Part shown: piece by piece, positions 1-64,000 of the stretch
Position numbering within the stretch: the first letter of the stretch is position 1
How the letters are laid out: each line of letters begins with the position of its first letter
NCBI GenBank assembly: GCA_964557535.1
Contig: CAZLAD010000001.1
Location: forward strand, 58,482-122,481
Length of the DNA: 64,000 bases
Direction: 5' to 3'
DNA from: an uncultured Candidatus Saccharibacteria bacterium
Lineage (GTDB): Bacteria; Patescibacteriota; Minisyncoccia; Phycocordibacterales; CSBR16-119
The notes under the pieces: generated by a model
The model's database searches: none
What the model was told of the DNA's origin: nothing
What the model saw: the letters and a program-made list of their open reading frames with translations, nothing else
Position numbers and translations under genes: made by a program

Positions 1-69
1 TCTTGCCATAAGTGGGTAAAAGATAACATAGAATAAAATTTCACGCAATAGGGTAAATGGGGAACGAAC

Positions 70-97
70 AAGGCCCAGCAGTTTACTGCTGGGCCTT
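70..97 (-). terminator. Rho-independent terminator for the 113..691 minus-strand gene
   Basis: Perfect 12-bp stem AAGGCCCAGCAG/CTGCTGGGCCTT with loop TTTA, just downstream of the minus-strand stop codon. Confidence 0.6.
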
Positions 98-112
98 GGT
101 GTCGTTATGTGC

Positions 113-691
113 TTAGGGTGCCAAGAAGTACATGACTTCACCCGAAAAGTAATTGAGTGATGTCCGGCTGTGAATGTCTCCGGCGCTAACGGATGTTTGT
201 CGGTGACCATCTTCTTGATTGTATAACCTGAAATTGGCCACCAAGATGTCATTTTCTTCGTTGCAGACAACAAAGTGTGTGGCTCTGCTGATCTCTTCTC
301 GAGACGGAGGTTGTTCTTGGTCGAATACCCATTCTGCCTGTAGTAGGGACATTGCGATACCACGCTCAACCAATGAAAGATTGAAGGTGTCGTGAGTCGC
401 TTTCTGGAGACCCGTTGCTCTTCTCATCAAGGAGCTGAGTGGAGTTGCTTTCTGGGCTTCCATTAGTGAAGTTGATTCGAGGTGTAGTCTTGCGAGACGG
501 CCTCCATTTCGCTTCGGGACGTATTTTCCAAATTGCTCTATGAGCTTTGGACGATTGACCCAGAATCGGGACCTGTCTCGAACACAACTTGTCAAAAAGG
601 TCCTGGGGGTTTGTGGTACGAGGATATCACTAACCTCGTAGCCGAATTCTTCAACGGCGTTCCATTTGGCAGTGGCTAAGGTGGTTGGCAT
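113..691 (-). CDS. Hypothetical protein (192 aa) in a GC-elevated segment
   Basis: Long ORF with coherent codon usage, about 50% GC against a 40% background, and its own terminator hairpin; no recognisable motifs. Confidence 0.4.
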   Translation of the reverse strand: MPTTLATAKWNAVEEFGYEVSDILVPQTPRTFLTSCVRDRSRFWVNRPKLIEQFGKYVPKRNGGRLARLHLESTSLMEAQKATPLSSLMRRATGLQKATHDTFNLSLVERGIAMSLLQAEWVFDQEQPPSREEISRATHFVVCNEENDILVANFRLYNQEDGHRQTSVSAGDIHSRTSLNYFSGEVMYFLAP

Positions 692-746
692 GGTTCATGG
701 TGTTTGTTCTGAAAGACAATACCATTTTGTTGAGTTTTTGTCAATC

Positions 747-2483
747 TTAAAAAAGATTTTCTGGGTTTACGCGGATTTGCCAGTCGGGGGTGAGGGAGGT
801 GAGAATTTCGGAGAGTTTGGGGTCTTGGAATTCTTCGTTCCAAATTTTCTTCGAAAGTTTTAAGATTATCAGACTTTCAAAAGTTCTCCCGCGTTTTATT
901 CGACGAGCTAGAGGATTCCAAATTGAAAGATGAGACACAAGAGGTGAGACATTAGAATCAAAATCATCCTTGTTTGACGTTCGTGAAATTCTCATCAGTG
1001 TCCCAAATGGTGGATAGCCGAATTTTTCACGCATGGATTTTTCAAATTCGTAAAATTCTTGCAAGTTTCCGTTCGCCAAAGTTTTTATGGCCAAATTTTC
1101 TATGTCGCGAGTTTGCAAAATTGCTTTCGGTGATAAATTTTTTACAGCGAATCCTAGCGAGAGAATTTTTTCGTAAATTTTATAACTTGGAATTGATAAA
1201 AGCGCGTCGAGAGAGATGATGGCGGTAACGTCGAGTGGTTTGTAGAGGTGGGGGATAGCGAGCTCCGTGCCAACCAAAATCGAATTTGGCGTTTCATAAA
1301 ACTTTTGGACGGTTTCGCGAACTTTTTTGTTAGTCTTCGTCACGTCACCATCGATTTGAAAGATTTTTTTCTTTGGAAAAAGTTTCTTCGCTTCGAGGGC
1401 GATAGTATCGGTGCCGATGCCGAGCGTGTCAAAATTCCAACTACCACAATTCCCACACCTGGTCTTTGGATCAAGTGTTGCACCAGTTTGCGGATTTAGA
1501 AGCACTCTTTCTCCCGCACGCTCTCGCAAAACGAGACCGATATCACCATCTTTTACAATTTGCCCACAATCATGACATACGACCGAGCTTCCGAGGCCCT
1601 TGCGCAAAGCAAAGGCAAAAGCTTTGTCGCTCGTCTTAAATTCCTCAAAAACTTTTTTGGAAAAAATAAAACTTTTTTTCTCTCGATTCTCCTTGTCACT
1701 CATATCAATCACACGAATGGAGGTCGGACCTTGGGTTTTGGTGATTTTCAAATTGTTTTCGACAATTGTTTCGAGTGAAAGTGGTGCGCCAATGAATTCT
1801 ATTTTGATTTTTAAATTTTCGGCCAAGGTACGGAAAAAATATCGCAGATCAAAATATGGTCGTTTGAGGCTTCGATACGCCGAAGAATGTTCATCGTGAA
1901 TTATGATTTTGCCCAAATCGTGTCGTGGCGTAAATGCAAATGATGGAGTCATGATGACGACTACGGGTCCAGGATTTTCCAAAATTTCTTGGTAACGAGC
2001 GAGCAATGTCTTTTTTCTCAAACTTCCGTGGATGACGAAAACATCTCTGTCTAAAGTTTCGGCTAGGCGTTCGACGGCACGGACGGTCGGCGCGATATGA
2101 AAAACTGATGAGCCGACCGTCCGTGATACTGGCTTCGGCAGATCTTCATAATGTTCCAAAAATTCTATTGGCAGAAAGTAGTTGACAATTTGTCCTAAAT
2201 TGCCGACAAAAAATCTTTTCGTTTTATCGCAGGCGATAAAAAATTCTTTGTAAAATTTGGTCTTACCTTTGACGCTTTCAATCTTTTTGAAACCAAATAT
2301 TGCTGTTTTGATTTCTTGTTTCAAGTCTTTGGCGTCGCGAACTCCGACGACCAGAGCGTCGTATTTTTTCTTTCTGACTTCGATCTCGACGACATCACCT
2401 ATAGAAATGTCTTTGGCCGAGAAATAGGTTAGAGAGTCTTTTTGGACTTTGGCGGATATTGGGCTGACTTCGACGAGTTTCAT
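747..2483 (-). CDS. priA: Primosomal protein N' (PriA)-like helicase with degenerate ATPase motifs
   Basis: Helicase motif II IIIHDEHSSAY matches DEEH. C-terminal Cys-rich Zn-binding region CHDCGQ...CGNCGS is present. The Walker A position reads VGSSVFHIAP instead of GxGKT, and motif III SAT reads GAP. The N-terminal 3'BD/WH region is short. Confidence 0.7.
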   Translation of the reverse strand: MKLVEVSPISAKVQKDSLTYFSAKDISIGDVVEIEVRKKKYDALVVGVRDAKDLKQEIKTAIFGFKKIESVKGKTKFYKEFFIACDKTKRFFVGNLGQIVNYFLPIEFLEHYEDLPKPVSRTVGSSVFHIAPTVRAVERLAETLDRDVFVIHGSLRKKTLLARYQEILENPGPVVVIMTPSFAFTPRHDLGKIIIHDEHSSAYRSLKRPYFDLRYFFRTLAENLKIKIEFIGAPLSLETIVENNLKITKTQGPTSIRVIDMSDKENREKKSFIFSKKVFEEFKTSDKAFAFALRKGLGSSVVCHDCGQIVKDGDIGLVLRERAGERVLLNPQTGATLDPKTRCGNCGSWNFDTLGIGTDTIALEAKKLFPKKKIFQIDGDVTKTNKKVRETVQKFYETPNSILVGTELAIPHLYKPLDVTAIISLDALLSIPSYKIYEKILSLGFAVKNLSPKAILQTRDIENLAIKTLANGNLQEFYEFEKSMREKFGYPPFGTLMRISRTSNKDDFDSNVSPLVSHLSIWNPLARRIKRGRTFESLIILKLSKKIWNEEFQDPKLSEILTSLTPDWQIRVNPENLF

Positions 2484-2600
2484 CCCGTTAGAGATAGCAA
2501 ACCTTAGTTTGCGTACCTTTGTTATTGTTTTGTAAATAATTTACGACCACGGCGATATTTCCATCAAGATTAATTGTAACCAAGTTATCTCTAACGGGAT
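2482..2600 (-). repeat. Intergenic IR-bounded element E1 (119 nt), reverse orientation, abutting the priA start codon
   Basis: Terminal inverted repeats ATCCCGTTAGAGAT (2482-2495) and ATCTCTAACGGGAT (2587-2600). Read on the minus strand it ends TACGCAAA-hairpin-TTTGCTATCTCTAACGGG followed directly by the priA ATG. Confidence 0.75.
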
Positions 2601-2661
2601 TCATGCCTTCATCATAGCATTTTGGAAATTCGACACGAAAAGGTAAGATAGACACGTAATT

Positions 2662-3981
2662 ATGAGTGACATATTCAAGATCAAGGGCGGGAAAAAACTA
2701 AAAGGCACCATTAGACCACAAGGCTCGAAAAACGAGGCTTTTCAGGTTATCGCCGCGACGCTTCTGACTGACGAAGACGTGGTTATTGAAAATATTCCAG
2801 AAGTTTTGGATATCTTGAATTTGTTCGAAATCCTAAAAATTTTGGGCGTCGAAATTACGAAGCTCGGTCACGGTTCTTACAAACTAAACGCAAGCGCCGT
2901 CGATGTCGAGAAAATGAAATCGGAAGAATTTTCAAAACTTTTCTCCAAACTTCGCGGATCACTTTTGGTTGCGGGTGCGATGCTTGGGCGATTTGGAAAA
3001 AGTGTCATTCAACAGCCAGGCGGAGACAAAATCGGAATTCGTCCAATCACAACTCACGTCAAAGCCTTTGCCGATATTGGTGCGGATGTAGAAACAAAAG
3101 GAGATTTTCAGGAACTTGTTTTGAAAAATATTGTTTCGAAAAGGATCACTTTGAGCGAAACTTCGGTTACTGGAACAGCCAACGCAATCCTCTCGGCTGT
3201 TTTGGAAAAAGAATCTCCGCATGTTTTGGAAATTTATAACGCCGGTTGCGAAACTTATATCCAGCAGCTTTGCAAAATGTTAAACAATATGGGCGCCAAG
3301 ATTTCTGGTGCAGGCACGAATCTTGTCGTTATCGAATCAGTCAAAAAACTACACGCTACAAATCACACTCTTTTGCCGGACATGCTCGAAATCGTCAGCT
3401 TGATCGTGCTTGGAGTTGTGTGTGGCGAAGGAATTTTTATAGAAGGTGCCAAGAGAGAACACATCGGCGAAATTACAAATATTGTTTTGAAGAAACTCGG
3501 TGTGCGTTTCGAAGAGCGAGAAGATGGATTTTTCGTTCCCGAACACAAAGAATATGAAATCCAAAAACCGAGAACTCCAGGAAAAAATATTCGTATCATT
3601 TATGATGACAAATGGCCGGGACTTTCGCCGGACCACATCAGTAGTCTGATTGTGCTTTGTGTTTATGCCAAGGGCATGGTGACTATTCGTCAACGCATGT
3701 TTGATCGACGACTTCTGTTCTGTGACGTTTTGAACACCATGGGCGCAGAAATTGTCATGTCGCATCATCAGGAAGTTACGGTTGTTGGGAATAATCGAAG
3801 TCGAACTTTGGTTGGTCTCGAGATGGCATCACCTGATATTCGCGCCGGCATGGCACTACTTATCGCCGCGCTTTCAGCCAAAGGCGAAAGTATTATCCAA
3901 AATGCGCATCAGATAAATCGTGGTTACGAACAAATCGTTGAGCGACTTCAAACTCTCGGCGCCGATATAGAATATGCCTAA
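2662..3981 (+). CDS. murA: UDP-N-acetylglucosamine 1-carboxyvinyltransferase (MurA), active-site Cys replaced by Asp
   Basis: Full-length MurA similarity (KGGKKLKGTIRPQGSKNEA...). The active-site loop reads QPGGDKIGIRP where E. coli has LPGGCAIGARP. Confidence 0.95.
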   Translation: MSDIFKIKGGKKLKGTIRPQGSKNEAFQVIAATLLTDEDVVIENIPEVLDILNLFEILKILGVEITKLGHGSYKLNASAVDVEKMKSEEFSKLFSKLRGSLLVAGAMLGRFGKSVIQQPGGDKIGIRPITTHVKAFADIGADVETKGDFQELVLKNIVSKRITLSETSVTGTANAILSAVLEKESPHVLEIYNAGCETYIQQLCKMLNNMGAKISGAGTNLVVIESVKKLHATNHTLLPDMLEIVSLIVLGVVCGEGIFIEGAKREHIGEITNIVLKKLGVRFEEREDGFFVPEHKEYEIQKPRTPGKNIRIIYDDKWPGLSPDHISSLIVLCVYAKGMVTIRQRMFDRRLLFCDVLNTMGAEIVMSHHQEVTVVGNNRSRTLVGLEMASPDIRAGMALLIAALSAKGESIIQNAHQINRGYEQIVERLQTLGADIEYA

Positions 3982-4996
3982 CATCGAAGAAAATGTTTCT
4001 CTAAAAGAATTTACGACCTTCAAAGTTGGCGGCAACGCCAAATACTTTTTTGTTCTAAAAGACAAGTCGGAAGTTCCCGAAGTTGTGAGATTTGCTCGCG
4101 AGAAAGAAATCCCTCTTTTCGTTTTAGGCGGAGGATCAAATATTATTGTTGCCGACGAAGAATTGAATGCATGCGTAATAAAAAATGAAATCCTTGGACG
4201 CGAAATTTTAAACGAAAACGATAACCAGGTTTTGATTTCTGTTGGCGCGGGCGAGAATTGGGATGAGTTTGTTGGCTTTTGTGTTGAGCGAGGATTTTCT
4301 GGGGTTGAGGCACTATCGGCAATTCCAGGAACCGTTGGTGGGGCACCGATTCAAAACATTGGAGCCTATGGCGCCGAAGCAGGGAACACCATCGACTCAG
4401 TCTTGGTCTATGATATTGAAAAAGAAAATTTTGAAACTTTGTTAAAGACCGATTGCGAGTTTGCTTATCGCGACAGTATCTTCAAGAAATTTCCAGGAAG
4501 ATTTGTTGTGCTTGAAGTGGTTTTTAAATTATCTAAAAATCAAATTATAACCGTTCCAAATTATCCGGGAGTTTCTGAAAAGTTGGCTGAAAAAAACGTT
4601 ACAAATCCAAATCTTACGGATATACGTCAAACAATTACTGAAATCCGCGCCAATAAACTTCCTGATCCACGAGTTATTCCAAACGTCGGATCATTTTTCA
4701 AAAACCCAATTGTCTCAAAAGAAGTTTTTGAAAAAATAAAATCTATATTTCCAAATGTAAAATATTTTGAAATGGGCCCAGACTTCAAGATTCCGGCAGG
4801 CTGGCTTATTGAGACGGCCGGTCTTCGGGGTGTGGATTTTGGAAAGGTGGGTACTTATGCGAACAATGCTTTGGTTTTGGTAAACAAAGGCGACGCCGGG
4901 TACGAAGACGTGCTGGCAGCTCAGGGGAAAATTGTCTCTACTATAGAAGATAAATTCGGTATAAAATTAGAACGGGAGCCGATTTTAGTTGATTGA
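3974..4996 (+). CDS. murB: UDP-N-acetylenolpyruvoylglucosamine reductase (MurB)
   Basis: FAD-binding N-terminus KEFTTFKVGGNAKYFF...LGGGSNIIV. Overlaps the murA stop by 8 nt. Confidence 0.9.
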   Translation: MPNIEENVSLKEFTTFKVGGNAKYFFVLKDKSEVPEVVRFAREKEIPLFVLGGGSNIIVADEELNACVIKNEILGREILNENDNQVLISVGAGENWDEFVGFCVERGFSGVEALSAIPGTVGGAPIQNIGAYGAEAGNTIDSVLVYDIEKENFETLLKTDCEFAYRDSIFKKFPGRFVVLEVVFKLSKNQIITVPNYPGVSEKLAEKNVTNPNLTDIRQTITEIRANKLPDPRVIPNVGSFFKNPIVSKEVFEKIKSIFPNVKYFEMGPDFKIPAGWLIETAGLRGVDFGKVGTYANNALVLVNKGDAGYEDVLAAQGKIVSTIEDKFGIKLEREPILVD

Positions 4997-6432
4997 ATAT
5001 GAAATTAGAAGAGATTTTAAAAAACATTGAAGTCCTCGAAACCGTTGGCTCGGCCGATGTTATGGTCGAGCACCTTTCTCTTGATTCTCGAAATATAAAA
5101 CCAGATACTTTGTTTTTTGCCGTGTCGGGGACGAAAGTCGACGGACATGCTTTTATCGATACGGCGATTTCGGCTGGTGCCAAAATAATTGTTTGTGAAA
5201 AATTTCCAGAAAATTTAAATTCTGAAGTTACTTACGTTCGCGTCGAAAATACGAGTGAAATTGTCGGGCTTGTGGCTAAAAATTTTTTCGGCAACAACGA
5301 TTTTGAAATGAAAATTGTCGGTGTGACAGGCACGAACGGCAAAACCACGATTGCGACAATGCTTTATCAATTATTTACTTTGCTTGGCCACAAAGGCGGA
5401 CTACTTTCGACGGTTGAAAATATTATCGGGACAGAAGTTCTTCCGGCGACGCATACGACAGGCGATGCAATTCAAATCCAAGAAAATTTGGCCAAGATGC
5501 GCGAGGCCAAGACGAAATATTGCTTCATGGAGGTGAGCTCGCATGCGATTGATCAGAATAGAATTGCCGGAATTGATTTTACCGGCGGAATTTTTACAAA
5601 CTTGACCCAAGACCATCTCGATTACCATCAGACCCTTGATGAATACGCCAAAGTCAAGAAAGCTTTTTTCGATTCTTTAACCAATCAAGCTTTTGCACTT
5701 TATAATTCTGACGATAATCGGGGAAGTTTTATGGTTGCTGATACTCACGCAAAAATAATTTCATACGGTAAAGTTGCCGCAGATTTTATTTTTAAAGTAA
5801 AAAAATCTTCTGCCGACGGACTCGAGCTCGTCATTAACGATACGATAGTTGTAACGTCGCTTGTCGGAGAATTCAATGCGTACAATATCACAGCAATATT
5901 TGCGGCCGCCGTGACACTCGGCGCCAAGCCAGACGACGTCGTAACCGCAATCGCGAAGCTTTCCGGCGCGCGCGGACGCATGGAAAAAGCAACGAGCGCT
6001 TCGGGAATTTTTGGCTTGGTTGATTATGCGCACACGCCGGACGCTCTCGAAAATGTTTTGAAGACGATCAATACTTTCAAACAAGGTCGTGTCGTTACGG
6101 TTTTTGGTGCGGGTGGCGACAGAGATAAAACCAAGCGTCCCATAATGGGTGAAATCGCCTCAAGACTTAGTGATGTTGTTGTCGTTACATCAGATAATCC
6201 GCGAAGCGAACGACCCGAAGACATCGCCGATGACATTCTCGCCGGGATCAAAGATAAAACAAATGTCGAGACGATTCTCGATCGTCGTGAAGCGATCAAG
6301 CGGGCGGTCGAGATCTCAAAGCCTGGGGACATTGTTTTGGTCGCGGGCAAAGGCCACGAAGATTATCAGGATGTCGCCGGAGTCAAAAGTCATTTTTCTG
6401 ATTTAGAAGTTTTGAGAGAATTTTTATCATGA
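4993..6432 (+). CDS. murE: UDP-MurNAc-L-Ala-D-Glu:meso-DAP ligase (MurE)
   Basis: Mur ligase P-loop VGVTGTNGKTT. The DNPR motif (VTSDNPRSE) indicates meso-diaminopimelate specificity. The first ATG is at 4999; 4993 is a TTG. Confidence 0.92.
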   Translation: MNMKLEEILKNIEVLETVGSADVMVEHLSLDSRNIKPDTLFFAVSGTKVDGHAFIDTAISAGAKIIVCEKFPENLNSEVTYVRVENTSEIVGLVAKNFFGNNDFEMKIVGVTGTNGKTTIATMLYQLFTLLGHKGGLLSTVENIIGTEVLPATHTTGDAIQIQENLAKMREAKTKYCFMEVSSHAIDQNRIAGIDFTGGIFTNLTQDHLDYHQTLDEYAKVKKAFFDSLTNQAFALYNSDDNRGSFMVADTHAKIISYGKVAADFIFKVKKSSADGLELVINDTIVVTSLVGEFNAYNITAIFAAAVTLGAKPDDVVTAIAKLSGARGRMEKATSASGIFGLVDYAHTPDALENVLKTINTFKQGRVVTVFGAGGDRDKTKRPIMGEIASRLSDVVVVTSDNPRSERPEDIADDILAGIKDKTNVETILDRREAIKRAVEISKPGDIVLVAGKGHEDYQDVAGVKSHFSDLEVLREFLS

Positions 6433-7751
6433 GTAATTGGCAAGAATTTTTCAAAGGAAAAAAAGTAACGGTCATGGGACTCGGACTTTTGGGTCGGGGG
6501 ATTAACGATGTGAAATTTTTAGCGAAATATTGCGCTGAAGTCTTGGTGACCGATTTAAAATCTGCCGAAGAATTAAAAACCTCGCTTGATGAGATAAAAG
6601 ATTTTCAAAATATAAAACTAGTTCTTGGCGAGCATCGATTGGAAGACTTTGAAAATCGTGATTTTGTTCTAAAAGCCGCTGGGGTGCCGATTGACTCTCT
6701 ATATATAGAACATGCCAAGAAAAATAATGTGCCGGTTTATATGGATGAGGCGCTTTTTGTGAAGTTGGCTGGAGATATTCTAACCATCGGCGTGACTGGT
6801 ACGCGTGGCAAGACAACGACGACAATGATGATTGAGAAAATTTTGTCTGACGCGGGCAAACCAATACTTCTCGGAGGCAATATTCGCGGAATGGCGACAT
6901 TGCCACTTCTCGAAACTTTCAAATCCGGCGATATCATACTTATGGAACTGTCTTCGTGGCAACTTCAAGGCTTTGGTGACATAAAATTGAGTCCGCATAT
7001 TTCCGTCTTCACTAATTTCTACGATGATCATTTAAATTATTACAAGAACGACAAGAATTTGTATTTTGCCGACAAAGCTTTGATTTACAAAAATCAAACA
7101 CCACAAGATTTTCTAGTATATGGAGCGGATATTTCCGAAAATTTCAAAGAGGACATCAGAAATTCTGCCGGAAATAAATTTGAAATTTCTATCAAAGACT
7201 TTCCAGAGAATTTGGATTTGCGAATTCCGGGCGAGCACAACAAGATAAATGCGGCGCTCGCCCGACAAGTCGGTCTCGTTCTTGGTATTGACGAAGATTC
7301 GATTCAAAATTCCCTAAAAAATTTTTCTGGAGTTGCGGGACGTCTAGAATTTGTTCGAAATTTCAAGGGAATTGATTTTTACAACGACACGACAGCGACG
7401 AGCCCCGTTGCGACCATAACTGCCATCAATTCGCTTCACCAAAAAGATAAAAATTTGATTTTGATAATGGGTGGTGCGGACAAAAAGTTAGTCATGGATG
7501 AACTCTTGCCGGTCATAAAAAACAAAGTTTCAAAAGTTGTAATGCTTCCTGGGACAGGAACAGATTTGATAAAAGATAAATTTGAAACTAAAATTGAGGT
7601 GTCAAATATGAAGGAGGCAGTTTCGAAGGCCTTGGAAATATCGGAAAGTGGCGATACGGTGCTTTTGTCTCCAGCTTTTGCTTCGTTTGGTTTGTTTAAA
7701 AATGAATTTGATCGCGGAGATCAATTTGATGAAGCAGTAAAATCTTTATGA
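6429..7751 (+). CDS. murD: UDP-MurNAc-L-Ala:D-Glu ligase (MurD)
   Basis: N-terminal Rossmann-like VTVMGLGLLGRG and P-loop GVTGTRGKTTTT. ATGA overlap with murE. Confidence 0.9.
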   Translation: MSNWQEFFKGKKVTVMGLGLLGRGINDVKFLAKYCAEVLVTDLKSAEELKTSLDEIKDFQNIKLVLGEHRLEDFENRDFVLKAAGVPIDSLYIEHAKKNNVPVYMDEALFVKLAGDILTIGVTGTRGKTTTTMMIEKILSDAGKPILLGGNIRGMATLPLLETFKSGDIILMELSSWQLQGFGDIKLSPHISVFTNFYDDHLNYYKNDKNLYFADKALIYKNQTPQDFLVYGADISENFKEDIRNSAGNKFEISIKDFPENLDLRIPGEHNKINAALARQVGLVLGIDEDSIQNSLKNFSGVAGRLEFVRNFKGIDFYNDTTATSPVATITAINSLHQKDKNLILIMGGADKKLVMDELLPVIKNKVSKVVMLPGTGTDLIKDKFETKIEVSNMKEAVSKALEISESGDTVLLSPAFASFGLFKNEFDRGDQFDEAVKSL

Positions 7752-9046
7752 TAGAAAATTTCGACAAGTTTAAAAAAGTGCATTTCATCGGCATTGGCGG
7801 AATCGGTATTTCGGCTGTTGCCCAGATGTTTTTAGGAGAAGGCAAGAAAGTTTCTGGTTCAGATATTAGTGAATCAATGGTTACGGAAACTTTGCGAGAT
7901 TTGGGTGCAAAGATAAGTCTCGGTGCGTCGGCCAACAATATTTCTCCGGACACGGATTTGGTTGTCTATACGATTGCTATTGCGTCCGATAATCCGGAAA
8001 TGCTCGAGGCCAAGAAACGTAATCTGCCAATCATTTCTTATCCGGAGACACTCGCCGTAATTTCAAAAAATAAAAAAACTATTGCCGTTACTGGGACGCA
8101 CGGTAAAACGACGACGACGTCAATGATTGCCAAGGTGATGAAAGATTCTGGTTTCGATCCGACGGTCATCGTCGGGAGTTTCTTGAAAGAATGGAAAAGT
8201 AATTTCTTGCCGGGCAAAAGCGCGTATTTTGTTGTCGAGGGCTGCGAATATCGCAGGTCATTTTTAAATCTTCATCCATACATTTTGGTCATCAACAACA
8301 TCGAAGCCGATCATTTGGATTACTATAAAGATTTGGCTGATATAAAAAGTGCTTTTCGAGAACTTGCTGAGCGCGTTCCGTCGGATGGATTTATTGTTAC
8401 AGATTTGTCGAGTGATGCCGTCCGTGAAGTTGTCCAAGGACTTTCTTGTCAGGTGATTGATTATCGAAAAGTCGATTTGTCGGGCTTTGTTCTAGACAAA
8501 ATGCCAGGCGAGCACAATCTAAACAACGCTCGAGTTGCTCTCTCGGTTTTAGAAATTCTCGGCGGTAAAAGAGAAGAGGTAAAAAAATCTTTGAAAGATT
8601 TTGGCGGAGTGTGGCGACGGTTTGAGTTCAAAGGCCAAACGCAGTCTGGTGCCGTGGTCTACGACGATTACGCGCATCATCCAACCGAGATTCGGGCGTT
8701 TTTGTCCGGGGCGCGAGAAAAGTTTTCTGACAAGAAAATTTTGGCAGTTTTCCAACCGCATATGGTTTCTCGAACCAAAGATTTCTTGGACGAATTTGCC
8801 GAGGCACTTTCGGGATTTGATAAAGTTCTAATTCTACCGATTTTCAAGGCCCGTGACGAAGAAGAGCAAAACATTTCTTCGAAAGATTTGGTTGAAAAAA
8901 TAAATAAATTAAAAAATGTCGCCGAGACGGTGTCGGATTTTGATGGGGTTAAGAAAATTGTTGGAGAGCTGACAGACGAAGGCTGGGTCGTTGCCACAAT
9001 CGGTGCTGGCAAAACCAATATTTTAGCCGAAGAATTAGTTATATGA
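7748..9046 (+). CDS. murC: UDP-MurNAc:L-alanine ligase (MurC)
   Basis: N-terminus HFIGIGGIGISAVAQ...VSGSD and P-loop VTGTHGKTTTT. ATGA overlap with murD. Confidence 0.92.
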   Translation: MIENFDKFKKVHFIGIGGIGISAVAQMFLGEGKKVSGSDISESMVTETLRDLGAKISLGASANNISPDTDLVVYTIAIASDNPEMLEAKKRNLPIISYPETLAVISKNKKTIAVTGTHGKTTTTSMIAKVMKDSGFDPTVIVGSFLKEWKSNFLPGKSAYFVVEGCEYRRSFLNLHPYILVINNIEADHLDYYKDLADIKSAFRELAERVPSDGFIVTDLSSDAVREVVQGLSCQVIDYRKVDLSGFVLDKMPGEHNLNNARVALSVLEILGGKREEVKKSLKDFGGVWRRFEFKGQTQSGAVVYDDYAHHPTEIRAFLSGAREKFSDKKILAVFQPHMVSRTKDFLDEFAEALSGFDKVLILPIFKARDEEEQNISSKDLVEKINKLKNVAETVSDFDGVKKIVGELTDEGWVVATIGAGKTNILAEELVI

Positions 9047-10290
9047 CATTAAACGAGCTTTACAAAATTTTTTCTGAGAAAAATCTCAATATCTCGACCG
9101 ACACTAGGAAGATTTCACCCGGCGATATTTTTATCGCGCTTCGGGGGGAAAATTTTGATGGTGGAAAATTTATCGATGAAGCTTTTGAAAAAGGCGCGAG
9201 TTTCGTTGTGTCGGAAAATTCTGACATGCTGATGGATCGAAGTGTGTACGCGACGGACTCGCTTATGGCGCTTCAAGAATTTGCGAAAATGCACCGCGAC
9301 AGTCTGCAGATTCCGATAATTGCCATCACCGGTTCGAATGGTAAGACGACGACCAAAGAACTGGTCAGAGTTGTGCTTGCGAAAAAATACAAAGTTCTCG
9401 CAAGTCCAGCAAGTTTTAACAATCACATCGGCGTACCACTTACGATTCTTTCTATCAAACCAGAACATGAAATCGCCGTGATTGAAATGGGGGACAATCA
9501 CGAAGGTGAAATCAGACGTCTTTGCGAAATTGCGCGACCGACGCACGGACTTATTACGAATATCGGGCGTGATCACATTGGCGAAGCGGGCGGGGTAGAG
9601 GCAAATGTTCGGTCAAAACTTGAATTTTATGAATATTGTAAAAATTCCGGAGCGATAAACTTCCTCAATAAAAATGATGAAATTCTATTCCAACATTCGT
9701 ACGAATGTGCGAATGAATTTTATGTAGAGGGAAAAGTTTTGGAGGCGAATGATTATTTGAAAGTCGAAATCGATGGTCAAGAAATCAAAACCAAACTTGT
9801 CGGCGACTACAATCTCGACAATATTCGCGCAACTTTCACAATCGGCCGACATTTTGAAGTTCCAGTAGAAGAAATTGTTTCGGCTCTCGAGAATTACGAA
9901 CCGACAAACAATCGTTCGCAGAAAGTTATGACCGAGAAAAATGAAATTATTCTCGATGCTTACAATGCAAACCCGGACAGCATGAAGCTCGCACTAGAAA
10001 ATTTCGCCAAAATAAAAACCGATCGTAAGAAAATTGCAATCTTGGGCGATATGTTTGAGCTTGGAAGTTTCGCGGGGGAAGAACACCAAAAAGTTTTGGA
10101 CCTTGTGTCTGATTTAAAAATTGAAAGCTATTTCGCTGGCGTAGAATTTAAAAAGCTTGGAGTTGGATTTGAAACAACAAACGAACTTATCGAACATTTA
10201 AAAGAAAACAAAATTGAAAATTCTCTCATCCTCATCAAAGGCTCGCGAGGTATGAAGATGGAAAAAGTTTTGGAAGAAAATCTTTTATAG
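9043..10290 (+). CDS. murF: UDP-MurNAc-tripeptide:D-Ala-D-Ala ligase (MurF)
   Basis: P-loop ITGSNGKTTTKE and Mur ligase central and C-terminal domains. ATGA overlap with murC. Confidence 0.9.
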   Translation: MTLNELYKIFSEKNLNISTDTRKISPGDIFIALRGENFDGGKFIDEAFEKGASFVVSENSDMLMDRSVYATDSLMALQEFAKMHRDSLQIPIIAITGSNGKTTTKELVRVVLAKKYKVLASPASFNNHIGVPLTILSIKPEHEIAVIEMGDNHEGEIRRLCEIARPTHGLITNIGRDHIGEAGGVEANVRSKLEFYEYCKNSGAINFLNKNDEILFQHSYECANEFYVEGKVLEANDYLKVEIDGQEIKTKLVGDYNLDNIRATFTIGRHFEVPVEEIVSALENYEPTNNRSQKVMTEKNEIILDAYNANPDSMKLALENFAKIKTDRKKIAILGDMFELGSFAGEEHQKVLDLVSDLKIESYFAGVEFKKLGVGFETTNELIEHLKENKIENSLILIKGSRGMKMEKVLEENLL

Positions 10291-10302
10291 CTCAAATGAA
10301 AA

Positions 10303-10327
10303 ACCCGTCACATGGACGGGTTCTTCT
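10303..10327. terminator. Bidirectional intrinsic terminator between murF (+) and the 10345..10659 gene (-)
   Basis: Stem ACCCGTC/GACGGGT with loop ACATG, followed by TCTTCT on the + strand and an A-run on the other side. Confidence 0.6.
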
Positions 10328-10344
10328 GCGTTGTCATGGGTTGC

Positions 10345-10659
10345 TCAACGTGCGATCTTGCCCTTGAGGGCCCCACTCCACCGACCTTGCTTGTAGGCAA
10401 TGATCACGGTGTCACCAGGCTTGATCACCTCGTAAAGTTCCTTCGAGATGAAGACGCCGATCTCTCCCGCTTCCGTCGTGGCGTAGAAGAGCGCAACGTC
10501 ATCGTAAGTCGGATAGCCATTCAAGGCCAGCCGGAGTCGTCTTGTCCGATTCAGGTGGGTGATCGTGACCTTTTCGTAGCGGCTCTCGACGAACAGAAGT
10601 TCCAGCCAGCTAGGGACAGGAAGCGGGGTGTTTGAAAAAGCGAAGGGGACGTGTGTCAT
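10345..10659 (-). CDS. Hypothetical protein with a C-terminal AbrB/MazE-like (swapped-hairpin) motif, in a GC-rich islet
   Basis: About 55% GC. The C-terminal GEIGVFISKELYEVIKPGDTVII fits the G.v.iPkeiR..lgi..GD.v.i pattern of AbrB/SpoVT/MazE domains. A minus-strand promoter TTGACG-17-TATTTT lies at 10688-10716, so the second Met (MTHVPF, 10659) is the likely start; the ORF track extends to 10716. Confidence 0.45.
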   Translation of the reverse strand: MTHVPFAFSNTPLPVPSWLELLFVESRYEKVTITHLNRTRRLRLALNGYPTYDDVALFYATTEAGEIGVFISKELYEVIKPGDTVIIAYKQGRWSGALKGKIAR

Positions 10660-10687
10660 TGTTGGGGTGCGTTGGTTTCTTAAATAC

Positions 10688-10716
10688 AAAATATCAGAAG
10701 GATTACAAAACGTCAA
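10688..10716 (-). promoter_or_regulatory. Sigma70-like promoter for the 10345..10659 gene
   Basis: On the minus strand: TTGACG, a 17-nt spacer, then TATTTT, about 30 nt upstream of the ATG. Confidence 0.45.
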
Positions 10717-10740
10717 GGGTATTTAGCCTTCGCTTAAAAA

Positions 10741-10749
10741 TGCTATACT
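10741..10749 (+). promoter_or_regulatory. Extended -10 (TGcTATACT) 9 nt upstream of the mreB ATG; leaderless-type promoter
   Basis: TGcTATACT at 10741-10749, ATG at 10759, and no Shine-Dalgarno. Confidence 0.55.
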
Positions 10750-10758
10750 CCATTCCAC

Positions 10759-11772
10759 ATGGCATTTTTTTCAAAGAAAATCGGAGTTGATTTAGGCACG
10801 GCCAATATTTTGGTCTATGTGCCGGGCAAGGGCGTCGTTTTGAACGAACCGTCGGTTGTGGCCGTGTCTGAACAAGACAACCGTATCCTCGCCATTGGTG
10901 ATGCCGCCAAACAAATGATTGGTAGAACGCCCGAAAATATCGTTGCGCATCGTCCGATGAAAGACGGCGTGATTGCCGACTATCGTATGACCGAGGCAAT
11001 GCTCAAATATTTCATCGGTCGGGCAATGGGAAGTTTCTCGCTTTGGAAACCAGACGTAATGGTGTCGGTGCCGGCTGGAGTTACTTCGACCGAACGTCGT
11101 GCTGTTGTCGAAGCGACCATGAAAGCTGGTGCTAGAAACGCATATATTGTAAAAGAACCAATTCTCGCCGCAATCGGCGCCGGAATTCCAATTTATGAGT
11201 CGCGTGGGCACATGATTGTCGACATCGGCGGAGGTACAACCGACGTGGCGGTGATATGCCTCGGCGGAATTGTCGCATGTACGTCGGTCAAAGTCGCTGG
11301 AGATAAAATTGATTCTGCGATTGCGGATTTTATCAAGAAAACTTTTAATCTCGCGATTGGTGATCGCACTGCCGAACAAGTGAAAATCAAAATTGGTTCA
11401 GCCGTTGTGATGGAAGAACCACTTCTCGCAACTATCAAAGGCCGGGATTTTGTCCAGGGACTTCCACGCACCGCGCAGGTGTCGACGAACGATATAGTGA
11501 AAGCAATTGATAAAGAACTCCGTGCCATCGTGCGTGCTATCAAAGATGTACTCCAAGAAACTCCGCCGGAACTTGCCTCTGACATCATCGATCAGGGTAT
11601 AATTCTGACAGGCGGATCATCTTTGCTTCGAAATCTTCCAGAACTCATCTATCAGAAAACTGGCGTGAAGGCGAGGCTTGCCGATGAACCGCTTTATTGT
11701 GTCGTGCGGGGAACGGGCGTCGCGCTTGATCACTTGGATACCTACAAACGTTCGATTATTTCTAAACGTTAA
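10759..11772 (+). CDS. mreB: Rod-shape-determining actin homolog MreB
   Basis: IGVDLGTANILVYV, DIGGGTTDVAVI and LTGGSSLLRNL actin-fold motifs. Confidence 0.93.
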   Translation: MAFFSKKIGVDLGTANILVYVPGKGVVLNEPSVVAVSEQDNRILAIGDAAKQMIGRTPENIVAHRPMKDGVIADYRMTEAMLKYFIGRAMGSFSLWKPDVMVSVPAGVTSTERRAVVEATMKAGARNAYIVKEPILAAIGAGIPIYESRGHMIVDIGGGTTDVAVICLGGIVACTSVKVAGDKIDSAIADFIKKTFNLAIGDRTAEQVKIKIGSAVVMEEPLLATIKGRDFVQGLPRTAQVSTNDIVKAIDKELRAIVRAIKDVLQETPPELASDIIDQGIILTGGSSLLRNLPELIYQKTGVKARLADEPLYCVVRGTGVALDHLDTYKRSIISKR

Positions 11773-11775
11773 ACT

Positions 11776-12447
11776 ATGGGACTTGAAGAATTGAAAAATG
11801 GTTTGAATCATCACGCGTATCTGATCGAAGGTGATTTGGAGCTTTCTTTCAAGGAACTTTTGCTTGCACTCGAACGACTGGAGATACCGACGCTTGGTAA
11901 TCCAGACCTTTTTATGAAAGAATACGAAAACCTGCTCATCGATCACGCGCGTGAGATCAAAGATTTCCAAAGTGAATCAGCTTCCGAGAAAAACAAAAAG
12001 AAAATCATGATTTTAAAAACACGGATGTTTTCTTATCCGGCCCAGAACGCACTTCTGAAAGTTTTCGAAGAACCACGTCCGGGCGTGGTCGTGTTTCTCA
12101 TCATGCCGGATTCGACAAAACTTTATCCGACGCTTCGTTCTAGACTTCTTGGCACTGTCGGTGAATACGCCCCGCATGATCAGCTAAAAAAAGATGCGAA
12201 AGTTTTCTTGAAGGGGACAATCAAAAATCGCTTGGACTTCCTGAAAAAGTTTTTGGATATCGAATCAAAGCCCAAGCTCAAAGAAGTCGCACTTAATTTT
12301 CTAAACCAACTCGAAGAAGAACTGGCCAAAAGCGATACTTTGGCGGACAAGGACAAAGTCAAAGACATTTATATGGTCAAAAAATACATCGGCGATCAGG
12401 GTTCGAGCCCAAAGATTCTCCTTGAGCATTTGGCAGCGATTTTGTAA
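11776..12447 (+). CDS. holB: DNA polymerase III delta'-like clamp-loader subunit (HolB-like)
   Basis: NALLKVFEEPRPGVVVFLI...TLRSRL matches the delta' sensor and SRC region. No P-loop is present, which is typical of delta'. Confidence 0.6.
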   Translation: MGLEELKNGLNHHAYLIEGDLELSFKELLLALERLEIPTLGNPDLFMKEYENLLIDHAREIKDFQSESASEKNKKKIMILKTRMFSYPAQNALLKVFEEPRPGVVVFLIMPDSTKLYPTLRSRLLGTVGEYAPHDQLKKDAKVFLKGTIKNRLDFLKKFLDIESKPKLKEVALNFLNQLEEELAKSDTLADKDKVKDIYMVKKYIGDQGSSPKILLEHLAAIL

Positions 12448-12477
12448 GTTTTGGGTATAACATTTGAAAATGTCGTA

Positions 12478-12582
12478 TTGTTAAAAGTTCGCGTACGCGG
12501 ATTTTTAACAATATTTAGATTTATTAATATATTAATAAATTCATAAATCCGTAAATTCATAAACTAATTTATGAATTTACGG
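12478..12582. repeat. Cluster of three consecutive palindromes in the holB-to-GC-island spacer
   Basis: (1) TTGTTAAAA...TTTTAACAA enclosing the palindrome CGCGTACGCG (12478-12511). (2) A perfect 22-nt palindrome ATTTATTAATATATTAATAAAT (12519-12540). (3) CCGTAAATTCATAAA-ctaa-TTTATGAATTTACGG with 15-bp arms (12549-12582). Confidence 0.8.
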
Positions 12583-12638
12583 ATCTTAATACCTTACATC
12601 AGTTAGGTGATGCAAAGGTATTGAACTATTACGGAGAC

Positions 12639-12666
12639 TTGACAAGAATTTTGATTCGTGTATAAT
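12639..12666 (+). promoter_or_regulatory. Near-consensus sigma70 promoter (TTGACA-16-TATAAT)
   Basis: TTGACA at 12639-12644 and TATAAT at 12661-12666. An AAAGAGG RBS-like motif lies 10 nt upstream of the ATG at 12724. Confidence 0.7.
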
Positions 12667-12723
12667 ACCCCACGAACCAAAGCTCTTGTGGCAATATCGC
12701 CACATACAAAAGAGGTTCGCAAA

Positions 12724-13215
12724 ATGCCCCAATTCCTCAAGCGACCGTGGCACGTCCTCGGTCTGGTGGCCTTGTTGGCCATCGGTTATACGATCCCACT
12801 GCAGATGAAGGCCGCCAAGTTCGACAGCTACACCGCCAGCGCGCTGACCGTTCCGGATGATCCGGCGCTCGTGACCCACGACCGGTTGGCCGTGAGCTAC
12901 GAGAACCATTTCGCCAATTGGACCCTGATCGACGGCCGCGGCACCAGCACGGTGAGCGTGACCACGGATGACCCGTGGAGCGTGAGCACCAGCGAAAGCC
13001 CGCATTTCGAAGGATATCAGCATTACATCATCGAGAACTTCAAGCACGACGTGAACTTCAGCATTTCGGATGTGAACGTGAGCGCCCAGGTGGCCGGTGG
13101 CCTGCTGGTGCCCATCGTGGGCCCGGCGGACAGCGATCATCAGCGATGGAGCAGTACGGCCCGCGATTACCGTTTGGCAGTGCGCGTGGTGAACCTGCGA
13201 ACGTGTCGGTGCTAG
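12724..13215 (+). CDS. Secreted or exported hypothetical protein (about 164 aa) in a 60% GC cassette
   Basis: N-terminal hydrophobic signal/TM (WHVLGLVALLAIGYTIPLQ). GC3-rich, E. coli-like codon usage (ctg, ggc, agc, acc, ccg), which is foreign to the host. It has its own promoter upstream and a terminator downstream. The antisense ORF 12586..13221 is judged an artefact. Confidence 0.55.
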   Translation: MPQFLKRPWHVLGLVALLAIGYTIPLQMKAAKFDSYTASALTVPDDPALVTHDRLAVSYENHFANWTLIDGRGTSTVSVTTDDPWSVSTSESPHFEGYQHYIIENFKHDVNFSISDVNVSAQVAGGLLVPIVGPADSDHQRWSSTARDYRLAVRVVNLRTCRC

Positions 13216-13285
13216 AAGCACGAGCTTCCTAGCACCTTCACTCTTTCCGCCCGCACGGGAACCCCCGAGCGAGTAGGAAACCCCG

Positions 13286-13319
13286 AACCCCGGCCCGTAA
13301 GCCGGGGTTCTTCTTTTTT
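13286..13319 (+). terminator. Rho-independent terminator of the GC-rich cassette
   Basis: Stem AACCCCGGC/GCCGGGGTT with loop CCGTAA, followed by TCTTCTTTTTTA. Confidence 0.8.
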
Positions 13320-13333
13320 ATAAAACAAATTTC

Positions 13334-13342
13334 TGCTACAAT
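13334..13342 (+). promoter_or_regulatory. Extended -10 TGcTACAAT 6 nt upstream of the frr ATG (leaderless)
   Basis: TGCTACAAT, then ttgccc, then ATG at 13349. Confidence 0.55.
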
Positions 13343-13348
13343 TTGCCC

Positions 13349-13903
13349 ATGCAATTTAATTTCAAACCTTTCGAAGACGCGGTCAAAAATACCAAAGATT
13401 GGCTTACCAAAGAATACGCCTCGCTTCATACCGGCGCTGCGAGTCCGATGGTTCTTGACGGTATCATGGTTGATTCTTATGGTACGCGTCAGCCGATCAA
13501 AAACGTCGCCTCGATTTCGATCGAAGACCCAAAAACTTTGCGTGTGATGCCGTGGGACAAGGGTCAGCTCAAAGAAATCGAAAAAGAAATCATGACTTCG
13601 GACCTTGGACTTTCTGTTGTAATCGATGCCACCGGGCTTCGCGTGATTTTTCCCATGCTTACGACCGAGACCCGTGAAAAACTTGTTAAGGTTTTAAAAA
13701 CCAAACTCGAAGACGCGCGAGTAACTGTTCGCAAGGAGCGCGAAAACAATTTACGAGAAATTGATCGTATGGCGCGCGAAGGTGAAATGTCCGAGGACGA
13801 GAAAATCCGCGCCAAGGATCGTTTGCAGGGTATAGTCGATGAAGCCAATACCGATCTTGAAAAGATATTTTTAGCCAAAGAAGCCGTTGTAATGGGTAAA
13901 TAA
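13349..13903 (+). CDS. frr: Ribosome recycling factor
   Basis: Full-length RRF similarity (…HTGAASPMVLDGIMVDSYG…TREKLVKVLKTKLEDARVTVRKERENNLREI…). The ORF track starts at a TTG at 13343. Confidence 0.9.
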   Translation: MQFNFKPFEDAVKNTKDWLTKEYASLHTGAASPMVLDGIMVDSYGTRQPIKNVASISIEDPKTLRVMPWDKGQLKEIEKEIMTSDLGLSVVIDATGLRVIFPMLTTETREKLVKVLKTKLEDARVTVRKERENNLREIDRMAREGEMSEDEKIRAKDRLQGIVDEANTDLEKIFLAKEAVVMGK

Positions 13904-13907
13904 TTTT

Positions 13908-15011
13908 GTGTCCGTTATTATTTTTATAATCATTTTGGCCGTTCTTATTATCGTTCATGAATACGGGCACTTTATTGTGGCGAAAAAAAGCGGAATTCGG
14001 GTTGACGAATTTGGATTGGGCTACCCACCAAAAGCCAAAACATTATTTAGAAAAAACGGAACAGATTTTACTTTAAACTGGCTTCCGTTTGGCGGATTTG
14101 TAAAAATCTTTGGTGAAAATCCGGACGATGAATCACTCGAAGGAATTCATAAAAACTCTGCATTTGTAAACAAGCCAAAACTTATTCAAGCAGGGGTTCT
14201 TTTTGCTGGTCCGGCGTTTAATTTTATTTTCGCTTGGCTCATTATCATCATTACACTGTTCGTCGGACTCCCAACAACTATCAATGATTCTATGCAGGAA
14301 CGATTTGTTTCTGATCAGGCGACAATTGTTACTCAGGTCGTGTCTGGTTCGCCGGCCGAAGTCGCCGGACTTGTCGTGGGTGACAAGATTTCTTCGGTTG
14401 TGGTTGGTGTTGAAAAATACGATCATATAAATACCAAAGATTTGCGTGATTTAGTTATTGCCAATCCTGAAAAAACATTTGTTATAAATTACAAAAGAGT
14501 CGACGCAGAAAATAGCGTGGAATTAACACCAAAATTAGATGTCGAAACGGGCGAAAAATTATTGGGTGTTGGGATAGATAATTACGGTATTTATAAACCA
14601 AATTTTAGCAATGCTGTCCTCGACAGTTTTAAATTTACGGGCGCAATGATTGCTAACATATCTGTGGCTTTGTGGTCGCTTATCAAAGGGGTTTTTGTTG
14701 GTGGGGCAGATATTGCAAATTTGACTGGCCCGATTGGAATTGTCGGACTCGTGGGAGATGCAAGCAAAATGGGCTTGGCGTACGTTTTGACATTTACCGC
14801 TCTTATATCGATAAACCTAGGACTCATCAATTTGATACCTTTTCCGGCTCTAGATGGCGGAAGACTATTGTTTTTGCTTATTGAGAAAATAAAGGGTGGA
14901 CGAGTGAACTACAAAATTTTAAATTTTTTGAATTTAATTGGTTTTTCAATTTTGATACTTCTGATGTTGTTTATAAGCTACAAAGACATTGGGAGACTCA
15001 TAGGATCCTAG
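13908..15011 (+). CDS. rseP: Site-2 zinc metalloprotease RseP/RasP family (M50) with PDZ domain
   Basis: HEYGHFIVAK HExxH motif in TM1, a central PDZ-like region, a C-terminal LDGG motif, and multiple TM helices. GTG start. Confidence 0.85.
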   Translation: MSVIIFIIILAVLIIVHEYGHFIVAKKSGIRVDEFGLGYPPKAKTLFRKNGTDFTLNWLPFGGFVKIFGENPDDESLEGIHKNSAFVNKPKLIQAGVLFAGPAFNFIFAWLIIIITLFVGLPTTINDSMQERFVSDQATIVTQVVSGSPAEVAGLVVGDKISSVVVGVEKYDHINTKDLRDLVIANPEKTFVINYKRVDAENSVELTPKLDVETGEKLLGVGIDNYGIYKPNFSNAVLDSFKFTGAMIANISVALWSLIKGVFVGGADIANLTGPIGIVGLVGDASKMGLAYVLTFTALISINLGLINLIPFPALDGGRLLFLLIEKIKGGRVNYKILNFLNLIGFSILILLMLFISYKDIGRLIGS

Positions 15012-15127
15012 CCCAAATCTCTGGGGTTGACAGGTATTTGACATTAATTTGCTTTAATGATAGTATACAAACTACAAAGATTTTGAATTTAAAAAGAATA
15101 AATTATTAGCAATTTAAAGGTATATTT

Positions 15128-16165
15128 ATGGCAATTATTTCCTTCAGACCAAAACAAGTTAGTAAGAAGCTTTTGTCCTCCCTCAAGGACCGTTCTTTTG
15201 ATGTCATTGCGAACCGCTATGGTCTCACGGATGATGCCGAAAGAAAGACTCTAGAGGCTATTGGACAGAAGTACGGAATTACCCGCGAACGTGTTCGACA
15301 GATTGAAAATACCGCTTTGGCCACGATTCGCAAGTCAAAGGAAATGTCCGAATCACAAGAGGTTTTTGATGAATTAAAAAATCTTTTACACTCTCTCGGT
15401 GCTATTGTGTCCGAAGAAGAGTTTTTGGAACATGTTTCGAAAGATAAATCGACACAAAACCACATCCATCTATATTTGGTTTTGGGTGATGAATTTGAGA
15501 AGTCTAAAGAAGATGACGATTTCAACGCGCGTTGGTCCTTAAATCACGAAATTGTCGAAAACGTTCACGAGGCTTTGCGTAAACTCTATGCATCTTTGGG
15601 TGACGACGAACTTCTTCCAGAATCGAAAATCGTAGAAAAATTCCTCAGTTTCATCAAGACTGTTTCTGAAGAGCATCGCGATGCTGAAATTGCTAAACGA
15701 TGGTTGCGATTATCAAAGAAGGTTGGCAAAAATCCTTTGAATGAATGGGGCAAGGCTGAATCTAAAAATGTCAAAACTCGCGGTGTCAAAGACTACACAT
15801 TCCTCGTGATGCGAAGACATGGTGAACCTATGCACTTCCGAGAAGTCGCCGAGGCCATCACAAAAACTTTCAACAGAAAGACTTTGGCTGCCACTACTCA
15901 TAACGAACTAATCAAAGACCCTCGTTTTGTTCTTGTTGGACGTGGACGATATGCGTTACGTGAATGGGGTTACAAACCAGGAATAGTGCGCGAAGTCATC
16001 GAAGGCATTATCCGAGAAAATGGTCCAATGACCAAAGACGAAATTGTCGACGCAGTTCTAAAAGAAAGATTTCTAAAAAGAAACACTATCCTCGTAAATC
16101 TCCATAACCCAAAATATTTCAAGAAACTCAAAGACGGACGATACGATAACGTTTCAAGTAAGTAA
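15128..16165 (+). CDS. Sigma-70 region-4 HTH fused to a C-terminal HARE-HTH winged helix; putative transcription factor
   Basis: The N-terminus LTDDAERKTLEAIGQKYGITRERVRQIENTALATIRK is an excellent sigma region 4.2 match. The C-terminus FREVAEAI...HNELIKDPRFVLVGRGRYALREWGY matches the HARE-HTH signature of the RNAP delta subunit. No sigma regions 2 or 3 are present. Confidence 0.6.
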   Translation: MAIISFRPKQVSKKLLSSLKDRSFDVIANRYGLTDDAERKTLEAIGQKYGITRERVRQIENTALATIRKSKEMSESQEVFDELKNLLHSLGAIVSEEEFLEHVSKDKSTQNHIHLYLVLGDEFEKSKEDDDFNARWSLNHEIVENVHEALRKLYASLGDDELLPESKIVEKFLSFIKTVSEEHRDAEIAKRWLRLSKKVGKNPLNEWGKAESKNVKTRGVKDYTFLVMRRHGEPMHFREVAEAITKTFNRKTLAATTHNELIKDPRFVLVGRGRYALREWGYKPGIVREVIEGIIRENGPMTKDEIVDAVLKERFLKRNTILVNLHNPKYFKKLKDGRYDNVSSK

Positions 16166-16173
16166 GAAAGAAC

Positions 16174-16262
16174 ACAAAAAGCCGTTTATAAATTTTTTCC
16201 CCTGCGAAAGCGTGTCTACGCACTAAAGTCCTCGGGTTCAAAAATTTATAAACGGCTTTTTG
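16174..16262. repeat. Long inverted repeat (23-bp AT-rich arms around a 42-nt GC-richer loop) between 15128..16165 and the next gene
   Basis: CAAAAAGCCGTTTATAAATTTTT ... AAAAATTTATAAACGGCTTTTTG. The loop contains GCGTGTCTACGCAC. It is immediately followed by a TGcTACAAT -10. Confidence 0.7.
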
Positions 16263-16265
16263 CTA

Positions 16266-16274
16266 TGCTACAAT
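16266..16274 (+). promoter_or_regulatory. Extended -10 TGcTACAAT 6 nt upstream of the ATG at 16281 (leaderless)
   Basis: TGCTACAAT, then tattcc, then ATG. Confidence 0.5.
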
Positions 16275-16280
16275 TATTCC

Positions 16281-17528
16281 ATGGAATTTTTTGCAATGTT
16301 TTCTGAACCACTTTTACCGAAGGTTTTTTCTATGCTTACTAAAGCCCTACTTTATCTTTCTCCCATTATTTTAATTTTCGTGGGTTGGCATCTGTGGGTT
16401 AGACATCGAAATGCCGAATGGATATCTGAGCTTAAATGGGTATTACTTGAAATAAAAGTGCCCAAAGATATTTACAAAACTCCGCGTGCGATGGAGATAG
16501 CCCTTGGCAATGCATTGTCCCAGACCGGGGGCATAGGCACACGATACAAGAAATATTGGGAGGGTAGGGTACTTTTTTGGTTTTCTCTGGAGATAATTTC
16601 TATTGAAGGGGAAATTCGTTTTTTGATTCGAACTCCTAAAAATTTTCAAAACATAATTCAGTCACAAATTTATGCCCAATATCCTCAAGCAGAAATATTT
16701 GAGGTGCCGGATTATACTTTGGATGTTTTGCGTTCCATGCAGGAAGAAGAATGGGGTATGTGGGGTTGTGAACAACATCTTAAAAAACCCGATGCTTATC
16801 CAATAAGAACATATTCGGATTTTGGTTTGGATAAAGCCACCACCAAAATCGAAGAAGAGGCCGGACTTATAGATCCGATCGTCTCACAAATTGAATGGAT
16901 GGGAACAATGGGAAAGGGCGAGCATTTTTGGATGCAAATACTCGTTCGATCTACAAAAGATAGTTATATCAATCCTTATTCTCTCATACCTAAAACAGAA
17001 GACTGGAAAGACAAAGCCAAGAGGGAAATGGAAAAAATCAAAGCAAAATATGACGGCGCTGACGCGATAGATAAACTTGGCAAGGCTTTGAAAATGTCCA
17101 AAGCCGAACAAGAAGTAATAAATGCCATTGAACGAAGTCTAGACAAGCCAGCTTTTGACGTTGGAATCAGGACTTTGTATGTGGCCAAAAAAGATAATTT
17201 CCGCCCAGAACATATTGCTGGCCTGGTCGGGTTTATGAGACCATATGGTTCGAACAATTTAAATAGTTTTAAAATTGCCAATGAAACTGATTTTGACAAT
17301 CCGTGGGAAGATATATCTGGAGACGGTAAAATTGGCAAGAAACTAGATATGTTGAGAGCATATGTCGAACGAGGTTATTTTTATCCGCCTTTCAAGGGGC
17401 AATACTATGTTTTGACTGCCGAAGAATTGGCCACGATTTATCACTTTCCAGGACGAGTATCCACGACTCCGACATTCAAACGCATCGAGTCTAAAAAGTC
17501 CGAACCGCCAGTCAATTTACCGCTTTAA
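16281..17528 (+). CDS. Hypothetical membrane-anchored protein (about 415 aa)
   Basis: N-terminal TM (ALLYLSPIILIFVGWHLWV) followed by a large soluble domain with a conserved-looking C-terminus (LTAEELATIYHFPG). No recognisable family. The start is chosen after the -10; the ORF track gives 16260. Confidence 0.55.
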   Translation: MEFFAMFSEPLLPKVFSMLTKALLYLSPIILIFVGWHLWVRHRNAEWISELKWVLLEIKVPKDIYKTPRAMEIALGNALSQTGGIGTRYKKYWEGRVLFWFSLEIISIEGEIRFLIRTPKNFQNIIQSQIYAQYPQAEIFEVPDYTLDVLRSMQEEEWGMWGCEQHLKKPDAYPIRTYSDFGLDKATTKIEEEAGLIDPIVSQIEWMGTMGKGEHFWMQILVRSTKDSYINPYSLIPKTEDWKDKAKREMEKIKAKYDGADAIDKLGKALKMSKAEQEVINAIERSLDKPAFDVGIRTLYVAKKDNFRPEHIAGLVGFMRPYGSNNLNSFKIANETDFDNPWEDISGDGKIGKKLDMLRAYVERGYFYPPFKGQYYVLTAEELATIYHFPGRVSTTPTFKRIESKKSEPPVNLPL

Positions 17529-17531
17529 TTT

Positions 17532-18527
17532 ATGTACGAATTTTATACAGAAGACGAACAGTATAAAACTGCTCGAAAACCCAACTGGAAAACTATCATT
17601 TTATTGTCTCTAGTGACGGGCGTTTTGATCTTTGGTGGTTTTTCTATATCTTCCCCAAGAGATTTTCCAACAGACAAAGTGATAACCATCAGAAGTGGTT
17701 CATCTTTGGATGCTATTGCCAAACAGTTCGAGGAGGCTGGAGTTGTGAAGTCTGCGGGAATTTTCAAGACTTTCGTCGTCGCGCTTACCAGTGATAGAAA
17801 TATTTCTGACGGGGATTATCTATTTAATCGACGTTTAAATGCATGGCAGATCGCTGAACGGTTGGCGTTTGGTCGGTTTGGAGTTGAGAAAATCACGATA
17901 ACTTTGTTCGAAGGATTGTCGAACAAGGAAATGTCAGAAATTCTGGCGAGTAAACTCGAATCATTTAATCAAGAAGAATTTCTATATCTTACAAAAAATT
18001 TAGAAGGGTATATGTTTCCTGATACATACTACTTTTTCGGATCGGCTACGGCCGTAGATGTGGTCAAAGCCATGCGAGATAATTTTAATAAAAAGGTTAC
18101 CGAGGGTTTACGAGAAGAAATTGAATCATCAGACAAAACCATGGATGAAATCATAACAATGGCATCTATTATCCAAGACGAAGCGCACGACGGATATACC
18201 GAGAAGCAGATGATTTCTGGAATACTTTGGAAAAGAATCAAAATGGGGATGCTTCTACAAGTTGATGCCAGTTTACGTTATGCAAACGGCAAAGACTCAA
18301 AAAGCCTCACGTTGAAAGATTTAGCCGAAGATCATCCTTACAATACTTATGTGCACAAAGGTCTGCCACCGACACCTATTGGCAATCCTGGCGTTGACGC
18401 GATAAGAGCCGCCATGAATCCCGTAGAATCACCATATTTGTTTTATTTACATGATAAAAATGCTAAGATTCACTACGCCAAAAATTACACAGAACACAAA
18501 CAAAACATTGCTAAATACTTAAAATAA
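17532..18527 (+). CDS. mltG: Endolytic murein transglycosylase MltG (YceG-like)
   Basis: N-terminal TM, and a YceG domain with the ASIIQDEA motif and a C-terminal NTYV..GLPPTPIGNPG region. Confidence 0.85.
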   Translation: MYEFYTEDEQYKTARKPNWKTIILLSLVTGVLIFGGFSISSPRDFPTDKVITIRSGSSLDAIAKQFEEAGVVKSAGIFKTFVVALTSDRNISDGDYLFNRRLNAWQIAERLAFGRFGVEKITITLFEGLSNKEMSEILASKLESFNQEEFLYLTKNLEGYMFPDTYYFFGSATAVDVVKAMRDNFNKKVTEGLREEIESSDKTMDEIITMASIIQDEAHDGYTEKQMISGILWKRIKMGMLLQVDASLRYANGKDSKSLTLKDLAEDHPYNTYVHKGLPPTPIGNPGVDAIRAAMNPVESPYLFYLHDKNAKIHYAKNYTEHKQNIAKYLK

Positions 18528-19072
18528 TGAACAAAGAAGATTTAATTTTTGTAGACATTGAAACAACCGGTTTTGATCCGGAGAAACACGAGATCATTGA
18601 GCTCGCGTACATCCTCGTTCGTCAGAAAGGTGGAGAAGGCAAAGAGTTTGAAATAATCGAAGAGAGAGAATTCCGTATAAAGCCAGAACATATTGAAACC
18701 GCCGAACCCCAAGCCTTGAAAGTAAATGGATATGACGAAGGTCAGTGGCTTTTTGCGAACAGCTTGGCTGAAGTCATGAAAGTTTTTGCTGAGAAGTCAA
18801 AGGGTGCGGTGTTTTTGTCTCACAATGTAACGTTTGATTATTCATTTATTGAAAGAGCTTTTACAAAAACTGGTATCAAAAATGAAATGTTCTATGCCAA
18901 AATGGATACTATTTCCATCGCCTACGCCAAACTTCATGCCAATAAACACATTGAGCGATTCGCTCTCCAAAAGCTGTGTGAATTTTTCGGTATCGAAAAC
19001 ACTCGGGCACATTCCGCTCTCGCTGACACTCGCGCTTTGTTCGAAATCTACAAAAAATTGATGCAATTGTAA
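18527..19072 (+). CDS. DEDDh 3'-5' exonuclease (DnaQ/epsilon-like)
   Basis: Exo I IFVDIETTGFD, Exo II FLSHNVTFDYSFI, Exo III HSALADTRALFEIY. Confidence 0.8.
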   Translation: MNKEDLIFVDIETTGFDPEKHEIIELAYILVRQKGGEGKEFEIIEEREFRIKPEHIETAEPQALKVNGYDEGQWLFANSLAEVMKVFAEKSKGAVFLSHNVTFDYSFIERAFTKTGIKNEMFYAKMDTISIAYAKLHANKHIERFALQKLCEFFGIENTRAHSALADTRALFEIYKKLMQL

Positions 19073-19116
19073 TTCGCCAAAAATCTGTTAGTATTGTCGG
19101 CAAAACCACCACCGCC

Positions 19117-19788
19117 ATGACCAGCGAAAGCTACGAGAAACTCTGCGTGCTCTTGCTGAAAGAGAGACGCGCCCTCGAAGAATCTTTGGGCCGATCGATG
19201 GGACGTTTCGGTCTCATTATGGACGAGCTCGAGGTTACGTTCGTTACCTGGAACTGGATAAGAATTTCTTTCACGGCTAGCATCGTGGGTAAGGGTTCCA
19301 GTAAGCTCTCTTTCATGTTCGTGCCTTCTCCAGCCATGAAAAGTAAGGCGGTCGTTCGTACGCAAGTTGGATCACCCCACTTCGTGATGGGCGCTGACTG
19401 TGAACCGAAGGACCTCTTACTTGCCATCCGTCGCGATGTGTCGTACTCCTACGTAGGTTATCGTGCCGAACGTCTGGCTGTCCGATACTTCGAGAAGCTT
19501 GCCAAGACCTATCCACACATTCTGTCTGTGCGATTGGCTACGCTAGAAGAAGACGCCAAGCGTATGGACGTGATCGTTCGTGCGCGATTCCCGGGATTTC
19601 CAGAGACCGATGTGCCAATACAGATCAAATCAAGAGAGAGGGAACAGAAATACCATCGTGCCGACAAAGAGAAGGCGGGAGTTCCTTCAATTCTTATGCC
19701 CAGGAAGGTCTCGTTTGATCGACTCTGTCCGGGGATGAAAGGAATTCTGCGAGCCTTTGTTTGCAAGGGGCAGGCAATGCACATCTGA
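19117..19788 (+). CDS. Hypothetical protein (223 aa) in a GC-elevated islet
   Basis: About 52% GC. Coherent ORF with a downstream terminator. No recognisable motifs. Confidence 0.45.
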   Translation: MTSESYEKLCVLLLKERRALEESLGRSMGRFGLIMDELEVTFVTWNWIRISFTASIVGKGSSKLSFMFVPSPAMKSKAVVRTQVGSPHFVMGADCEPKDLLLAIRRDVSYSYVGYRAERLAVRYFEKLAKTYPHILSVRLATLEEDAKRMDVIVRARFPGFPETDVPIQIKSREREQKYHRADKEKAGVPSILMPRKVSFDRLCPGMKGILRAFVCKGQAMHI

Positions 19789-19800
19789 GCTGTAGCAACG

Positions 19801-19840
19801 GCTCACCAATGACCTTGGTGAGCTTTGCTTTTTATTGTTT
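19801..19840 (+). terminator. Rho-independent terminator
   Basis: Stem GCTCACCAA/TTGGTGAGC with loop TGACC, followed by TTTGCTTTTTATTGTTT. Confidence 0.75.
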
Positions 19841-19860
19841 TTGTTTTAGATTATCTTTAC

Positions 19861-20910
19861 ATGCATAAGTTCAAGACGGTATTTGTCGGTGTCTCGGGCG
19901 GAGTCGATAGCTCCGTTTCTTTGGCGTTGCTTAAAGAACAGGGGTTCAATGTCGTTGGGTGTTTTATCAAGACCTGGCAACCGGATTTTATAACTTGTAC
20001 TTGGCGTGAAGAACGTCGCGATGCCATGCGTGTCTGTGCTGCACTTGATGTGCCTTTTATAACTATTGATGCTGAAAAAGAATACAAAGAGTTGGTGGGG
20101 GAATATTTTATAAATGAATACCGCGCCGGTCGCACGCCAAATCCAGACGTAATGTGCAACAAAGAAATAAAATTCGGAGTATTTTTAAAATACGCCCTGG
20201 CACATGGAGCTGACTTTGTGGCAACGGGCCATTATGCAATTTCTAAAGAAGGCCAACTTTTTGCTGGCATAGATAAAACGAAAGACCAGAGTTACTTTTT
20301 GTGGACTTTAAAAAAAGATCAAATAGAAAAAATAATTTTCCCAGTTGGGAATTTACAAAAATCCGAAGTTCGAAAATTGGCCGACAAATATAACTTACCG
20401 ACCGCGACAAAAAAAGATTCTCAGGGCGTGTGTTTCCTTGGGCCAATCGATATGAAAGAATTTTTGGCACATTATATCCCGAAAAAAGTTGGCGACGTCT
20501 TAAATATCTCGGGCGAAGTTATCGGAACTCACGACGGAGCGCTCTTTTTCACACTGGGCGAACGCCACGGATTTACGATTACGAAAAAGGGAAATGATGA
20601 CGAGCGACTGTATGTTGTTGATCGGGACTTGAACAAAAACACGATTACGGTTTCAAGCAATACGATTAGAGGTCGGACCTCTAATCGTGGAGAGAAAATA
20701 AAAATCGAAAATATAAATTGGATTTCGGGTGTTGGGCCGGAGCCGACCAAGAAACTTGGGGCCCGGATTCGCTATCAGCAACCGTTACAATCATGTCGAA
20801 TCGAAAACGACGTCGTGATTTTTGACGAGCCGCAAATTGCTGTTAGTTCAGGACAGTCAATCGTCATATACGACGATGAAAAAGTTCTCGGAGGAGGAAT
20901 TATTGCTTAA
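19861..20910 (+). CDS. mnmA: tRNA-specific 2-thiouridylase MnmA
   Basis: PP-loop VGVSGGVDSSV, catalytic Cys region and a C-terminal barrel. The start is chosen at MHKFKTV; the ORF track gives 19825. Confidence 0.9.
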   Translation: MHKFKTVFVGVSGGVDSSVSLALLKEQGFNVVGCFIKTWQPDFITCTWREERRDAMRVCAALDVPFITIDAEKEYKELVGEYFINEYRAGRTPNPDVMCNKEIKFGVFLKYALAHGADFVATGHYAISKEGQLFAGIDKTKDQSYFLWTLKKDQIEKIIFPVGNLQKSEVRKLADKYNLPTATKKDSQGVCFLGPIDMKEFLAHYIPKKVGDVLNISGEVIGTHDGALFFTLGERHGFTITKKGNDDERLYVVDRDLNKNTITVSSNTIRGRTSNRGEKIKIENINWISGVGPEPTKKLGARIRYQQPLQSCRIENDVVIFDEPQIAVSSGQSIVIYDDEKVLGGGIIA

Positions 20911-20970
20911 TTGACTCTTAAAATTACACGTGGTATAAGTTGGTAAACATAACCCCTAAACCCCGAAGTC

Positions 20971-21360
20971 ATGAAAGAATATCTGGATCGGCTTGAGGGT
21001 ATAGACTTGCCCCTCGCCATCAAGGAAAATGACCTGATTCCGCAACTCGTTGATATCGGTATTGAAGCCAGGCGTATAGTGCTGGCTTGTGCTGATCGTC
21101 ACTTTTACTATAAAAGCGACGGCGGACACTTTCTTCCGGCCATTACTCATCTGAAGCCGGTTTACAATGGAAGCGGTAATCTCTCCGCGATCTTACGCCG
21201 AGACTATCCGCCATCATACGATGATGCTGTCGCGAGTTTAGAAGACATACTGAGCGACGGAGTTGGTAAGAAGGTTTACGTCAGAGTTGACCTGAGTGTT
21301 TCTGGCAGAAGCGTCGCCGTGCAGGTGTACGTTTATGTCGGCGTATGGGCCAAGAAGTAG
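20971..21360 (+). CDS. Hypothetical protein (129 aa)
   Basis: Coherent ORF with slightly elevated GC and no motifs. Its 3' end lies upstream of the alaS promoter. Confidence 0.4.
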   Translation: MKEYLDRLEGIDLPLAIKENDLIPQLVDIGIEARRIVLACADRHFYYKSDGGHFLPAITHLKPVYNGSGNLSAILRRDYPPSYDDAVASLEDILSDGVGKKVYVRVDLSVSGRSVAVQVYVYVGVWAKK

Positions 21361-21436
21361 CTCTCTCGAACGACGGCCACAAAGGCCAAGTGAGACAGCC
21401 CCGGGCAGGGGGCTTTTTCATTTCCTGTATTTCCGC

Positions 21437-21442
21437 TATACT
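21437..21442 (+). promoter_or_regulatory. -10 TATACT 7 nt upstream of the alaS ATG (leaderless)
   Basis: gcTATACT, then ttcactc, then ATG at 21450. Confidence 0.45.
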
Positions 21443-21449
21443 TTCACTC

Positions 21450-23168
21450 ATGACAAGCAACGAAATTCGCAATAGATTTCTAAAATTCTTTGAATCAAAA
21501 GGCCACACAATTTTGCCTTCGGCTTCTCTTGTGCCTCAGGGCGATTCCTCGGTCCTATTTACGACGGCTGGTATGCAACCACTCGTGCCGTATCTTTTGG
21601 GTGAGAAGCATCCCGGTGGAACACGTTTGGCAAGTGTCCAGAAATGTTTGCGCACGGGCGACATCGACGACATAGGAGACAATCGTCACCTAACATTTTT
21701 TGAAATGCTCGGGAACTGGTCATTGGGAGACTATTTCAAAGATGAATCAATTGCTTGGAGTTATGAATTTTTGACGGACAAGAATGTTGGACTCGGGCTT
21801 GATCCGACGCGGCTTTATATCACATGTTTTGAGGGTGATGCCAATGCGCCTCGCGATCTCGAATCTGCTGAACTTTGGAAGAAATCTGGAATTCCCGAAT
21901 CGCGAATCTATTTTTTGGGTAAAGAAGATAACTGGTGGGGACCGGGTGACAATGGCCCGTGTGGACCGGATACGGAAATCTTTTACGATGTCACTGGAAA
22001 ATGCGGGGAACTTTCGCATGAAGAATTTTTACGTGCTCAAAAAGAAGAAAAGGTGATCGAGATCTGGAACAACGTTTTCATGGAATATCGATCCGAGAAC
22101 GGCAAAGTCGTCGGCAAACTCGAACAGAAAAATGTCGACACCGGAATGGGATTGGAACGCATTACGGCGGTGGTAAATGGACTGGATAATGTTTACGAAA
22201 CAGATCTTTTCTTCGGAGAAAAAACCAAAGAAGAAAGAATTGTTGTTGATCACGTCAAAGCCGCACTTTTCTTGATTACTGACGGAATTTTGCCAGGAAA
22301 TACCGGTCAAGGCTACATCTTGCGTCGTTTGATTCGTCGGGCTGCCCGATTTTCCAAAGAACAACTCACAGAAATGATTACTAAAGTAAAAGAAATCTAT
22401 AAAGGAATTTACGATTTGGATGACAAAGGTGAAATCACTAAAGAAGAAGTTAAATTCCGCGAAACTCTGGAAAAAGGTTTGAAAGAATTTGAAAAAGGAA
22501 CTGATCCTTTTGTTTTGTTTACGACATACGGTTTTCCAATTGAATTGACGGACGAACTTGCAAAGGAGAAAGGTAGAATAATTGATCATAAAGACTTTTA
22601 TATAAAAATGAAGAACCACCAACAACTCTCCCAAACCTCGTCTGCTGGAATGTTCAAGGGAGGTCTAGCGAACCACAACGAAGCGACGATCAAACTCCAC
22701 ACTGCGCACCATTTGCTACTCGCAGCACTACAGAGTATCCTTGGTCCTGAGGTTAAACAGCGGGGAAGTAACATCACCGAAGAACGTCTGCGCATCGATT
22801 TCTCTTTTGATCGTAAAATGACTGATGAAGAAAAAGCTCGTGTCGAAAATATTGTAAACGACGCTATCCAAAAAGATTACAAAGTCGTCAGACGCGAAAT
22901 GACGAAAGATGAAGCGGAAAAAATTGGCGCCCAGATGGAATTTGGCGCGAAGTATGGTGACATGGTCTCGGTTTATTTTATTGGCGGGGAAAGGTCGGAC
23001 CTTAAAGACGTCAAAGGTCCGATCTTGAGGAGCCAAGAAAATCCTTTCAGTATCGAATTCTGCGGTGGGCCTCATGTGGAACACACGGGTCTTCTGGGTA
23101 AATTTAAAATTCAAAAAGAAGAAGCTTCTTCGGCCGGCGTTCGAAGAATAAAAGCAATTTTGGAGTAA
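21450..23168 (+). CDS. alaS: Alanyl-tRNA synthetase, short form lacking the C-terminal C-Ala domain
   Basis: Class II catalytic core (FTTAGMQP, GNWSLGDYFK), an editing domain with HxxxH...CxxxH (HTAHHLL...CGGPHV), and about 570 aa against about 870 for the canonical enzyme. The start follows the -10; the ORF track gives 21345. Confidence 0.9.
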   Translation: MTSNEIRNRFLKFFESKGHTILPSASLVPQGDSSVLFTTAGMQPLVPYLLGEKHPGGTRLASVQKCLRTGDIDDIGDNRHLTFFEMLGNWSLGDYFKDESIAWSYEFLTDKNVGLGLDPTRLYITCFEGDANAPRDLESAELWKKSGIPESRIYFLGKEDNWWGPGDNGPCGPDTEIFYDVTGKCGELSHEEFLRAQKEEKVIEIWNNVFMEYRSENGKVVGKLEQKNVDTGMGLERITAVVNGLDNVYETDLFFGEKTKEERIVVDHVKAALFLITDGILPGNTGQGYILRRLIRRAARFSKEQLTEMITKVKEIYKGIYDLDDKGEITKEEVKFRETLEKGLKEFEKGTDPFVLFTTYGFPIELTDELAKEKGRIIDHKDFYIKMKNHQQLSQTSSAGMFKGGLANHNEATIKLHTAHHLLLAALQSILGPEVKQRGSNITEERLRIDFSFDRKMTDEEKARVENIVNDAIQKDYKVVRREMTKDEAEKIGAQMEFGAKYGDMVSVYFIGGERSDLKDVKGPILRSQENPFSIEFCGGPHVEHTGLLGKFKIQKEEASSAGVRRIKAILE

Positions 23169-23176
23169 ATTTTCTT

Positions 23177-24358
23177 TTGTTTTCAAAATCTATTCTTGCT
23201 ACAATTAGACAATCTATGGGATTGTTTTCTAGTAAAATAGAAGAAGAATTTGTTGTTGTGCTAGACATTTTTTCCGGTGGAGTTTCTGGGGCGGTTGTTT
23301 TGAAAAATAGAAAAAAGTTACCACTTGTCTTGGCGACAAACACCAAAACTTTTCGCACTCGGGAGAAAATTTCACCCGACAGATTTTATCGAGAGATGAT
23401 CGAAGCAATCGATGGTGTTTGTTTGGCGTTGCAGAGCAAGACGAAGATAATACCAGCAAAAATTTATTGCATTTTATCTGTACCTTGGTCGCATGGCGAA
23501 ATCAAATCCGTTTATGTCGTGCGAGACAGAGAATTTTATTTCACTGATACTTTTGCAGAGAAAATCCTGAACGAAGAGATTTCTAAATTTCAGAAAAATA
23601 ATTCAAAGTATTCCAAAATCATTGACAAAAAAATAACAAAAATTTCTCTAAACGGCTATACCGTAAAATCTCCTCACGGACAAAAGACCAAAAGTGTTGA
23701 AATAGATTTTTTCTTGAGCGTGTCCCCAAACGCTGTCGTAGAAGCCATACAAGATAAAATCAACAAAACATTTAAATCAAAAATTTTGTTTACATCACAA
23801 ATGCTTTCTGATTATATTTTCGTCAGAAATTTTTTGCCGACAACAAAAGAATTTGCGGTTTTAAATGTTGGAGCGGAGGTTTCTGAAGTTTTGATTTCAA
23901 AAAACGAATTTTTGGTTGGCACAGCATTTTTTCCTTTTGGTACAAAAAGCATCTTACGTAAAATATCTGAGATTTTAAATAAAACCGAAGGAGAAACAGA
24001 ATCTTTGCTTCGTCTGCATGTAAGTGGCCTATTAGACGAAGATATTAGTGTCGATTTCAAAAAAGCACTAAATGTTGCTCTCGATATGTGGCAATCAGAG
24101 CTAAAACAAATATTTTTAGACATTTTGCCAAACAGACATATTCCACATCAGATATTTCTTCTCACAGATCGAGTAACTTCGGTGTGTTTGGGTGAAAGAT
24201 TTAATTTCCGGTTTTTTCCAGAATTCACAGCCGGAAGTATGGACTTTGATGTTATAATAAATGACACAAATACCCTGAGAGATTTCTATAACAAAACGGA
24301 GTACGTAACACCAGATCTAAATATTTTGATTAAAGCAATTTATATAAATCAAATTTAA
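23177..24358 (+). CDS. Hypothetical protein, possibly a divergent actin-fold ATPase (FtsA/PilM-like)
   Basis: VVVLDIFSGGVSGAVV resembles a phosphate-1 motif and LNVGAEVSEVLI...GTAFFPFGTKSI resembles a phosphate-2 or adenosine motif. The match is weak. Confidence 0.4.
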   Translation: MFSKSILATIRQSMGLFSSKIEEEFVVVLDIFSGGVSGAVVLKNRKKLPLVLATNTKTFRTREKISPDRFYREMIEAIDGVCLALQSKTKIIPAKIYCILSVPWSHGEIKSVYVVRDREFYFTDTFAEKILNEEISKFQKNNSKYSKIIDKKITKISLNGYTVKSPHGQKTKSVEIDFFLSVSPNAVVEAIQDKINKTFKSKILFTSQMLSDYIFVRNFLPTTKEFAVLNVGAEVSEVLISKNEFLVGTAFFPFGTKSILRKISEILNKTEGETESLLRLHVSGLLDEDISVDFKKALNVALDMWQSELKQIFLDILPNRHIPHQIFLLTDRVTSVCLGERFNFRFFPEFTAGSMDFDVIINDTNTLRDFYNKTEYVTPDLNILIKAIYINQI

Positions 24359-24359
24359 T

Positions 24360-25685
24360 ATGAATCGTAACTATATTCACGACATCAAACCATCGTCACG
24401 AACACAAAAACGTCGCGAGGCTTTGGCGTTGGAGGAAAGTTTGCGTTTAAAGAAACTCTCAGGGGCGCGACCTCGTGCGCGTGTTGCCAAACATGAATAC
24501 GAAGACTACGGCATGCAAAAAGATTCTTCTGGTCGTGGTGTTTGGTATGTCGCCGGACTTGCGATTATAATTTTGGTTTTTGCGCTCACGTATGTTTTTG
24601 CTGGTGCGACCGTATATATAACTCCACGAGAAGGTTCTGTTGAGCTAACAGGGCCGTTACTTGCTGAAAAAGTACCTCAGGACGGTCTCGGATTTCAGAT
24701 GTTGGTTATCGAAGACACCGCTTCTGCGACAGTTGCCGCCTCGGGAACATCATATGTCGAGAAAAAGGCTACTGGTACTGTTAGACTTTTTAATAATCAC
24801 AGCACTTCTCCACAAAAACTTTTAATCGACACGAGACTCGTGGCGCCAAATGGAAATATTTACAAAACCAAAGTCGCCACAACTATTCCAGGACAGAAAA
24901 TGGTTTCTGGTAAACTTACTCCTGGTACGGTGGATGTAGAGGTCTACGCCGACGAATCAGGAGAAAATTACAATGCCAAAGATTTAGATTTAAAAATACT
25001 TGGATTCAAAGGTGGTCCAAAATACGAAACCATTTATGCTCGCACGACGACCGAAATAAAAGGTGGTTTCAAGGGAGAATCTTCAAATATTTCTGAAGAA
25101 GAGTTAGAAAATCAAACAGAAGTTTTGCGAACACAACTCTCAAAATCTCTTATAGAGAAAGCGCGAGCACAGTTACCAGAAAGTTTTGTCATGTATGATA
25201 AAGTCACGGTAATTAATTTTGATGAACCAGCAATTTCGACATCACTTGATGGGTCTGGCGCAGAGATAAAACAGCGAGCTGTTATGAACGCGATTCTTTT
25301 CAAAGAATCAGATTTAACCAAAGCGCTCGTTTCTGGGGTTGTGGCTGATGACGACAAAGAAAAAGTCGCAGTTTCAAATATTCGAGATTTAAATATCGAA
25401 TTAGATCCGGCTTATAAGATTGGCGATCCGTCGACAATGCAGAGTATAAAAATCATCATAAATGACAAAGTAAACGTTGTTTGGCTGGTTGATTATGATG
25501 AATTAAAAACTGTACTTGCTGGAACAAAGAAAAGGGAATTTGAATCTAAAATGCTTCAATTTAAAAATATCGACAAGACAGAACTTAGTTTGAAACCATT
25601 TTGGAAGAGTCGTTTACCAGAAAAACTAAACGCGATAAATATAGTCAATACTTTGGACAAAGAATCCGCATTGACCAACGAATAA
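24360..25685 (+). CDS. Hypothetical membrane-anchored protein (441 aa)
   Basis: N-terminal basic segment, a single TM (VWYVAGLAIIILVFALTYVFAG), and a large extracytoplasmic domain. Immediately follows the previous gene. Confidence 0.5.
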   Translation: MNRNYIHDIKPSSRTQKRREALALEESLRLKKLSGARPRARVAKHEYEDYGMQKDSSGRGVWYVAGLAIIILVFALTYVFAGATVYITPREGSVELTGPLLAEKVPQDGLGFQMLVIEDTASATVAASGTSYVEKKATGTVRLFNNHSTSPQKLLIDTRLVAPNGNIYKTKVATTIPGQKMVSGKLTPGTVDVEVYADESGENYNAKDLDLKILGFKGGPKYETIYARTTTEIKGGFKGESSNISEEELENQTEVLRTQLSKSLIEKARAQLPESFVMYDKVTVINFDEPAISTSLDGSGAEIKQRAVMNAILFKESDLTKALVSGVVADDDKEKVAVSNIRDLNIELDPAYKIGDPSTMQSIKIIINDKVNVVWLVDYDELKTVLAGTKKREFESKMLQFKNIDKTELSLKPFWKSRLPEKLNAINIVNTLDKESALTNE

Positions 25686-25712
25686 TTTACTGATATTATT
25701 TGACCGCTGAAA

Positions 25713-25931
25713 ATGAGTGAAAATAATCAAGCGAAAATAATCACGGGTACTGTATTGGAATCACTTCCTAATACTACTTTTCGGGTTGAATCTGACGATG
25801 GTGCCAAAATTATTTTGGCATATTTGTCTGGTAAAATGCGCAAATTTAGGATCAAGATTATGATAGGTGACAGGGTCGAAGTTGTTACCGATGAGGCCCA
25901 AGAAAAGGGACGCATCTCAAGGAGGCTGTAA
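25713..25931 (+). CDS. infA: Translation initiation factor IF-1
   Basis: S1-like fold: IITGTVLESLPNTTFRVESDDGAKIILAYLSGKMRKFRIKIMIGDRVEV. Confidence 0.9.
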   Translation: MSENNQAKIITGTVLESLPNTTFRVESDDGAKIILAYLSGKMRKFRIKIMIGDRVEVVTDEAQEKGRISRRL

Positions 25932-25942
25932 GAGAGTAAAAG

Positions 25943-26083
25943 GGGGGCTTGCCCACACACCAAGTTAAAACGAAAATCGCCAGATAGCCCAATGTTAATT
26001 TATTACCCTAAAGCATAAAACCACTTCCAGAAATCATTAACTTGGTGTGAGGGCTTGCGTTAATTTTTGATTTGGGTTAGTAT
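25943..26083 (+). repeat. Structured intergenic element A (GGGGGCTTGCCC + long-range IR + GGGCTTGC/-35 + -10) between infA and rpmJ
   Basis: GGGGGGCTTGCCC at 25943-25955. IR CCACACACCAAGTT (25953-25966) and AACTTGGTGTGAGG (26039-26052) with one mismatch. Then GGGCTTGCGT containing a -35 TTGCGT (26055-60), a 17-nt spacer, and TAGTAT (26078-83). It is a homolog of element B at 39980-40151. Confidence 0.65.
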
Positions 26084-26149
26084 ATAAACCTATATTAAGG
26101 GTTACACCTTAATTTTAAATTTTAGGCCTAAAACCTTTTAATAAAGAAC

Positions 26150-26272
26150 ATGAAAATAAAGGCGTCCATTAAAAGAAGCGGTTTGGTCCAGGGTGATCAA
26201 ATCGTCAAAAGGAGAGGAAAAATTTATAGGATAAACAAGAAAAACCCTCGTCGTAAAGCTAGACAGGGATAA
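26150..26272 (+). CDS. rpmJ: Ribosomal protein L36 (non-zinc form)
   Basis: A 40-aa [43 protein letters not shown], matching L36 and sitting in the canonical infA-rpmJ-rpsM position. The ORF track missed it because of its length. It lacks the C/C/C/H zinc ligands. Confidence 0.75.
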
Positions 26273-26280
26273 TTTTAAAT

Positions 26281-26661
26281 ATGCGAATTTCAGGTATAAC
26301 AATAAAAGACAATGTTCGACTAGAAATGGGATTAACTGCCCTTTTTGGGGTTGGACGATCTCGAGCAAGAAAAATTTTAGACGAATCTGGGGTTGAATAT
26401 GGTAAAAAATCAAAAGACCTCACTACCGAAGAAGAAAATACAATCCGAAAAGTCGTCGAACAATACAATATCGAAGGAAATCTTAAGCGCGAAATTTCTA
26501 GTAACATAAAGCGATTAAAAGACATCGGTTCTTATAGAGGTTCTCGACACGCAAAGAGACTTCCTGCTCGTGGTCAGCGAACCAAGACTAACTCTCGCAC
26601 TATTCGAGGAAACGTTAGAAAAACAATGGCATCTGGACGAGTAACCGCAACTAAGACATAA
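26281..26661 (+). CDS. rpsM: Ribosomal protein S13
   Basis: MRISGITIKDNVRLEMGLTALFGVGRSRARKIL... Confidence 0.93.
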   Translation: MRISGITIKDNVRLEMGLTALFGVGRSRARKILDESGVEYGKKSKDLTTEEENTIRKVVEQYNIEGNLKREISSNIKRLKDIGSYRGSRHAKRLPARGQRTKTNSRTIRGNVRKTMASGRVTATKT

Positions 26662-26664
26662 AAT

Positions 26665-27090
26665 ATGGGAAAGAAAAGAATTGTAAAATCTGGTGGATCG
26701 TCTGAGGCGAAATCAAAATCGTCTTCTAAAGGCACAAAAAAGAAAATCGCCGAAGGCGTATTGTTTGTCGAAGCAACATTTAACAATACCAAAGTGTCTC
26801 TTGCGGACAAAAAGGGAAACATTATTTTTTGGTCATCCTCGGGGTCTCTCGGTTTCAAGGGCGCCAAAAAGGGAACTCCGTTTGCTGCCGCCAAGGTCGG
26901 AGACTTGCTTGCTGAAAAAGCCGAGACAATTGGCCTCAAAGAAGTTGACGTGATTGTCAAAGGTGTCGGAACAGGCCGAGAATCAGCCATAAGATCTTTT
27001 ATGTCCCGAGGGGTTGAAATATTGTCAATCAAAGACAAAACTCCAATACCTTTTAATGGACCAAAACCTAAAAAACCTCGAAGAGTATAA
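26665..27090 (+). CDS. rpsK: Ribosomal protein S11
   Basis: GVLFVEATFNNTKVSLADKKGNIIFWSSSGSLGFKGAKKGTPFAA... Confidence 0.93.
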   Translation: MGKKRIVKSGGSSEAKSKSSSKGTKKKIAEGVLFVEATFNNTKVSLADKKGNIIFWSSSGSLGFKGAKKGTPFAAAKVGDLLAEKAETIGLKEVDVIVKGVGTGRESAIRSFMSRGVEILSIKDKTPIPFNGPKPKKPRRV

Positions 27091-27119
27091 AAATTATTAA
27101 CAAGAAGAATGATTGAGTT

Positions 27120-27728
27120 ATGAAAATAGGACCTAAATATAAAATCGCAAGACGTCTCGGATCACCTGTGTTTGATAAAACTCAAACACAGAAATTTACT
27201 CTTTCCGAAAGTCGTCGCGCTAAAAGCGGAAAAGGTAAAAAGAAAAAACAACTCTCAGAATACGGACAACAGTTGATTGAAAAACAAAAAATTCGTTACA
27301 CCTACGGGGTTTCTGAAAAACAATTTAAAAATTATGTAGAAGAAGCAATTTCCACAAAAGGAGCAAATGCCTCCGAACTTCTACAGCACCTCCTTGAAAT
27401 ACGCCTTGATAACGTTGTCTACCGCTTTGGTCTCGCTCCATCACGTCAGGCTTCACGACAAATGGTCTCCCATGGACATTTTTTGGTCAACGGTAAGCGT
27501 GTCACTGTTCCATCATATCGTCTGAAAGTCGGAGATGTTATCGGTGTTCGAGAAGGTTCAAAGAAAAGTGTCATGTTCGCAGATCTAAACACCAAACTCG
27601 ATAAATACATGTATCCAGCCTGGCTTTCTTTTGATCCAAGTGCGATGTCAGGGACACTTAAAAGCAATCCTACTCGCGAAGGCTCGTTGCTTGATTTTGG
27701 TCGCGTTCTTGAATTCTACAGTCGTTAA
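27120..27728 (+). CDS. rpsD: Ribosomal protein S4
   Basis: S4 N-terminus and S4 RNA-binding domain (LDNVVYRFGLAPSRQASRQMVSHGHFLVNGKRV). Confidence 0.93.
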   Translation: MKIGPKYKIARRLGSPVFDKTQTQKFTLSESRRAKSGKGKKKKQLSEYGQQLIEKQKIRYTYGVSEKQFKNYVEEAISTKGANASELLQHLLEIRLDNVVYRFGLAPSRQASRQMVSHGHFLVNGKRVTVPSYRLKVGDVIGVREGSKKSVMFADLNTKLDKYMYPAWLSFDPSAMSGTLKSNPTREGSLLDFGRVLEFYSR

Positions 27729-27759
27729 AATTTAATTATTTATTATTAATAAAAATTCT

Positions 27760-28746
27760 ATGGTTGAATCAAATATTATATTGCCATCGAAACCACGACT
27801 GGTTTTGGAAGAGGGGAACAAGGGGGTATACGAGATAGACAATCTCTATCCGGGTTATGGACATACTCTGGGTAATTCTTTGCGACGCATAATTTTGTCG
27901 TCTTTGACTGGCGCGGCTATTACGAGTTTGAAAATCGACGGTGTCGATCATGAATTTGCCGTCATGGATGGTGTCAAAGAAGATGTTTTAAATATTATCT
28001 TGAACCTAAAGAAAGTACGTTTTAAAGTAATTGGTGATGAACCACAAGTTGTAAACCTCAAATGGAAAGGCGTTGGTCAAGTTACCGCCAAAGATATCGA
28101 AGTTTCTGGACAAGTCGAGATTCTTTCGGGAGATCAATACATTTGCGAAGTCACGGACAAGAAAGCTGAATTAAATATTGAAATCTATGTTCAGAAAGGC
28201 TTGGGCTATGTTTCCAAAGAAGAAATTCAAAAAGAAAAGATGTCTATCGGTCATATTGCCGTTGACGCCATCTTTACACCAATCCGCCGAGTTTCTTATG
28301 AAGTCGAAAACATGCGCGTAGGTGATTCAACAAACTACAACAGACTTCGTATTTCAGTTGAAACAGACGGTACTTACACGCCTCGAGAAGCCGTCGAAAG
28401 ATCAATCGAAATTATGATTCTTCAGCTTCAGTCAATTCATGATTTCAAAGGACTTGATGAAAAGCCAGAAGCGATAATTGAAGCAGTTGAGAAAGAGATC
28501 AAAGATGTTCACAATGAAAAAGAGCTTGCCGAAGGCGAAGAAGAGAAAGAGGTCATGAAAACACGCATCGAAGACCTAAATCTTTCTACTCGCACATTGA
28601 ACGCCCTAACAAATGCGAAGATTAGGACAGTCGGTGGCATTGCCAGAAAGACAAGTGAGGATTTGCTCGCCGTCGAGGGTATGGGGGACAAGGGCTTACA
28701 AGAAATTAAGCGCACCTTGAGTAATTTTGGAATTCTGCTAAAGTAG
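27760..28746 (+). CDS. rpoA: DNA-directed RNA polymerase alpha subunit
   Basis: Alpha NTD plus CTD (LNLSTRTLNALTNAKIRTVGGIARKTSEDLLAVEGMGDKGLQEIK). Confidence 0.93.
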   Translation: MVESNIILPSKPRLVLEEGNKGVYEIDNLYPGYGHTLGNSLRRIILSSLTGAAITSLKIDGVDHEFAVMDGVKEDVLNIILNLKKVRFKVIGDEPQVVNLKWKGVGQVTAKDIEVSGQVEILSGDQYICEVTDKKAELNIEIYVQKGLGYVSKEEIQKEKMSIGHIAVDAIFTPIRRVSYEVENMRVGDSTNYNRLRISVETDGTYTPREAVERSIEIMILQLQSIHDFKGLDEKPEAIIEAVEKEIKDVHNEKELAEGEEEKEVMKTRIEDLNLSTRTLNALTNAKIRTVGGIARKTSEDLLAVEGMGDKGLQEIKRTLSNFGILLK

Positions 28747-28767
28747 AGCAATTGATAAAATCAAGCC

Positions 28768-29124
28768 ATGAGACATCATAACAAAAACCGAAAATTTGGA
28801 CGAAATAGAGCTCAGCGAGGAGCCCTTCTAAAGGGTTTGGCGGTTAACTTAATTCGTGCCGGACGTATCAAGACAACCGAAGCCAAGGCCAAGGAACTTC
28901 GTCCGTATATGGAGAAACTTGTTACTCGTGCAAACATCGGAACTCTCGCTTCCAAGAGAATTATAATTTCTCGTCTCATGAATCGTGCCAAAGAATCAAA
29001 AATGCTGATCGAGGAAATTGCCCCAAAGTTCAAAGGTGTCGCTGGTGGATATACTCGAGTGCTTAAATTACCACCACGAAAATCTGACGGAGCAAAGCTC
29101 GCCTTAATCGAATTTGTTAAATAA
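28768..29124 (+). CDS. rplQ: Ribosomal protein L17
   Basis: MRHHNKNRKFGRNRAQRGALLKGLAVNLI... Confidence 0.92.
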   Translation: MRHHNKNRKFGRNRAQRGALLKGLAVNLIRAGRIKTTEAKAKELRPYMEKLVTRANIGTLASKRIIISRLMNRAKESKMLIEEIAPKFKGVAGGYTRVLKLPPRKSDGAKLALIEFVK

Positions 29125-29125
29125 T

Positions 29126-29470
29126 ATGGAATACAAGATAGACGCAAAAGGCAAAAAACTAGGACGAGTCGCAGCAGAAGCGGCGTCAATTTTGATGGGC
29201 AAAAATGATCCTAGTTTTGAAAGAAATAAAGTTTCTGACAATAAAGTCGTTATTGAAAATGCTTCACAGGCTGACATTTCAATCAATAAGCTTGAAACCA
29301 AAGAATACGATAGCTACTCTGGTCACCCAGGAGGTCTGAAATACGAGAAAATGAAAAGAACGATTGAGAAGAAGGGTTATGCCGAGGTGTTTCGATTGGC
29401 CGTTGTTGGTATGTTGCCAGCCAACCGCATTGCGGCGGAAATGATGAAGAATCTAACTGTCAAAGAATAA
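29126..29470 (+). CDS. rplM: Ribosomal protein L13 (short form), fused to the alpha operon
   Basis: KLGRVAAEAASILMGK...GHPGGLKYE L13 signature. Starts 2 nt after the rplQ stop. Confidence 0.85.
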   Translation: MEYKIDAKGKKLGRVAAEAASILMGKNDPSFERNKVSDNKVVIENASQADISINKLETKEYDSYSGHPGGLKYEKMKRTIEKKGYAEVFRLAVVGMLPANRIAAEMMKNLTVKE

Positions 29471-29476
29471 ATTTAT

Positions 29477-29887
29477 ATGACAACAACAAACAAAGACAAA
29501 TATTTTGAAGCCGTTGGACGCAGAAAAACTGCAACCGCTCGTGTGCGCCTAACTCCGGCTTCCAAGACTTCTGTTGTGGTTAACGACAAGACTTTGGTCC
29601 AATACTTCCCAGTCGTCGACATGCAGATGGTCGTGAGTGAGCCTTTCGAAAACAGTAATCTCGAAAAGAAATTTTCCGTTACGGCAAAAGTTTCTGGTGG
29701 CGGGATGAATGCTCAAGCCGAAGCTGTTCGACACGGAATCACTCGATGTCTAGTCGAATTTGACGAAACACTTCGAACATCTTTGAAAAAATCAGGATTC
29801 CTTAAACGTGATCCTAGGTCACGTGAACGACGAAAAGCGGGCTTGGCTCAAGCCGCTCGAAAGAGAAAACAATGGAGTAAACGCTAA
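29477..29887 (+). CDS. rpsI: Ribosomal protein S9
   Basis: GRRKTATARVRL...C-terminal KRDPRSRERRKAGLAQAARKRKQWSKR. Confidence 0.92.
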   Translation: MTTTNKDKYFEAVGRRKTATARVRLTPASKTSVVVNDKTLVQYFPVVDMQMVVSEPFENSNLEKKFSVTAKVSGGGMNAQAEAVRHGITRCLVEFDETLRTSLKKSGFLKRDPRSRERRKAGLAQAARKRKQWSKR

Positions 29888-29893
29888 GAAAAA

Positions 29894-29922
29894 GCCCCGC
29901 GTCAAACGTGGGGCTTTTTCTT
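29894..29922 (+). terminator. Rho-independent terminator after rpsI
   Basis: Stem GCCCCGCG/CGTGGGGC (one G-U wobble) with loop TCAAA, followed by TTTTTCTTATC. Confidence 0.8.
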
Positions 29923-30180
29923 ATCTGTGAAAAGTTATACACAGAAATATCAATTTATTGCTTTAAATATTTCAAGGAGAGTTATAATAAACGCAAGTAT
30001 AAGTTCTGTCTCCCTTGCGAAATAACCAAGGTCAAAAGACCTTATTAACATAATGGCAGTTCCGAGGAGGTTCTGTCAGAGTAGGTGGAAGAGGGTTCTT
30101 GGTAAGCTAGGTGGCCAGAGAGGGCCAAAGGGGGACAAAGGGCGTCCAGTTCTGGCGCCCTTTGTTCTACCTGGGATGCA

Positions 30181-30209
30181 TTGACAAATAACAGATAATA
30201 TGCTATTTT
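30181..30209 (+). promoter_or_regulatory. Promoter, copy 1 of the TTGACAAATAA-N5-AATATGCTA module
   Basis: TTGACA at 30181-86, a 17-nt spacer, and an extended -10 TGcTATTTT. A near-identical 25-nt motif occurs at 43084-43112. Confidence 0.55.
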
Positions 30210-30269
30210 ATATTTGAGTAACTACGTACAAACCGCCGATGGTAAAACATTGGCTTCAAACTTAAAAAC

Positions 30270-30722
30270 ATGGACACCTTCACCATTGACTACGGAGTTA
30301 ATATTGTGGATATGTTGAAGATCCACAATATTAAGGTAAATACAAGTATCAAGACGAACAGCTTCGAGATGCTCCATGAAGGAAAAGGGATACAGGATAT
30401 CCAGTATGAAGTCTTCAAAGCAACGCGGAGCCACCGAAGTCATTGGGCTGGCTATGTGGGTATTCGTACTCATGAAGTTCGTGAGGAAATGGCAGAAAAG
30501 GGTTTCCGGAATGCTACGCTCCAAGAACTGATAGCTTATGGCGTCTCCGAGAAATGCCCACCAACCAACTCGGGCATAAGAATTCTTGATTGGGCTCTAG
30601 AAGGCCTTCCAGGATACATCCCTCGTTTTGATAAAGGTAAGTACAGTACCTGGCTCACTGTTGATAAAAACGAATGGTCGTGGCACGGCCAAGAAAAGTT
30701 CCTCGGCATTCGTACACAGTAA
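30270..30722 (+). CDS. Hypothetical protein (150 aa)
   Basis: Coherent ORF with its own promoter (30181) and terminator (30739-30768). No motifs. Moderately GC-elevated. Confidence 0.45.
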   Translation: MDTFTIDYGVNIVDMLKIHNIKVNTSIKTNSFEMLHEGKGIQDIQYEVFKATRSHRSHWAGYVGIRTHEVREEMAEKGFRNATLQELIAYGVSEKCPPTNSGIRILDWALEGLPGYIPRFDKGKYSTWLTVDKNEWSWHGQEKFLGIRTQ

Positions 30723-30738
30723 GCTACAAAGTGCAGCA

Positions 30739-30768
30739 GGCCCCGCAAGTCGGGGCCTTTTGCTTTTA
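30739..30768. terminator. Bidirectional intrinsic terminator
   Basis: Stem GGCCCCG/CGGGGCC with loop CAAGT, then TTTTGCTTTT. It sits between convergent genes. Confidence 0.75.
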
Positions 30769-30773
30769 ATTTA

Positions 30774-31298
30774 TTACATCCCAAAAGTTTCTCTGAGAGA
30801 CTTTTCGGTCACGGGGTCGATGTGTTGCGTGACGATGATCATGATTTCGTCAGCGAGATTCATGTCAGTTTTTATATTCATAAACAAATGTTCAAAAGGG
30901 TAGGGCGAGATCCACACAGAATTTTTCATACACAAAAATCCAGCTTTTTTGAGGATGTAGCGGATCGAGTCGCGCTCGCTTTTTCTCGATTCGGGGAAGT
31001 CCAGCATAACCATGCGCCAGTAGCCATCCCAGCGTGTATCGACGAGGCTGGTCGGAGTGCTAAGTTTGATATTTCGGAGTTTGTTTCGTCCCTCAGCTGT
31101 TAGACGTAGAAAAGACGACCGGTCGGTTGGGATTTCCTCTATAAGCCCGGATTCGGCCATGTTTTTGAGGCTTCGAGTTATGGCATATTTCTCGGCCGAA
31201 TCGCTTTCTAGGGCGAAAATTTCGCGGTTTATGGCCTTCTTGGAGCCCAATTTCTCGAGAATTTGCTTTTGGAGATTGGATTTTCTTGACATGCCCAA
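30774..31298 (-). CDS. PaaX-family winged-helix regulator-like protein (paralog 1), divergent from grpE
   Basis: C-terminal WDGYWRMVMLDFPESRKSERDSIRYILKKAGFLCMKNSVWISPYPFE matches the PaaX_C-type signature W..W..v.fD.pe....R..lr..L...GF..lq.SvW..P. It is paralogous to 35886..36455. Confidence 0.6.
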   Translation of the reverse strand: MGMSRKSNLQKQILEKLGSKKAINREIFALESDSAEKYAITRSLKNMAESGLIEEIPTDRSSFLRLTAEGRNKLRNIKLSTPTSLVDTRWDGYWRMVMLDFPESRKSERDSIRYILKKAGFLCMKNSVWISPYPFEHLFMNIKTDMNLADEIMIIVTQHIDPVTEKSLRETFGM

Positions 31299-31349
31299 AA
31301 TGTAGCATATAATACTTTAACTAGCAAGTTTTCCACGGTCGTGAAAAAC

Positions 31350-31377
31350 TTGTCAAAATTATAAAATTGATTATAAT
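31350..31377 (+). promoter_or_regulatory. grpE-dnaK operon promoter (TTGTCA-16-TATAAT), 6 nt from the ATG; leaderless
   Basis: TTGTCA at 31350-55 and TATAAT at 31372-77, with ATG at 31384. It is preceded by the palindromic motif CACGGTCGTG (31339-31348), which also occurs in element E7. Confidence 0.65.
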
Positions 31378-31383
31378 TGGCCC

Positions 31384-31926
31384 ATGAATGATGAATTAGA
31401 TAATGAAATAGAATTTACTGACGAGGACGGAGAATCGAGCCAAGCTGACAAGATCAAAAAGCTTCGGTCCGAACTCAAGGAGTCCAAAGACCAGTCGCAA
31501 AAGAATCTAGATGGCTGGCAACGCGCTCTCGCGGACTATGCGAACCTCCAGAAGACTTCGAACGAGCAGATGAAGGAACTCAAAAGTTATGTGCTCGAGG
31601 GTTTTGTCGAAGAACTTCTGCCTACGCTCGATGCGTTTGAGATGGCGATGAAGAACAAGGAGACGTGGGAATCAGTTTCAGAGAATTGGCGCAAGGGAAT
31701 CGAATACATTTACGAGCAACTTCGCGCGATTCTCACGAACAATGGAGTGACCGAAATTGGCGATACGAAAGAAAAGTTTAATCCAGAACACCATCACGCG
31801 ATCGAAGAAATTGAAACGAGCGATGCTTCTAAAGATCACACCATTTCCGAAGTTGTTCAGAAAGGTTACAAGTCGGCGAAGGGTGTCATCAGGCCAGCGA
31901 AAGTGAAAATATTTATTAAAAAATAA
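31384..31926 (+). CDS. grpE: Nucleotide exchange factor GrpE
   Basis: Acidic N-terminus, coiled coil, GrpE core (YANLQKTS...LPTLDAFEMA...FNPEHHHAI). Confidence 0.9.
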   Translation: MNDELDNEIEFTDEDGESSQADKIKKLRSELKESKDQSQKNLDGWQRALADYANLQKTSNEQMKELKSYVLEGFVEELLPTLDAFEMAMKNKETWESVSENWRKGIEYIYEQLRAILTNNGVTEIGDTKEKFNPEHHHAIEEIETSDASKDHTISEVVQKGYKSAKGVIRPAKVKIFIKK

Positions 31927-31948
31927 TTATTAGCATAATTCAAAAAAT

Positions 31949-33835
31949 ATGAGCAAAATTATTGGAATCGATTTAGGAACTACAAACAGTGCTGTCGCCA
32001 TCATTGAGGGTGGTCAGCCGAAAATTATTGAGAATGCGGAGGGGATGAGAACGACGCCCTCGATTGTTGCTTTGGCCAAAAACGGCGACACGATGGTGGG
32101 TGTAACAGCCAAGCGCCAATCAATCACAAATCCGAAAAACACGATCTACCAAATCAAACGCTTTATCGGCCACAATTTCGACGAACCAGAAGTCCAGAAG
32201 GATATAAAAGCCGTGCCTTTTGAAACGCGAAAATCTGCAAATGGCGGTATCGAAGTAAAATTCGGTGAAGACTGGAAACGTCCAGAAGAAATCTCGGCGA
32301 TGATTCTCCAGAAAATCAAAGCCGACGTTGAAGCGAAAATCGGCCAGAAAGTTACCGAAGCTGTCATCACTGTTCCGGCATATTTCAACGACGCACAACG
32401 CCAAGCGACAAAAGATGCCGGTAAAATTGCCGGACTCGACGTCAAACGCATCATCAACGAACCGACTGCGGCGGCCCTCGCGTACGGATTTAACAAGAAA
32501 AAAGATGAAAAGGTAGTCGTCTTTGACTTTGGAGGTGGAACATATGACGTATCTATTCTTGAAGTATCCGAAGACACGATCGAGGTCAAGTCTACCGACG
32601 GCGACGCGCACTTGGGCGGCAAGGATATCGATCAGAAAATCATGGACTGGCTAGCTGAAGGATTCCAAAAGGAAAATGGTATTGATTTGCGTAAAGATCC
32701 ATTGGCTAAACAGCGTCTCGACGATGCCGCGGAGAAAGCGAAAATCGAACTCTCAACTGCTGTGCAGTCAGAAATCAACATTCCATTTATCACATCTGGT
32801 GAAGCCGGACCACTTCACCTCGTTCGCACTATGAAGCGTGCCGAGCTCGAAGAACTAACACGTGAATTTATTGATCGTGCGATGATGATCACCAAGCGTG
32901 CGATGGAAGCTTCGCCGTTCAAAATTTCTGATATCAACGAAGTTATTCTCGTCGGCGGTCAGACTCGCATGCCGGCTATTCAGGAAGCTGTCGAAAAATT
33001 CTTTGGCAAAAAGGTAAACCTATCTGTTAACCCAGACGAAGTTGTAGCACTCGGCGCAGCGATTCAGGGCGGAGTTTTGCAGGGTGATGTCAAAGACGTT
33101 CTCTTGCTCGACGTGATCCCGCTCTCACTCGGTATAGAGACTTTGGGAGGTGTTGCGACAAAACTCATCGAGAAAAATACGACAATTCCCGCAAGCAAGT
33201 CACAAGTGTTCTCAACCGCAGCTGACAATCAGACTTCAACAGAGATTCACATCGTTCAGGGCGAGCGACCAATGGCAACGGACAACAAATCTCTCGGACG
33301 ATTCGTCCTCGAAGGAATTCCGCCGGCGCCACGAGGCGTACCGCAAATTGAAGTTACGTTTGATATCGACGCGAACGGAATCTTGAATGTTAAGGCGAAA
33401 GACAAAACTTCCGGCAAAGAACAGTCTATCCGTATCGAAGCCTCGTCCGGTCTCTCTGATGCTGAAATTGAGAAGATGAAGAAAGATGCCGAGCTCAATG
33501 CCGAAGCAGACAAGAAAAAGAAAGAACTTGTTGATATAAAAAATAATGCCGAGATGACGATATTCACTGCAGAAAAAGCAATGAAAGACGCCGAAGGCAA
33601 AATTGGCGATGATGTGAAGAAGTCTGTTGAAGAAAAAGTTGCTAAACTAAAGGAGGTCAAAGAGTTGCCAGATCACCATACCGATGACGGTGGACGCCTA
33701 AAGTCTGCGACAGATGAGCTTATGACCGAAATGCAGAAAATCGGCGAGGCGATGAGTAAGGCGCAGGCCGCTGAACCAAAAGCCGAAGAAACAAAAAAGG
33801 ATGACAATATTCAAGACGCTGAGGTTCAAAACTAA
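31949..33835 (+). CDS. dnaK: Chaperone DnaK (Hsp70)
   Basis: [25 protein letters not shown] and [11 protein letters not shown] motifs. Full length. Confidence 0.97.
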
Positions 33836-33837
33836 TT

Positions 33838-34488
33838 ATGAGTCTTGTTAGTGATGTAAAAGATAATATTGTAGACTTTGTGAAAGAAAGAGGGTCAAGT
33901 CCCTTTTGGGTGCCGTATGTTATTGCATGGGCATTTCTTCACTGGAAAGCAGTCTATGTAACAATTTTTGTTGGTTCGGATAGTTTGGAAGGTATAACTA
34001 AGTTGGATTATGTGATAAAAAATTTACCTCGAATGGAGTGGTGGTGGACGACACTTGTTGCGCTTGGGATTACTTACTTTTACTACATATTCATACGTTT
34101 TATTGTTAATCCAACATACTGGCTTAAATATTGGGCAATAAAACATAGGTTTAAGATAAAAGAGGAAGCTGACAGAGAAATAATCGAGGAAAAAATAAAA
34201 ACAGAACAAGCTCAGGATAGTTTAGACAACCAGTGGATTCAAGATTATGAGGAATTCACCATAAGTGCTGAGAATAGAGTAAAACTAGATTCGCTAATAA
34301 ATCTTATCTACAGCGATTCGGCTGGAAATTTACAGCACTCAGGTAACTATAATCTCAATAGATCTGATGTTGCCTTTTTTGATGCTTTAAAAATAGTTCA
34401 CATCGAGGAAGATAAATACGGTAATAAAAGAGCTTCTTTAACCGACAAGGGTAAATATTTCTATAGTCTGTCGAAAAAAAATAAATAA
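33838..34488 (+). CDS. Hypothetical two-TM membrane protein embedded in the dnaK operon
   Basis: Starts 3 nt after the dnaK stop. Two hydrophobic helices, an Arg/Glu-rich cytoplasmic segment, and about 35% GC, which is lower than dnaK (about 46%). Confidence 0.55.
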   Translation: MSLVSDVKDNIVDFVKERGSSPFWVPYVIAWAFLHWKAVYVTIFVGSDSLEGITKLDYVIKNLPRMEWWWTTLVALGITYFYYIFIRFIVNPTYWLKYWAIKHRFKIKEEADREIIEEKIKTEQAQDSLDNQWIQDYEEFTISAENRVKLDSLINLIYSDSAGNLQHSGNYNLNRSDVAFFDALKIVHIEEDKYGNKRASLTDKGKYFYSLSKKNK

Positions 34489-34489
34489 A

Positions 34490-34942
34490 ATGTCAAAAGA
34501 TCACAGAGATAAAATTATTGAGATGACTTCTGGGTTAGATGTTAAACATTCAGTTCATGAACCAGTCGGAAAGAGTAAGGAAGCTTCAGAGCTTCGTGGT
34601 GTTCCACTTTCTTCGGGAGCGAAAGCTATCCTTATCCAAGGCAAGAAAACAGACAAAAGATATTTGTTTGTCGTACCGGCCCATAAAAGATTAGACTCAA
34701 AAAGTGTCCAAAATACGATCGGAGAAAAGTTTTCGTTTGTCTCGGATGTTGAAAAGGAGTTTGATTGCGTTCCGGGATCAGTATCGCCGTTTGGTAGTGT
34801 CTTGGGTCTTCAAACGTATGCCGATGAGGGACTTGAAGATGTGCTAAACTTTAACATCGGTCTTCTGACAGAATCTCTACAAATGAAGAAAGAAGATTAT
34901 TTGAAATTAGAAAACCCGATTCTTGGAAATTTCACTGAATAA
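34490..34942 (+). CDS. YbaK/ProX-family aminoacyl-tRNA trans-editing deacylase-like protein
   Basis: [11 protein letters not shown]...[16 protein letters not shown]...[22 protein letters not shown] fits the YbaK/EbsC fold signature. Translationally coupled between the membrane-protein ORF and dnaJ. Confidence 0.6.
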
Positions 34943-34943
34943 A

Positions 34944-35825
34944 ATGTCAAAAGACTATTACAAAATTCTAGAAGTTGATAAAAGCGCTTCCAAAGAAGAG
35001 CTGAAAAAAGCTTTTCGTAAAAAGGCGCACGAATATCATCCGGACAAGAAAACTGGCAATGAAGCCAAGTTCAAGGAAGTGAACGAGGCTTACCAGGTTC
35101 TTTCTGACGACCAGAAACGCGCACAGTACGATCGGTTTGGTTCTGCCGGACCGCAGTTTGGCGGTCAAGGAAGTCAGGGCTTTGGTGGATTCGATTTTGG
35201 CGGATTCAATATCAACTTCGACGGTTTCCAGAATGGTCAGGAATTTGATTTGAACGACTTGTTCTCGGCTTTTGGTGGCGGAGGATTCGGCCGCCGCGTC
35301 AAACGCGGCAGGGACATAATTTTGTCACTTAGTATTTCGTTTAAAGAATCTGTTCAGGGAACTTCCAAAACTATCAAAGTTCCGTCCGAAAGCGCACAGA
35401 AAGGAAAGGGTGAAGTCGAATTCAAAATCCCAGCCGGTATCGAGTCAGGACAGATGATGAAGCTCCAAGGCTATGGCGAGCCAGTTGCCGATGGTCAGCC
35501 AGGAGATCTACTTCTCAAAATCTACGTCGAGTCACATAAATCTTTGCGCAAAGAGGGAATTCATCTTGTCACGAATCTCTCTGTCAAACTTACCGACGCC
35601 ATCCTCGGCGCGACGTATGACGTCGAAGGTGTTGATGGTCCGATCAAAATCAAAATTCCAAAAGGCATAAACACTGGCAAAATTCTCCGCATCAAAGGCG
35701 CCGGCGTCGCCGCAGGGCGTTTCCAGCATGGCGACCTGCTCGTCGTTGTCGAAGTTGAAATTCCAGATTCACTTTCTCGCGAACAAAAGAAAATCATTGA
35801 AGATCTCCAAAAATCCGGTTTGTAA
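34944..35825 (+). CDS. dnaJ: DnaJ-class co-chaperone (CbpA-like, no zinc-finger domain)
   Basis: J-domain with HPD (YYKILEV...YHPDK), a G/F-rich region, and C-terminal substrate-binding domains. No CxxCxGxG repeats. Confidence 0.85.
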
Positions 35826-35885
35826 ACAAGAAACCCATATATCTATCGGTGGTTTATAATTTACATATGTTACACTTAGACCACC

Positions 35886-36455
35886 ATGAAAAAGGTTTTT
35901 CGGAAGGCTAAAATAGATTACAAAGAAATCGTATTGAAATCACTTTTAGCTCTTGGTATTGTCGGACTTGCTACTCTAGCTCCAAATGCATTACAAATAA
36001 TAAAACTATTCCAAAACGACAAGGATTACAAATACCGAAAATATAATTTAAACAAAAAGATTTTTCTTTTACAAAAACAAGGCTATATTTATTTTGTCAC
36101 GAGAAATGGACAAAAGTTTGTGACGCTGACACCAAAAGGTAAGAAAGAAGTTGATAAATATTTACTTGGAGATCTGCAAATAAAAAAGCCCAAGAAGTGG
36201 GACAAGAAGTGGCGGATTGTTAGTTTTGATGTGAAAAATACCAGAACACCGCTTCGCAATCTCTTACGGCATCACTTGCGCCGTCTTGGATTTGTGCAAT
36301 ATCAGAAAAGTATTTGGATTCATCCGTATGATTGTGAGGAAATTATCATTATGATGAAATCGTATTTTAAATTCGGCAAGGAAGTAATGTATATAGTGGC
36401 TGAGCATTTAGAAAATGATAAAGATCTTCAGAAACATTTTGAAATAAAACGATAA
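35886..36455 (+). CDS. PaaX-family regulator-like protein (paralog 2)
   Basis: WDKKWRIVSFDVKNTRTPLRNLLRHHLRRLGFVQYQKSIWIHPYDCEE aligns with the C-terminus of 30774..31298. About 36% GC. Confidence 0.6.
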   Translation: MKKVFRKAKIDYKEIVLKSLLALGIVGLATLAPNALQIIKLFQNDKDYKYRKYNLNKKIFLLQKQGYIYFVTRNGQKFVTLTPKGKKEVDKYLLGDLQIKKPKKWDKKWRIVSFDVKNTRTPLRNLLRHHLRRLGFVQYQKSIWIHPYDCEEIIIMMKSYFKFGKEVMYIVAEHLENDKDLQKHFEIKR

Positions 36456-36500
36456 TTAAGGTTGCTTATCTTGAACATATGTAAATAATAAGCAACTTGG

Positions 36501-36569
36501 GGTAAAGGTAAAATCGAAATTCCAGAAAGTCTTTCAAGAGAGCAGAAGAAGTTGGTGAAGGAGGTATAA
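36501..36569 (+). pseudogene. Displaced 3'-terminal fragment of a dnaJ gene
   Basis: Translates to [22 protein letters not shown]. There are 12 identities in 17 residues with the current DnaJ C-terminus [17 protein letters not shown], many synonymous nucleotide differences, and no upstream ORF. Confidence 0.5.
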
Positions 36570-36596
36570 AAGCGAGACCTCTAAGATTTAATTAAT

Positions 36597-37082
36597 TTAA
36601 TATCCAACACAATCACCCATTGACGCGCCTAATATTGGAATACCCAAAAGACTTGTATTTTTTGTGTAGGTAGAAACCCCTTTATTTTTGTATATCGTAT
36701 GAACAGTTATGTAATTTTCCCCTGTGCCTTCGATGTAGACTATTTTTTCTTCATTTTCGACTAATTTCAAAAGCGGGACATTAGTGATTGTTTTAGTTGC
36801 ATCAATATAGCTTAATTGACCCGTTTCGCTATTTTCTAGATCAGAGAACGTAAAAATTAAAGGATTGGTTTCGGGTTTGTTTAATGAATGAGAAATAAAG
36901 TTGTCAGAATAATTTGCACTTAAGGTTTGGGGGTAAGTACAGGTTATTTGTTGACCAAACGATAGATTTGTGTCCCAGAAGGGTCTCCTTGCTTCACTGT
37001 AATTAATAAAATTATAATGAAAAATTATATATCCAATCAACACTCCAACACTTATAAATCCGATTATTTTTAATATTTTCAT
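36597..37082 (-). CDS. Hypothetical exported or membrane-anchored protein (161 aa), AT-rich
   Basis: N-terminal TM/signal (ILKIIGFISVGVLIGYIIF). About 33% GC. No motifs. Confidence 0.5.
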   Translation of the reverse strand: MKILKIIGFISVGVLIGYIIFHYNFINYSEARRPFWDTNLSFGQQITCTYPQTLSANYSDNFISHSLNKPETNPLIFTFSDLENSETGQLSYIDATKTITNVPLLKLVENEEKIVYIEGTGENYITVHTIYKNKGVSTYTKNTSLLGIPILGASMGDCVGY

Positions 37083-37103
37083 ATAAATTTACTTATAATA
37101 ATT

Positions 37104-38468
37104 TTATATCTTCCTCACCTCAAATTCCTCTCCCAAGTCTTTAATCTCGTAACCAAGAGACTTTATTTTATCGCGAAGCTCGTCTGATTTGTCCCAGTCT
37201 TTGGCGAGGCGGGCGGAGTTGCGTTCACGGGCGAGAGACAGGACTTCATCAGGAATTTCGTCACGGGTCCATGTGTCCATTCCGAGTCCGAGGACCTGGT
37301 CAAAGTCGAGAAGTGTCGCGCGTTTGTCGGCGAGGAGTGTTTCTTTGTCATTTACAAGTTCCCACATGACGGCCAAGGCTTTCGGCGTATTCAAATTGTC
37401 TTCCAAGGCCTCGGTAAATATTTTTTTATAATGCGCGCTCACGGTTCCGATGTCGGTTCCGAGATCGAGAAAATTATTTTTGAGTTTCTTCAGAGCATTT
37501 TGCGAAGCTTCGAGTGACTCCCAAGTGAAGTTTACAAGGCTTCGATAGTTGGCCTGGAGCAAAAAGTAGCGGTAGTCGATCGGACTGAAACCTTTTTCTT
37601 CCAAAGTTTTTAAGTAGACATCATTGCCCAAAGATTTGGAAATTTTTTCATCGTTTACGTTTAGGAAATTGTTGTGAAGCCAGAAGTTTACATATTTTTG
37701 ACCAGTGGCGTTTTCGGACTGGGCGATTTCGTTGTTGTGATGGATGGAGATGTGATCAATCCCGCCGGTGTGGATATCAAAATGCTCGCCCAAATATTTC
37801 ATCGACATACCGGAACATTCGATGTGCCAACCAGGAAAGCCTTTACCCCATGGCGTGTCCCAGCCGAGTTCGGAATTGAATTTCCAAAGCGCAAAGTCAC
37901 GCGGGTTTTTCTTTTCATTGTTTGTCTCCACACGTGCGACATTTTCATCTGAGAGTCCGCCAAGCGCGCCGTATTTGGAATCTTTGGAAGTATCAAAATA
38001 AAGTCCGTCAGAAGTTTTGTAGACGAAACCTTTTTCTTTCAGCTTTTTGATAATCTCAATGTCCTCGGCAATGTGATCAGTCGCGCGAGGGAACTTGTCG
38101 GCGAGAATTATGTTTAGTTTTTGTAAGTCTTCGATATAAGCTTTTTCGTATTTTTCGGCAACTTCTTTCATGGCTTCCACGGTCATTGGCAGACCCTCAC
38201 GTTTCAGGGCCTTGGTCATTTTGTCCTCGCCATCATCGCCGTCCGAAACGAGATGCCCGACGTCGGTTATGTTGATGACGTGTTTTACTTCCAGTCCTTC
38301 GTACCTTAGGGTTCGTTTCAAAATATCGGCGAAAACATACGAACGGAGATTTCCGATGTGGGCATAATTGTAAACGGTCGGTCCGCACGAATACATCTTG
38401 ACCAGACCTTCGGTCCGGGGCTTAAATTCTTCCTCGGTTTTTGAAAGGGTATTGTAAATTTTCAACAT
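37104..38468 (-). CDS. cysS: Cysteinyl-tRNA synthetase
   Basis: CGPTVYNYAHIGNLRSY (HIGH) and KMSKSLGN motifs, with Zn-binding Cys/His positions. Confidence 0.93.
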   Translation of the reverse strand: MLKIYNTLSKTEEEFKPRTEGLVKMYSCGPTVYNYAHIGNLRSYVFADILKRTLRYEGLEVKHVINITDVGHLVSDGDDGEDKMTKALKREGLPMTVEAMKEVAEKYEKAYIEDLQKLNIILADKFPRATDHIAEDIEIIKKLKEKGFVYKTSDGLYFDTSKDSKYGALGGLSDENVARVETNNEKKNPRDFALWKFNSELGWDTPWGKGFPGWHIECSGMSMKYLGEHFDIHTGGIDHISIHHNNEIAQSENATGQKYVNFWLHNNFLNVNDEKISKSLGNDVYLKTLEEKGFSPIDYRYFLLQANYRSLVNFTWESLEASQNALKKLKNNFLDLGTDIGTVSAHYKKIFTEALEDNLNTPKALAVMWELVNDKETLLADKRATLLDFDQVLGLGMDTWTRDEIPDEVLSLARERNSARLAKDWDKSDELRDKIKSLGYEIKDLGEEFEVRKI

Positions 38469-38474
38469 TTGTAA

Positions 38475-38480
38475 ATTATA
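38475..38480 (-). promoter_or_regulatory. -10 TATAAT 6 nt upstream of the cysS ATG (leaderless)
   Basis: Minus strand: gatgaTATAAT, then ttacaa, then ATG. Confidence 0.5.
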
Positions 38481-38552
38481 TCATCAAAAGTTTTTAAACC
38501 TCGGCGTTGACTAAAGTAAGAATTTAAGATAAAAATAAGCCAAACCCCAGAT

Positions 38553-38951
38553 TTGATCATGACCACCTTCACACAACCAATCCGCTCTGCTGTTACTTCC
38601 ATCTTTCTCTGTCCCGCGGAGCGCCTTCATTGGATCCCCATCATGGACAGGTTGGCCCACGAACAACCGACTTTTCCAAGACACATGCATCGCGTGGCCG
38701 ACAAGGTTCTTGATATGATCCCAGAAAAGGGTCCGTGCATTGTGATCACCGACTCGCTTGTATCGGGTACTATGAAAGACGCTGCAGAATTTGCCCGGCT
38801 TTGCCGTGAGCGAAATGCTTTGTGCAGGGTGATTCTGTACACCGGAGAATCTTACGATCTCAATCCGAAAGACTTCGACTGTCACATCAATGCCTTTGAT
38901 TCAGAAGGCTATGATGAGCTCTTCAAGAAGATCGCGGAGTACATTTCATAA
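38553..38951 (+). CDS. Hypothetical protein (132 aa) in a GC-elevated islet; weak receiver-domain-like pattern
   Basis: About 50% GC. CIVITDSLVSGTM...RVILYTGES loosely resembles a CheY-like D...T fold. A downstream bidirectional terminator is present. The antisense ORF 38511..38885 is judged an artefact. Confidence 0.35.
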   Translation: MIMTTFTQPIRSAVTSIFLCPAERLHWIPIMDRLAHEQPTFPRHMHRVADKVLDMIPEKGPCIVITDSLVSGTMKDAAEFARLCRERNALCRVILYTGESYDLNPKDFDCHINAFDSEGYDELFKKIAEYIS

Positions 38952-38970
38952 GTGAGATCGGACGATAAGA

Positions 38971-39006
38971 AATGGCGGACCGTACCCGGTCCGCCATTCC
39001 GCTTTT
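38971..39006. terminator. Bidirectional terminator between the 38553 ORF (+) and corA (-)
   Basis: 12-bp stem AATGGCGGACCG/CGGTCCGCCATT with loop TACC, then CCGCTTTTC. Confidence 0.75.
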
Positions 39007-39926
39007 CACATCCATTTCTTGCCTTTGAAATAGATTATAGTTATGAGTCCGACGATGACCATAAGAACCAAAACCAAGAAAAAGTCATTTGGACTATGGA
39101 TGAAAAGCACGTTTTCAGAAGTGTTCATACCGAAAATTCCAGTAATAAGCGTGACGGGCAGAAGAACCGACGTCATGGCGGTGAGGCGACCCATGGCCGT
39201 GTTTGTCTTTGTGGTCAAAAGTGAGTCGTTCGTGTCTCGCAAGTCAGTTAAAATCTCTTTGCCAACATCGAGGGTGTTTTTGACCCGGTTGTATTCTGAA
39301 GTAGCGATACCGAGAAGGTGATGAAAATTCTGTCCAAATAATTCGACAGACGATATTTCGAAAGATTTAAAAATTTCCCCATGATGACGCAAGGCTTGTT
39401 TGAAATTCAAGAATTTTCTATTCGTTTCAGAGATTTGTGAGACAGCCTCGACTTGTTTTTCTTTGAAAATATTTTTCTCGATCATTTTGAGTGAGTCATT
39501 GATATTTTCGAGGTTGTCGAGAGAGTTTTTGTAAATTTCGCGCAATAAATGTACAAAAAGATATCCGGCATTCTCGCCAATATTTGTTTTGTCGAGGTAT
39601 GATTCGCGTTCAAACATCCGAGAAAAATTGTTTACGGGATCGATTTTTTCATATCGAGTCGTGATTAGAAAATTTTGACCGATAACAAAATCGATTTCTT
39701 GTTCCACGGAATCTTCACCTTGGCCGATGACAGGAAAATGGAGAACCAGATATATAAGACCAAGTTTTTTATAATAATCGACTTTTGAACGAATCGTGCA
39801 AGTCCCGAGTTCTTCAGCGATTGTCTCCGGCAACTTGTATTCTTCGGCAATATCTAGAATCTCGCCACGGGTCGGAGATTCAAGATCAACCCAAGTAGTA
39901 TTTTTATATTTGTATTTGAAAATCAT
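39006..39926 (-). CDS. corA: Magnesium/cobalt transporter CorA
   Basis: C-terminal two TM helices with the signature FGMNTS (GMN) motif. Confidence 0.85.
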   Translation of the reverse strand: MIFKYKYKNTTWVDLESPTRGEILDIAEEYKLPETIAEELGTCTIRSKVDYYKKLGLIYLVLHFPVIGQGEDSVEQEIDFVIGQNFLITTRYEKIDPVNNFSRMFERESYLDKTNIGENAGYLFVHLLREIYKNSLDNLENINDSLKMIEKNIFKEKQVEAVSQISETNRKFLNFKQALRHHGEIFKSFEISSVELFGQNFHHLLGIATSEYNRVKNTLDVGKEILTDLRDTNDSLLTTKTNTAMGRLTAMTSVLLPVTLITGIFGMNTSENVLFIHSPNDFFLVLVLMVIVGLITIIYFKGKKWM

Positions 39927-39979
39927 TTAAAAATTATAACACCCAAACTATGAAAAAACGTCAAAAATATGGGGAATTC

Positions 39980-40151
39980 GGGGGCTTGCCCCCACACCTA
40001 TATTTCCATTATTCTGCTTTTTCAAAATAAGCTTTCAAAATTATCAAAATTATTGGCAATATCAACGGTTGGACTAGTCAAATTTGCAGAATAAAAAGCC
40101 ATGGAAACATAGGTGTAGGGGGCTTGCAATTTTTTGGATTTCATATAGAAT
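39980..40151 (+). repeat. Structured intergenic element B (homolog of element A) carrying the rplU promoter
   Basis: GGGGGCTTGCCCCC hairpin at 39980-39993. IR ACACCTATATTTCCAT (39994-40009) and ATGGAAACATAGGTGT (40101-40116). Then AGGGGGCTTGC with a -35 TTGCAA (40124-29), a 16-nt spacer, and TAGAAT (40146-51), 9 nt before the rplU ATG. Confidence 0.65.
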
Positions 40152-40160
40152 ACTTCCGTT

Positions 40161-40475
40161 ATGAAATTTGCTGTAATCAAAACCGGCGGAAAGCAATATA
40201 AAGTCGCTGAAGGCGAGATTCTAAAGATCGAGAAGCTCGACGGTGACTTCCAAAAAGGTGACAAAGTAACTTTTGATCAAGTTATGGCTGTTATCGATGG
40301 CGACAAAATCGAAGTCGGGACTCCAACGCTTGCCAAGAAAGTTGAGGCCACCTTCGAAGAAGCTGGACGCAACAAAACCATCGACGTTATCAAATACAAA
40401 GCGAAATCAAACTATTTCAAAAAGCGTGGTCACCGACAGCCATTTATAAAGGTAAAAATTGGAAAAATAGCTTAA
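40161..40475 (+). CDS. rplU: Ribosomal protein L21
   Basis: MKFAVIKTGGKQYKVAEGEILKIEKL... No rpmA follows. Confidence 0.92.
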   Translation: MKFAVIKTGGKQYKVAEGEILKIEKLDGDFQKGDKVTFDQVMAVIDGDKIEVGTPTLAKKVEATFEEAGRNKTIDVIKYKAKSNYFKKRGHRQPFIKVKIGKIA

Positions 40476-40481
40476 AGAAAA

Positions 40482-40520
40482 AGCAAAAATCCGCCAGACA
40501 GGCGGATTTTTGCTTCGTTT
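40482..40520. terminator. Intrinsic terminator after rplU
   Basis: 14-bp stem AGCAAAAATCCGCC/GGCGGATTTTTGCT with loop AGACA, then TTCGTTT. Confidence 0.8.
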
Positions 40521-40575
40521 ACAAAATTTGGTAAATATGGTACTTTGATTGATAAAGAACCAAACACGACCAGCC

Positions 40576-40932
40576 ATGAACACCAAGCTTTTCGGCATTT
40601 TCTTTTTCCTCGTCCTGTGTACAATCTCTCCAGCACGGGGTCAGACCTACATCGAGCCCAAGATGCCCATCGATAGCCTCGATATCGCCCTCGACAAGGA
40701 CGGGTGTATGAGCATCATTGTTGAATATGAAAGTGACATCCTGTGTTTCTTCACGGAAGACGGCCAACAATACAACCCAAGTGGTTATGTTGGGTTTCGT
40801 CCGGGGACGAAGATGCGCGATGTTTCGTTCTGCAACAACTCGGCGTTCATATATGATCCCGCGAGCAAGACATTGTCCTTGGGTGGACGTGTGATCAAGC
40901 AGTGGGCGTATCGGGCACGAGGCAGGCGTTAG
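40576..40932 (+). CDS. Small secreted hypothetical protein (about 118 aa, 4 Cys) in a GC-elevated islet
   Basis: Signal peptide MNTKLFGIFFFLVLCTISPARGQ. About 50% GC. Flanked by strong terminators on both sides. Confidence 0.5.
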   Translation: MNTKLFGIFFFLVLCTISPARGQTYIEPKMPIDSLDIALDKDGCMSIIVEYESDILCFFTEDGQQYNPSGYVGFRPGTKMRDVSFCNNSAFIYDPASKTLSLGGRVIKQWAYRARGRR

Positions 40933-40952
40933 CGATCGATCATGGTCATTTG

Positions 40953-40988
40953 AAGGGCCCCGGATTCCGGGGCCCTTCTTGTTTATTT
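40953..40988. terminator. Bidirectional terminator between the secreted ORF (+) and recR (-)
   Basis: 11-bp stem AAGGGCCCCGG/CCGGGGCCCTT with loop ATT, then CTTGTTTATTT. Confidence 0.8.
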
Positions 40989-41603
40989 ACGATTCGAAAA
41001 TGCTGATTCAAATGTTTCTTTGTCAGAGTATTCAAGTTCGGTGCCGGTTGAGAGTCCACGTCCGAGAATTGAAATCTTGATTCCTTTTTGTTCGAAGTCT
41101 GCTAACTTTTCTTTTAAATATTCGAGCGTATATTCACCTTGTGGATTGACCGAGAGTCCCAGAATTATTTCTACCAATTCTCCAGCGGCAATTTTTTTCT
41201 CAATAATTTTTTTTAACTCATTTATACGGATGAGATTTTCTGGATCTTTGGCGAGTACTGGAATCGAGCCCCCGAGGACGAAGTAAAGCCCGCGATAAAA
41301 ATGCATTGATTCTAGGTTTTCCAAATCAGAATCTTTTTCGACTACAAGCAGGAGACTTCGATCGCGATTTGGATCGCGCGCGATAGGGGAAAGCGTGGCC
41401 TTTGGGTCGCTTGAATAAAAGTATTGAAAAGATTCTTGGCACAAGTGAATGTTTTCTTTCAGTCTTGAAATTGCTGTCGCAAGGTCGCGATTGAAATTTA
41501 CATTTTTGCGAAGTAAGTAATAAACGAAACGCTTGGCCTGGCGTTTGCCGACGCCTGGGAACTTCTCAAATATTTCTGCTAAGTTTTCAATGCTATTTGG
41601 CAT
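40983..41603 (-). CDS. recR: Recombination protein RecR with degenerate zinc finger
   Basis: HhH (FPGVGKRQAKRFVYYLL) and Toprim (SLLLVVEKDSDLENLE) domains are conserved. The C4 zinc-finger region retains only one Cys (HLCQESFQYFYSS...). Confidence 0.8.
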   Translation of the reverse strand: MPNSIENLAEIFEKFPGVGKRQAKRFVYYLLRKNVNFNRDLATAISRLKENIHLCQESFQYFYSSDPKATLSPIARDPNRDRSLLLVVEKDSDLENLESMHFYRGLYFVLGGSIPVLAKDPENLIRINELKKIIEKKIAAGELVEIILGLSVNPQGEYTLEYLKEKLADFEQKGIKISILGRGLSTGTELEYSDKETFESAFSNRK

Positions 41604-41606
41604 AGG

Positions 41607-42998
41607 CTAAAAGCTATCAAATGCTTCGTCGGCATTAACTACCGGTCCGTAACCGCCACTTTTCTCGATCGGCAAGAATGTTGAATTTTTCTCGTCGAAA
41701 TACAAATCAACTTTTCCAACCGGACCGTTTCGGTGTTTTTCGATCAAGATCTCGGCGATACCAGTAGACTCGCTGTCGGTTCTGGTACCGGATCTGTCTT
41801 CGCGGTGGATGAACATGACGACGTCGGCGTCTTGTTCGATGGAACCGGAGTCGCGAAGGTCAGAAAGTCTCGGTTTACCACCACGAGATTCGACGGCACG
41901 CGAAAGCTGAGAAAGTGCAAGGACGGGGACGTTTAGTTCGCGAGCGAGGCCTTTGAGCGAGCGGGAAATTTCGGTAACTTGGTTGACCATCGAATCGTAA
42001 TTTTTGCTCGTGTTCATGAGTTGGAGGTAGTCGACGACGATGAGTCCGAGACCGAATTCGGTTTTCCAGCGACGGGCGACGGACTTCATTTTGATGATAG
42101 AGTTTCCAGCTTGGTCGTCGATGTAAATTGGCGCTTTTGAAAGTTCGTTCAAGGCGTCGCGGATTTTATTGAAATCTGACTCGGCGCTAAGTTTCCCGGT
42201 GCGGAGTTTCCAGGCATCGACGTGGGCTTGGGCAGAGAGCATGCGTTGGGTTAATTGTTGCGCAGACATTTCCAGAGAAAATACGCCGACCGGAACACCG
42301 GCTTTGACCGCGGCGTTTCTGGCGATGTCGAGCGCGAGAGTTGTTTTACCGACTGATGGACGCGCCGCGAGAATAATGAGATCGGATTTGTGAAGTCCAC
42401 CAAGCAGGTTGTCGAGACTTGTAAATCCAGTTGTGACGCCACCCAAGCCTTCTTTGTTGTCGTGAAGTTTTTCGAGATGCTCCCAAGTTTCGTGCAAGCT
42501 TTGTTTTAGACTAACGAATGTCTGACCTTTCGGATCGCCGGTAATAGCAAAAACTTTTTTCTCGGCTTCGTCCATCAAGTCTTCGACGGGTACATCGGAT
42601 TCGGAAAATCCAACATTGGCCAAATGTTCTCCGGCTTCGATAAGCCTCCTCATCAAACTTTTCTTGTAAACGATGCGAGCGTAATGCTTCACATTGGTCG
42701 AAGCGGGAACGGAATTTGTCAGATCGGTCAGATATGTGCGGCCACCGATTTGTTCGAGTTGTCCGCGATTTTTTAGAGATGTTGAAAGTGACAAGAGATC
42801 AATCGGTTCGTTTTTGGAAAACAGATCAATCATCGCTTTGAAAATTATGCGATGTTTTTCGGAATAAAAAGTTTCAGCTTGGACGATGTCGATGATTTCG
42901 TTTAGGGCTTGCGGATTTAGCATAATCGAACCCAAAGTTGCTTGCTCGGCATCGAGATCGTGGGGCGGAATGCGTACATGTTTTTTGACTTCAGACAT
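41607..42998 (-). CDS. dnaB: Replicative DNA helicase DnaB
   Basis: Walker A LIILAARPSVGKTTLAL, Walker B VVDYLQLM, and a RecA-like C-terminal domain. Confidence 0.93.
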   Translation of the reverse strand: MSEVKKHVRIPPHDLDAEQATLGSIMLNPQALNEIIDIVQAETFYSEKHRIIFKAMIDLFSKNEPIDLLSLSTSLKNRGQLEQIGGRTYLTDLTNSVPASTNVKHYARIVYKKSLMRRLIEAGEHLANVGFSESDVPVEDLMDEAEKKVFAITGDPKGQTFVSLKQSLHETWEHLEKLHDNKEGLGGVTTGFTSLDNLLGGLHKSDLIILAARPSVGKTTLALDIARNAAVKAGVPVGVFSLEMSAQQLTQRMLSAQAHVDAWKLRTGKLSAESDFNKIRDALNELSKAPIYIDDQAGNSIIKMKSVARRWKTEFGLGLIVVDYLQLMNTSKNYDSMVNQVTEISRSLKGLARELNVPVLALSQLSRAVESRGGKPRLSDLRDSGSIEQDADVVMFIHREDRSGTRTDSESTGIAEILIEKHRNGPVGKVDLYFDEKNSTFLPIEKSGGYGPVVNADEAFDSF

Positions 42999-43083
42999 AG
43001 GCTGATTTTAGCACGACCGTCGAAACCCAACTCATTGCCAAAAGTTTGTGGATTGTGTGGAGAAGGGGGATAAAGACAGGTGC

Positions 43084-43112
43084 TTGACAAATAATTTCTA
43101 ATATGCTACATT
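43084..43112 (+). promoter_or_regulatory. Promoter, copy 2 of the TTGACAAATAA-N5-AATATGCTA module
   Basis: TTGACA at 43084-89, a 17-nt spacer, and an extended -10 TGcTACATT at 43107-12. Confidence 0.5.
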
Positions 43113-43327
43113 TAACCAGCTTGCATTTCGCTTGCAATAACCGGCCTAGGGCCACAAACCCGCCCTTTCACAACTATCGTCATTTGGGCTGATAACCCCA
43201 CAGATGGTCTTCGGACCCCAGACCTACCAAGGAATCTGTGTTTGACATACGATTACACGGCTCGAAGTTTTCTGTCGGCCATTAATCTTCCGCCCCGCGC
43301 AGCAATGTGCGGGGCAACTTTTTTGTA
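43113..43327 (+). ncRNA. Candidate small non-coding RNA or leader of about 200 nt (promoter to intrinsic terminator), class unknown
   Basis: Lies between the promoter at 43084 and a strong terminator at 43292-43327. There is no ORF. It contains hairpins GGCCTAGGGCC and GGTCTTCGGACC. trpS downstream has its own -10 right after the terminator. Confidence 0.3.
43292..43327 (+). terminator. Rho-independent terminator immediately upstream of the trpS promoter
   Basis: Stem GCCCCGC(g)CA/TG(t)GCGGGGC with a 4-nt loop, followed by AACTTTTTTG. Confidence 0.75.
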
Positions 43328-43341
43328 TAAACCCTAAACTT

Positions 43342-43350
43342 TGCTAAAAT
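43342..43350 (+). promoter_or_regulatory. Extended -10 TGcTAAAAT 6 nt upstream of the trpS ATG (leaderless)
   Basis: TGCTAAAAT, then taggca, then ATG at 43357. Confidence 0.55.
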
Positions 43351-43356
43351 TAGGCA

Positions 43357-44331
43357 ATGGAAAAAAAGATTCTAGTTTCGGGGGCCAAGCCGACAGGCAG
43401 ACTTCATATCGGTAATTATTTTGGCGCGTTGAAACAATTTGTTGATTTACAAAAAGACTACAAAGTCCATATTTTTTTGGCTGACTATCACGCGCTCACA
43501 AGCATTCACGACCGACAAGAAATGCAGAGACTTTCTTTTGATCTTATTTGCGCATACCTCGCTATTGGAATCGATCCCAAAAAATCTATTTTATATCGTC
43601 AGTCAACGCTTCCCGAACACGCAGAGCTCGCCTGGATATTTAACTGCCTTATCAGTGTTCCTTGGCTTGAGCGCGCGCATGCCTTCAAAGATGCTCAAGC
43701 GAAAAAATCAGACATAAACGTTGGAACTTTTGATTACCCGGTTCTCATGGCTGCGGACATCCTCATGTACGATGGTGAGGTGGTGCCGGTCGGTAAAGAT
43801 CAGGTTCAGCACATCGAAATGGCGCGCGAGATAGCGAACAAGTTCAACAACACGTTCGGCGAAACTTTCAAAACACCCAAAGAACTGCTCGTCAAAGAAG
43901 TTGAAATTGTGCCAGGCACTGATGGACAAAAAATGTCCAAAAGCTACGGCAACGTCATTCCGCTTTTTGGAACTGACGCCGAGATTGAAAAGGCGGTTAA
44001 GAGCATTGTCACAGATTCGAAATCTCCAGCCGAGAAAAAAGTCGCCGAGGAAAATAATATTTACAAAATTTACAAGCTCGTCGCAACAGCAGAAGAGCGC
44101 GAAGCGATGCGTGCCGGATTTGAGCAGGGCGGACTTGGGTATGGCGAAGCGAAAAAGATGCTTCTTGCGAAAATTTTGGAATACTTTGGACCCATGAGAA
44201 AAGTATATGACAAGTTTCAAGCCAATCCGAAAAAGGTGTATAATATCTTGGCCCGCGGTGAGAAAAAGATGCGCAAACTCGCCGAGAAGAAAATGGCCAC
44301 AGTGCGCAAGTTAACGGGTTTGAGAAATTAA
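43357..44331 (+). CDS. trpS: Tryptophanyl-tRNA synthetase
   Basis: HIGH-class motif (GRLHIGNYFGA) and KMSKSYGN. Confidence 0.93.
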   Translation: MEKKILVSGAKPTGRLHIGNYFGALKQFVDLQKDYKVHIFLADYHALTSIHDRQEMQRLSFDLICAYLAIGIDPKKSILYRQSTLPEHAELAWIFNCLISVPWLERAHAFKDAQAKKSDINVGTFDYPVLMAADILMYDGEVVPVGKDQVQHIEMAREIANKFNNTFGETFKTPKELLVKEVEIVPGTDGQKMSKSYGNVIPLFGTDAEIEKAVKSIVTDSKSPAEKKVAEENNIYKIYKLVATAEEREAMRAGFEQGGLGYGEAKKMLLAKILEYFGPMRKVYDKFQANPKKVYNILARGEKKMRKLAEKKMATVRKLTGLRN

Positions 44332-44344
44332 TAAAAAAGATGGG

Positions 44345-44459
44345 TCCCGTAAGAGATGTTTTGTTAAAAACAATCACTTCGCGGGTAGGGGTTCGAAGAG
44401 TTATTTAATTACAAAAATTAACAGGGTACGCAAATTAATAATTTGCTATCTCTAACGGG
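44345..44459 (+). repeat. IR-bounded element E2 (115 nt) ending at the ATG of a 49-aa membrane ORF
   Basis: TCCCGTAAGAGAT ... TACGCAAATTAATAATTTGCTATCTCTAACGGG followed by ATG. It begins 14 nt after the trpS stop. Confidence 0.75.
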
Positions 44460-44609
44460 ATGAAAAATTTTGTTTTGGGTTTGGTTTTTGTTTTGATTTT
44501 GATTGCGGTTATCGTTTTATTCAAGAGAATGGGCGAAGAGAAAGAACCAGAACTTAGGAGCTTGGACGAATTTTCAAATATTCAGGAGGGCGACATATTG
44601 CCACAATAG
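44460..44609 (+). CDS. Small hydrophobic protein (49 aa), putative
   Basis: MKNFVLGLVFVLILIAVIVLFKRMGEEKEPELRSLDEFSNIQEGDILPQ. The start codon is the ATG that terminates element E2. A terminator follows. It is below the ORF-track length cutoff. Confidence 0.4.
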   Translation: MKNFVLGLVFVLILIAVIVLFKRMGEEKEPELRSLDEFSNIQEGDILPQ

Positions 44610-44628
44610 ATTTATATAAAAACGAATG

Positions 44629-44652
44629 AAGGCGGACCATGTGGTCCGCCTT
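44629..44652. terminator. Bidirectional hairpin terminator
   Basis: AAGGCGGACCA-TG-TGGTCCGCCTT perfect palindrome, between the small ORF (+) and the 44681 gene (-). Confidence 0.65.
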
Positions 44653-44680
44653 CGCGTTTCGCTCTATGAGCGAGGTTGTT

Positions 44681-45373
44681 CTATGAACCTGCCGGCCGAA
44701 TACCGTTGTTCACGAAGCCGCTTCCGTTGCCCATCTGTACTTCGACTCGTGTTCCTTTCGGAACAGAGAAGAGATACTGGTCATTTCCAGCGATTGTCCC
44801 CGTGGGGACGGCCGTCGGGGCAGGTGCTGAAGCCTGTTGTGTCGGCGGGGGCTGATGGCTTGTCGCTGGCGATGTGCTGGTCTGCCAGAAACGATTCCAT
44901 GCGTCACGTAACACTCCGAGCAATGCCAATGCCAGGGCCAACAGAAAAAGGCCGACCAAGATGGCGAGAACAGGCGGCACCCAATCGAAGTGTTTACCCC
45001 AGTTGATACCGGAGTATTTCGTTCGAGCGTTACAGCCGTCGGCTGCCATCTTGGCATCCAACGGCTTGCCTTGGACCACGAAGGTCGTATCCACGTGTTG
45101 CGACACGCAGATATCCTTTTCGTAGGCCGTGCCGGAGCACCACCTGCGGGTTTCCTTGCTGGGCACCGCTTTCTCGTAGGAGAGATGCACGGTGTCTCCG
45201 CGCAGGTGCAGGCCCTCGAAGTTCTCCTTGGTGAAGGGCGAGGGATTGTTGCAGGCGCTCGCGAAGAGCAGGATGATGCCCAAAAGGGCGATCACTGGGA
45301 GCTTCCAGGTCGGTTTCAGGTTGTTCATGATCATTGGGAATGTGCCGGTCAGGGCGGTTTGGTTTATAAGCAT
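44681..45373 (-). CDS. Putative lipoprotein or membrane protein with a Pro/Thr/Gln-rich linker, in a 57% GC island
   Basis: Signal plus lipobox-like ...LLFASAC. A second TM (VLAILVGLFLLALALALLGVL) and a low-complexity PATSHQPPPTQQASAPAPTAVPT segment. Foreign codon usage. The start is probably at an internal Met (45334 or 45328). Antisense ORFs are artefacts. Confidence 0.5.
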   Translation of the reverse strand: MLINQTALTGTFPMIMNNLKPTWKLPVIALLGIILLFASACNNPSPFTKENFEGLHLRGDTVHLSYEKAVPSKETRRWCSGTAYEKDICVSQHVDTTFVVQGKPLDAKMAADGCNARTKYSGINWGKHFDWVPPVLAILVGLFLLALALALLGVLRDAWNRFWQTSTSPATSHQPPPTQQASAPAPTAVPTGTIAGNDQYLFSVPKGTRVEVQMGNGSGFVNNGIRPAGS

Positions 45374-45558
45374 ACTAGCATATTAAATTGTTTATGTCAA
45401 TAGTTTAAAAGGGAAGTCAATTTTACCCCTTGCTTTTTTAAAACAAGTGTGTTACTATGCATCCACAATCAAATATTGTTCTGTAGATTTCCGAAAACGT
45501 TAATTATTTCGATGTTCTAGAGAGCTTTCGAGATTAATTAATATTTTAGGAATTTTCT

Positions 45559-46902
45559 ATGAATAATTCTCATAAACCAAAGCCTTCGGGCGGTTCACAT
45601 TACAAATCACGGGGTACGGGCGGATTTAGAAAAGGTCCCGCTAAGTCTCCAGTTAAATACACGTCAACTCCAGGATCGCGACCAGCATCGGCGGGTTCTT
45701 ATTCTGCACGACCAGGATCGGGCGGAGGTCGTCCATCTCGTCCAAGTTTCCATCGCGGTGGAAATTCTGGCGGTACACGCAAGAAATTTGAACGTAAATC
45801 AACGCTCGATTTTACAAAGCTTGTTCGCAAAGCGACTCCGATAAAGGAAGCGATTATTCCAGCAATCAAACACAAGTTTACTGATTTCAAACTAGATAAA
45901 GTTTTGGAAGCGAACATTTTGAAAAAAGGTTACAACACTCCAACGCCAGTTCAGGATCAATCAATTCCACACGTCATGACAGGAAGTGACGTAATTGGAC
46001 TTGCAAACACAGGAACGGGTAAGACCGGTGCATTTCTTATTCCACTTATTGAGAAAGTGAACAAAGATCGCACTCAGAAAGTTCTCATCCTCGCTCCCAC
46101 ACGCGAACTTGCAGTTCAGATAGAAAAAGAGTTCCGTGAGTTTTCTGCGACGATGAGAATATTTTCAACTCTCGCTGTCGGTGGTATGCCGATTTATAAT
46201 CAAATCCAAGGATTGGCCCGTAATCCAAACTTCGTCATCGGCACGCCGGGACGTATCAAAGATCTGAGTCAGCGAGGCAATATCAAATTTGCGCAATTCA
46301 ACAACATCGTGCTCGACGAGGTTGATCACATGCTCGACATGGGATTCATCGAGCCGATTACCGAAATTCTCGGTAAAATTAATCCTGATCGCCAGTCGCT
46401 CTTCTTTTCAGCTACAATGCCGATCAAAATTCGCGAACTCATCAAGAAATTTATGAAGTCACCCGTGACTGTCGAAATCGCTTCACGTGATCATGTTACG
46501 TCTATTGATCAAGATATAGTCAAAGTTTCTTCGGAGACAGAGAAATTTCCCGAACTCAAGAAGATTTTGGCTAAACCCGGATTTGACAAAGTGCTCATTT
46601 TCTCTGAGACAAAACGCCAAGTTGATAAATTGACCAAAGCTCTCGTTGCCGATGGTTTCAAAGCCGAATCGATTCATGGCGACAAACGTCAGAGTCAGAG
46701 ACGCAAAGCGTTATCGATGTTTGATGACAACAAGGTAAAAATTCTCGTCGCGACCGACGTTGCTGCGCGAGGACTTGATATCAAAAATATCACCCACGTT
46801 ATAAACTACACGGCCCCAAAAACAACCGAAGATTACACACATCGCATCGGCCGAACTGGTCGGGGTTCGAACAAGGGAATGGCGCTAACGTTTGTTCACT
46901 AA
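45559..46902 (+). CDS. DEAD-box ATP-dependent RNA helicase with N-terminal RG/S-rich tail
   Basis: Q-motif, AxTGTGKT, DEVD(H), SAT and HRIGRTGR motifs. An approximately 80-aa disordered Gly/Arg/Ser-rich N-terminus. Confidence 0.9.
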   Translation: MNNSHKPKPSGGSHYKSRGTGGFRKGPAKSPVKYTSTPGSRPASAGSYSARPGSGGGRPSRPSFHRGGNSGGTRKKFERKSTLDFTKLVRKATPIKEAIIPAIKHKFTDFKLDKVLEANILKKGYNTPTPVQDQSIPHVMTGSDVIGLANTGTGKTGAFLIPLIEKVNKDRTQKVLILAPTRELAVQIEKEFREFSATMRIFSTLAVGGMPIYNQIQGLARNPNFVIGTPGRIKDLSQRGNIKFAQFNNIVLDEVDHMLDMGFIEPITEILGKINPDRQSLFFSATMPIKIRELIKKFMKSPVTVEIASRDHVTSIDQDIVKVSSETEKFPELKKILAKPGFDKVLIFSETKRQVDKLTKALVADGFKAESIHGDKRQSQRRKALSMFDDNKVKILVATDVAARGLDIKNITHVINYTAPKTTEDYTHRIGRTGRGSNKGMALTFVH

Positions 46903-46925
46903 TAGCAAATTTTTATAAATTAGTT

Positions 46926-46931
46926 TAGAAT
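46926..46931 (+). promoter_or_regulatory. -10 TAGAAT 6 nt upstream of the ATG at 46938 (leaderless)
   Basis: tttTAGAAT, then attgcc, then ATG. Confidence 0.45.
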
Positions 46932-46937
46932 ATTGCC

Positions 46938-47087
46938 ATGGCAAAAAGAGCAAGTCAGGATATCAAGCCTCAGAATGCGAATCCACGCAAGACCAAGAAG
47001 CGTCTCGCAGTGAAGAAAGCAATGCTCGAGGCGCGAGCAGCCAAGAAAGAAGCTAATAAAAAGCCTTGGCTCAAAAAGAAGAAATAA
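46938..47087 (+). CDS. Lysine-rich small protein (49 aa), putative
   Basis: MAKRASQDIKPQNANPRKTKKRLAVKKAMLEARAAKKEANKKPWLKKKK. It has its own -10 and a downstream terminator (47098-47140). Below the ORF-track length cutoff. Confidence 0.45.
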   Translation: MAKRASQDIKPQNANPRKTKKRLAVKKAMLEARAAKKEANKKPWLKKKK

Positions 47088-47097
47088 TTATAAGAAA

Positions 47098-47140
47098 CAA
47101 AATCCGTCTCTCGAATACTCTCGGGACGGATTTTGTTTTT
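47098..47140 (+). terminator. Rho-independent terminator
   Basis: Stem AATCCGTC/GACGGATT followed by TTTGTTTTT. Confidence 0.7.
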
Positions 47141-47157
47141 GGTGGTAAAATATATGT

Positions 47158-47355
47158 ATGAAAAATTCTGAAGGTGGATATGTTGGTTTGGTAATACTTT
47201 TACTCAGTCTTTGTTTCATCGTATTTTTTATACTACGGACAGATATTTTTTCTGGAACTGATGGCAATATGATTGAGCGTGGTAATAGTTCTATAGATAG
47301 AGCAAATGACGTGACTACTCAAATAGAATTTCGGAATCAACAATCGGGAGAATAA
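47158..47355 (+). CDS. Small membrane protein (65 aa), putative
   Basis: TAAAAT -10 6 nt upstream (leaderless). One TM (YVGLVILLLSLCFIVFFIL). Confidence 0.4.
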   Translation: MKNSEGGYVGLVILLLSLCFIVFFILRTDIFSGTDGNMIERGNSSIDRANDVTTQIEFRNQQSGE

Positions 47356-47358
47356 TTT

Positions 47359-47637
47359 ATGAAAGACAAGCTAACCGATATTCCAAACGTGGGGAAAAGA
47401 GTTGAAAAAGATTTGTTGGCACTTGGAATTAAAAAGATTTCCGATCTCAAGAAAAAGGATCCATACAAAATGTATGTCGATTTGTGCAAGAAAACAAAAG
47501 TTCGGCATGATCCGTGCCTGCTCGACGTCTTCATGTCGGCTGTTGACTACGCGAACGGCGCTCCCAAAACTCCATGGTGGTTTTATACTCCGGAGAGAAA
47601 AAGAAAATATCCTGATTTGAAATTTGTGTTAAAATAA
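47359..47637 (+). CDS. Helix-hairpin-helix motif protein (Cdd1/TfoX-C-like), putative DNA-binding
   Basis: LTDIPNVGKRVEKDLLALGIKKISDL HhH motif. GGAGA SD-like sequence 7 nt upstream. Confidence 0.45.
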   Translation: MKDKLTDIPNVGKRVEKDLLALGIKKISDLKKKDPYKMYVDLCKKTKVRHDPCLLDVFMSAVDYANGAPKTPWWFYTPERKRKYPDLKFVLK

Positions 47638-47641
47638 AATT

Positions 47642-48175
47642 ATGGAAACTAAAGCAACAAAACTTTGGCAAGTAATTCTAGGGGTTATTGTCGTGGCAAT
47701 TTTGGCAATCATTTTGATTTCCAAACCAGTGCCTGTCGCACAAACTCCCGGAGAATATGACGAATCCGTTCTTGAAAATCCAAGCGTAAATGCTGTGCAA
47801 ATGTGTTACATCTGGAATACCGAAGCTGGCGACAAAGCAATGCTTTCAATGGATATCCGTGGAGAAAATGTCGTCGGCGAATTTAATTGGCTTCCGGCCG
47901 AGAAAGATAAAAAAACGGGAATCTTCAAGGGAACCGTTGGACCGCTCAATCAAATGGAGATGGCGCGAACAGTCAACGCTTGGTGGGAGACGACAGCCGA
48001 GGGTGTGAAAAATACCGAGCAGATCATCATTAAGTTCGGTGATGGGTCAGCCGGAGTCGGATTTGGTGAGATGGTCGAAGATGGGCAGGGCAGATGGGTT
48101 TATGTTGACCCGAACAAATTATCTTTTGAACCAAATTTGTCTCAGACAGATTGTGGTGACGAAGCAATGGATTAA
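47642..48175 (+). CDS. Hypothetical membrane-anchored protein (177 aa)
   Basis: TAAAAT -10 6 nt upstream. N-terminal TM (LWQVILGVIVVAILAIILI) followed by a soluble domain. Confidence 0.5.
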   Translation: METKATKLWQVILGVIVVAILAIILISKPVPVAQTPGEYDESVLENPSVNAVQMCYIWNTEAGDKAMLSMDIRGENVVGEFNWLPAEKDKKTGIFKGTVGPLNQMEMARTVNAWWETTAEGVKNTEQIIIKFGDGSAGVGFGEMVEDGQGRWVYVDPNKLSFEPNLSQTDCGDEAMD

Positions 48176-48267
48176 TTATTAGTTTAATTTTTAAATTTAT
48201 GGGAAAAGGAGATTTTAGTCAGAGGAAAGAGAAGAAGAAGCCAAAAAAGGTGAAATAAAGATACGGA

Positions 48268-48292
48268 AGAGCCCCGGCAATTGCCGGGGCTC
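48268..48292 (-). terminator. Hairpin terminator for the 48323..48946 gene
   Basis: Perfect palindrome GAGCCCCGGCAA/TTGCCGGGGCTC. T-rich on the minus strand after the stem. Confidence 0.6.
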
Positions 48293-48322
48293 AAGTGCTA
48301 CTTCGTTGCCATGAAAAGGATC

Positions 48323-48946
48323 TTACGCTGCCCTCCGTCGTTTCTGTTCGCCACCGTGTAGGGTCCTTAGAGCAGCTTCGGCAATAGTTCCGACACCAAC
48401 CACGCGAATGTTTCTTTCTGTCGCGTAGTCGAGTAGTTCGCGCAGGTCCGTTGGAATCAATCCATCGTAGAGATGGACTTCTTGGATGAATCCGCGTCGC
48501 AACAGGTCTCGAGTCAAAGCTGGGTCTTCCGGATATAGGACCAAGTAAGAAACCATCTTTTTGTGGGAGGTTTCTCGGTTGGCGACCTCGCGTAGTTCTT
48601 CTGGCCCGCGTTTGCCGGAGACCAATAGTACAATCTTGCGACTCCCGTGCGATGGCATGTTCTGGTCGGCGCTGAAGATTGGCCCACCAGGATACAGCTG
48701 GAGATATGTTCGAAAGATCAACGCCTTGTTCTTTTTGGCTCTTTTTAGGGCGTCAACGTCATCCTTTTTTACTCGCCAAAGGCGTACCTCGTGCTGAATG
48801 TCGGTCACGGTGGCCGATTGGAGGAAATCCTCATCGTGACGACCGTCGATCGTCAGAAGTTCTACGATGACCCTGTCGGTATGGGTATCGTTGGTGTAGA
48901 CATACCATGTTGGTGCGTATGTCAACTTGTCCGTGAGCTTTTTCAT
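48323..48946 (-). CDS. Hypothetical protein (207 aa) in a GC-elevated islet
   Basis: About 52% GC. Coherent ORF. No recognised motifs. Confidence 0.45.
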   Translation of the reverse strand: MKKLTDKLTYAPTWYVYTNDTHTDRVIVELLTIDGRHDEDFLQSATVTDIQHEVRLWRVKKDDVDALKRAKKNKALIFRTYLQLYPGGPIFSADQNMPSHGSRKIVLLVSGKRGPEELREVANRETSHKKMVSYLVLYPEDPALTRDLLRRGFIQEVHLYDGLIPTDLRELLDYATERNIRVVGVGTIAEAALRTLHGGEQKRRRAA

Positions 48947-49071
48947 CGTGGCTATGTTGTTGTGTTGTTTACGTGTCTAAAATCACTATAAAAATAATTA
49001 CCTCTTATGTCAATAATTTGTTTAGCACAATATACAAAATTCAATTTCTGTATTAGAATGTAGATCATACA

Positions 49072-49151
49072 ATCCCGATAGTGAAAGCGGTCGCTTTCGG
49101 GAGAATTACTGGTATTTATTAATCTAAAGACCGCAAACTATCACTATCGGG
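49072..49151 (+). repeat. IR-bounded element E3 (short variant, 80 nt) ending at the aspS ATG
   Basis: AATCCCGATAGTGA ... TCACTATCGGG followed by ATG. Internal palindrome GAAAGCGGTCGCTTTC. Confidence 0.7.
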
Positions 49152-50573
49152 ATGCAATCAAGAACTTATATCCGCGATCTTTCGAGTCGCGCTGGGGAAG
49201 AAGTCGTCATAAAAGGCTGGATTCAGATTCGCCGTGACCAGGGGAAAATGATTTTCTTTGATTTTCGTGACGCCACCGGCGTCGTGCAGGGCGTCGTCCT
49301 TCCGGGTTCTAATGCTATGGATACGGCCAAAGAAACTCGCTCCGAATGGGTGGTTGCGGTCACGGGAAAAGTAAATGCTCGCCCTGAAAAAAATATCAAA
49401 GTCGGGGTTTTAAACGGTGACATCGAACTTGAAGTTTTGGGTATGGAAGTTTTAAACAAGGCCGAGACTCCGCCATTTGATATTTTGGCCGATACGCGCG
49501 AAGTCAACGAAGAAACACGTCTGACCAATCGTTACATCGATATTCGTTCCGAACGCCTCCAGAAAAATCTGCGCATGCGTCACAAGGTTCAGAATTTTGT
49601 GCGAGCAAATTTGGACGCGCAAAATTTCGTGGAAGTTGAAACTCCAATTTTCACCAAATCCACTCCCGAAGGCGCTCGCGATTATGTCGTACCATCTCGC
49701 ATTTATCCGGGAAACTTTTACGCGCTTCCACAATCTCCGCAACAATACAAACAACTTCTCATGGCTGGTGGCATGGAACGCTACTATCAATTCGCTCGTT
49801 GTATGCGTGACGAGGACCTGCGCGGTGATCGCCAACCAGAATTTACTCAGCTCGACATGGAAATGTCTTTTGCGACCGAAGAAGATGTCATGGCGGTGAC
49901 CGAAAATCTGCTCATAAAAATTGTCACAGAGCTTTATCCTGAGAAAAAAATTCAAGCAATTCCTTTCCCGAGAATTCCTTATAAAGAAGCGATGGAAAAA
50001 TATGGATCCGATCGGCCGGACATTCGCGAAAACAAAGAAGACCCAAACTCTCTCGCGTTTTGCTGGGTAGTGGATTTTCCATTTTTCGAAAGAACTGACA
50101 AATCTGACAATCCTCAGGCCGAGGGAGAATGGACATTTACTCACAATCCGTTTTCGATGTGCAAACCAGAGCATTTACCAAATGTTATGAACAAGGAAAA
50201 TATTGGTGATGTTCTCGCGGCGCAATACGACATCGTCCTCAATGGTTATGAAATCGGCGGGGGATCGATTCGTGCGCATGATCCGGAGATTTTGAAAAAT
50301 ATTCTCGGCATCCTCGGCTACACTCCAGAGAAAATCGAAACCGACTACGGCCACATGCTTCGGGCGCTTGCATCCGGCACGCCTCCGCACGGCGGACTTG
50401 CTTGGGGCTTTGATCGTCTGATGATGATTCTCCAAAACGAACCGAACATCCGCGAAGTTATTGCATTTCCGAAAACTCGAGAGGGAAGAGATCCAATGAT
50501 GCAATCACCGTCACCAGTTTCGGATAAACAACTCGCGGAACTAAATATTTCGATAAATAAAAGAAGGGAATAA
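49152..50573 (+). CDS. aspS: Aspartyl-tRNA synthetase (short form without GAD insertion domain)
   Basis: N-terminal OB anticodon-binding domain. Class II motifs (FRDATGV...; GGGSIR; GLAWGFDRL). 473 aa. Confidence 0.93.
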   Translation: MQSRTYIRDLSSRAGEEVVIKGWIQIRRDQGKMIFFDFRDATGVVQGVVLPGSNAMDTAKETRSEWVVAVTGKVNARPEKNIKVGVLNGDIELEVLGMEVLNKAETPPFDILADTREVNEETRLTNRYIDIRSERLQKNLRMRHKVQNFVRANLDAQNFVEVETPIFTKSTPEGARDYVVPSRIYPGNFYALPQSPQQYKQLLMAGGMERYYQFARCMRDEDLRGDRQPEFTQLDMEMSFATEEDVMAVTENLLIKIVTELYPEKKIQAIPFPRIPYKEAMEKYGSDRPDIRENKEDPNSLAFCWVVDFPFFERTDKSDNPQAEGEWTFTHNPFSMCKPEHLPNVMNKENIGDVLAAQYDIVLNGYEIGGGSIRAHDPEILKNILGILGYTPEKIETDYGHMLRALASGTPPHGGLAWGFDRLMMILQNEPNIREVIAFPKTREGRDPMMQSPSPVSDKQLAELNISINKRRE

Positions 50574-50644
50574 TCGCTGGTTGAGGTCGGACCTTGCACA
50601 CTTAACGAACTCTTTTAAAGTTGTAAAAAGATATTAAAAGTGAG

Positions 50645-50680
50645 CGAGCCCCCGTGATACGGGGGCTCGAATCGTTTGTT
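50645..50680. terminator. Bidirectional intrinsic terminator after aspS
   Basis: Stem CGAGCCCCCG/CGGGGGCTCG with loop TGATA. Confidence 0.75.
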
Positions 50681-50986
50681 CTATGGCAGGGCATCAAGTC
50701 GGTTTCTCAGTTCTCTAGTGTCATTTAGCGATGCCCAGAAAAAGAGCAATGTTGCGATGTTGCCACCGATGCTTATCACCAAGCTTCCGAAACCAAGAAT
50801 AAGGCTATGGGCCGTTGCTTGATTGGAAAGTATTTTCATCTTCAGCACATAGAAGCTCTCGTATACTACAAAACCCAGATGCCATGCACATATTGGCATT
50901 GCAAACACTACGATAACCGTAAAGACGAGTTGAATTTTAATGTTACGGCTCAAGACAGGGGTTCTCATGGTGTTCGGTTTTCCCAC
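50681..50986 (-). CDS. Hypothetical small membrane protein (101 aa)
   Basis: Two or three TM helices. No motifs. Confidence 0.45.
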   Translation of the reverse strand: MGKPNTMRTPVLSRNIKIQLVFTVIVVFAMPICAWHLGFVVYESFYVLKMKILSNQATAHSLILGFGSLVISIGGNIATLLFFWASLNDTRELRNRLDALP

Positions 50987-51042
50987 ACAATAATTGAATA
51001 ATTTGGATAAGTCAACAAGTCGTTCGTGTTAAAATATCCCTA

Positions 51043-51771
51043 ATGACCGAAACGTCTTATCAGGTAAAAACAGTAGGTTTTGAGGGCCCTCTCGAGGTCC
51101 TTTTGGGTCTTATCGAAAAGCGCAAATTGTTCATCAACGAAATCTCGCTTGCCTCGATTACCGACGACTTCATCACGTATATTAAAAGTCTGCCGAAAAC
51201 GGATTTGGATTCCTACGCATCTTTTATCGCAATTGCGGCAACGCTCATTCTCATCAAGTCCCGCTCGCTTATTCCAAATCTCGAACTTTCGCCCGAAGAA
51301 GAACAAGACGTGTCGATACTCGAACGCCGACTCGAACTTTATAAAGTTATAAAAGACATTGGCGTAGAAATTGCCGAACAATTCGGTAAGCAGATTATTT
51401 TCCCTCGCCTTGAGACCAAAATCGAAATGAAAGTTTTCGCGCCACATGCCGGGGTTACAATTGATTCGATGTTTGCGAATATGCAGGATGTCATCCATGC
51501 GATTCCTGAACCCGAAGCCGTAAAACCAGAAGTCAAAGTTTTGAAAATCAAATCACTCGAAGAAACAATCAACGAAGTGATCGAACGCGTCACTCGTGCC
51601 ATCAAGACAAGTTTCAAAGAAATTTCCGCAAGTGTCCCGGGCGAGGGCAAGGAGAAAAAGGTTGGTGTTATCGTCTCATTCTTGGCCATGCTAGAATTGG
51701 TACGTAACGGATTTATGCACGCCGAGCAGGAAAATGATTTTGCAGATATAAACTTAGAGAAAATAAACTAA
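51043..51771 (+). CDS. scpA: Segregation and condensation protein A
   Basis: FEGPLEVLLGLIEKRKLFINEISLASITDDFITYI kleisin N-terminal domain. Confidence 0.85.
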   Translation: MTETSYQVKTVGFEGPLEVLLGLIEKRKLFINEISLASITDDFITYIKSLPKTDLDSYASFIAIAATLILIKSRSLIPNLELSPEEEQDVSILERRLELYKVIKDIGVEIAEQFGKQIIFPRLETKIEMKVFAPHAGVTIDSMFANMQDVIHAIPEPEAVKPEVKVLKIKSLEETINEVIERVTRAIKTSFKEISASVPGEGKEKKVGVIVSFLAMLELVRNGFMHAEQENDFADINLEKIN

Positions 51772-51773
51772 TG

Positions 51774-51875
51774 AATCCCGATAGTGATTATAAGTCGGGT
51801 TAAATAATTTACTTAGATAAAGTTTGTAATTTGTTGTAAAATGAAAAAATCTCTTAATCAATAATCACTATCGGG
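51774..51875 (+). repeat. IR-bounded element E4 (102 nt) filling the scpA-scpB spacer
   Basis: AATCCCGATAGTGATTA ... AATCACTATCGGG followed by the scpB ATG. It begins 2 nt after the scpA stop. Confidence 0.75.
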
Positions 51876-52430
51876 ATGAATTTGGAATCAAAAATCGAAT
51901 CTTTTTTGTTTTGGAAAGGTGAACCGCAGACAGAGTGGGAGATAGCTGTTGCTATGCGAGTTGATCCGGCTGAAATTCCGGGAGCCCTGGCAAAGCTCGA
52001 AGAATCGCTAAAAGGCCATGGTGTTACACTTGTCCGTCATGGAAACAAGGTGATGCTTGGCACGAATCCCGAAATGTCACATTTTTTTGAAGAACTTCAG
52101 AAAGAAGAACTGAGCAAAGAACTTTCCAAAGCTGCGCTCGAGACACTTTCGATAATTCTCTACAAGGATTCGGTGACGCGAAGCGAGATAAATTTTATTC
52201 GCGGAGTGAACTCAGGATACATCTTGAGAAATCTGGAAATTCGCGGATTGGTGGAGAAAGCAAACCAAAAAAACGATGCCCGCACGTATGTTTACAAGCC
52301 GACTCTCGAATTGTTATCATATCTCGGGGTTTCCAAGGTCTCCGATTTGCCACAGTTCGAAACGATCAGAAATACACTCGAGACCAAGCTCTCCGGTCAG
52401 CCAGATCAGGAAGGAAATGAATCCCGTTAG
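51876..52430 (+). CDS. scpB: Segregation and condensation protein B
   Basis: Tandem winged helices (ALETLSIILYKDSVTRSEINFIRGVNSGYILRNLEIRGLVEK). Confidence 0.85.
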   Translation: MNLESKIESFLFWKGEPQTEWEIAVAMRVDPAEIPGALAKLEESLKGHGVTLVRHGNKVMLGTNPEMSHFFEELQKEELSKELSKAALETLSIILYKDSVTRSEINFIRGVNSGYILRNLEIRGLVEKANQKNDARTYVYKPTLELLSYLGVSKVSDLPQFETIRNTLETKLSGQPDQEGNESR

Positions 52431-52539
52431 AGATTGATTGGTTACAAATTCAGAAAAAAGCGGGTAGAATACGAAGGGTAAATTAATTATAAATTTTAAT
52501 ACAAGCTACGTCGCGCCGGGTGCGACTATCTCTAACGGG
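52421..52539 (+). repeat. IR-bounded element E5 (119 nt); left IR overlaps the scpB stop codon
   Basis: ATCCCGTTAGAGAT at 52421-52434 contains the scpB TAG. ...GTCGCGCCGGGTGCGACTATCTCTAACGGG is followed by ATG (dacA-like). Confidence 0.75.
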
Positions 52540-53481
52540 ATGAAGATTAGAATTAAAGAATCCGAAAGACAAATTATATTTGCGATGGTCTTACTGGCCA
52601 TCGTGGGTGTTTTTTATGTTCGTCAAATAAATCAAGAAATTATTTTAGGTGAAATAAAAGACAAAGAAATTCTCGCATACGAGGAATCGATTAAACCGTT
52701 TTTGAACTTGGCGCTCGAGGCCAAATCTTTCGCTATTTATGACGCTGATATAAATAATTTTGTTTACAAGAAAAACGCCGAGAGCGCCATGCCGCTTGCA
52801 AGTCTGGCCAAAGTCATGAGCGCGATTGTGGTGATGGAGAATGCACCGGCCGACACGGTGTTTGAAATTTCCAAAGAATCGCTTGACCAAGCCGCCGATC
52901 ATGGACTTCTACTTCATGAGAAATGGACTCGTGACGAACTTTTGAAATTTGCGCTACTTGTCTCTTCAAATGACGCTATTCACGAGCTTGCACTTGAAAC
53001 AGGCCAGATCATGGATCCCGAAGCCAAAGACTCGCTCCAAGTTTTCGTAGCGCGTATGAATACCAAAGCATCCGAACTAGGGCTCAAAAGTTTTGTCTTC
53101 AAAAACGAATCAGGACTTGATCTAAATGAAGCAGAAAATGGTGCGTATGGTTCGGCGCGCGACATGGCCAAACTTTTTGCTTACGCGGTCAAAACCTATC
53201 CAGAAATTTTTGACGTAACTCGCACCAAGATTGCGACGATTGCCTCACTTGATAAATCGCACAACATCGACAACACCAACACTGTCGTCGAAGAAATTCC
53301 TGGAATTGTCGCTTCAAAGACTGGATTTACGACTCTCACTGGTGGGAATTTGGTCGTAGCGACAACCCCCGATGCCAAATCAACTCGCGTTATGATAGTC
53401 ATGGGATCGACATATGATGAACGCTTTACCGACATGAAAACTCTCACCAGTGCCGTGGCCCATAGTAACAATAATTTATGA
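52540..53481 (+). CDS. dacA: D-alanyl-D-alanine carboxypeptidase (S11, PBP5/6-like)
   Basis: SLAKVMS (SxxK), SSND (SxN) and KTGFT (KTG) motifs. N-terminal TM or signal. Confidence 0.8.
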   Translation: MKIRIKESERQIIFAMVLLAIVGVFYVRQINQEIILGEIKDKEILAYEESIKPFLNLALEAKSFAIYDADINNFVYKKNAESAMPLASLAKVMSAIVVMENAPADTVFEISKESLDQAADHGLLLHEKWTRDELLKFALLVSSNDAIHELALETGQIMDPEAKDSLQVFVARMNTKASELGLKSFVFKNESGLDLNEAENGAYGSARDMAKLFAYAVKTYPEIFDVTRTKIATIASLDKSHNIDNTNTVVEEIPGIVASKTGFTTLTGGNLVVATTPDAKSTRVMIVMGSTYDERFTDMKTLTSAVAHSNNNL

Positions 53482-54548
53482 TGCTCGACCTCGTTAAAAT
53501 TTTCGTACCTGTCGTTCTGACTTTTACAATCGGGATTTTGATCACGCCTTTTTTCACGGGAATTTTTTACAAATATCGCATGTGGAAGCGTGTGGCTAGA
53601 AACGTCGATGGTGAAAGAAAAGACGATACGATGTCGGACGCTTTCAAAGCTTTAAAGACCGATAACGCCGAGAAAAAAACGCCGCGCGTTGGCGGGATTA
53701 TCATTTGGGCTTCAATAGTTCTGTCTACGCTTCTGCTTTTGCTTGTGGCGAAATTCCACCCAACGTATGTCACGACCAAACTAAACTTTGTTTCAAAAAA
53801 TCAAACATACTTGCCGTTCGTGGCACTACTTATCGGCGCCTTGTTTGGGCTCATAAATGATCTGATGACGATTTATGTCAAAAAGGGAATTTTCGTGAAC
53901 GGCTTTCCGAGGGGCTACATGATAAGTTTTGTCACGATTATCGGACTTGTCTTTGCTTCGTGGTTTTACTGGAAGCTTGGTGTTGATTATGTGATGTTGC
54001 CACTCACTCATCACTACATGTTTTTGGGAATTTGGTTTATTCCGGCGTTTGTCGGAGTTTTCTTGGCGACGTTTTCGTCCGGCGTGATTGACGGCATTGA
54101 TGGACTGGCTGGTGGCGTCATGGCAATTATTTTTGCCGCGCTTTCGGCTATTGCATATTTCCAAAACCAAATCGACATTGCGGCGTTTGCGCTCGTTATT
54201 GCCGGTGCCATCTTGGCATTTCTTTGGTTTAATATTCCGCCTGCACGTTTCTGGATGGGGGAGACGGGGATGCTCGGGCTTATGTTTGCGCTTGTCGTGA
54301 TCGTCTTTCTAACTGACACGGTGCTCATCCTCCCAATTATTGGATTACCACTCGTTCTCACTTCAGCATCGTCTTTTATCCAAATTATTTCCAAGAAGCT
54401 GCGTGGCCCGCAGGGTAAGGTGTTTCGCATTGCGCCACTCCATCATCACTTCGAAGCCCTCGGCTGGTCTCGTGAAAAAATCACCATGCGTTACTGGATC
54501 CTCTCGCTTATGTTTGCCGTCGTCGGTGTAATCGTAGCGCTCCTCTAG
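53478..54548 (+). CDS. mraY: Phospho-N-acetylmuramoyl-pentapeptide transferase
   Basis: 10 TM helices. DGIDGLAGG and HHHFE motifs. ATGA overlap with dacA. Confidence 0.9.
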   Translation: MMLDLVKIFVPVVLTFTIGILITPFFTGIFYKYRMWKRVARNVDGERKDDTMSDAFKALKTDNAEKKTPRVGGIIIWASIVLSTLLLLLVAKFHPTYVTTKLNFVSKNQTYLPFVALLIGALFGLINDLMTIYVKKGIFVNGFPRGYMISFVTIIGLVFASWFYWKLGVDYVMLPLTHHYMFLGIWFIPAFVGVFLATFSSGVIDGIDGLAGGVMAIIFAALSAIAYFQNQIDIAAFALVIAGAILAFLWFNIPPARFWMGETGMLGLMFALVVIVFLTDTVLILPIIGLPLVLTSASSFIQIISKKLRGPQGKVFRIAPLHHHFEALGWSREKITMRYWILSLMFAVVGVIVALL

Positions 54549-54613
54549 GTCTATTGACTTTTTTCAAAAAAACAAGATATAAAAAATACGAAAACCAACA
54601 AAGAACCTTCCCA

Positions 54614-55333
54614 ATGAAACTCAATCCCAACTTCGTCTTCGGGGCGGTTCTCGCCCTCGTCTTTACCTGCTTCCTTGCTGGCATGAAGGATAGCACGCTT
54701 CCATTCGTGCCGACACTCATCGTATCCTTCCTGGTGTGCTATCCCTGGAAGATCGGTAAGAATGTCTGGTCCGTCTTTGGCGGATTCAATGATGATGGGA
54801 GTGTCTATTCGCTTTTTGGTGTAGTCCAAATGGCTTCTGGTAGCGCCATTTCCGGTGGAGGAATCAGTCTTTTCCAATATGCTGGCGACAACTCTTTTCA
54901 GGCCATCGGACTCTGTCTCTATCAATATGCCGAAGGCCCAAGCCCCTTAAAAGTACAAGGCCAAGGTGTCGGCATAGCTGTGTGTATGAGGACTCGAGGT
55001 GGCTCTCTAGGACAACTCGTTGGCCTAACTCTATTCATGGAGTGTGAAAACGATAACGCAGTCCAAATTGCAGGCGTTGTCCTGTTTCAGAGAGGCATGC
55101 AGGTCTTTCAGGGTGTTGGTTTGTGCGGTGTGCAAATCTCTACCGAAACAAAGCTTAGTCAGTCGGATGATGGTGAAGCCATACAACGAGCTGGTCTGGT
55201 CCTGTATCAAAAGGCAAATCAGAGAGCTTATCAGGATATTGGCCTAAGGCTGTTCGTCAGTGGCGCCATCAAACGAGGAACATTCCTTACCATCACGATC
55301 TTTGAGAAGGAGAAGGAGGTGGTTCTGGCATAG
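54614..55333 (+). CDS. Membrane-anchored tandem-repeat protein (about nine 16-residue repeats), GC-rich insertion between mraY and ftsW
   Basis: About 54% GC. N-terminal TM (FVFGAVLALVFTCFLAG), then repeats with the core xQxxGLxL[FY]Q (FQAIGLCLYQ, GQLVGLTLFM, VQIAGVVLFQ, FQGVGLCGVQ, IQRAGLVLYQ, YQDIGLRLFV). It has its own terminator (55358-55392). The start is chosen at MKLNPN; the ORF track gives 54554. Confidence 0.5.
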   Translation: MKLNPNFVFGAVLALVFTCFLAGMKDSTLPFVPTLIVSFLVCYPWKIGKNVWSVFGGFNDDGSVYSLFGVVQMASGSAISGGGISLFQYAGDNSFQAIGLCLYQYAEGPSPLKVQGQGVGIAVCMRTRGGSLGQLVGLTLFMECENDNAVQIAGVVLFQRGMQVFQGVGLCGVQISTETKLSQSDDGEAIQRAGLVLYQKANQRAYQDIGLRLFVSGAIKRGTFLTITIFEKEKEVVLA

Positions 55334-55357
55334 AACACCATTGAACATAAGCGTTAC

Positions 55358-55392
55358 GCGCCCCGGAGAATACCGGGGCGCTATCGTTTTTC
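55358..55392 (+). terminator. Rho-independent terminator
   Basis: Stem CGCCCCGG/CCGGGGCG with loop AGAATA, then CTATCGTTTTTC. Confidence 0.8.
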
Positions 55393-55410
55393 TATGCTAA
55401 AATTTAGTCT

Positions 55411-56514
55411 ATGTCATCTCTTGGAAAAGTCGACAAGTTTTTTCTTTATACGGTTATTGCGCTACTCGTACTTGGCTACGTCAGTTTCGTATCCGCGTCT
55501 TTTGGTGTACTCGCCAAAAGTTCTTCTAAGTTTTGGAGCATGATCATTTCACAATCAATTGGACTTGTTCTCGGAGGATTTTTCATGTATTGGTTTTCGC
55601 GCATTGATTATAAGGTCTGGCGCAAATACGCCTTTTTTATTTTTATCGCTTCAATCGGACTCACACTTCTCGTTTTTATACCAGCGATCAGTCTCGAGCA
55701 TGGCGGAGCGAGGCGTTGGATTGATATCGGACCATTTTCTTTTCAGCCCGTCGAAGTTTTAAAAATCGCATTTGTGATGTACTTTGCCGGCTGGCTCTCG
55801 TGGGTCAAAGGTCGCGCCAAAGAGATAAAATATGGAATCTTGCCAATGCTTATCATGCTTGGAATTGTTGCGGGAATACTTTTACAACAACCAGACACAA
55901 AAAGCATAATTCTTTTGTTTGTTGCCGGATCATCAATGTTGCTTTTGTCTGGCGTACCATGGAAATATGTTTTGTATGGAATGATAATCGCAGTTTTGTT
56001 TTTCGGGGTCTTGGCTTTTTCGAAATCTTATCTGATGAATCGCGTAAAAACTTTTCTTGATCCAAGTGCCGACAGATTGGGTTCTTCTTACCAGTTAAAT
56101 AATGCAATTATCGCCGTTGGTTCTGGGGGAATTTTTGGTCGTGGTTTGGGTCAAAGTATTCAAAAATTTACTTATTTGCCAGAACCCCAGGGCGACTCGA
56201 TTTTCGCCGTAATTGGTGAAGAATTTGGCCTCGTCGGATCTCTAATCATCGTATTGCTCTTTATTATTTTTGGTCTAAGGGGTCTCCGGATAGCTTATCG
56301 AGCACCGGATTCGTTCGGTAGACTAATGGTCGCCGGAATTGTTATACTGATGGTAGGGCAATCATTTTTAAATATTGCTTCGATTATTGGTCTTTTCCCT
56401 TTGACGGGAGTTCCGCTTGTTTTTATAAGTCAGGGGGGGACAGCTCTGATTGTCGCCATGATGGCCACAGGGATTATTCTAAACGTTTCTAGATATCAGT
56501 TACAAAATCGGTAG
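55411..56514 (+). CDS. ftsW: SEDS-family peptidoglycan glycosyltransferase FtsW/RodA
   Basis: 10 TM topology. Conserved loop NAIIAVGSGGIFGRGLGQSIQKFTYLPEPQGDSIFAVIGEEFG. Confidence 0.88.
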   Translation: MSSLGKVDKFFLYTVIALLVLGYVSFVSASFGVLAKSSSKFWSMIISQSIGLVLGGFFMYWFSRIDYKVWRKYAFFIFIASIGLTLLVFIPAISLEHGGARRWIDIGPFSFQPVEVLKIAFVMYFAGWLSWVKGRAKEIKYGILPMLIMLGIVAGILLQQPDTKSIILLFVAGSSMLLLSGVPWKYVLYGMIIAVLFFGVLAFSKSYLMNRVKTFLDPSADRLGSSYQLNNAIIAVGSGGIFGRGLGQSIQKFTYLPEPQGDSIFAVIGEEFGLVGSLIIVLLFIIFGLRGLRIAYRAPDSFGRLMVAGIVILMVGQSFLNIASIIGLFPLTGVPLVFISQGGTALIVAMMATGIILNVSRYQLQNR

Positions 56515-56521
56515 GATATAA

Positions 56522-56638
56522 ATCCCGTTAGAGATGTCGTAGTCAAAATTATTCAGGAAGGTTATAAAATAATGGTCGTCAATTACTTACAAAATATTAA
56601 GTCAGATACGCAAACCAAAGTTTGCTATCTCTAACAGG
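56522..56638 (+). repeat. IR-bounded element E6 (117 nt) filling the ftsW-murG spacer
   Basis: ATCCCGTTAGAGAT ... GGTCGTCAATTACTTACAAAAT...GATACGCAAACCAAAGTTTGCTATCTCTAACAGG followed by the murG ATG. Confidence 0.75.
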
Positions 56639-57769
56639 ATGAAAATTGTTATTACAGGCGGTGGTTCGGGAGGGCATTTTTATCCTGCTATCGCAATAGC
56701 AGAGAAGTTGAACGAACTTGCATTGGCTGAAAAAATTTTAGATCTTGAGCTTTTTTATATTGCCGACACCCCATACGACAAACGCGCGCTCGACGACAAT
56801 CGAATGACTTTTTTGGAACTAAATACTGGAAAACAAAGAACATATTTTTCTGTTCAAAATTTTTTTGATATCTTCAAAACTTTTTTCGCGACAATTCGAG
56901 CAATTTTTATCCTTTATAAAATTTTTCCAGATGTTGTTTTCTCCAAAGGTGGCTATCCGTCGGTTCCGGTGACTATTGCTTCGAGAGTGCTTGGGATACC
57001 TGTCGTTATCCACGAATCAGATTCTGTACCTGGACGCGCCAACAAAATGGCTGGTAAGTGGGCAAAACGTATTGCGATTTCTTACAAAGAAGCTTCGGAT
57101 TATTTCCCCAAAGAAAAAACCGCTTTCGTTGGACACATTGTCAGAAAAGAAATTCGAACACCGCTTAGAGAGGGGGCTTTTGAATATCTAAAATTAAAGT
57201 CTTCTTTGCCTGTTATTTTTATTTTGGGTGGTTCGCAAGGTGCCAAGATAATAAACGAGACGATTTTAAATGCTTTGCCAGAGCTTGTCACGAGATATCA
57301 AATTATCCATCAGACAGGAGTAAAAAATTTTGAAGAAGTGAAAATTATTGCCGATCTAAATCTAAAAGAATCAGAAGCCAAACAAAATTATTATCCATAT
57401 CCATATCTAAACAAACTAGCCATACGTATGGCGGCGGGGGTCGCGGAGCTTGTCGTCTCTCGTGCGGGAGCAAATTCTATTGCCGAAATAGCATCATGGG
57501 GACTACCGTCTATCATCATCCCGATAACAAAAACAAATGGTGATCACCAGCGCAACAATGCGTTTAACTATGCTGAAACAGGAGCATGTGTAGTAATCGA
57601 AGAATCCAATTTGGCTCCGAATGTTTTGATCGAAGAAATAGATAGGCTTTTTGCTGATACAGCGACCTTTAAAAACATGAAGGAAGCAACATCAAAATTT
57701 GTTTTTCCAGACGCCGAAGAAAAAATTGCCCGAGAGATAATTAATATCGGACTTTCCCATGAGCAATAA
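56639..57769 (+). CDS. murG: UDP-GlcNAc:MurNAc-pentapeptide GlcNAc transferase
   Basis: N-terminal GGGSGGHFYPA loop. GT-B fold. C-terminal UDP-binding region. Confidence 0.9.
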   Translation: MKIVITGGGSGGHFYPAIAIAEKLNELALAEKILDLELFYIADTPYDKRALDDNRMTFLELNTGKQRTYFSVQNFFDIFKTFFATIRAIFILYKIFPDVVFSKGGYPSVPVTIASRVLGIPVVIHESDSVPGRANKMAGKWAKRIAISYKEASDYFPKEKTAFVGHIVRKEIRTPLREGAFEYLKLKSSLPVIFILGGSQGAKIINETILNALPELVTRYQIIHQTGVKNFEEVKIIADLNLKESEAKQNYYPYPYLNKLAIRMAAGVAELVVSRAGANSIAEIASWGLPSIIIPITKTNGDHQRNNAFNYAETGACVVIEESNLAPNVLIEEIDRLFADTATFKNMKEATSKFVFPDAEEKIAREIINIGLSHEQ

Positions 57770-59060
57770 TATTGTCACAAGAATGGCGCCGTCCCCGACG
57801 GGGAAATTTCATATCGGTTCTGCTCGAACGGCGCTTTTTTCATATCTTTTTTCTCGACACCATAATGGCAAATTTATTCTGCGTATCGAAGACACCGACA
57901 AAGAACGTTCGAAACCAGAATTTGAGGCGAACATTATCGAATCTTTCGAATGGCTTGGTCTTAAGTACGATGAATTTTATCGACAATCAGAGCGCACCGA
58001 AATATACAAAGAACAATTGAAAAAATTGATTGATTCTGGTTCGGCTTATGTTTCCAAAGAAGAAATTAAAGAAGTTGGCGACAGGGAAGAAGTAATCCGT
58101 TTCAAAAATCCGAACATCAAGATTAAATTCGAAGACGTTGTCCTCGGAGATATTGAATTTGATACGACTGACCTTGGGGATTTTGTTATTGCCAAAGATT
58201 TAGAAACACCTCTTTATCATTTAACTGTGGTTGTTGATGACGGTCTCATGGGAGTAAGTCATGTAATCCGCGCTCAGGAACACCTGTCAAATACTCCAAG
58301 ACAAATACTTATCCTCGAGGCGCTGGGCTTTGCTAGGCCGATTTATGCGCATATTCCGCTTGTCCTCGCTCCGGATAAGACCAAGATGTCGAAAAGGCAT
58401 GGTGCGACGGCGCTCCTTGATTTTCGCGATATGGGATATCTGCCGGAGGCCGTTTTGAACTTCTTGGCATTTCTCGGCTGGAATCCTGGAACGGAACAAG
58501 AGCTTTTCTCACTTGAAGAATTAGTCAAAGAATTTTCACTCGAAAAAGTCCAGAAATCGGGTGGCGTTTTCAATATCGAAAAATTAAATTGGTACAACAA
58601 AGAATACATCAAGAAAATGTCACAGGAAGTATTGCTTACCGAGATCAAAAAATATTTGGATTGGCCAGAAGACATGATTATGCGCGCCAAAGAGGCCATC
58701 GTTGAACGTATCAATAAATTCTCTGATTTGTCGGACGAGGCGGAATTTGGATTTTACAAAACTTTGCCAGATTACTCGGCCGAAAATCTGATTTGGAAAA
58801 AGTCTGACAAGGAAAAAACTTTGGTTCACTTAGAAAAAATGCGGGACATGCTTTCGAACGCTGATTTCACTTCTGTTGATTCTATAAAAAATGCTGTTTG
58901 GGATTATGTCGAAGTGAATGGCAGGGGTGACGTCTTGTGGCCAACCCGATTTGCACTTTCTGGCAAGGATAAATCTCCCGATCCAATAACGCTTGCGTAT
59001 ATTTTTGGAAAAGAAGAAACAATAAAGCGAATTAGTTTAGCCATAGATAAAATTAAATAG
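57759..59060 (+). CDS. gltX: Glutamyl-tRNA synthetase (short form)
   Basis: PSPTGKFHIGSART (HIGH) and KMSKR motifs. 433 aa. Overlaps the murG end by 11 nt. Confidence 0.92.
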   Translation: MSNNIVTRMAPSPTGKFHIGSARTALFSYLFSRHHNGKFILRIEDTDKERSKPEFEANIIESFEWLGLKYDEFYRQSERTEIYKEQLKKLIDSGSAYVSKEEIKEVGDREEVIRFKNPNIKIKFEDVVLGDIEFDTTDLGDFVIAKDLETPLYHLTVVVDDGLMGVSHVIRAQEHLSNTPRQILILEALGFARPIYAHIPLVLAPDKTKMSKRHGATALLDFRDMGYLPEAVLNFLAFLGWNPGTEQELFSLEELVKEFSLEKVQKSGGVFNIEKLNWYNKEYIKKMSQEVLLTEIKKYLDWPEDMIMRAKEAIVERINKFSDLSDEAEFGFYKTLPDYSAENLIWKKSDKEKTLVHLEKMRDMLSNADFTSVDSIKNAVWDYVEVNGRGDVLWPTRFALSGKDKSPDPITLAYIFGKEETIKRISLAIDKIK

Positions 59061-59317
59061 CAGAAAACCTCGGCGAACGCCGAGGTCTAGCAGAAGCAAT
59101 TCCTTTAGGGTTAGGTGTTTGGGGCACCCACATTCAATACCAGACATCACCGAAGTGACTGCCGTCTAGTACATACTCCAGCCCGAAGGCTTTGCCCTGT
59201 TCGTGTGCGAGGCGCATACCCAAATTATCGCACGTGAATCAGCATTGCTTTTCTTGGAAGAACTTCTGCCGTACAGAAGATTATCAAAAGCCGTAATTCC
59301 TGTCAATTGAATCAAAA

Positions 59318-59326
59318 TGCTATACT
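59318..59326 (+). promoter_or_regulatory. Extended -10 TGcTATACT 6 nt upstream of the GTG start of the M23 peptidase gene
   Basis: TGCTATACT, then tggttc, then GTG at 59333. Confidence 0.5.
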
Positions 59327-59332
59327 TGGTTC

Positions 59333-60649
59333 GTGAGATCAGGATTCTTTAAGATTTTCGTAATTCTCGTTTTGATTGTGACGGTAATAAATACTGGCAA
59401 GGTAATTCTCTTTGCCCAAAATTCCGACATCCAGGCTGAACTCGACGCCAAAGCGAAAGCCAAAGCTGAACTCGAAGAACAACTTCGAAAAGATCAGGCG
59501 AAACTAGATGCTATCAGTGCCGAGAAAAATACGCTAGACAAGACTGTTAAAGAACTTGATCTAACCGGCAAAAAACTCACCACCGAAGTAAAACTTACTC
59601 AGTCAAAAATTGGTGTTGTCGCCGAAAATATTCAGATTTTGAATTCAACGATCTCTGAGCGCCAAAAAACTATAAATAATTTCAAAAAGACAATCGGTCA
59701 AAACATCAAAAGTCTAGATGAATCAAGCAATGAACCATTCGTGTTGCGTGTATTGTCAAAGGGCAACATAACAGACGCAATCAAAGAATCCGAAGAGCAG
59801 AGAATTTTGAATGAAAAAATGGGTGAAGCGATTAATTCACTTTTGACCGAGACCGAACGACTGAATCGCGACAAAGAAGATCGCGAAGCCAAGAAGCAGG
59901 ATCTGGAAGAATACAAGGGCGAAGTTGTTGATCAGAAGAATCAGGTTGACGCCAACAAGAAAGAAAAAACTGTTCTCCTGACTCAAACCAAGAGCCAAGA
60001 AGCCGCTTACAAAAAAATTATTGAGGAAAAACTAAAACTAAAAGCTCAGTTCGAATCAGATTTGGCGGCGCTCGAAGCCAAACTTAGTTTTGATTCTGGT
60101 TCGGCCAATTATCCAAAAGCCAAGCACGGACTTTTGGCTTGGCCACTCGAACACGTACTTATCACCCAAGGGTTTGGTCTTACGGAAAGTTCATACAGAC
60201 TTTATTCATATCGCACGGGGCCATTTCGTGGTCGTCATGCTGGGGTAGATTTTCGGGCGAATTCTGACAAAGTTTTCGCCATGGCTGATGGAGTGGTGGT
60301 GGGGGCGGGCAATACCGATACTGTTTGTCCGAAAGCCTCGACCGGTATCTGGGTGCTTCTCAAATACGACAACGGTTTAGCTAGTACTTACTTTCATCTG
60401 TCGCAGACCTTGGTCAAAGCCGGTCAGCGTGTCAAAACGGGCGATCTCATCGCATATAGTGGTAATACCGGGTATTCGACCGCACCACATTTGCATGTGG
60501 GTGTCATGCCAGCTCAGGCCGTGTCCGTGACAACTTGGGCCTCGGCGGGGTGCCCCGGCAAGAACTATACGACGCCGGTTGTGGCGAACTCTTTCTATCT
60601 CAACCCGCTTGATTATCTACCTCAGGCAACCGATGCAATGTTTAAATAA
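59333..60649 (+). CDS. M23/LytM-family peptidoglycan metalloendopeptidase with N-terminal coiled coil (EnvC-like)
   Basis: N-terminal TM, an approximately 230-aa coiled-coil region, and a C-terminal LytM domain (HAGVDFRA...YFHLSQ...HLHVGV). Confidence 0.8.
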   Translation: MRSGFFKIFVILVLIVTVINTGKVILFAQNSDIQAELDAKAKAKAELEEQLRKDQAKLDAISAEKNTLDKTVKELDLTGKKLTTEVKLTQSKIGVVAENIQILNSTISERQKTINNFKKTIGQNIKSLDESSNEPFVLRVLSKGNITDAIKESEEQRILNEKMGEAINSLLTETERLNRDKEDREAKKQDLEEYKGEVVDQKNQVDANKKEKTVLLTQTKSQEAAYKKIIEEKLKLKAQFESDLAALEAKLSFDSGSANYPKAKHGLLAWPLEHVLITQGFGLTESSYRLYSYRTGPFRGRHAGVDFRANSDKVFAMADGVVVGAGNTDTVCPKASTGIWVLLKYDNGLASTYFHLSQTLVKAGQRVKTGDLIAYSGNTGYSTAPHLHVGVMPAQAVSVTTWASAGCPGKNYTTPVVANSFYLNPLDYLPQATDAMFK

Positions 60650-60656
60650 TTTATTT

Positions 60657-60914
60657 ATGAAAAGTTTTTCTGATAAAGTTTTAGATATTGTTCGGCACAT
60701 CAAAAGAGGCCAAACTTTGACGTACAAACAAGTTGCAAAGAAAGCGGGGAATGAGAAAGCCTCGCGCGCGGTTGGTACGATCATGGCGCACAATTTCCGA
60801 CCAGATGTCCCATGTCATCGCGTCATCAGATCGGATGGGACTATCGGAAACTATAATCGTGGCGGAACACTTGCAAAAAAGAGGCTGTTGAGAACTGAGG
60901 GCGCATTGGCGTAG
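60657..60914 (+). CDS. Methylated-DNA-protein-cysteine methyltransferase family DNA-binding domain protein (MGMT/Ogt C-terminal domain, 85 aa)
   Basis: The active-site motif PCHRVI is present together with an HTH (TYKQVAKKAG). The start is chosen at MKSFSDK; the ORF track gives 60579. Confidence 0.7.
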   Translation: MKSFSDKVLDIVRHIKRGQTLTYKQVAKKAGNEKASRAVGTIMAHNFRPDVPCHRVIRSDGTIGNYNRGGTLAKKRLLRTEGALA

Positions 60915-60937
60915 ATTTGCTATTATTTAAGTACGTG

Positions 60938-61056
60938 TCCCGGTAGTGATACCTCGGTTTTGGATGGGATAATTAGTAATCTAACCACGGTCGTGAATTC
61001 TTTACAAAAAACTAACTTCGATACGCAAATTTAATAAATTTGCTATCACTATCGGG
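60938..61056 (+). repeat. IR-bounded element E7 (119 nt) ending at the ATG of the 61057 gene
   Basis: TCCCGGTAGTGATA ... CCACGGTCGTGAATTCTTTACAAAAAACTAACTTCGATACGCAAATTTAATAAATTTGCTATCACTATCGGG followed by ATG. It contains the same CACGGTCGTG motif as the grpE promoter region. Confidence 0.75.
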
Positions 61057-61386
61057 ATGATAAAAATCCTCGTCGGTGTGATTCTCTTGCTTGTTGTGCT
61101 CGGACTTTTGGGTGTATCTGTCCAGCACGATGTTATCGAACATGAAGGTGTTCAAGAAAACGTCTCGTATGTCTCGACAGGGGTCGTGGGATTTTGGAAT
61201 ACATATTTATCTCAACCCGCGCAATGGTTATGGCAAGAACTCATTGTAAATATTCTCTGGGAAACTTTTGCTCGAAATATGGAACGTCTACGTGACGGCG
61301 AGACTCCGACTGACTTCACCAATTCGCACCTCGACGACTGGCCAAGTATCCCGGAACTTATCGACAATTACAACGCGAATAATTAA
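61057..61386 (+). CDS. Hypothetical membrane-anchored protein (109 aa)
   Basis: N-terminal TM (IKILVGVILLLVVLGLLGV). No motifs. Confidence 0.45.
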   Translation: MIKILVGVILLLVVLGLLGVSVQHDVIEHEGVQENVSYVSTGVVGFWNTYLSQPAQWLWQELIVNILWETFARNMERLRDGETPTDFTNSHLDDWPSIPELIDNYNANN

Positions 61387-61401
61387 AAATAGATTCAAAA
61401 C

Positions 61402-61911
61402 ATGCAATATAACATTCACCCGCTCTTCGTTCATTTTCCGATAGCTTTTTTATTGTTTTATTCCGCCATAAGAATTTTGCCACTCGAGCGATGGCTCTCA
61501 AACATTAACTGGAAATCTACAAGACTGGTTCTCTTGGTATGTGGTGTCGCTGGAGCAATTTTTTCAAATCTGACTGGCGAGATTGCCGAACATATTGCAA
61601 GACCAAATCATGACATTGTCGAAACCCACGCGTTCTTTGCATTGACCTCTAGCTGGATATATGGAATCTTGCTTGTTGGTGAATTAATTTCTGTCATTAA
61701 ATCTTATGTTCGCAAGGTAATTTCCATTGATTGGTTAATGAAAGTTCTTGATTTCGTTGACCGTATTTTGAATAATAAATACATAGCTATTCTGCTTTCT
61801 TTGGCTGGGGTTTTGGCTATTTCTGTCACCGGCCTTCTAGGCGGAGTAATGGTCTACGGCGTATCGGCAGACCCACTCGCGCCATTTGTACTACGGATCC
61901 TTGGTTTGTGA
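61402..61911 (+). CDS. Hypothetical integral membrane protein (169 aa, about 4 TM)
   Basis: Multiple hydrophobic helices. No recognised motifs. Confidence 0.5.
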   Translation: MQYNIHPLFVHFPIAFLLFYSAIRILPLERWLSNINWKSTRLVLLVCGVAGAIFSNLTGEIAEHIARPNHDIVETHAFFALTSSWIYGILLVGELISVIKSYVRKVISIDWLMKVLDFVDRILNNKYIAILLSLAGVLAISVTGLLGGVMVYGVSADPLAPFVLRILGL

Positions 61912-61969
61912 TAAAATGAGTGTATTAAAGGTTTCGTAACCAATATGGTAAAACCACGGAGTAAATTTT

Positions 61970-62383
61970 ATGGAATATTCCAAGTACAATAAAATAATCT
62001 TTTTCGTGAGCCTTGGGGGACTCCTGTTTTCTGGATATCTAAGCGCGATAAAATTATTTACTTCTACCTGTGCCTTTAACGAAACCTGTCCGTACTTTTT
62101 GGGCTATCCGACATGTTTCTATGGATTCTTTATATTCCTCGTCATTTTTGTCGCCTCGCTTCTCGGAATGTTTAAAAATGCGAGAAGAGAAACCGTGATA
62201 CTTGCTCATGTCATTGTCTCGATTTTGGGCATTATGTTTGCTGGTTATTTTGTCGTCCATGAAATCGATCTTACTGTCGGCAATTTCATGCTCGGTCTTC
62301 CAACATGCGTTTACGGATTTGTTTTTTATGTCGCGATTTTTATCTTCTCAATTAAACAATTTGTAAAAAGCAAAGGTTATTAA
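61970..62383 (+). CDS. Hypothetical 4-TM membrane protein with Cys pairs (possible VKOR/DsbB-like thiol oxidoreductase)
   Basis: Four TM helices. TCAFNETC loop Cys pair. Repeated PTCFYGF and PTCVYGF motifs inside TM helices. Weak resemblance to VKOR topology. Confidence 0.35.
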   Translation: MEYSKYNKIIFFVSLGGLLFSGYLSAIKLFTSTCAFNETCPYFLGYPTCFYGFFIFLVIFVASLLGMFKNARRETVILAHVIVSILGIMFAGYFVVHEIDLTVGNFMLGLPTCVYGFVFYVAIFIFSIKQFVKSKGY

Positions 62384-62399
62384 AAATAATTTTAATGTT

Positions 62400-62903
62400 A
62401 TGACAACCAAGAAACAAAGCCTCGCCGCAAAAAAGAATATAAAGAAAGCTCAAGCGGTATGGAATGGTATGACCAAGAGACAACATTCTCTAGCCCAGCC
62501 AGAAGGGCGAATGCGTCAAAAACCTGGCGCAACAGGGAAGGGTGAATTTTATAGAATCGAAGTTCGGCCAAAGGGCGAGTTCAAGACTTTTCGCGTTCAG
62601 GACGTCGGAGGCAAAGGCGGACTTGAGCGGCTGGCCGGCAAGAGGACCTCTGGATCATGGGACACTGTTTCGTGGCTGGTATCAAAGAAAGATGCGAAAG
62701 TCGTAGACAAGAAATTGGTCATCACTGGTACAAAAGCCAAATCAGTTTTGAAAAGTTTGCGTGGCCCGATAGTTTGGGTCAAGGGAGATATCTTCAAATC
62801 TCATCCCGTAAAGAATGTTCCCGAGTCCAAAAAACCAACTCCAGCAATGCGTAAGGCTCAAATGTCTAATATCAAAAAAGCCCAGGCAGTCCGACGGAAA
62901 TAA
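62400..62903 (+). CDS. Hypothetical basic protein (167 aa) with matching N- and C-terminal KKAQAV repeats
   Basis: AAKKNIKKAQAVWNG at the N-terminus and KAQMSNIKKAQAVRRK at the C-terminus. Lys/Arg-rich. Confidence 0.45.
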   Translation: MTTKKQSLAAKKNIKKAQAVWNGMTKRQHSLAQPEGRMRQKPGATGKGEFYRIEVRPKGEFKTFRVQDVGGKGGLERLAGKRTSGSWDTVSWLVSKKDAKVVDKKLVITGTKAKSVLKSLRGPIVWVKGDIFKSHPVKNVPESKKPTPAMRKAQMSNIKKAQAVRRK

Positions 62904-63003
62904 AAATTCTCGAGAACTTCGTAATCGGATTTTAAATGAAAAAATGAAAAAGAAGAAGCCCGGCATAACCGGGCTCTCCAAAAGTACGTAAGTGTTGGTC
63001 TTG

Positions 63004-63765
63004 CTAGAATCTTCCTCCAGCGCCACCACCACCAAAGCTTCCGCCTCCGAAACCACCTCCGCCAGAGTAACCACCGGAAGATCCACTACTGTAGCCACCA
63101 CTGTATCCTCCGTAACTTCCGCCGCCGCCTGACTGGTTGCTTACCCAGACTATGAACAAGATTGCGACGACGACAACGATTGCCAGTATCACGATCAACC
63201 ACACCGCCATCCGTGTTGTGGCTTCTTCACGAAGCCTCTTCACTTCAGCGCGCTCCTCTGGCGTCATCAGGATGTTCCTGTTGATTTCCTGGAGTCCTGC
63301 TTGTAGACCTTCGAACCACTTCTCCTCCTTCAAAAAGGGGATCATAGTGTCCTCGATGATTTGCTTGCAAGTCGCATCGGGCAAGTCGTCCTCATGGCCG
63401 TATCCTGTGGCAATGAAAAGATCTCGGTCGCCTTCGCCTTGACCCATGGATAAAAGGATCAGAATTCCGCTGTCGCGGTCTTTGCGGCCGACGCCCCATT
63501 TGTTGCCGATCTCGAATGCCGTGGTTGCAACATCAGCACCGTCAAGATCAGATAGAATGACGATGACGATCTGACTCAACGTGCTATCGCTATATGCGCG
63601 CAGTTGTTGTTCGAGACTCGCCACCTCTTCGGGCGTGAGTACGCCAGCGATGTCGTTCATGAACGTAGCGGGCTCGGGTCGTTCGGGGATGTTGTTGCCC
63701 CGCATGTTCGAAGTTCCAAGCATGCTGAGCATGACAAGGAAGAAAGACAAAAGGCGTGTTTTCAT
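63004..63765 (-). CDS. TPM-domain protein (YgcG/TLP18.3-like) with C-terminal TM and Gly/Ser/Tyr-rich tail
   Basis: Signal peptide. TPM fold signature (IVIVILSDLDGADV...GNKWGVGRKDRDSGILILLSMG...IATGYGHE). TM. GGYSGG repeats. GC about 52%. Confidence 0.75.
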   Translation of the reverse strand: MKTRLLSFFLVMLSMLGTSNMRGNNIPERPEPATFMNDIAGVLTPEEVASLEQQLRAYSDSTLSQIVIVILSDLDGADVATTAFEIGNKWGVGRKDRDSGILILLSMGQGEGDRDLFIATGYGHEDDLPDATCKQIIEDTMIPFLKEEKWFEGLQAGLQEINRNILMTPEERAEVKRLREEATTRMAVWLIVILAIVVVVAILFIVWVSNQSGGGGSYGGYSGGYSSGSSGGYSGGGGFGGGSFGGGGAGGRF

Positions 63766-63895
63766 GAGTGTTGGTTCGGTTTGGTTTGTCAGAGGTCAAA
63801 AATCCTTATGCCTTATATCATATAAACAGTATAATGTCAATACAAAAAGATAGGGAATTATGAGAAGAAAAGTTTAATACAAAAGAAGAAGCCCC

Positions 63896-63926
63896 GGCAT
63901 TGCGCCGGGGCTTCGTTCGAAAACGA
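63896..63926 (-). terminator. Hairpin terminator for a minus-strand gene entering from the right edge
   Basis: Stem GCCCCGGC/GCCGGGGC with loop ATTGC. T-rich on the minus strand after the stem. Confidence 0.5.
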
Positions 63927-64000
63927 CCGTTCTCAACTTCTCACCGAGGAAGAGCCTCTTGTGTTTTTGGACGCGGTTCACTCCGTTGTTGCTGTGTGCT

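Follow-up and report, generated by a model that had tools for sequence, protein, structure and literature searches.

Single-gene cassettes, several of them GC-rich, turn over in fixed slots of a Paceibacteria-type chromosome

All the homologues that sequence comparison recovered for the small genes described here lie in related CPR genomes. Their source is a stretch of 64,000 nucleotides (the window) from an ultra-small CPR bacterium of the Paceibacteria type, and the neighbours of AspRS bear out the CPR origin put forward in the initial annotation. That annotation also listed twelve islets, described as GC-rich single genes, most with their own terminators, plausibly acquired piecemeal and possibly from a high-GC host. 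Part of this description holds, including the single ORF in each islet, but the uniform GC content of 50-60% does not, and the high-GC donor is not supported. We consider it fairly probable that the islets make up the variable portion of this Paceibacteria (CPR) chromosome, i.e. single-gene units occupying fixed slots and belonging to a cassette pool internal to the clade. The fast-changing part of this genome consists of about a dozen small genes, swapped, gained or lost among close relatives, and several of these genes are oddly GC-rich.

The islets stand in fixed slots between housekeeping genes or operons, e.g. islet 1 between a PriA-like gene and YbeY, and islet 11 between mraY and ftsW within the dcw cluster. 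Each can be read as a monocistronic unit with a predicted sigma70-like promoter, a CA-rich leader lacking a Shine-Dalgarno sequence, a small ORF and a terminator (Table 1). The leaders span 20-60 nt and are CA-rich and G-poor; a search for Shine-Dalgarno-like motifs found none in 11 of the 12. Their A+C content is 0.75, against 0.50 in other genes with an upstream spacer of at least 40 nt (p=3e-6), a comparison in which the many apparently leaderless core genes are a partial confounder. A strong hairpin lies directly 3' of the stop codon in all islets except islet 5, whose ORF runs 16 nt into the AlaRS start, and the terminators with GC-rich stems were thus correctly noted for 11 islets. Of the 19 strong GC-rich hairpins in the window, 14 are no farther than 120 nt from an islet (binomial P=1e-8). 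The stems of islets 1 and 8 are perfect over 12 bp, and the terminator of islet 2 would be common to the convergent murF. The tested ORFs are genuine protein-coding genes, with GC3>GC1>GC2 and dN/dS of 0.17 (islet 9) and 0.13 (islet 6). The antisense ORFs had been called spurious, rightly so, since it is the high GC3 that gives rise to them.

Eleven of the 12 products lack a known domain, and the description of the islets as ORFans fails only for islet 12, which encodes a signal peptide, a TPM domain (Pfam TPM_phosphatase, 1e-34), a transmembrane helix and a Gly-rich tail. Past this islet, outside the window, lie two more unannotated genes on the same strand. Islet 1 has no match in Pfam, NCBIfam, PHROG or PADLOC, and the best Pfam match of islet 4 is weak (MjaI-nuclease-like, E=0.046). 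A signal peptide, lipobox or transmembrane segment is found in five islets: islet 3 has an N-terminal membrane anchor, islet 8 a signal peptide, islet 9 encodes a lipoprotein with a second transmembrane helix, islet 11 combines an N-terminal transmembrane segment with internal repeats, and islet 12 is described above. Secreted or membrane products are thus present, as had been suggested, but they are not enriched: an automated hydropathy scan flagged a hydrophobic segment in 4 of 12 islets and in 23 of 56 (41%) other genes. The signal peptides of islets 8 and 12 are short and were read from the sequences by eye.

Table 1. Islets and AT-rich variable slots of the window (promoters, leaders and terminators are predictions; GC3 z-scores are relative to the 56 non-islet genes of the window)
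Feature	Span	Strand	ORF	Promoter	Leader	Terminator	GC (%)	GC3	GC3 z
Islet 1	69-744	-	113-691, 192 aa	TTGACA 739-744 / TGgTATTGT 716-721	692-715, CA-rich	69-98	48.4		1.2
Islet 2	10302-10716	-	10345-10659, 104 aa	TTGACG 10711-10716 / TATTTT 10688-10693	10660-10687	10302-10322	55.9	0.70	4.2
Islet 3	12639-13311	+	12724-13215, 163 aa	TTGACA 12639-12644 / TATAAT 12661-12666	12667-12723	13284-13311	61.4	0.82	6.0
Islet 4	19067-19824	+	19117-19788, 223 aa	TTGTAA 19067-19072 / TGtTAGTAT 19089-19094	19095-19116	19800-19824	51.6		2.4
Islet 5	20911-21360	+	20971-21360, 129 aa	TTGACT 20911-20916 / TGgTATAAG 20934-20939	20940-20970	none	49.5		1.7
Islet 6	30181-30759	+	30270-30722, 150 aa	TTGACA 30181-30186 / TGcTATTTT 30204-30209	30210-30269, small hairpin	30737-30759	45.3		≤1.7
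Islet 7	38507-38998	+	38559-38951, 130 aa	TTGACT 38507-38512	to 38558	38971-38998, bidirectional	49.1		2.3
Islet 8	40518-40978	+	40576-40932, 118 aa	TTTACA 40518-40523 / TGgTACTTT 40541-40546		40952-40978	51.3	0.65	3.5
Islet 9	44627-45400	-	44681-45373 as listed; start probably at 45328-45334	TTGACA 45395-45400 / TAGTAT 45372-45377	AAACCAAAC...	44627-44654	57.4	0.70	4.3
Islet 10	48268-49013	-	48323-48946, 207 aa	TTGACA 49008-49013 / TATAGT 48985-48990	48947-48984, CA-rich	48268-48293	51.8		2.4
Islet 11	54554-55382	+	54614-55333, 239 aa	TTGACT 54554-54559 / TATAAA 54578-54583	54584-54613	55357-55382	49.6		1.6
Islet 12	62957-63840	-	63004-63765, 253 aa	TTGACA 63835-63840	CA-rich	62957-62975	53.7		2.7
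AT-rich slot between dnaK and dnaJ	33826-34943	+	33838-34488, 216 aa; 34490-34942, tRNA_edit domain				34 (first ORF)		
AT-rich slot	36562-37104	-	36597-37082, 161 aa				32		

The window has a GC content of 42.8% (41.8% without the listed islet intervals), and GC steps abruptly at the ends of the islet ORFs. Among 68 curated genes the ten richest in GC are all islets. Yet, only seven reach the range of 50-60% claimed for all of them; the other five are lower and the full range is 45-61%. The strong outliers in GC3 are only islets 2, 3 and 9, followed by 8 and 12. Islets 1, 5, 6 and 11 lie within the GC range of core genes, where MreB and DnaB reach 48-49%; at most weak outliers, they indicate that the class is defined by architecture and variability more than by GC. 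The GC-richness seems strongest at the third codon position and would extend to amino-acid content (FYMINK 0.25 vs 0.32; GARP 0.26 vs 0.22). In a test that is not circular, the 18 genes without a Pfam domain have higher GC than those with one (0.471 vs 0.425, p=0.003) and a wider spread (Levene p=0.001). Across the clade, the GC3 of lineage-specific genes is over-dispersed in both directions (sd 0.096 vs 0.048). In 118 Paceibacteria loci, the GC of variable segments of at least 300 nt is on average slightly below that of conserved genes (mean -0.01), with no more than about 10% of the segments exceeding +5% GC. GC-rich cassettes are thus a minority, enriched in the lineage of the window at 4 of 15 segments, which are small numbers.

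Presence and absence were compared with sister genomes for islets 2-11, and with near-identical strains alone for islets 1 and 12; the distribution is patchy, in line with the initial annotation. Each slot examined in relatives is empty, filled by an unrelated ORF or occupied by a very divergent positional homologue, between conserved flanks (core amino-acid identity at the flanks of patchy slots is 75-95%). The closest species-level relative has none of islets 7, 8, 10 and 11, and its CorA-CysRS and MraY-FtsW junctions measure 12 nt. In L003, islets 7 and 10 were not detected, islets 8, 9 and 11 are missing, the L21-RecR spacer is 37 nt and the mraY-ftsW gap 12 nt. Neither islet 7 nor islet 10 was detected in L166, where the CorA-CysRS gap is again 12 nt and islet 8 has a positional homologue (33% identical, dN/dS about 0.5). 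In the slot of islet 10, upstream of AspRS, L003 and L166 carry other ORFs, some very GC-rich. L164 has a 31%-identical positional homologue of islet 5 upstream of AlaRS. Islet 4 was not found in 80 metagenome loci, in which its neighbours YceG, exonuclease and AlaRS occur 26, 4 and 30 times.

Turnover is also visible against a strain from ENA, 90-99% identical to the window. Islets 5 and 11 are identical in this strain, islet 4 is 98.7% identical in amino acids, and at the sites of islets 10 (within a 96% identical block) and 12 it has called genes of 207 aa and 253 aa, the latter with a TPM domain. Islets 2 and 6 are exchanged for unrelated ORFs and islet 7 is missing, leaving a CorA-CysRS gap of 12 nt; no target-site duplication was found at islet 7. 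Where the strain is 98.5% identical, positions 10290-10736 (islet 2) are replaced by an unalignable cassette encoding another 104-aa protein on the same strand, at 46% GC. At islet 6, identity across promoter and leader is 98% and extends to 9 nt before the ATG, beyond which the strain has an unrelated ORF of 139 aa and another terminator. Promoters and leaders are thus common to alternative alleles of one slot and would belong to the resident genome rather than to an imported fragment. Three swaps could be resolved at the sequence level. In all of them homology breaks off at the start codon or shortly before it; in two it returns past the cassette terminator, in the third a few codons ahead of the stop. 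Between L004 and L006 the swap runs from the start codon to five codons before the stop; the L006 allele is nearest that of L013 and the L004 allele nearest that of L003.

Alleles and flanks, when compared, tell different histories, and alleles are common to different species at odds with the flanking genes. The islet 6 allele of the window matches not the near-identical ENA strain but the more distant L164, with 88% amino-acid identity and a dS of 0.49, against more than 1.3 in the flanks. Identity to the ENA strain is itself a mosaic, with blocks of 98, 90, 93, 91, 99 and 96%, and swapped slots adjoin the low-identity blocks; beside islet 7, the CysRS block is 91% identical and CorA 98.6%. 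Turnover probably proceeds through homologous recombination within the conserved flanking regions, with multi-kb tracts acquired from relatives of about 90% identity and the cassettes coming from a clade-internal gene pool. The combination of fast turnover with ancient alleles and some envelope proteins is the pattern expected of diversifying selection on genes that take part in conflicts or contacts with phages, hosts or competitors.

Where does the GC-richness come from? Islets 3 and 9 were searched in very large protein collections; for the remaining islets, the lack of a donor refers to curated libraries, to collections of plasmids and phages, and to some 170 loci from relatives. No outside donor turned up in libraries of curated proteins, in collections of plasmids and phages or in IMG/VR. 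Among 1.84 billion representative proteins searched at full sensitivity, islet 3 matched only its strain copy, which is shortened by a stop codon and has 6 substitutions within 83 nt, and one homologue. The latter, in another CPR genome (L169), occupies the same HolB/RRF slot with 45-50% amino-acid identity and is equally GC-rich (GC3 0.79 beside genes at 0.24-0.30). Islet 9 has four homologues (66-71% identity) that conserve the Cys-lipobox, the transmembrane helix and a C-terminal motif; the three contigs followed all bear the CPR genes that neighbour it in the window, and two have it in the same TrpRS/DEAD-helicase slot. Its orthologues remain at GC3 0.61-0.72 despite the saturation of synonymous sites. 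Likewise, the family upstream of AspRS has GC of 0.78-0.92 at saturated four-fold sites, against 0.17-0.19 in the adjacent AspRS. A high GC3 would likewise be maintained by repeated import if it came from a GC-rich reservoir outside the sampled genomes. A recent, gene-by-gene import from a high-GC host is not supported, as the homologues of islets 3 and 9, the strongest islets, lie in CPR relatives only and keep a high GC there, and as promoters and leaders look resident. These observations favour the clade-internal pool, with cassettes exchanged by recombination. GC-richness is probably a lasting property of some members of this pool, and not a vanishing trace of recent import.

AT-rich genes (32-34% GC) of little or no annotation occur in this genome as well, a feature that the initial annotation overlooked. 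Three have no Pfam domain (23177-24358, 33838-34488 and 36597-37082) and one has a PaaX_M domain (35886-36455). Between dnaK and dnaJ, the ENA strain has a 127-aa Avd-like/23S_rRNA_IVP protein instead. At 36597-37082 its ORF is an unrelated one of 201 aa, secreted or membrane-bound, with 52% GC and a GC3 of 0.64. The window's version of this slot is AT-rich and that of the strain GC-rich, and one slot can thus host either type of cassette.

The islet finding proved real in part, and more structured than the initial annotation had supposed. The twelve islets, numbered along the window (see the table), belong with the known hypervariable accessory cassettes and resemble phage morons, flexible islets and allele-replacement loci. 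They occupy slots, fixed places between housekeeping genes, in a stretch of 42.8% GC where such genes are densely packed: a PriA-like protein and murA-B-E-D-C-F; mreB, holB, frr, rseP, a sigma-like protein, yceG, an exonuclease, mnmA and alaS; a ribosomal-protein/rpoA block, then grpE-dnaK-dnaJ; cysS, corA, rplU, recR, dnaB and trpS; and a DEAD helicase, aspS, scpA/B, a D-Ala-D-Ala carboxypeptidase, mraY-ftsW-murG, gltX and an M23 peptidase. The CPR lineage guessed beforehand was correct: the neighbours of the window's AspRS are Patescibacteria/Paceibacteria (Nomurabacteria-like) MAGs, the nearest species representative at 93% identity and others at 63-81%. Two paralogous proteins with a PaaX central (Cas2-like) domain, one of 46% and the other of 33% GC, lie either side of grpE-dnaK-dnaJ.

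Coordinates of the islets and of other features discussed in the text (GC3, GC at third codon positions; z, score against the 56 non-islet genes of the window)
Feature	Sequence	Coordinates	Strand	Remarks
Islet 1	window	113-691		z <=1.7
Islet 2	window	10345-10659		GC3 0.70 (z 4.2)
Islet 3	window	12724-13215		GC3 0.82 (z 6.0)
Islet 4	window	19117-19788		z 2.3-2.4
Islet 5	window	20971-21360		z <=1.7
Islet 6	window	30270-30722		z <=1.7
Islet 7	window	38553-38951		z 2.3-2.4
Islet 8	window	40576-40932		z 3.5
Islet 9	window	44681-45373		GC3 0.70 (z 4.3)
Islet 10	window	48323-48946		z 2.3-2.4
Islet 11	window	54614-55333		z <=1.7
Islet 12	window	63004-63765		z 2.7
Substitution cluster in islet 3	window	12996-13078		nonsense change at 13033
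Mosaic of identity blocks	window	29473-50948		compared with L170
GC-rich non-coding stretch	window	29990-30172	+	terminal hairpin 30136-30164
PaaX central-domain paralogue	window	30774-31298	-	
PaaX central-domain paralogue	window	35886-36455	+	
dnaK/dnaJ slot	window	33826-34943		two genes
23S_rRNA_IVP / bAvd family gene	L170	4429-4812		in the dnaK/dnaJ slot
AT-rich ORF	window	36597-37082		
AspRS	window	49152-50573		
AspRS	L166	1672-3003		
AspRS-upstream family	L003	7931-8566		
AspRS-upstream family	L004	9203-9895		
AspRS-upstream family	L006	5395-6060		
AspRS-upstream family	L013	953-1639		
Extended -10 box	window	10737-10758		mreB
Extended -10 box	window	38469-38490		cysS
Extended -10 box	window	42999-43020		dnaB
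Extended -10 box	window	43335-43356		trpS
Extended -10 box	window	55391-55410		ftsW
Repeated intergenic element	window	2473-2604		
Repeated intergenic element	window	52409-52558		
Repeated intergenic element	window	56510-56665		
Repeated intergenic element, partial	window	44440-44486		
Repeated intergenic element, partial	window	51763-51788		
Repeated intergenic element, partial	window	61037-61083		

Claimed at 50-60% GC, the islets measure 45.3-61.4%: seven reach 50% and the remaining five fall below it. The ten GC-richest genes of a curated set of 68 are all among them. The excess is greatest at GC3 (mean 0.41, sd 0.067), where eight islets deviate with z of 2.3-6.0, as expected of genomic islands, and four (1, 5, 6 and 11) do not deviate, being equalled by core genes such as those of MreB and DnaB. 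GC steps abruptly where islet ORFs begin and end, composition is atypical at all codon positions, and third-position A is scarce in the extreme genes (A3 0.04-0.07). The amino acids shift as well (FYMINK 0.25 in islets against 0.32 in other genes, GARP 0.26 against 0.22), and codon-usage selection alone does not explain this shift. Naturally, GC tests on the islets are circular, because the list itself was chosen on GC. Genes without a Pfam domain are GC-richer (p=0.003) and more variable (Levene p=0.001) than Pfam-bearing genes, and there is a mirror class, overlooked initially, of AT-rich genes (32-34% GC) with little or no annotation. The antisense ORFs were rightly dismissed as spurious; they are a by-product of high GC3.

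The view that the islets belong to no known family stands for the eleven that lack a Pfam domain but fails for islet 12, a TPM-domain protein (PF04536, residues 37-162, 119.6 bits against a cut-off of 22.1, E=1e-34) with a transmembrane segment at 180-215 in a hydropathy scan. Secreted or membrane products had also been proposed, and for five of the twelve this holds, by virtue of a signal peptide, a lipobox or a membrane segment (four products were picked up by the hydropathy scan, and two short signal peptides were read off the sequences). Yet this is no enrichment over the other genes, 41% of which have a hydrophobic segment in the same scan. AlphaFold models have pLDDT of 50 for islet 9 (5-sequence alignment) and 46 for islet 4 (single sequence). 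The islet 11 protein has an N-terminal membrane segment, followed by about seven degenerate repeats of a Q-x-[IV]-G-L-x-L-[FY]-Q-like motif; it has a weak relative (24% identity, E=0.001) upstream of mnmA in the related CPR locus L118.

The islets share an architecture. A putative sigma70-like promoter, e.g. TTGACA-17-TGnTATnnT, is recognisable at sequence level immediately upstream of all twelve, and in eleven a predicted terminator, a hairpin followed by a T-run, lies just 3' of the stop codon. The association with GC-stem hairpins was well seen in the initial annotation, as 14 of the window's 19 strong GC-rich hairpins are no more than 120 nt away from an islet (P=1e-8). The leaders, of 20-60 nt, consist largely of A (44%) and C (31%), with T at 14% and G scarce (11%), and eleven of the twelve islets have no Shine-Dalgarno-like motif. 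Leader A+C is 0.75, against 0.50 in those other genes whose upstream spacer is 40 nt or longer (p=3e-6); these are AT-rich upstream and in some cases carry a GGAG-type site. Relatives have the same CA-rich leader type in front of their GC-rich variable genes. Promoter, CA-rich leader, small ORF and GC-stem terminator are thus common to the islets and make them a class by architecture. The leaders are distinctive in composition only: a short motif of the AAACCAAAC type was rejected as diagnostic, its 104 matches being too common. No repeats or attC-like sequences are common to the cassette borders. Cassettes that split an operon, as islets 11 (mraY/ftsW) and 7 (corA/cysS) do, have a new -10 box behind their terminator to serve the downstream gene.

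Many core genes have their -10 box 5-8 nt before the start codon, which suggests that their transcripts may be leaderless. The box abutting these starts is often an extended one, TGcTAAAAT or TGcTATACT, and has no Shine-Dalgarno motif beside it, suggesting that leaderless transcripts could be widespread in the lineage, in contrast with the leadered islet genes. The CA-rich, Shine-Dalgarno-less leaders of the islets, set against mostly leaderless core genes, suggest that translation of the cassettes might be initiated or controlled in a way of its own. Between rpsI and the islet 6 promoter lies a GC-rich non-coding stretch that folds at -71 kcal/mol (z=-4.1 against shuffled controls) and ends in a hairpin; it is absent from the related locus L164, has no Rfam match and is a candidate small RNA.

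We compared the slots with those of two species-level sister loci, L003 and L166 (core proteins 75-95% identical to the window's), and of a strain from ERZ4208449 (loci L163, L170 and L173) that is 90-99% identical to the window in mosaic blocks. Islets are absent or replaced in all of them, a patchy distribution. L003 lacks islets 8 and 11, with junctions of 37 and 12 nt, and it lacks islet 9 together with the neighbouring helicase. Islet 7 was detected in neither sister, and the corA-cysS gap is 12 nt in L166. In both sisters, other ORFs occupy the islet 10 slot upstream of aspS, and in L003 they have 54-60% GC. The islet 9 orthologue of L166 is 67% identical, and islet 8 has only a positional homologue of 33% identity there. 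The L166 AspRS is only 37% identical to the window's, with neighbouring genes at 83-90%; an essential tRNA synthetase has here apparently been displaced by a distant version. A metagenome scan around MnmA returned only distant relatives (<=58% identity), informative on absence but not for strain comparison.

The ERZ4208449 strain carries islets 4, 5, 8, 9, 10, 11 and 12. It lacks islet 7, which in the window cleanly replaces a 12-nt spacer, with no target duplication. Its islet 2 slot holds an unalignable 104-aa allele and its islet 6 slot an unrelated 139-aa ORF, the islet 6 promoter and leader being 98% identical between the two strains until 9 nt before the ATG. An AT-rich ORF of the window corresponds to a GC-rich secreted ORF (GC3 0.64), and the contents of the dnaK/dnaJ slot also differ: where the window has two other genes, L170 encodes a 127-aa protein of the 23S_rRNA_IVP / bAvd family, which includes the accessory protein of diversity-generating retroelements. 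The strain's copy of islet 3 is truncated by a stop codon. Six substitutions, the nonsense change included, fall within 83 nt of this islet, and the surrounding kilobases are almost identical; the cluster has the look of a small patch of recombination or of one mutational event at several sites. Successive identity blocks between the window and L170 stand at 98, 90, 93, 91, 99 and 96%, a mosaic that points to frequent homologous recombination between lineages about 10% apart. Because the swapped slots adjoin the blocks of low identity (90-93%), we suggest that the alternative slot contents arrived in multi-kb tracts recombined from a relative about 10% divergent.

A further replacement was seen between L004 and L006, two related CPR loci 93-95% identical to each other. 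The gene upstream of aspS is there non-homologous from the start codon to five codons before the stop, and promoter, leader, last codons and terminator are conserved. It belongs to a family of about 220 aa, with no Pfam match, found directly upstream of aspS in four relatives and having GC3 of 0.74-0.88 in genomes of 35-43% GC. The window lacks this family and has islet 10 at that place on the other strand; an HMM test found no relationship between the two.

Alleles and flanks differ in their history. The more distant L164 shares the window's islet 6 allele (88% amino-acid identity, dS 0.49), and the flanking rpsI, rpoA and dnaK have dS >1.3 or are saturated between the two. In the AspRS-upstream family, the L006 allele is nearest that of L013 and the L004 allele nearest that of L003, with L004 and L006 themselves sisters. 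Allele phylogeny is incongruent with the flanks in all these cases, and such sharing across species supports the exchange of pre-existing alleles. In the few genomes at hand, the islet 2 and 6 slots and the L004/L006 gene behave as balanced allele-replacement loci. Selection is not uniform: islet 9 is under purifying selection (dN/dS 0.17), its lipoprotein features being conserved, and islet 8 is nearly neutral (dN/dS about 0.5).

The initial annotation read the islets as recent, independent imports from a GC-rich organism, possibly the host, still ameliorating to the recipient's composition. Their patchiness, their atypical composition at every codon position with abrupt limits at the ORF ends, the apparently very recent gain of islet 7, and a third-position usage that in the extreme genes resembles a genome of about 60% GC would all agree with this, as would the documented horizontal transfer into Patescibacteria (PMC12455944). 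We nevertheless consider it unlikely. The GC-richest gene, islet 3, has only two matches among 1.84 billion representative proteins at full HMMER sensitivity: the ERZ4208449 copy and a protein 45-50% identical to it, encoded at the corresponding holB/frr slot in a different CPR genome. For islet 9 there are four homologues, at 66-71% identity; three of these were traced, all to contigs with the window's neighbouring CPR genes, two of them in the same slot. The homologues traced for islets 3 and 9 are thus confined to related CPR genomes, at the equivalent slot in the longer contigs, and a high-GC host as donor is unsupported. The 90%-identity clusters of the islet proteins have 1-4 members, and PHROGs, PADLOC, NCBIfam, PDB sequences, PLSDB, INPHARED and IMG/VR gave no match at meaningful thresholds. 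No donor or homologue outside the recipient clade was found, for islets 3 and 9 in large databases and for the others in curated, plasmid and phage collections, so that the orphan status of these others is less firm. Mobility hallmarks are also missing: there is no tRNA, flanking direct repeat or target duplication, nor any integrase or transposase domain among the window proteins scanned. Alternative alleles share promoter and leader, in the clade's own style. In a published survey, 83% of transfers into Patescibacteria came from other Patescibacteria (PMC12455944), which fits a clade-internal pool; the cassette genes appear to come from such a pool and not from a host.

The persistence of GC-richness also speaks against import. 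The islet 3 homologue in the related locus L169 has GC3 of 0.79 beside genes at 0.24-0.30, and islet 9 orthologues retain 0.61-0.72 at dS >1. Four-fold-site GC is 0.78-0.92 in the AspRS-upstream family and 0.17-0.19 in the adjacent aspS, and these sites are saturated between alleles (identity 0.41 against a chance expectation of 0.36). Positional homologues in sisters are thus equally GC-rich although 45-70% diverged or saturated at synonymous sites, and a recent import fading to host composition does not fit the strongest cases. GC-rich homologues were the very outcome that the initial annotation had taken to speak against its reading. The usual rule is that accessory genes have less GC than the core (Bohlin et al. 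2017, PMC5303225); that the islets are GC-richer, and lastingly so, is the unusual element. Among 118 Paceibacteria loci, the GC3 of lineage-specific genes is over-dispersed upwards as well as downwards (sd 0.096 against 0.048; 8.7% lie above +0.15 and 10.4% below -0.10), and the mean AT content of variable segments is slightly higher than that of conserved genes. GC-rich cassettes are therefore a minority, commoner in the window's lineage and its nearest relatives. An unsampled GC-rich reservoir might cause the lasting bias.

GC-biased gene conversion could provide that cause within the cassette-exchange explanation. As an explanation of its own, it takes the slots to be recombination hot spots where biased heteroduplex repair drives native ORFs towards G+C. 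The slots do coincide with recombination breakpoints and mosaic identity blocks, GC-richness is kept at saturated synonymous sites, and all codon positions are affected, as a fixation bias would do. But the steps at the ORF ends are sharp, with no GC gradient into flanking genes, aspS included; other hyperdivergent segments between L004 and L006 are AT-rich (33-37%), and some slots hold AT-rich cassettes. The sharp boundaries and the AT-rich hyperdivergent segments weaken this account, and the effect, from GC3 0.27 to 0.8, far exceeds any biased conversion known in bacteria. We judge it rather improbable.

It is more doubtful still that the islets are just the upper tail of ordinary variation in gene GC, picked out by eye and forming no class. 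The selection on GC, the four islets inside the core-gene range and the existence of AT-rich outliers are what one would expect from mere scatter. However, traits on which the list was not selected track it closely, namely the missing Pfam domains, the absence or replacement in relatives, the hairpin terminators and the CA-rich leaders, and GC3 z-scores of 4-6 lie far outside the spread.

Targeted hypermutation in place, by a diversity-generating retroelement or a local mutator, would diversify the ORFs and skew their composition. It might account for divergence restricted to the ORF between conserved flanks, for the substitution cluster in islet 3, for the depletion of A at third positions of the coding strand and for the Avd-like protein in the sister strain. 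Yet the sharing of alleles across species, in that the alleles are not each other's closest relatives, argues against it, whole ORFs differ rather than a C-terminal variable region, and there is neither a direct (template) repeat of the required length nor a reverse transcriptase among the window proteins scanned; we regard it as very improbable. Finally, GC-rich patches in AT-rich genomes are often RNA genes and MAGs are sometimes chimeric, but the reading of the islets as structured RNA genes or assembly chimeras is effectively refuted by identical sequences (100%) in independent assemblies, strong codon periodicity with protein-level constraint, and the lack of any tRNA or Rfam match, at gathering or E-value thresholds, in the window or in the GC-rich segments of relatives.

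Cassettes exchanged at fixed slots have parallels in several known systems. Like the morons of lambdoid and other phages, the islets are single genes with their own predicted promoter and terminator between conserved neighbours, have deviant composition, are present or absent between close relatives, and have empty junctions as their counterparts there. Unlike morons, they reside in a cellular housekeeping chromosome (mur/dcw, ribosomal proteins, dnaK/J, tRNA synthetases) and not in a phage or prophage, match nothing in PHROG, INPHARED or IMG/VR, and have slots whose alternative alleles share promoter and leader. The flexible islets or hypervariable regions of streamlined free-living bacteria also hold strain-specific unannotated genes at conserved positions and turn over by flank recombination, thought to be phage- or neighbour-driven, but as multi-gene islands rather than single genes dispersed over many slots; the islets also depart from accessory genes in general (PMC5303225) in the sign of their GC difference from the core. 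With loci under balancing selection (capsule, O-antigen, competence pherotypes, bacteriocin/immunity) they share sharp limits of non-homology in near-identical genomes and alleles older than species and common to several of them. They differ in being single small ORFs at many loci within 64 kb, with a compositional signature and with no cognate partner gene visible. Integron cassettes, too, are exchanged as whole units and consist of a small, mostly unannotated ORF with an imperfect inverted repeat behind it; here, each ORF has its own promoter, the hairpins are T-tailed as intrinsic terminators, and there is no integrase, attI, attC or array. Classical genomic islands resemble the islets in atypical composition and patchy phyletic distribution, and differ in having tRNA, integrase, direct repeats or a donor; the islets' composition, in addition, persists in divergent homologues.

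CPR/Patescibacteria genomes are tiny and their adaptation to hosts and phages is largely obscure. In one lineage the variable genes are now located, in many single-gene slots among essential genes, and their route of exchange is probably recombination in conserved promoter, leader and terminator flanks. The cassettes give a defined list of candidate proteins for interactions with hosts, phages or competitors, and GC-richness above that of the core, also in diverged alleles, makes forces on base composition testable in a simple system. The points most worth attention are the lasting GC bias and the shared leader architecture. One might speculate, and we hold this to be possible though unlikely, that the lineage maintains expression slots, i.e. 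fixed platforms of promoter and CA-rich, Shine-Dalgarno-less leader, scattered between housekeeping genes, that swap small ORFs as units, the ORFs having a stationary and strong GC bias in codons and amino acids within AT-rich genomes. If so, an unrecognised force would act on a gene class with four-fold GC of 0.8-0.9 beside genes at 0.17-0.19. This might be a separate translation regime tuned by codon usage, GC-biased recombination or repair confined to cassettes, or a hidden GC-rich reservoir, e.g. an unknown mobile element of CPR bacteria.

A further intergenic feature of the window is a repeated element of about 130 nt, with three full and three partial copies. It contains the 14-nt ATCCCGTTAGAGAT, whose reverse complement, ATCTCTAACGGGAT, follows about 110 nt downstream and continues directly into the ATG of the downstream gene. 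Genes with the element before them are the PriA-like one, the D-Ala-D-Ala carboxypeptidase, murG, scpB, a 109-aa ORF and a small transmembrane ORF. It may act as an operator or promoter common to them, or form a leader structure that would hide the start codon.

Follow-up and report, generated by a model that had tools for sequence, protein, structure and literature searches.

We asked what kind of element occupies the spacer between a priA-like gene and the divergent murA gene, and how PriA could be made when this element interrupts the very start of its gene. The window, by which we mean the whole 64-kb stretch of DNA that was analysed, contains the element, E1, in the following setting:

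747-2483, minus strand: divergent priA-like gene of 578 aa, with E1 inserted into its start
2479-2483, minus strand: downstream direct repeat ATGAA, with which the priA ORF begins (ATG at 2481-2483)
2483-2599, minus strand: E1 core, 117 nt, minus-strand 5'-TCCCGTTAGAGAT...ATCTCTAACGGGA-3', a non-coding, MITE-like member of its family
2483-2495, minus strand: 3' (gene-proximal) arm ATCTCTAACGGGA, the 3' strand of stem P1
2497-2512, minus strand: hairpin P2, GCAAAC-TAAG-GTTTGC, stacked directly on the 3' strand of P1
2587-2599, minus strand: 5' (gene-distal) arm TCCCGTTAGAGAT, the 5' strand of P1
2600-2604, minus strand: upstream direct repeat ATGAA, presumed to be the original priA start codon plus 2 nt
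2662-3981, plus strand: murA (PF00275)

The priA-like protein is a divergent PriA (E = 5e-22 to PDB PriA and 1e-44 to TIGR00595, although the latter match falls below that family's cut-off). The arms of E1 form a perfect inverted repeat of 13-15 nt, ATCCCGTTAGAGATA at 2482-2496 being the exact reverse complement of TATCTCTAACGGGAT at 2586-2600, and a computed RNA fold joins them in a 15-bp closing stem together with the P2 hairpin (z = -4.3). E1 has properties by which MITEs are recognized: it is small and lacks an ORF of its own, it ends in inverted repeats, it has dispersed copies and it is flanked by a target-site duplication, here the ATGAA found on both sides. This anatomy bears out the initial annotation, which had described paired arms with a hairpin adjoining the priA-side arm. 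It had also stated that the hairpin-side terminus provides the priA ATG and that the bare terminus faces murA at about 60 nt; the last arm base (2483) is indeed the A of that ATG, and the distance from the distal arm to the murA ATG is 62 nt.

Is E1 an isolated structure? The window contains 12 occurrences of the arm motif where 0.82 are expected, and none of 100 shuffles reached 12. Seven paired elements are present, and E1 is the only one on the minus strand, as had been noted before. The other six are:

44345-44460, plus strand: family copy before a 49-aa ORF; flanks ATGGG and ATGAA
49073-49152, plus strand: short family copy of 80 nt with the ATAGTG arm variant, before an Asn/Asp-tRNA synthetase-like gene; flanks ATACAA and ATGCAA, with TAGAAT 7 nt upstream
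51776-51876, plus strand: family copy with the ATAGTG arm variant at the scpA-scpB junction; flanks ATGAA and ATGAA
52422-52540, plus strand: family copy separating scpB from a D-Ala-D-Ala carboxypeptidase gene; the scpB stop codon and the upstream ATGAA overlap (ATGA)
56523-56639, plus strand: family copy at the ftsW-murG junction; E1 has its closest relative here (interior identity 0.69)
60938-61057, plus strand: family copy with GTAGTG and CACTAT arms before a 109-aa ORF; TGcTATTAT lies 8 nt upstream of the GTG

The repeated unit is the whole inverted-repeat-bounded element, in agreement with the earlier claim. The statement that E1 lies in reverse orientation is true in window coordinates but not relative to the gene, since the hairpin of E1 stands beside the ATG as it does in the other window copies.

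We then considered where the promoters of the two divergent genes lie. Two candidate boxes flank the element:

2611-2619, minus strand: extended -10 box TGcTATGAT outside E1, separated by 6 nt from the upstream ATG; predicted leaderless-type priA promoter
2644-2649, plus strand: murA -10-like box TAAGAT, 12 nt from the murA ATG and independent of E1

According to the initial annotation, E1 may act as a bidirectional module, that is, as a self-contained promoter cassette driving priA from its hairpin end and murA from its bare end. The location of E1 in a divergent spacer is consistent with this proposal, as is the AT-rich interior, which in 69 copies showed a weak and broad excess of -10-like hexamers 11-14 nt before P2 (35 versus ∼20), and Correia-type MITEs are known to carry promoters (PMC10969869). 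However, no sharply positioned -10 peak was found inside the family copies, whether before P2 or before the downstream ATG, a sigma-70 scan returned 0 sites, and the 3' arm, with TATCTC or TGTCTC, makes a poor -10. The sole -10 box at working distance from priA is the one outside E1. Its geometry (box, 6 nt, ATG) is that of 21 of the 50 element-free genes in the window, a box outside the element at leaderless distance was present in 56/120 family copies (47%), and the priA ortholog of L018 has TAAGAT, 6 nt and ATGAA upstream of its element. Transcription of priA is thus predicted to start at 2604, 5 nt outside E1, and murA has a box of its own. Paired inverted repeats do occur in related genomes, where the orthologous priA starts of L018 and L064 carry such an element. 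In L018 it lies behind a terminator with no divergent gene and no murA nearby, and in L064 another element, with the hairpin on the far side, belongs to murA. Thus, the element goes with the gene start into which it inserted and not with the divergent spacer. The orientation of E1 relative to its gene, the same as that of the other window copies, also speaks against a module serving both sides. We regard a promoter cassette as very unlikely, and E1 as a bidirectional promoter is a false lead that can be set aside.

Collection scans extended the family to more than 240 copies, nearly all of them in Parcubacteria MAGs. A genome scan gave at least 120 matches, and every lineage-named record among the matches listed was from Parcubacteria; a metagenome scan with a pattern lacking the ATG gave at least 120 more. 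Within 1.69 Mb of loci we counted 260 paired elements. Viral contigs contained no copy, no PHROGs family matched, and our literature searches turned up no account of the element, of its arm sequence or of MITEs that target start codons. The association with start codons was strong: in an unbiased set of copies the terminal A formed an ATG in 116 of 122 elements, and 91/114 of the element-formed ATGs opened an ORF of at least 60 aa. An exact 5-mer repeat flanked 74/121 copies, compared to 36 on random re-pairing, and the two nucleotides following ATG were identical between the flanks in 74 of 83 cases. In the unbiased set about two thirds of the copies had an exact 5-nt flank repeat (77/114; 81/124), a clean repeat being missing in about one third. 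The flanks of L249 suggest that the true duplication is 4 nt, TGAA. Across the family the 13 paired arm positions are nearly invariant and the interior is hypervariable. The downstream genes were unrelated, with 148 Pfam families represented among 101 proteins; the elements therefore do not mark a regulon, and an operator pair was ruled out on the same grounds.

The family also carries signs of movement. The scpA-scpB junction, filled in the window at the scpB start, is empty in L011 and L004, and the ftsW-murG junction is filled in L011 as well. L229 contains a nested copy inside an internal ATGAA, with an ATGAA repeat of its own, and in tandem copies a single ATGAA is common to both. Together, the empty orthologous sites, the tandem copies and the nested copy indicate mobility. 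Arm subfamilies show coordinated changes in both arms. Orthologous conservation of the elements was considered and rejected: we found 36 orthologous gene pairs with elements compared to ∼26 under independent insertion (a rough estimate), and several of these pairs combine different subfamilies.

Inverted repeats around a segment of ∼100 bp could also be recombinase sites of an invertible DNA switch that flips the downstream gene on or off, and 11/114 oriented copies are reversed, with the hairpin on the far side from the gene and normal ATGNN flanks (for example at murA in L064). Yet there is no internal promoter to flip, the targets are essential housekeeping genes, no recombinase was found among the genes called beside the copies examined, and no locus was found in both orientations. 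We consider such a switch very improbable and the least credible of the readings discussed here.

Next we asked whether the conserved structure reflects a function for the host. P2 is enriched at the ATG-proximal arm (62/121 copies compared to 8.6 expected), P1 and P2 together have 95.6% paired cells versus 84% after shuffling, and double (compensatory) changes occur in 6/7 P2 pairs. P1 (13-15 bp) and P2 (6-7 bp) adjoin each other on the 3' strand and are predicted to form a stacked helix of ∼20 bp; in a hairpin-less subfamily a long-range helix extends P1 instead. Such strong P2 covariation beside a conserved P1 would be expected if the element were a cis-regulatory RNA of the host, a structured 5' leader that acts like a riboswitch or binds a protein and that selection maintains before many housekeeping genes. 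In agreement with this, the element is predicted to be transcribed at mRNA 5' ends, and its sense strand folds 1 kcal/mol better than the antisense strand (p = 0.011). On the other hand, Rfam gave no match at gathering thresholds over the whole window and nothing at E-value thresholds in two regions, the best E-value match being SAM-III at 20 bits against a cut-off of 45, which is noise. The G-U and A-C counts in the stems (83 versus 67) showed no significant strand bias, thus giving no strand signal for RNA-level selection, and assignment of the strand by this comparison was dropped. The hypervariable interior, the 148 unrelated downstream gene families and the copies inverted relative to their genes do not fit a regulatory leader either; flank duplications, nested or tandem copies and empty sites record insertion events, and the arms are coding sequence in the full-length form described below. 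A cis-regulatory RNA is therefore improbable.

If E1 is a mobile element, what is it related to? Searching for arm pairs ∼260 nt apart, the only way in which this form was detected, revealed versions of 275-280 nt with E1-type arms that carry a gene for an 86-aa GIY-YIG nuclease (L180, L235, L166, L242, L248, L249, L250 and L255). The full-length ORF matches Pfam GIY-YIG (PF01541) with E = 1e-16. Its best matches among solved structures are 1zg2 (E = 2e-8) and 1ywl (7e-4), with SLX1 matched weakly; the group I intron endonuclease model TIGR01453 also gives a weak hit. The nuclease gene is built into the element: the 3' arm doubles as its last five codons (LSLTG), and the TGA that ends it is made from the host ATGA and so shares bases with the start codon of the host gene. 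The nuclease has matches in more than 4,253 protein clusters. In the sequences inspected the proteins are 85-95 aa long and consist of the catalytic domain only, and LKRF/SLSLTG was found at or near the C-terminus in 24/24. A 4-nt stop/start overlap with the next gene was seen in 4/6 distinct contexts, and in the other two the gap was 0-2 nt. ATGAA precedes the 5' arm in 4/8 full-length copies (L166, L248, L249 and L250) and is absent there from L180, L235, L242 and L255. An autonomous element with distant arms was not found in 1.7 Mb of loci, where the orphan arms were chance matches.

The short forms of 80-130 nt keep the arms together with complementary segments corresponding to the LRKRF and LKRF codons, which now pair as P2; the full-length copies retain P2 through synonymous changes. 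L206 represents an intermediate MITE, in which the N-terminal 28 aa of the nuclease are fused to its C-terminal end. Since nuclease-bearing versions have the same arms, E1 is a MITE-like relative of that cassette, and it is probably a deletion derivative. Nuclease remnants at the protein level were found in only 4/232 MITE interiors and in none in the window, and no coding remnant or similarity to the nuclease gene was detected in the interior of E1, so that the proposed derivation rests on the arms, the position of P2 and the TACG motif.

The cassette is organized as follows. A full-length copy of ∼275-280 bp comprises a 13-bp arm, a stand-alone UPF0213/SLX1-like GIY-YIG gene of 85-86 aa and the inverted arm. 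It sits directly after the host start codon plus 2 nt, with ATGNN duplicated on both sides, and its last base becomes the first base of the rebuilt host start codon. Mobility may be driven by the nuclease and the stem structure. To our knowledge, no GIY-YIG enzyme catalyses transposition with a 4-5-nt duplication, and the nuclease could instead be a passenger, the arms serving an unseen transposase.

How, then, could PriA be synthesized behind E1? In P1 the A and U of the priA AUG are base-paired, which could block initiation. The priA RNA would begin at the leaderless-type promoter of the host and read AUGAA, then E1, then AUGAA and priA. An upstream ORF runs from the upstream ATG through E1:

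2488-2604, minus strand: upstream ORF MNPVRDNLVTINLDGNIAVVVNYLQNNNKGTQTKVCYL*, 38 codons plus TAA

It ends within the 3' arm, 4 nt short of the priA ATG. A ribosome would initiate at the 5'-terminal AUG, translate the 38-codon ORF through E1 and thereby open P1, stop at the UAA and re-initiate at the priA AUG. In the family such through-reading upstream ORFs were found in 39/160 copies compared to ∼10 by shuffling. The upstream ORF stops early in 76% of the MITEs, so the relay cannot be general. A conserved leader peptide and an in-frame N-terminal extension of the host protein were both ruled out, because the upstream ORFs range from 6 to 42 codons and element length shows no mod-3 preference.

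The same mobile element could also allow priA expression by another route, in which RNase III would cut the ∼20-bp P1+P2 helix, in the manner of Correia/NEMIS repeats or rRNA intervening sequences, and leave a very short leader for leaderless-type translation. The contiguity of P1 and P2 on the 3' strand and the extension of P1 in the hairpin-less subfamily would provide a substrate, the enzyme is retained in CPR bacteria (PMC12641178), the TIR stems of Correia/NEMIS elements are cleaved by RNase III (PMC10969869), and GIY-YIG-bearing non-intron insertions are present in CPR rRNA genes (PMC11270868). However, a staggered cut within P1 gives no 5'-terminal AUG, and the enrichment of through-reading upstream ORFs favours translation across the element. 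We therefore judge RNase III processing unlikely, if less so than the other alternatives, and the translation relay appears to be the most likely route to PriA synthesis behind E1. Overall, we think it likely that E1 is a non-autonomous, ORF-less MITE relative of tiny Parcubacteria (Paceibacteria) cassettes, probably derived by deletion, with priA served by the host promoter and the relay.

Finally, we compared the family with known systems. It resembles Correia/NEMIS elements of Neisseria and ERIC elements of enterobacteria in size (∼100-150 bp), terminal inverted repeats, high copy number, location near gene starts or in operons and co-transcription. Correia elements duplicate TA, contain promoters and an IHF site and occasionally are found inverted (PMC10969869). 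In contrast to the 26-bp TIRs of Correia/NEMIS, the arms of the E1 family are 13 bp long and unrelated in sequence, the duplication is (A)TGNN at start codons, no positioned internal promoter is present, the arms are shared with a GIY-YIG nuclease gene, and the family, not being confined to a single genus, extends across a clade at class or phylum level; for Correia elements, no parent element is recorded in the sources consulted. Rickettsia palindromic elements are likewise palindromic MITEs that persist inside expressed sequence, their insertion being compatible with translation (PMC10969869). While these elements insert in frame and join the protein, members of the E1 family lie between the start codon and codon 2, and a separate start is rebuilt.

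The full-length cassettes are reminiscent of GIY-YIG homing genes (I-TevI, T4 seg), in which a selfish nuclease gene also lies between host genes and spares their expression. Homing enzymes possess an extended DNA-binding domain and insert copies of their gene at a single cognate allelic site, whereas the cassette protein is a bare catalytic domain of 86 aa and its sites are many unrelated gene starts. Inverted-repeat arms, flank duplications and ORF-less derivatives further set the family apart from homing genes; E1 itself has no GIY-YIG domain, which is confined to the full-length relatives. UPF0213/COG2827 proteins (BH0048, EF2693) and SLX1 provided the best solved-structure matches and belong to the same size class, but they are treated as ordinary cellular genes, and we know of no report of UPF0213/SLX1 genes with inverted-repeat bounds, overlap with the start of the next gene or MITE offspring. 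A subterminal hairpin, with structure conserved rather than sequence, is shared with IS200/IS605-derived palindromes and REP/RAYT. Those systems lack both terminal inverted repeats and a target duplication and use HUH enzymes, while the E1 family has the repeats as well as the duplication.

These comparisons raise the possibility, which we put forward tentatively and hold to be somewhat short of an even chance, that the cassettes are an undescribed class of minimal mobile elements of ∼275 bp. Their sole gene would encode the 86-aa UPF0213/SLX1-like GIY-YIG nuclease and their mobility would depend on the conserved two-helix fold of their own ends. They would insert before codon 2, directly behind the start codon, use the initiation signal of the host, leaderless or coupled, as their own and hand ribosomes over at a UGA/AUG overlap, and their ORF-less copies would stand before about one gene in ten, including essential genes, in streamlined Parcubacteria genomes.

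If this is true, a selfish gene would have a new means of sparing its host, with neither intron nor intein: at the one position it occupies, the start signal of the host would express the selfish gene, whose stop codon would restart the host gene. It would explain many of the mini-genes annotated as 'GIY-YIG nuclease' or 'excinuclease ABC subunit C' in candidate-phyla-radiation genomes and may account for the non-intron GIY-YIG insertions in CPR rRNA genes. Gene calling is affected as well, with ∼10% of gene starts lying behind a 120-nt repeat and some nuclease calls bearing an MNPVRD extension. In uncultured bacteria, the family would also serve as a natural system for testing leaderless initiation and termination-reinitiation.

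E1 is a 117-nt inverted-repeat element (2483-2599, minus strand) between priA and murA. The initial annotation had described a paired repeat with a hairpin in which the end of one arm provides the priA ATG, and this was confirmed:

747-2483, minus strand: priA-like ORF of 578 aa; the A of its ATG is the last arm base of E1
2482-2496: E1 arm on the priA side; the plus strand reads ATCCCGTTAGAGATA
2497-2512: hairpin P2 of E1, 6 bp (GCAAAC/GTTTGC), immediately inside the left arm
2586-2600: E1 arm on the murA side, TATCTCTAACGGGAT, the exact reverse complement of the priA-side arm
2644-2649: murA's own box, TAAGAT
2662: start of murA

The product of the priA-like ORF is a divergent PriA; it had no Pfam hit, scored under the NCBIfam PriA cut-off and aligned to PriA at residues 129-506 only. 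In the predicted fold of the priA-strand RNA, E1 is closed by a stem of 15 bp (P1), and P2 stacks on the 3' strand of this stem (-36.6 kcal/mol compared to -22.6 in shuffles, z = -4.3), and the opposite strand folds about equally well. The 13-nt arm motif occurred 12 times in the window (0.82 expected), and a looser scan found seven paired elements of 80-120 nt. Of these, E1 is indeed the sole minus-strand copy, the other six being on the plus strand; it is not inverted relative to the others, however, as alignment by the abutted gene gave equal polarity (bare arm distal, hairpin arm adjoining the ATG).

E1 had also been read as a promoter element and a possible bidirectional module. The source genome is largely leaderless, and a -10-like hexamer, often TGnTAnAAT, precedes the start codon by exactly 6-7 nt in 21/50 element-free window genes (leaderless-type starts include 31384, 37104(-), 39006(-), 41607(-), 43357, 47642, 51043, 55411 and 59333). 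Just outside E1, the priA strand reads TGcTATGAT-gaaggc-ATGAA and then the 5' arm; judged by its sequence, the TGcTATGAT box is a predicted leaderless promoter aimed at the ATG 5 nt before the element. The priA ortholog in locus L018 has a like geometry (TAAGAT-gaagac-ATGAA), and leaderless geometry precedes the element in 56/120 family copies compared to ∼20 expected. No positioned -10 peak was seen inside the element in the family copies, and a sigma-70 scan found no site within it. The comparison of priA and murA starts in related genomes bore out the earlier proposal in part: both L018 and L064 carry an element at priA, but the L018 copy lies 3' of a terminator and in L064 priA and murA each have a separate element of their own. 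Because the predicted promoter is outside E1, no -10 is positioned inside it, murA has an independent box and the L064 elements are separate, the reading as a promoter or bidirectional module is unsupported and was rejected.

Elsewhere in the window, two plus-strand genes are separated by a perfect 23-nt inverted repeat (16175-16197 and 16240-16262; CAAAAAGCCGTTTATAAATTTTT with its complement) that looks like a terminator. A GC-rich island (44700-45350, 55-61% GC vs 43% for the genome) had no RNA family match; its minus-strand ORF (44681-45373, 230 aa, membrane-protein-like, with a leaderless-type promoter) may be a horizontally acquired gene.

A genome scan with the ATG in the pattern gave at least 120 matches, and among those listed all records that name a lineage belong to Parcubacteria groups (Wolfe-, Kaiser-, Nomura-, Campbell-, Yanofsky-, Harrison-, Sung-, Zambryski-, Taylor- and Yonath-bacteria). 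Many element-bearing MAGs (e.g. L017-L020, L026-L028) are labelled 'uncultured Candidatus Saccharibacteria', in contrast to the Parcubacteria group names on every other record with a named lineage, and these Saccharibacteria labels may be unreliable. A metagenome scan without the ATG also gave at least 120 matches and was the basis of an unbiased set. Among the matches listed from this set, the terminal A makes an ATG at one end in 116/122 elements (two at both ends), 91 of 114 such ATGs begin an ORF of 60 aa or more, and the length mode is 120-121 nt. Six elements of the set (L130, L131, L149, L161, L169, L241) have flank repeats of the ATAAA type, not ATGNN, indicating that targets other than start codons are also used. 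At L088:330-481, a short element adjoins the 3' end of a tRNA-like sequence (GGTTCGAATCC...CCA) with the flank repeat TCCA instead of ATGNN, and an arm-less GIY-YIG ORF then follows. Viral contigs contained no copy of the element. The genes downstream of elements include lepA, mur ligases, recR, pheT, murA and scpB, and their 101 proteins represent 148 Pfam families; thus, the family is no regulon.

ATGAA stands on both sides of E1 (2600-2604 and 2479-2483). In 74/121 copies the pentamer preceding the element is identical to the ATGNN that follows, compared to 36 by random re-pairing, and the two variable bases are identical in 74/83. Among the listed matches of the unbiased set the flank repeat is perfect in 81/124, and the others mostly differ at several positions, not one. 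Insertion is shown directly by the scpA-scpB junction (filled in the window, empty in L011 and L004), by tandem elements with one common ATGAA (L016, L168, L166), by an element nested in the internal ATGAA of another with its own ATGAA repeat (L229), and by arm subfamilies with coordinated changes in both arms (TTAGAG to ATAGTG, AGAG to AGAAG, terminal T..A to C..G). In L249 the C..G variant makes the rebuilt start codon GTG, which means that the start codon takes its first base from the terminal base of the element. This variant also suggests that the true duplication is probably TGAA.

In L180 and L235, arm pairs ∼260 nt apart surround an 83-86-aa ORF for a GIY-YIG catalytic domain (PF01541, E = 1e-16), and L166, L092 and L088 hold further copies. 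A protein search returned >4,253 clusters at E <= 1e-10, mostly of 85-86 aa, the named ones from Parcubacteria lineages; among solved proteins, UPF0213 stand-alone GIY-YIG proteins are closest, followed by SLX1. All 24 sequences examined carry ...GMGKRYLKNRLKRF/SLSLTG at or near the C-terminus. The 3' arm (CTG TCT CTA ACG GGA) supplies the codons for LSLTG, and the stop TGA belongs to the host ATGA. Of 6 distinct genomic contexts examined, 4 show a 4-nt overlap between the nuclease gene and its downstream neighbour; in the other two the next start lies 0-2 nt past the stop. In L248 the order is TAATAT-agata-ATGAA, 5' arm, CAAAACCTT, ATG TTT TAT ... ACG GGA TGA, AGATTT. Here the frame opened by the host start codon encodes MNPVRDQNL and continues into the nuclease (likewise annotated for nuclease proteins P0102, P0109 and P0027), and the host gene appears to restart at the ATG overlapping the TGA stop (ATGA). 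Other full-length copies have a 7-codon ORF starting at the host ATG, with its stop 1-4 nt before the nuclease ATG. More distant GIY-YIG ORFs (L047, L177, L227, L002, L154, L111, L150, L049; 31-42% identity) had no canonical arms within 80 nt and may be other subfamilies with different ends.

The hairpin strands of the short, ORF-less members (MITEs) match the LRKRF codons (CTA CGG AAG CGC TTT) and the C-terminal LKRF codons (AAA GCG CTT CC); in full-length copies these segments lie ∼150 nt apart, are fully complementary and keep their pairing via synonymous changes. L206 is a 123-nt intermediate that still encodes VFYVYAMQNANKRLYTGFTGDLRKRF fused to SVSYL*. Given this correspondence between P2 and the codons, and the intermediate, E1 and the other short elements are best interpreted as derivatives that arose by internal deletion. 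Protein-level similarity to the nuclease is retained in only 4/232 short elements, and not in E1.

For covariation we aligned 56 copies, all chosen for possessing the hairpin. P1 has 13 nearly invariant pairs, with position 13 alternating between U-A and C-G. In these hairpin-selected copies P2 shows compensatory changes in 6/7 pairs, and 95.6% of cells are paired compared to 84% in shuffled copies and 40-46% with slid partners. As an unbiased statistic, 62/121 copies (8.6 expected) have a hairpin of 6 bp or more no further than 2 nt from the ATG-proximal arm, and only 9 copies have one at the distal arm. G-U vs A-C counts (83 vs 67) did not identify the functional strand, and the sense strand folds better by only 1 kcal/mol. 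We speculate that the two-helix fold, being conserved, and the nuclease having structure-specific relatives, could be the feature recognised by the mobility machinery.

How could priA be expressed behind E1? By position, E1 stands 3' of a leaderless-type promoter, and a 38-codon ORF opened by the upstream ATG runs to a TAA within the 3' arm that precedes the priA ATG by 4 nt. Such uORFs run through the whole element to the TAA or an overlapping TGA in 39/160 cases, four times the ∼10 in shuffled interiors; 76% of family uORFs stop earlier. In the most likely route, transcription would start at 2604 and a ribosome would initiate at the 5'-terminal AUG while the 3' arm is yet to be transcribed. 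Reading through E1, it would prevent or open P1, terminate beside the priA AUG and then re-initiate. Alternatively or additionally, RNase III, which CPR bacteria retain (PMC12641178) and which cuts the TIR stems of Correia elements (PMC10969869), may cleave the ∼20-bp stack of P1 and P2.

Functionally the short copies resemble the Correia/NEMIS and ERIC MITEs, but they have another target, another duplication, no internal promoter and a different parent element. That parent is similar to a free-standing GIY-YIG homing endonuclease gene, from which it differs in having no DNA-binding domain, many unrelated sites, inverted-repeat ends, a flank duplication and placement at the start codon. GIY-YIG ORFs occur in non-intron insertions of CPR rRNA genes, seemingly 'outside the context of homing' (PMC11270868). 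A literature search returned no description of the element, and earlier work may exist beyond the literature covered; as far as we could find, the family is undescribed. E1 is an ordinary, decayed member of this unusual family.

Follow-up and report, generated by a model that had tools for sequence, protein, structure and literature searches.

A PriA homolog without ATPase motifs, conserved in Paceibacterota/Parcubacteria, as a probable fork-recognition and DnaB-reloading scaffold

The gene on the reverse strand at 747..2483 of the window (the whole 64-kb stretch of DNA analysed here) encodes a PriA homolog, recognisable as such by sequence and by fold, in which the ATPase motifs have been lost. 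The loss is common to a large clade of Paceibacterota/Parcubacteria, across which the protein is conserved, and the gene is under purifying selection. We regard this protein as probably a natural PriA pseudohelicase, i.e. a scaffold for fork recognition and DnaB reloading. Its DNA binding, its docking to partners and its part in replication restart are proposed here from retained residues, and a scaffolding and DnaB-loading role is suggested by analogy with the K230R and K230A forms of E. coli PriA and with Deinococcus PriA (PMC5778457, PMC4504706, PMC10175261). A first-pass annotation of this DNA had put forward a PriA without ATPase activity that would still act in loading and as a scaffold; this reading gains support from the loss of motifs throughout the clade, from the low dN/dS of the gene and from the retention of residues known for DNA binding and docking (PMC10175261, PMC13594977).

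PriA homology and domain organisation

The open reading frame is intact from ATG to stop and codes for 578 aa, in agreement with the length first given. The protein can be divided as follows:

747..2483, reverse strand: complete pseudo-PriA gene, 578 codons plus the stop codon at 747..749 (open reading frame list)
2169..2483, reverse strand: 3'-DNA-binding domain (3'BD), residues 1-105 (weak PF17764 match and model)
2421..2432, reverse strand: 3'BD pocket motif L18-T19-Y20-F21, replacing E. coli F16-D17-Y18
2109..2168, reverse strand: short linker, residues 106-125, at the site of the canonical winged-helix domain and then beta1/Walker A/alpha1
1734..2108, reverse strand: remnant of helicase domain 1 (HD1), residues 126-250, without the P-loop strand and helix (alignments, model and Foldseek)
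1428..1595, reverse strand: reduced cysteine-rich region (CRR), residues 297-352, an insertion in helicase domain 2 (HD2) aligning with E. coli 430-485
1566..1577, reverse strand: C303-H-D-C306 of the CRR
1431..1457, reverse strand: C343-G-N-C346-G-S-W-N-F of the CRR
1059..1427, reverse strand: HD2 after the CRR, residues 353-475 (alignments)
750..1058, reverse strand: C-terminal domain (CTD), residues 476-578 (model pLDDT ~90-95; also in the PriA structural alignments)

The attribution to PriA, made already in the first-pass annotation, was borne out by profile and structure searches. The NCBIfam model TIGR00595 matched the protein with E=9.6e-45 and 153.1 bits, against a curated equivalog cutoff of 230.35, and the NF0040xx models gave 66-153 bits for cutoffs of 763-1249; with an E-value of 1e-44, the protein is a PriA homolog despite a score below the TIGR00595 cutoff. 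PriA entries of the PDB (4nl4, 6dgd, 8fak) were matched with E~5e-22. A search with Foldseek using the AlphaFold model (pLDDT 87.2, pTM 0.83) returned PriA structures as all of the best nine PDB matches, with E-values down to 6e-34 and TM-scores of 0.62-0.70, the next SF2 helicases reaching only E~3e-5 and TM<0.33. Both RecA-like SF2 lobes are present in the model in a PriA-type topology, HD1 being devoid of the P-loop strand and helix; with this central strand gone, lobe 1 may be disturbed to a greater degree than the AlphaFold model shows. Screening the window against Rfam gave no family at the gathering threshold, and a scan of positions 1..3000 for promoters and terminators gave sites no commoner than in shuffled sequences.

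The N-terminal DNA-binding region had been described as truncated, which is true of the winged-helix domain but not of the 3'BD, shown by alignment and model to be complete (residues 1-~105). The match of PF17764 to the latter is weak (E=0.0055, 17 bits for a cutoff of 22.7, residues 17-105), and this family is precomputed for many relatives of the protein. In the model, residues 1-110 are confident and the 3'BD folds as a beta-barrel plus helices; its pocket L/T/Y/F is at least 90% conserved in the clade. Only ~20 residues separate the 3'BD from the first helicase strand: the alignment with E. coli PriA is gapped over E. coli ~106-243, and DSSP places the first strand after the linker not before residue 126. 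The winged-helix domain is absent from the 578-aa protein and also from relatives of 620 and 650 aa.

The C-terminal zinc-binding CxxC pairs noted earlier are half there: the first and the fourth are present (C303/C306 and C343/C346), while the two inner pairs of the canonical four (E. coli 445/448 and 463/466) are missing, replaced by D/G and N/T. The outer cysteines are predicted to pair into one Zn site. Next to them, D305 and S348 are conserved and correspond to D438 and S481 of E. coli PriA, which are PriB-docking residues (PMC10175261). The CTD carries a conserved G-Y-P-P-F (L-P-P-W in E. coli), with R485, Y490, P491 and P492 invariant or nearly so.

The ATP site and the other helicase motifs

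The segment made of strand beta1, P-loop and helix alpha1 (E. coli ~216-243) is deleted outright in the 578-aa protein. The positions that bear on the state of the motor and on the residues kept around it are:

2088..2123, reverse strand: RTVGSSVFHIAP, residues 121-132, motif Ia strand region (alignment; beta-strand 126-130 in the model)
1887..1898, reverse strand: HDEH, residues 196-199, at the Walker B/motif II position (column-by-column alignment)
1842..1880, reverse strand: AYRSLKRPYFDLR, residues 202-214, equivalent of the aromatic-rich loop, remodelled and strongly conserved
1782..1790, reverse strand: GAP (G232-A233-P234) at the motif III position, E. coli S356-A357-T358
1593..1607, reverse strand: LRKGL, residues 293-297, motif IV with its ssDNA-pore residues retained (E. 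coli N426-R427-R428-G429-F430)
1407..1421, reverse strand: GIGTD, retained in HD2
1242..1271, reverse strand: degenerate motif V, GTELAIPHLY for the canonical GTQMLAKGHHF
1122..1148, reverse strand: motif VI remnant AVKNLSPKA, the GRAGR arginines being deleted
41607..42998, reverse strand: dnaB, replicative helicase of 463 aa (Pfam DnaB and DnaB_C, E=1e-99; P-loop ARPSVGKT intact)

The absence of GxGKT had been noticed from the start, and the deletion extends to the whole beta1/P-loop/alpha1 element. The sequence then placed at the Walker A site, RTVGSSVFHIAP, is in fact the motif Ia strand: it aligns with E. coli residues 243-254 (AQGKQALVMVPE, from A243), that is, with the end of helix alpha1 and the motif Ia strand. 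The three checks proposed with the first-pass annotation point the same way, as profile alignment finds PriA homology and no P-loop, the PriA proteins of related CPR genomes lack the ATPase motifs throughout the clade, and the predicted structure has no P-loop strand or helix. All three frames of the gene strand were also translated and searched with strict and loose patterns; GxxxxGK[ST] was found neither in the protein nor in the other two frames. The loose patterns returned only out-of-frame GKS strings and a 'VKGKTK' (residues ~70-75) lying inside the 3'BD, a chance match. A GKS or GKT occurs in 16 relatives; in every case it precedes the motif Ia strand and aligns with the GK of E. coli (G245-K246), and it is not a P-loop. 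A shifted P-loop hidden by misalignment is excluded, as profile, pairwise and multiple alignments, two confident models and the frame check all fail to show one.

A frameshift had been named as another way to explain the region and none was found. More generally, the probability that Walker A has been obscured by a frameshift, by faulty assembly or by a misplaced start codon is negligible: the reading frame is continuous, M1 aligns with M1 of the homologs, the other frames are devoid of a P-loop, and the same length and architecture recur in an ortholog at 94% identity from an independent sample (L004), in an ENA MAG relative at 68% identity (L003) and across dozens of further assemblies. DnaB and a DEAD-box helicase encoded in the same window have intact motifs, so the loss is not a genome-wide artefact.

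The tetrapeptide HDEH, first taken for helicase motif II, aligns in register with DEEH 320-323 of E. coli, with H at D320 and D at E321, so that neither the Mg-binding Asp nor the catalytic Glu is left. Motif III reads GAP instead of SAT, as first described. To these losses, motifs V and VI have to be added, which the earlier account did not include: motif V is degenerate, and a deletion of 5 residues in motif VI (QVAGRAGR) removes its arginines. ATP binding and hydrolysis are predicted to be lost: nothing remains of the P-loop strand and helix, other residues occupy the Asp and Glu positions of Walker B, and neither motif III nor motifs V and VI, with the arginine finger, have survived. An ATP site of a non-canonical or shifted kind, built for example from HDEH and nearby residues, is extremely unlikely. 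HDEH is superficially like DExH, E198 (E. coli E322) is nearly invariant and E. coli PriA has a possible second, weaker nucleotide site (PMC5778457), but such a site would have to work with the P-loop strand and helix physically absent, the arginine-finger motif deleted and motifs III and V degenerate. Moreover, of the 22 closest relatives only 8 have HDEH, with EHES or ENES elsewhere, and the 'GKS' of some relatives belongs to the motif Ia region, as does the GK of E. coli.

Other parts of the helicase core are selectively retained. In the AYRSLKRPYFDLR loop, Y203, P209, D212 and R214 each reach 90% conservation or more; the aromatic-rich loop of E. coli PriA, at the equivalent place, wedges into the fork junction (PMC5175346, PMC10175261). 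In motif IV, R294, K295 and G296 are invariant or show at least 90% conservation, and the first two correspond to R427 and R428 of E. coli, which have a role at the ssDNA pore (PMC13594977). D359 (E. coli E492) is also among the retained residues.

Conservation and erosion across the clade

More than 260 relatives of the 578-aa protein, forming more than 150 clusters at 50% identity, were collected from Paceibacterota/Parcubacteria, and the ATPase motifs are missing in all of them. The taxonomy was drawn from relatives of RpoA; the homolog clusters themselves carried almost no organism names, and one 'Bacteroidetes' label among them is probably a mislabelled MAG. Neither a P-loop nor GRxGR was present in any of 120 homologs or in any of 143 further 50%-identity representatives, all of the latter at 625 bits or more. 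Even relatives as distant as ~30% identity have full-length intact open reading frames. About 70 positions show conservation of 90% or more; these positions are spread over all domains, which are conserved to a similar extent. Synteny with murA is conserved as well. Compared with the 94%-identical ortholog, the gene has a dN/dS of 0.18, three to four times the values of the neighbouring mur genes (0.04-0.06), from which it follows that constraint is relaxed. Together with the progressive shedding of domains and motifs, this relaxation is what could be expected of a functionless remnant nearing loss in a reduced genome. Such a decaying relic is nonetheless very unlikely, given a dN/dS far below 1, reading frames intact at such divergence, a conserved gene neighbourhood and a confidently predicted fold.

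The relatives differ in what they have lost. Forms of ~650 aa have lost the catalytic residues and kept the eight cysteines and the strand and helix, with an invariant Arg at the position of K230; forms of ~620 aa have lost the inner zinc site; and forms of ~580 aa, including the 578-aa protein, have lost beta1 and alpha1. The K230 column is R in 82 of 82 and in 14 of 14 sequences of the ~650-aa and ~620-aa relatives, respectively, and Walker B is degenerate in all of these as in the 578-aa protein. The predicted structure of one 650-aa relative shows beta1 (134-138) and alpha1 (141-157) without the glycine-rich loop. In the tree, the proteins with two CxxC pairs are monophyletic and nested in the radiation of those with four, and the ~580-aa forms are nested deepest; in the NJ tree, a 606-aa protein (P0027) stands beside one 580-aa subgroup, and the last deletion may have occurred once or twice. 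This topology suggests a stepwise erosion from 650 to 620 to 580 aa. The motor-less state goes back to the ancestor of a very large clade of Paceibacterota/Parcubacteria, and the erosion within it appears to have been stepwise.

These proteins do not reach the TIGR00595 cutoff and often carry the label "hypothetical". CPR genomes may therefore be wrongly scored as PriA-less or credited with a PriA helicase.

Conservation could also reflect a new function. A PriA-derived protein with a job other than restart (structural DNA-binding factor, regulator or primary DnaB-loading adaptor at the origin), maybe in a genome that encodes a canonical PriA at another place, would fit the remodelling of the junction loop and of the former P-loop region into new clade-conserved motifs, the loss of the winged-helix domain and of one Zn site, and the failure to find known restart partner genes nearby; it is also to be borne in mind that 64 kb of the genome were covered. 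We consider it rather unlikely. The retained residues are those with which E. coli PriA binds forks and ssDNA and docks its partners, and tblastn found no second PriA-like locus in the window. Among the homolog-search matches, all PriA-like proteins bearing the names Paceibacterota, Nomurabacteria or Patescibacteria are of the motor-less type. Paralogs are, in addition, rarely kept in genomes as small as these.

Proposed role and comparison with known PriA systems

Under the preferred reading, a restart scaffold, the protein descends from the restart helicase PriA and has retained the 3'BD, the two RecA-like lobes, the zinc-ribbon CRR in lobe 2 and the CTD; along with the motor it has shed the winged-helix domain and a zinc site, of which canonical PriA has two. 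To recognise an abandoned fork or D-loop, the protein would rely on its 3'BD pocket (L-T-Y-F) and on the remodelled junction loop (AYRxxKRPYFDLR), and the lagging-strand ssDNA would be held by the Arg/Lys of motif IV and by a surface of CRR, HD2 and CTD. The conserved face of the CRR (C-x-D-C ... C-x-x-C-G-S-W-N) would then recruit the partner that reloads DnaB, directly or via some adaptor, and the protein itself would unwind no lagging-strand duplex. The DnaB encoded in the window is its presumed client. Pfam matches to PriB, DnaT, DnaD, DnaI, DnaC or DciA were absent from the 64-kb window, and a scan of the unannotated neighbours at weak thresholds gave nothing for DciA, DnaD, PriB or DnaT. 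Since PriB would be expected only in some proteobacteria, the argument from the docking face is one by analogy only. Helicase-dead E. coli PriA does not work in the PriA-PriC pathway, nor on forks whose lagging strand is duplex (PMC5778457, PMC13594977); a motor-less PriA would thus need another way to expose ssDNA.

Whether restart relies on a motor-less PriA throughout the very large CPR radiation concerned (Paceibacterota/Parcubacteria, more than 150 clusters at 50% identity) is, in our judgement, an evenly balanced question. If so, the textbook view of PriA helicase motifs conserved in all bacteria except Deinococcus would be overturned, and these bacteria would offer a natural minimal system for the recruitment of DnaB by PriA alone, without PriB, DnaT or DnaD. 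The successive loss of catalytic residues, inner zinc site and P-loop strand and helix, with the winged-helix domain present at no stage, would map the minimal PriA for fork recognition and DnaB reloading. The ~650-, ~620- and ~580-aa forms make up a natural deletion series, which marks as dispensable the P-loop, the winged-helix domain, the second zinc site and motifs III, V and VI, and as indispensable the 3'BD pocket, the junction loop, the Arg/Lys of motif IV, the outer zinc ribbon with its D...GSW face and the CTD.

Canonical PriA, as known from E. coli and K. pneumoniae (4NL4, 6DGD, 8FAK), has the same order of 3'BD, HD1, HD2 with inserted zinc-ribbon CRR, and CTD, and its fold is matched by the 578-aa model with a TM-score of ~0.7. 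Common to both are R-[RK]-G of motif IV, the first and last CxxC, G-[IL]-G-T-[DE], [IL]-L-[IV]-G-T-[QE] and [LY]-P-P-[WF]. In contrast to the 732 aa of canonical PriA, the 578-aa protein is without the winged-helix domain and beta1/Walker A/alpha1, has HDEH for DEEH, GAP for SAT, a degenerate motif V and a deleted motif VI, and is left with one of two Cys4 sites.

Engineered forms of E. coli PriA offer a further comparison. PriA K230R (priA300), K230A and K230D are motor-dead, still assemble the preprimosome and support the loading of DnaB and restart by PriA-PriB, as K230R and K230A do in vitro (PMC5778457, PMC10175261); they serve as a functional model for what pseudo-PriA may do. However, these are single-residue changes in an otherwise complete PriA that works with PriB, DnaT and DnaC, and they are defective in the PriA-PriC pathway, whereas the 578-aa protein is without whole structural elements. 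The delta-WH form of E. coli PriA (6DCR) likewise has no winged-helix domain and gives the highest Foldseek TM-score to the 578-aa model (0.70), but it is an engineered deletion that keeps the full ATPase core and both zinc sites.

The closest natural parallel, and the only case met in the literature on PriA in Patescibacteria/CPR or as a pseudohelicase, is that of Deinococcus-Thermus (Lopper et al. 2015, PMC4504706). PriA of Deinococcus radiodurans, also a natural PriA without functional Walker A and B, has no ATPase or helicase activity and yet binds forks and DnaB (PMC4504706); the scaffold role is presumed to be retained in the 578-aa protein as it is there, Deinococcus PriA being known from biochemistry and the present protein from sequence and model. 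The change from Lys to Arg at the K230 position is shared by Deinococcus PriA and the ~650-aa and ~620-aa relatives. However, Deinococcus PriA still has a recognisable P-loop (GRT) together with the remaining helicase core, while these relatives have no loop glycines; in the 578-aa protein the whole Walker A element is deleted rather than substituted, and motifs III, V and VI, the winged-helix domain and a Zn site are lost as well. Both the phylum, here Patescibacteria, and the way in which elements were lost differ, which suggests separate origins, and common descent of the two losses appears unlikely. This is a second natural loss of the PriA motor, probably independent of that of Deinococcus, far more radical and spread over a much larger clade, and as such it supports the view that the core job of PriA lies in scaffolding and in the structure-specific recognition of forks, not in unwinding.

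A PriA fold without a nucleotide-binding apparatus

The gene under study is uninterrupted from ATG to stop:

747..2483, minus strand: PriA-like ORF, 578 aa

Its product, the query, matches TIGR00595 'replication restart helicase PriA' (NCBIfam) at E=9.6e-45, residues 129-506 being aligned with profile positions 34-429 of 509, and scores 153 bits, under the curated cutoff of 230. The PriA structures 4NL4, 6DGD, 6DCR and 8FAK are matched at E~5e-22 from residue 129 onward only, a position equivalent to residue ~269 of Klebsiella PriA, downstream of Walker A, and Pfam returned only a weak match to the 3'-DNA-binding domain (3'BD; residues 17-105, E=0.0055). An AlphaFold2 model built on a 64-sequence family alignment (mean pLDDT 87.2, pTM 0.83) retrieved nine PriA chains from the PDB ahead of any other protein (E down to 6e-34, TM 0.62-0.70), the highest TM-score being that of 6DCR, an E. 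coli delta-winged-helix PriA construct; non-PriA SF2 helicases were matched at E~3e-5 with TM<0.33. Profile matches and predicted structure make the query a homolog of PriA in both descent and fold. It falls short of the curated equivalog cutoff and of the defining catalytic motifs of PriA, and on predicted features PriA-like pseudohelicase should be a more apt name than 'replication restart helicase'. Among the matches listed, the NCBI name of these proteins, wherever given, is 'hypothetical protein' and that of JGI is primosomal protein N'. A search of the 64-kb window with E. coli PriA (tblastn) gave no second PriA-like locus, and a canonical paralog may be encoded elsewhere in the genome, beyond the window.

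E. coli K-12 PriA (Ec), aligned with 118 full-length homologs, served as ruler: Walker A (Ec 224-231), motif II DEEH (320-323), aromatic-rich loop (328-335), motif III SAT (356-358), CxxC pairs (starting at 436, 445, 463 and 476), motif V (538-548) and motif VI (580-587). The first-pass annotation had placed a non-canonical Walker A here:

2088..2123, minus strand: RTVGSSVFHIAP, query residues 121-132

In the alignment this stretch falls instead opposite Ec 243-254, AQGKQALVMVPE, where helix alpha1 ends and the motif Ia strand follows, and the model gives it a beta-strand (residues 126-130). The reported absence of GxGKT is real, and alignment and model trace it to a deletion of Ec ~216-243, which comprise strand beta1, the P-loop and helix alpha1. 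The N-terminal DNA-binding region had been called truncated; what is missing there is the winged-helix (WH) domain, which would precede the deleted segment, whereas the 3'BD is complete (residues 1 to ~105). The 3'BD and the first helicase strand lie about 20 residues apart. That a P-loop might be hidden by misalignment or a frameshift was rejected, as none was found in the other reading frames of the gene, the alignment or the models.

HDEH does occupy the motif II position, in register with DEEH, with the Mg-binding Asp replaced by His and the catalytic Glu by Asp, and motif III is GAP at the SAT position, as first read. Two further losses had gone unmentioned: motif V is degenerate (GTQMLAKGHHF to GTEL-AIPHLY), and in motif VI (QVAGRAGR to AVKNLS) a five-residue deletion takes out the arginines. 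The first and last of the described CxxC pairs are present and the inner two are lost; since the inner pairs were lost jointly, the outer cysteines probably form one zinc site.

A genome-wide artefact of motif loss was also rejected, because a DEAD-box helicase of the same window keeps TGTGKT, DEVD, SAT and HRIGRTGR, and DnaB likewise has intact motifs:

41607..42998, minus strand: dnaB, 463 aa, intact ARPSVGKT

Alignment and model together show a predicted PriA-fold protein without any nucleotide-binding apparatus. The motor part of the original proposal, an ATPase-dead PriA, is thus upheld at the level of prediction, the catalytic motifs being lost in the query and its clade.

Clade-wide occurrence and stepwise erosion

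The homolog search yielded 165 significant proteins; tier and motif counts cover the 120 listed.

Tiers of PriA-like homologs (length; identity to query; CxxC pairs)
Query tier: ~575-590 aa; at least 50%; two
Middle tier: ~606-635 aa; 40-50%; two
Outer tier: ~630-690 aa; ~30%; four

Named outer-tier proteins among the matches listed belong to Candidatus Paceibacterota, Nomurabacteria or 'Patescibacteria group', and the RpoA of the window groups the organism with Paceibacterota, Parcubacteria, Wolfebacteria and Nomurabacteria. Public labels of close relatives look unreliable: P0017, an ortholog of 53% identity, carries the name 'Bacteroidetes bacterium', and L003, an ENA MAG with a 68%-identical ortholog, that of 'uncultured Candidatus Saccharibacteria', although the RpoA placement is Paceibacterota/Parcubacteria. 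The related contig L002 is DNA-identical to the window and may share its sample; independent support comes from L003, from L004 (an independent sample, ortholog 94% identical) and from many other assemblies.

None of the 120 listed homologs has a P-loop. An exhaustive profile search over 1.84 billion representatives gave 150 best matches, all of at least 625 bits, 143 of them new; none of these 143 carries GRxGR, nor a P-loop where Walker A should lie, so the clade comprises more than 150 clusters at 50% identity. Four CxxC pairs occur in 128 of the 143 and two in 7.

The beta1/alpha1 element is kept in the 650-aa and 620-aa tiers, with Q-x-x-x-x-[DE]-R-[IL] where the canonical G-x-x-G-x-G-K-T stands, and Arg replaces the Walker A Lys in 82/82 and 14/14 sequences, respectively. 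Over Ec columns 224-243 the homologs P0024-P0120 share a strongly conserved Q-x4-[DE]-R-[IL]-x-x-Y-K-x-x-I-R-x-x-F-A (Q in 81/82, both R positions in 82/82), an element dispensable in the query tier. In a 650-aa member modelled with AlphaFold (pLDDT 86.9) only two residues separate strand 134-138 from helix 141-157, which leaves no phosphate-binding loop. Among the 22 closest relatives just 8 have HDEH, and these two tiers have EHES, so Walker B is not conserved as a motif. Four four-CxxC proteins (P0229, P0134, P0184 and P0203) have a DExH-like sequence in the Walker B position, such as IILDEEH in P0229, and no Walker A or motif VI; by their sequences they may be less-eroded lineages.

In neighbour-joining trees the two-CxxC forms are monophyletic and nested inside the four-CxxC radiation, with ~580-aa forms deepest, which fits a stepwise erosion in which catalytic residues went first, the inner zinc site next, and beta1 and alpha1 last. 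The 606-aa P0027 clusters with one 580-aa subgroup, so that the final beta1/alpha1 deletion could be one event or two.

Selection, retained residues and gene neighbourhood

Comparison with the L004 ortholog gave a dN/dS of 0.18 (dS 0.21), against 0.04-0.06 for the adjacent murA, murB and murE, which indicates purifying selection on the priA-like gene, weaker than on these neighbours. Its divergent synteny with murA is kept in L003 and L004, and conservation is even over all query domains, about 70 positions being at least 90% conserved.

The 3'BD pocket reads L-T-Y-F, versus F16-D17-Y18 in E. coli. The loop after motif II, which in E. coli PriA is inserted as a wedge at the fork junction (PMC5175346, PMC10175261), is remodelled, yet its Y203, P209, D212 and R214 show at least 90% conservation. 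R294/K295/G296 are the retained equivalents of motif IV R427/R428/G429, which bind lagging-strand ssDNA in the pore (PMC13594977). In the cysteine-rich region (CRR), PriB docks on Ec D438 and S481 (PMC10175261), corresponding to conserved D305 and S348, with an adjoining, nearly invariant W349, and D359 is the counterpart of E492, a CRR-UP interface residue. Set against these structural roles, what has been lost is the ATPase elements, and what is retained is the elements expected to bind forks and ssDNA and to dock partners.

Several neighbouring genes are listed here:

113..691, minus strand: 192-aa ORF, no Pfam family, immediately downstream of the priA-like gene
11776..12447, plus strand: short DNA polymerase III delta'-like protein, 223 aa, right after mreB
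15128..16165, plus strand: 345-aa protein with N-terminal Sigma70 region 4 and HARE-HTH, an unusual architecture
16260..17528, plus strand: 422-aa ORF without Pfam family (E<=0.001)
23177..24358, plus strand: 393-aa ORF without Pfam family (E<=0.001); faint FtsA-like match (E=0.026)
24360..25685, plus strand: 441-aa ORF without Pfam family (E<=0.001)

The 192-aa ORF, present in L002 (2030..2608) and absent from L004, where ybeY directly follows priA, appears to be a variable insertion. Over 747..6432, adjacent genes differ about ten-fold in their dS relative to L004 (priA 0.21, murA 0.12, murE 0.09, murB 0.02), which may reflect local recombination or mosaicism. Cell-wall genes lie in two clusters, murA-B-E-D-C-F (2662..10290) and dacA-mraY-?-ftsW-murG (52540..57769). 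The delta'-like protein, matched over profile positions 76-152 only and with HAYLIEGDLELS at the usual P-loop place, is a further replication protein of ATPase fold that has no P-loop, as is usual for delta'. AlaRS is short (607 aa), and no tRNA, rRNA or other Rfam family reached the gathering score in the 64-kb window. Directly after dnaB lies recR, the two together spanning 40983..42998 on the minus strand; no helicase-loader gene (DnaC, DnaI or DciA) was found beside dnaB or among the window ORFs scanned.

A possible fork scaffold compared with known PriA

By analogy with ATPase-dead E. coli PriA and Deinococcus radiodurans PriA, the query could act as a fork scaffold. Abandoned forks or D-loops would be recognised via the 3'BD and junction loop, lagging-strand ssDNA would be gripped by motif IV and the surface of CRR, helicase lobe HD2 and C-terminal domain, and the CRR face would recruit a partner, DnaB (41607..42998) being reloaded. 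In vivo, E. coli K230R/K230A PriA sustains restart by PriA-PriB, and in vitro it supports the loading of DnaB (PMC5778457, PMC10175261); D. radiodurans PriA, a natural pseudohelicase, still binds forks and DnaB (PMC4504706). In E. coli, the PriA-PriC pathway fails with helicase-dead PriA, and a lagging strand in duplex form stands in the way of the CRR-UP state and has to be unwound by PriA (PMC13594977), so that a motor-less PriA would have to use forks with ssDNA gaps or another helicase. Pfam scans of the window ORFs identified no restart partner.

A 2017 review described PriA helicase activity as conserved 'except in Deinococcus' (PMC5778457). The literature searched contained no PriA pseudohelicase outside Deinococcus-Thermus and nothing relevant combining PriA with Patescibacteria or CPR. 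The query and Deinococcus PriA share the principle of a natural PriA pseudohelicase and differ in degree and lineage. In Deinococcus the P-loop is kept, with K replaced by R, whereas in the query clade the glycine-rich loop is gone throughout and in the query tier the whole element is deleted; motifs III, V and VI are lost as well, as are the WH domain and one zinc site.
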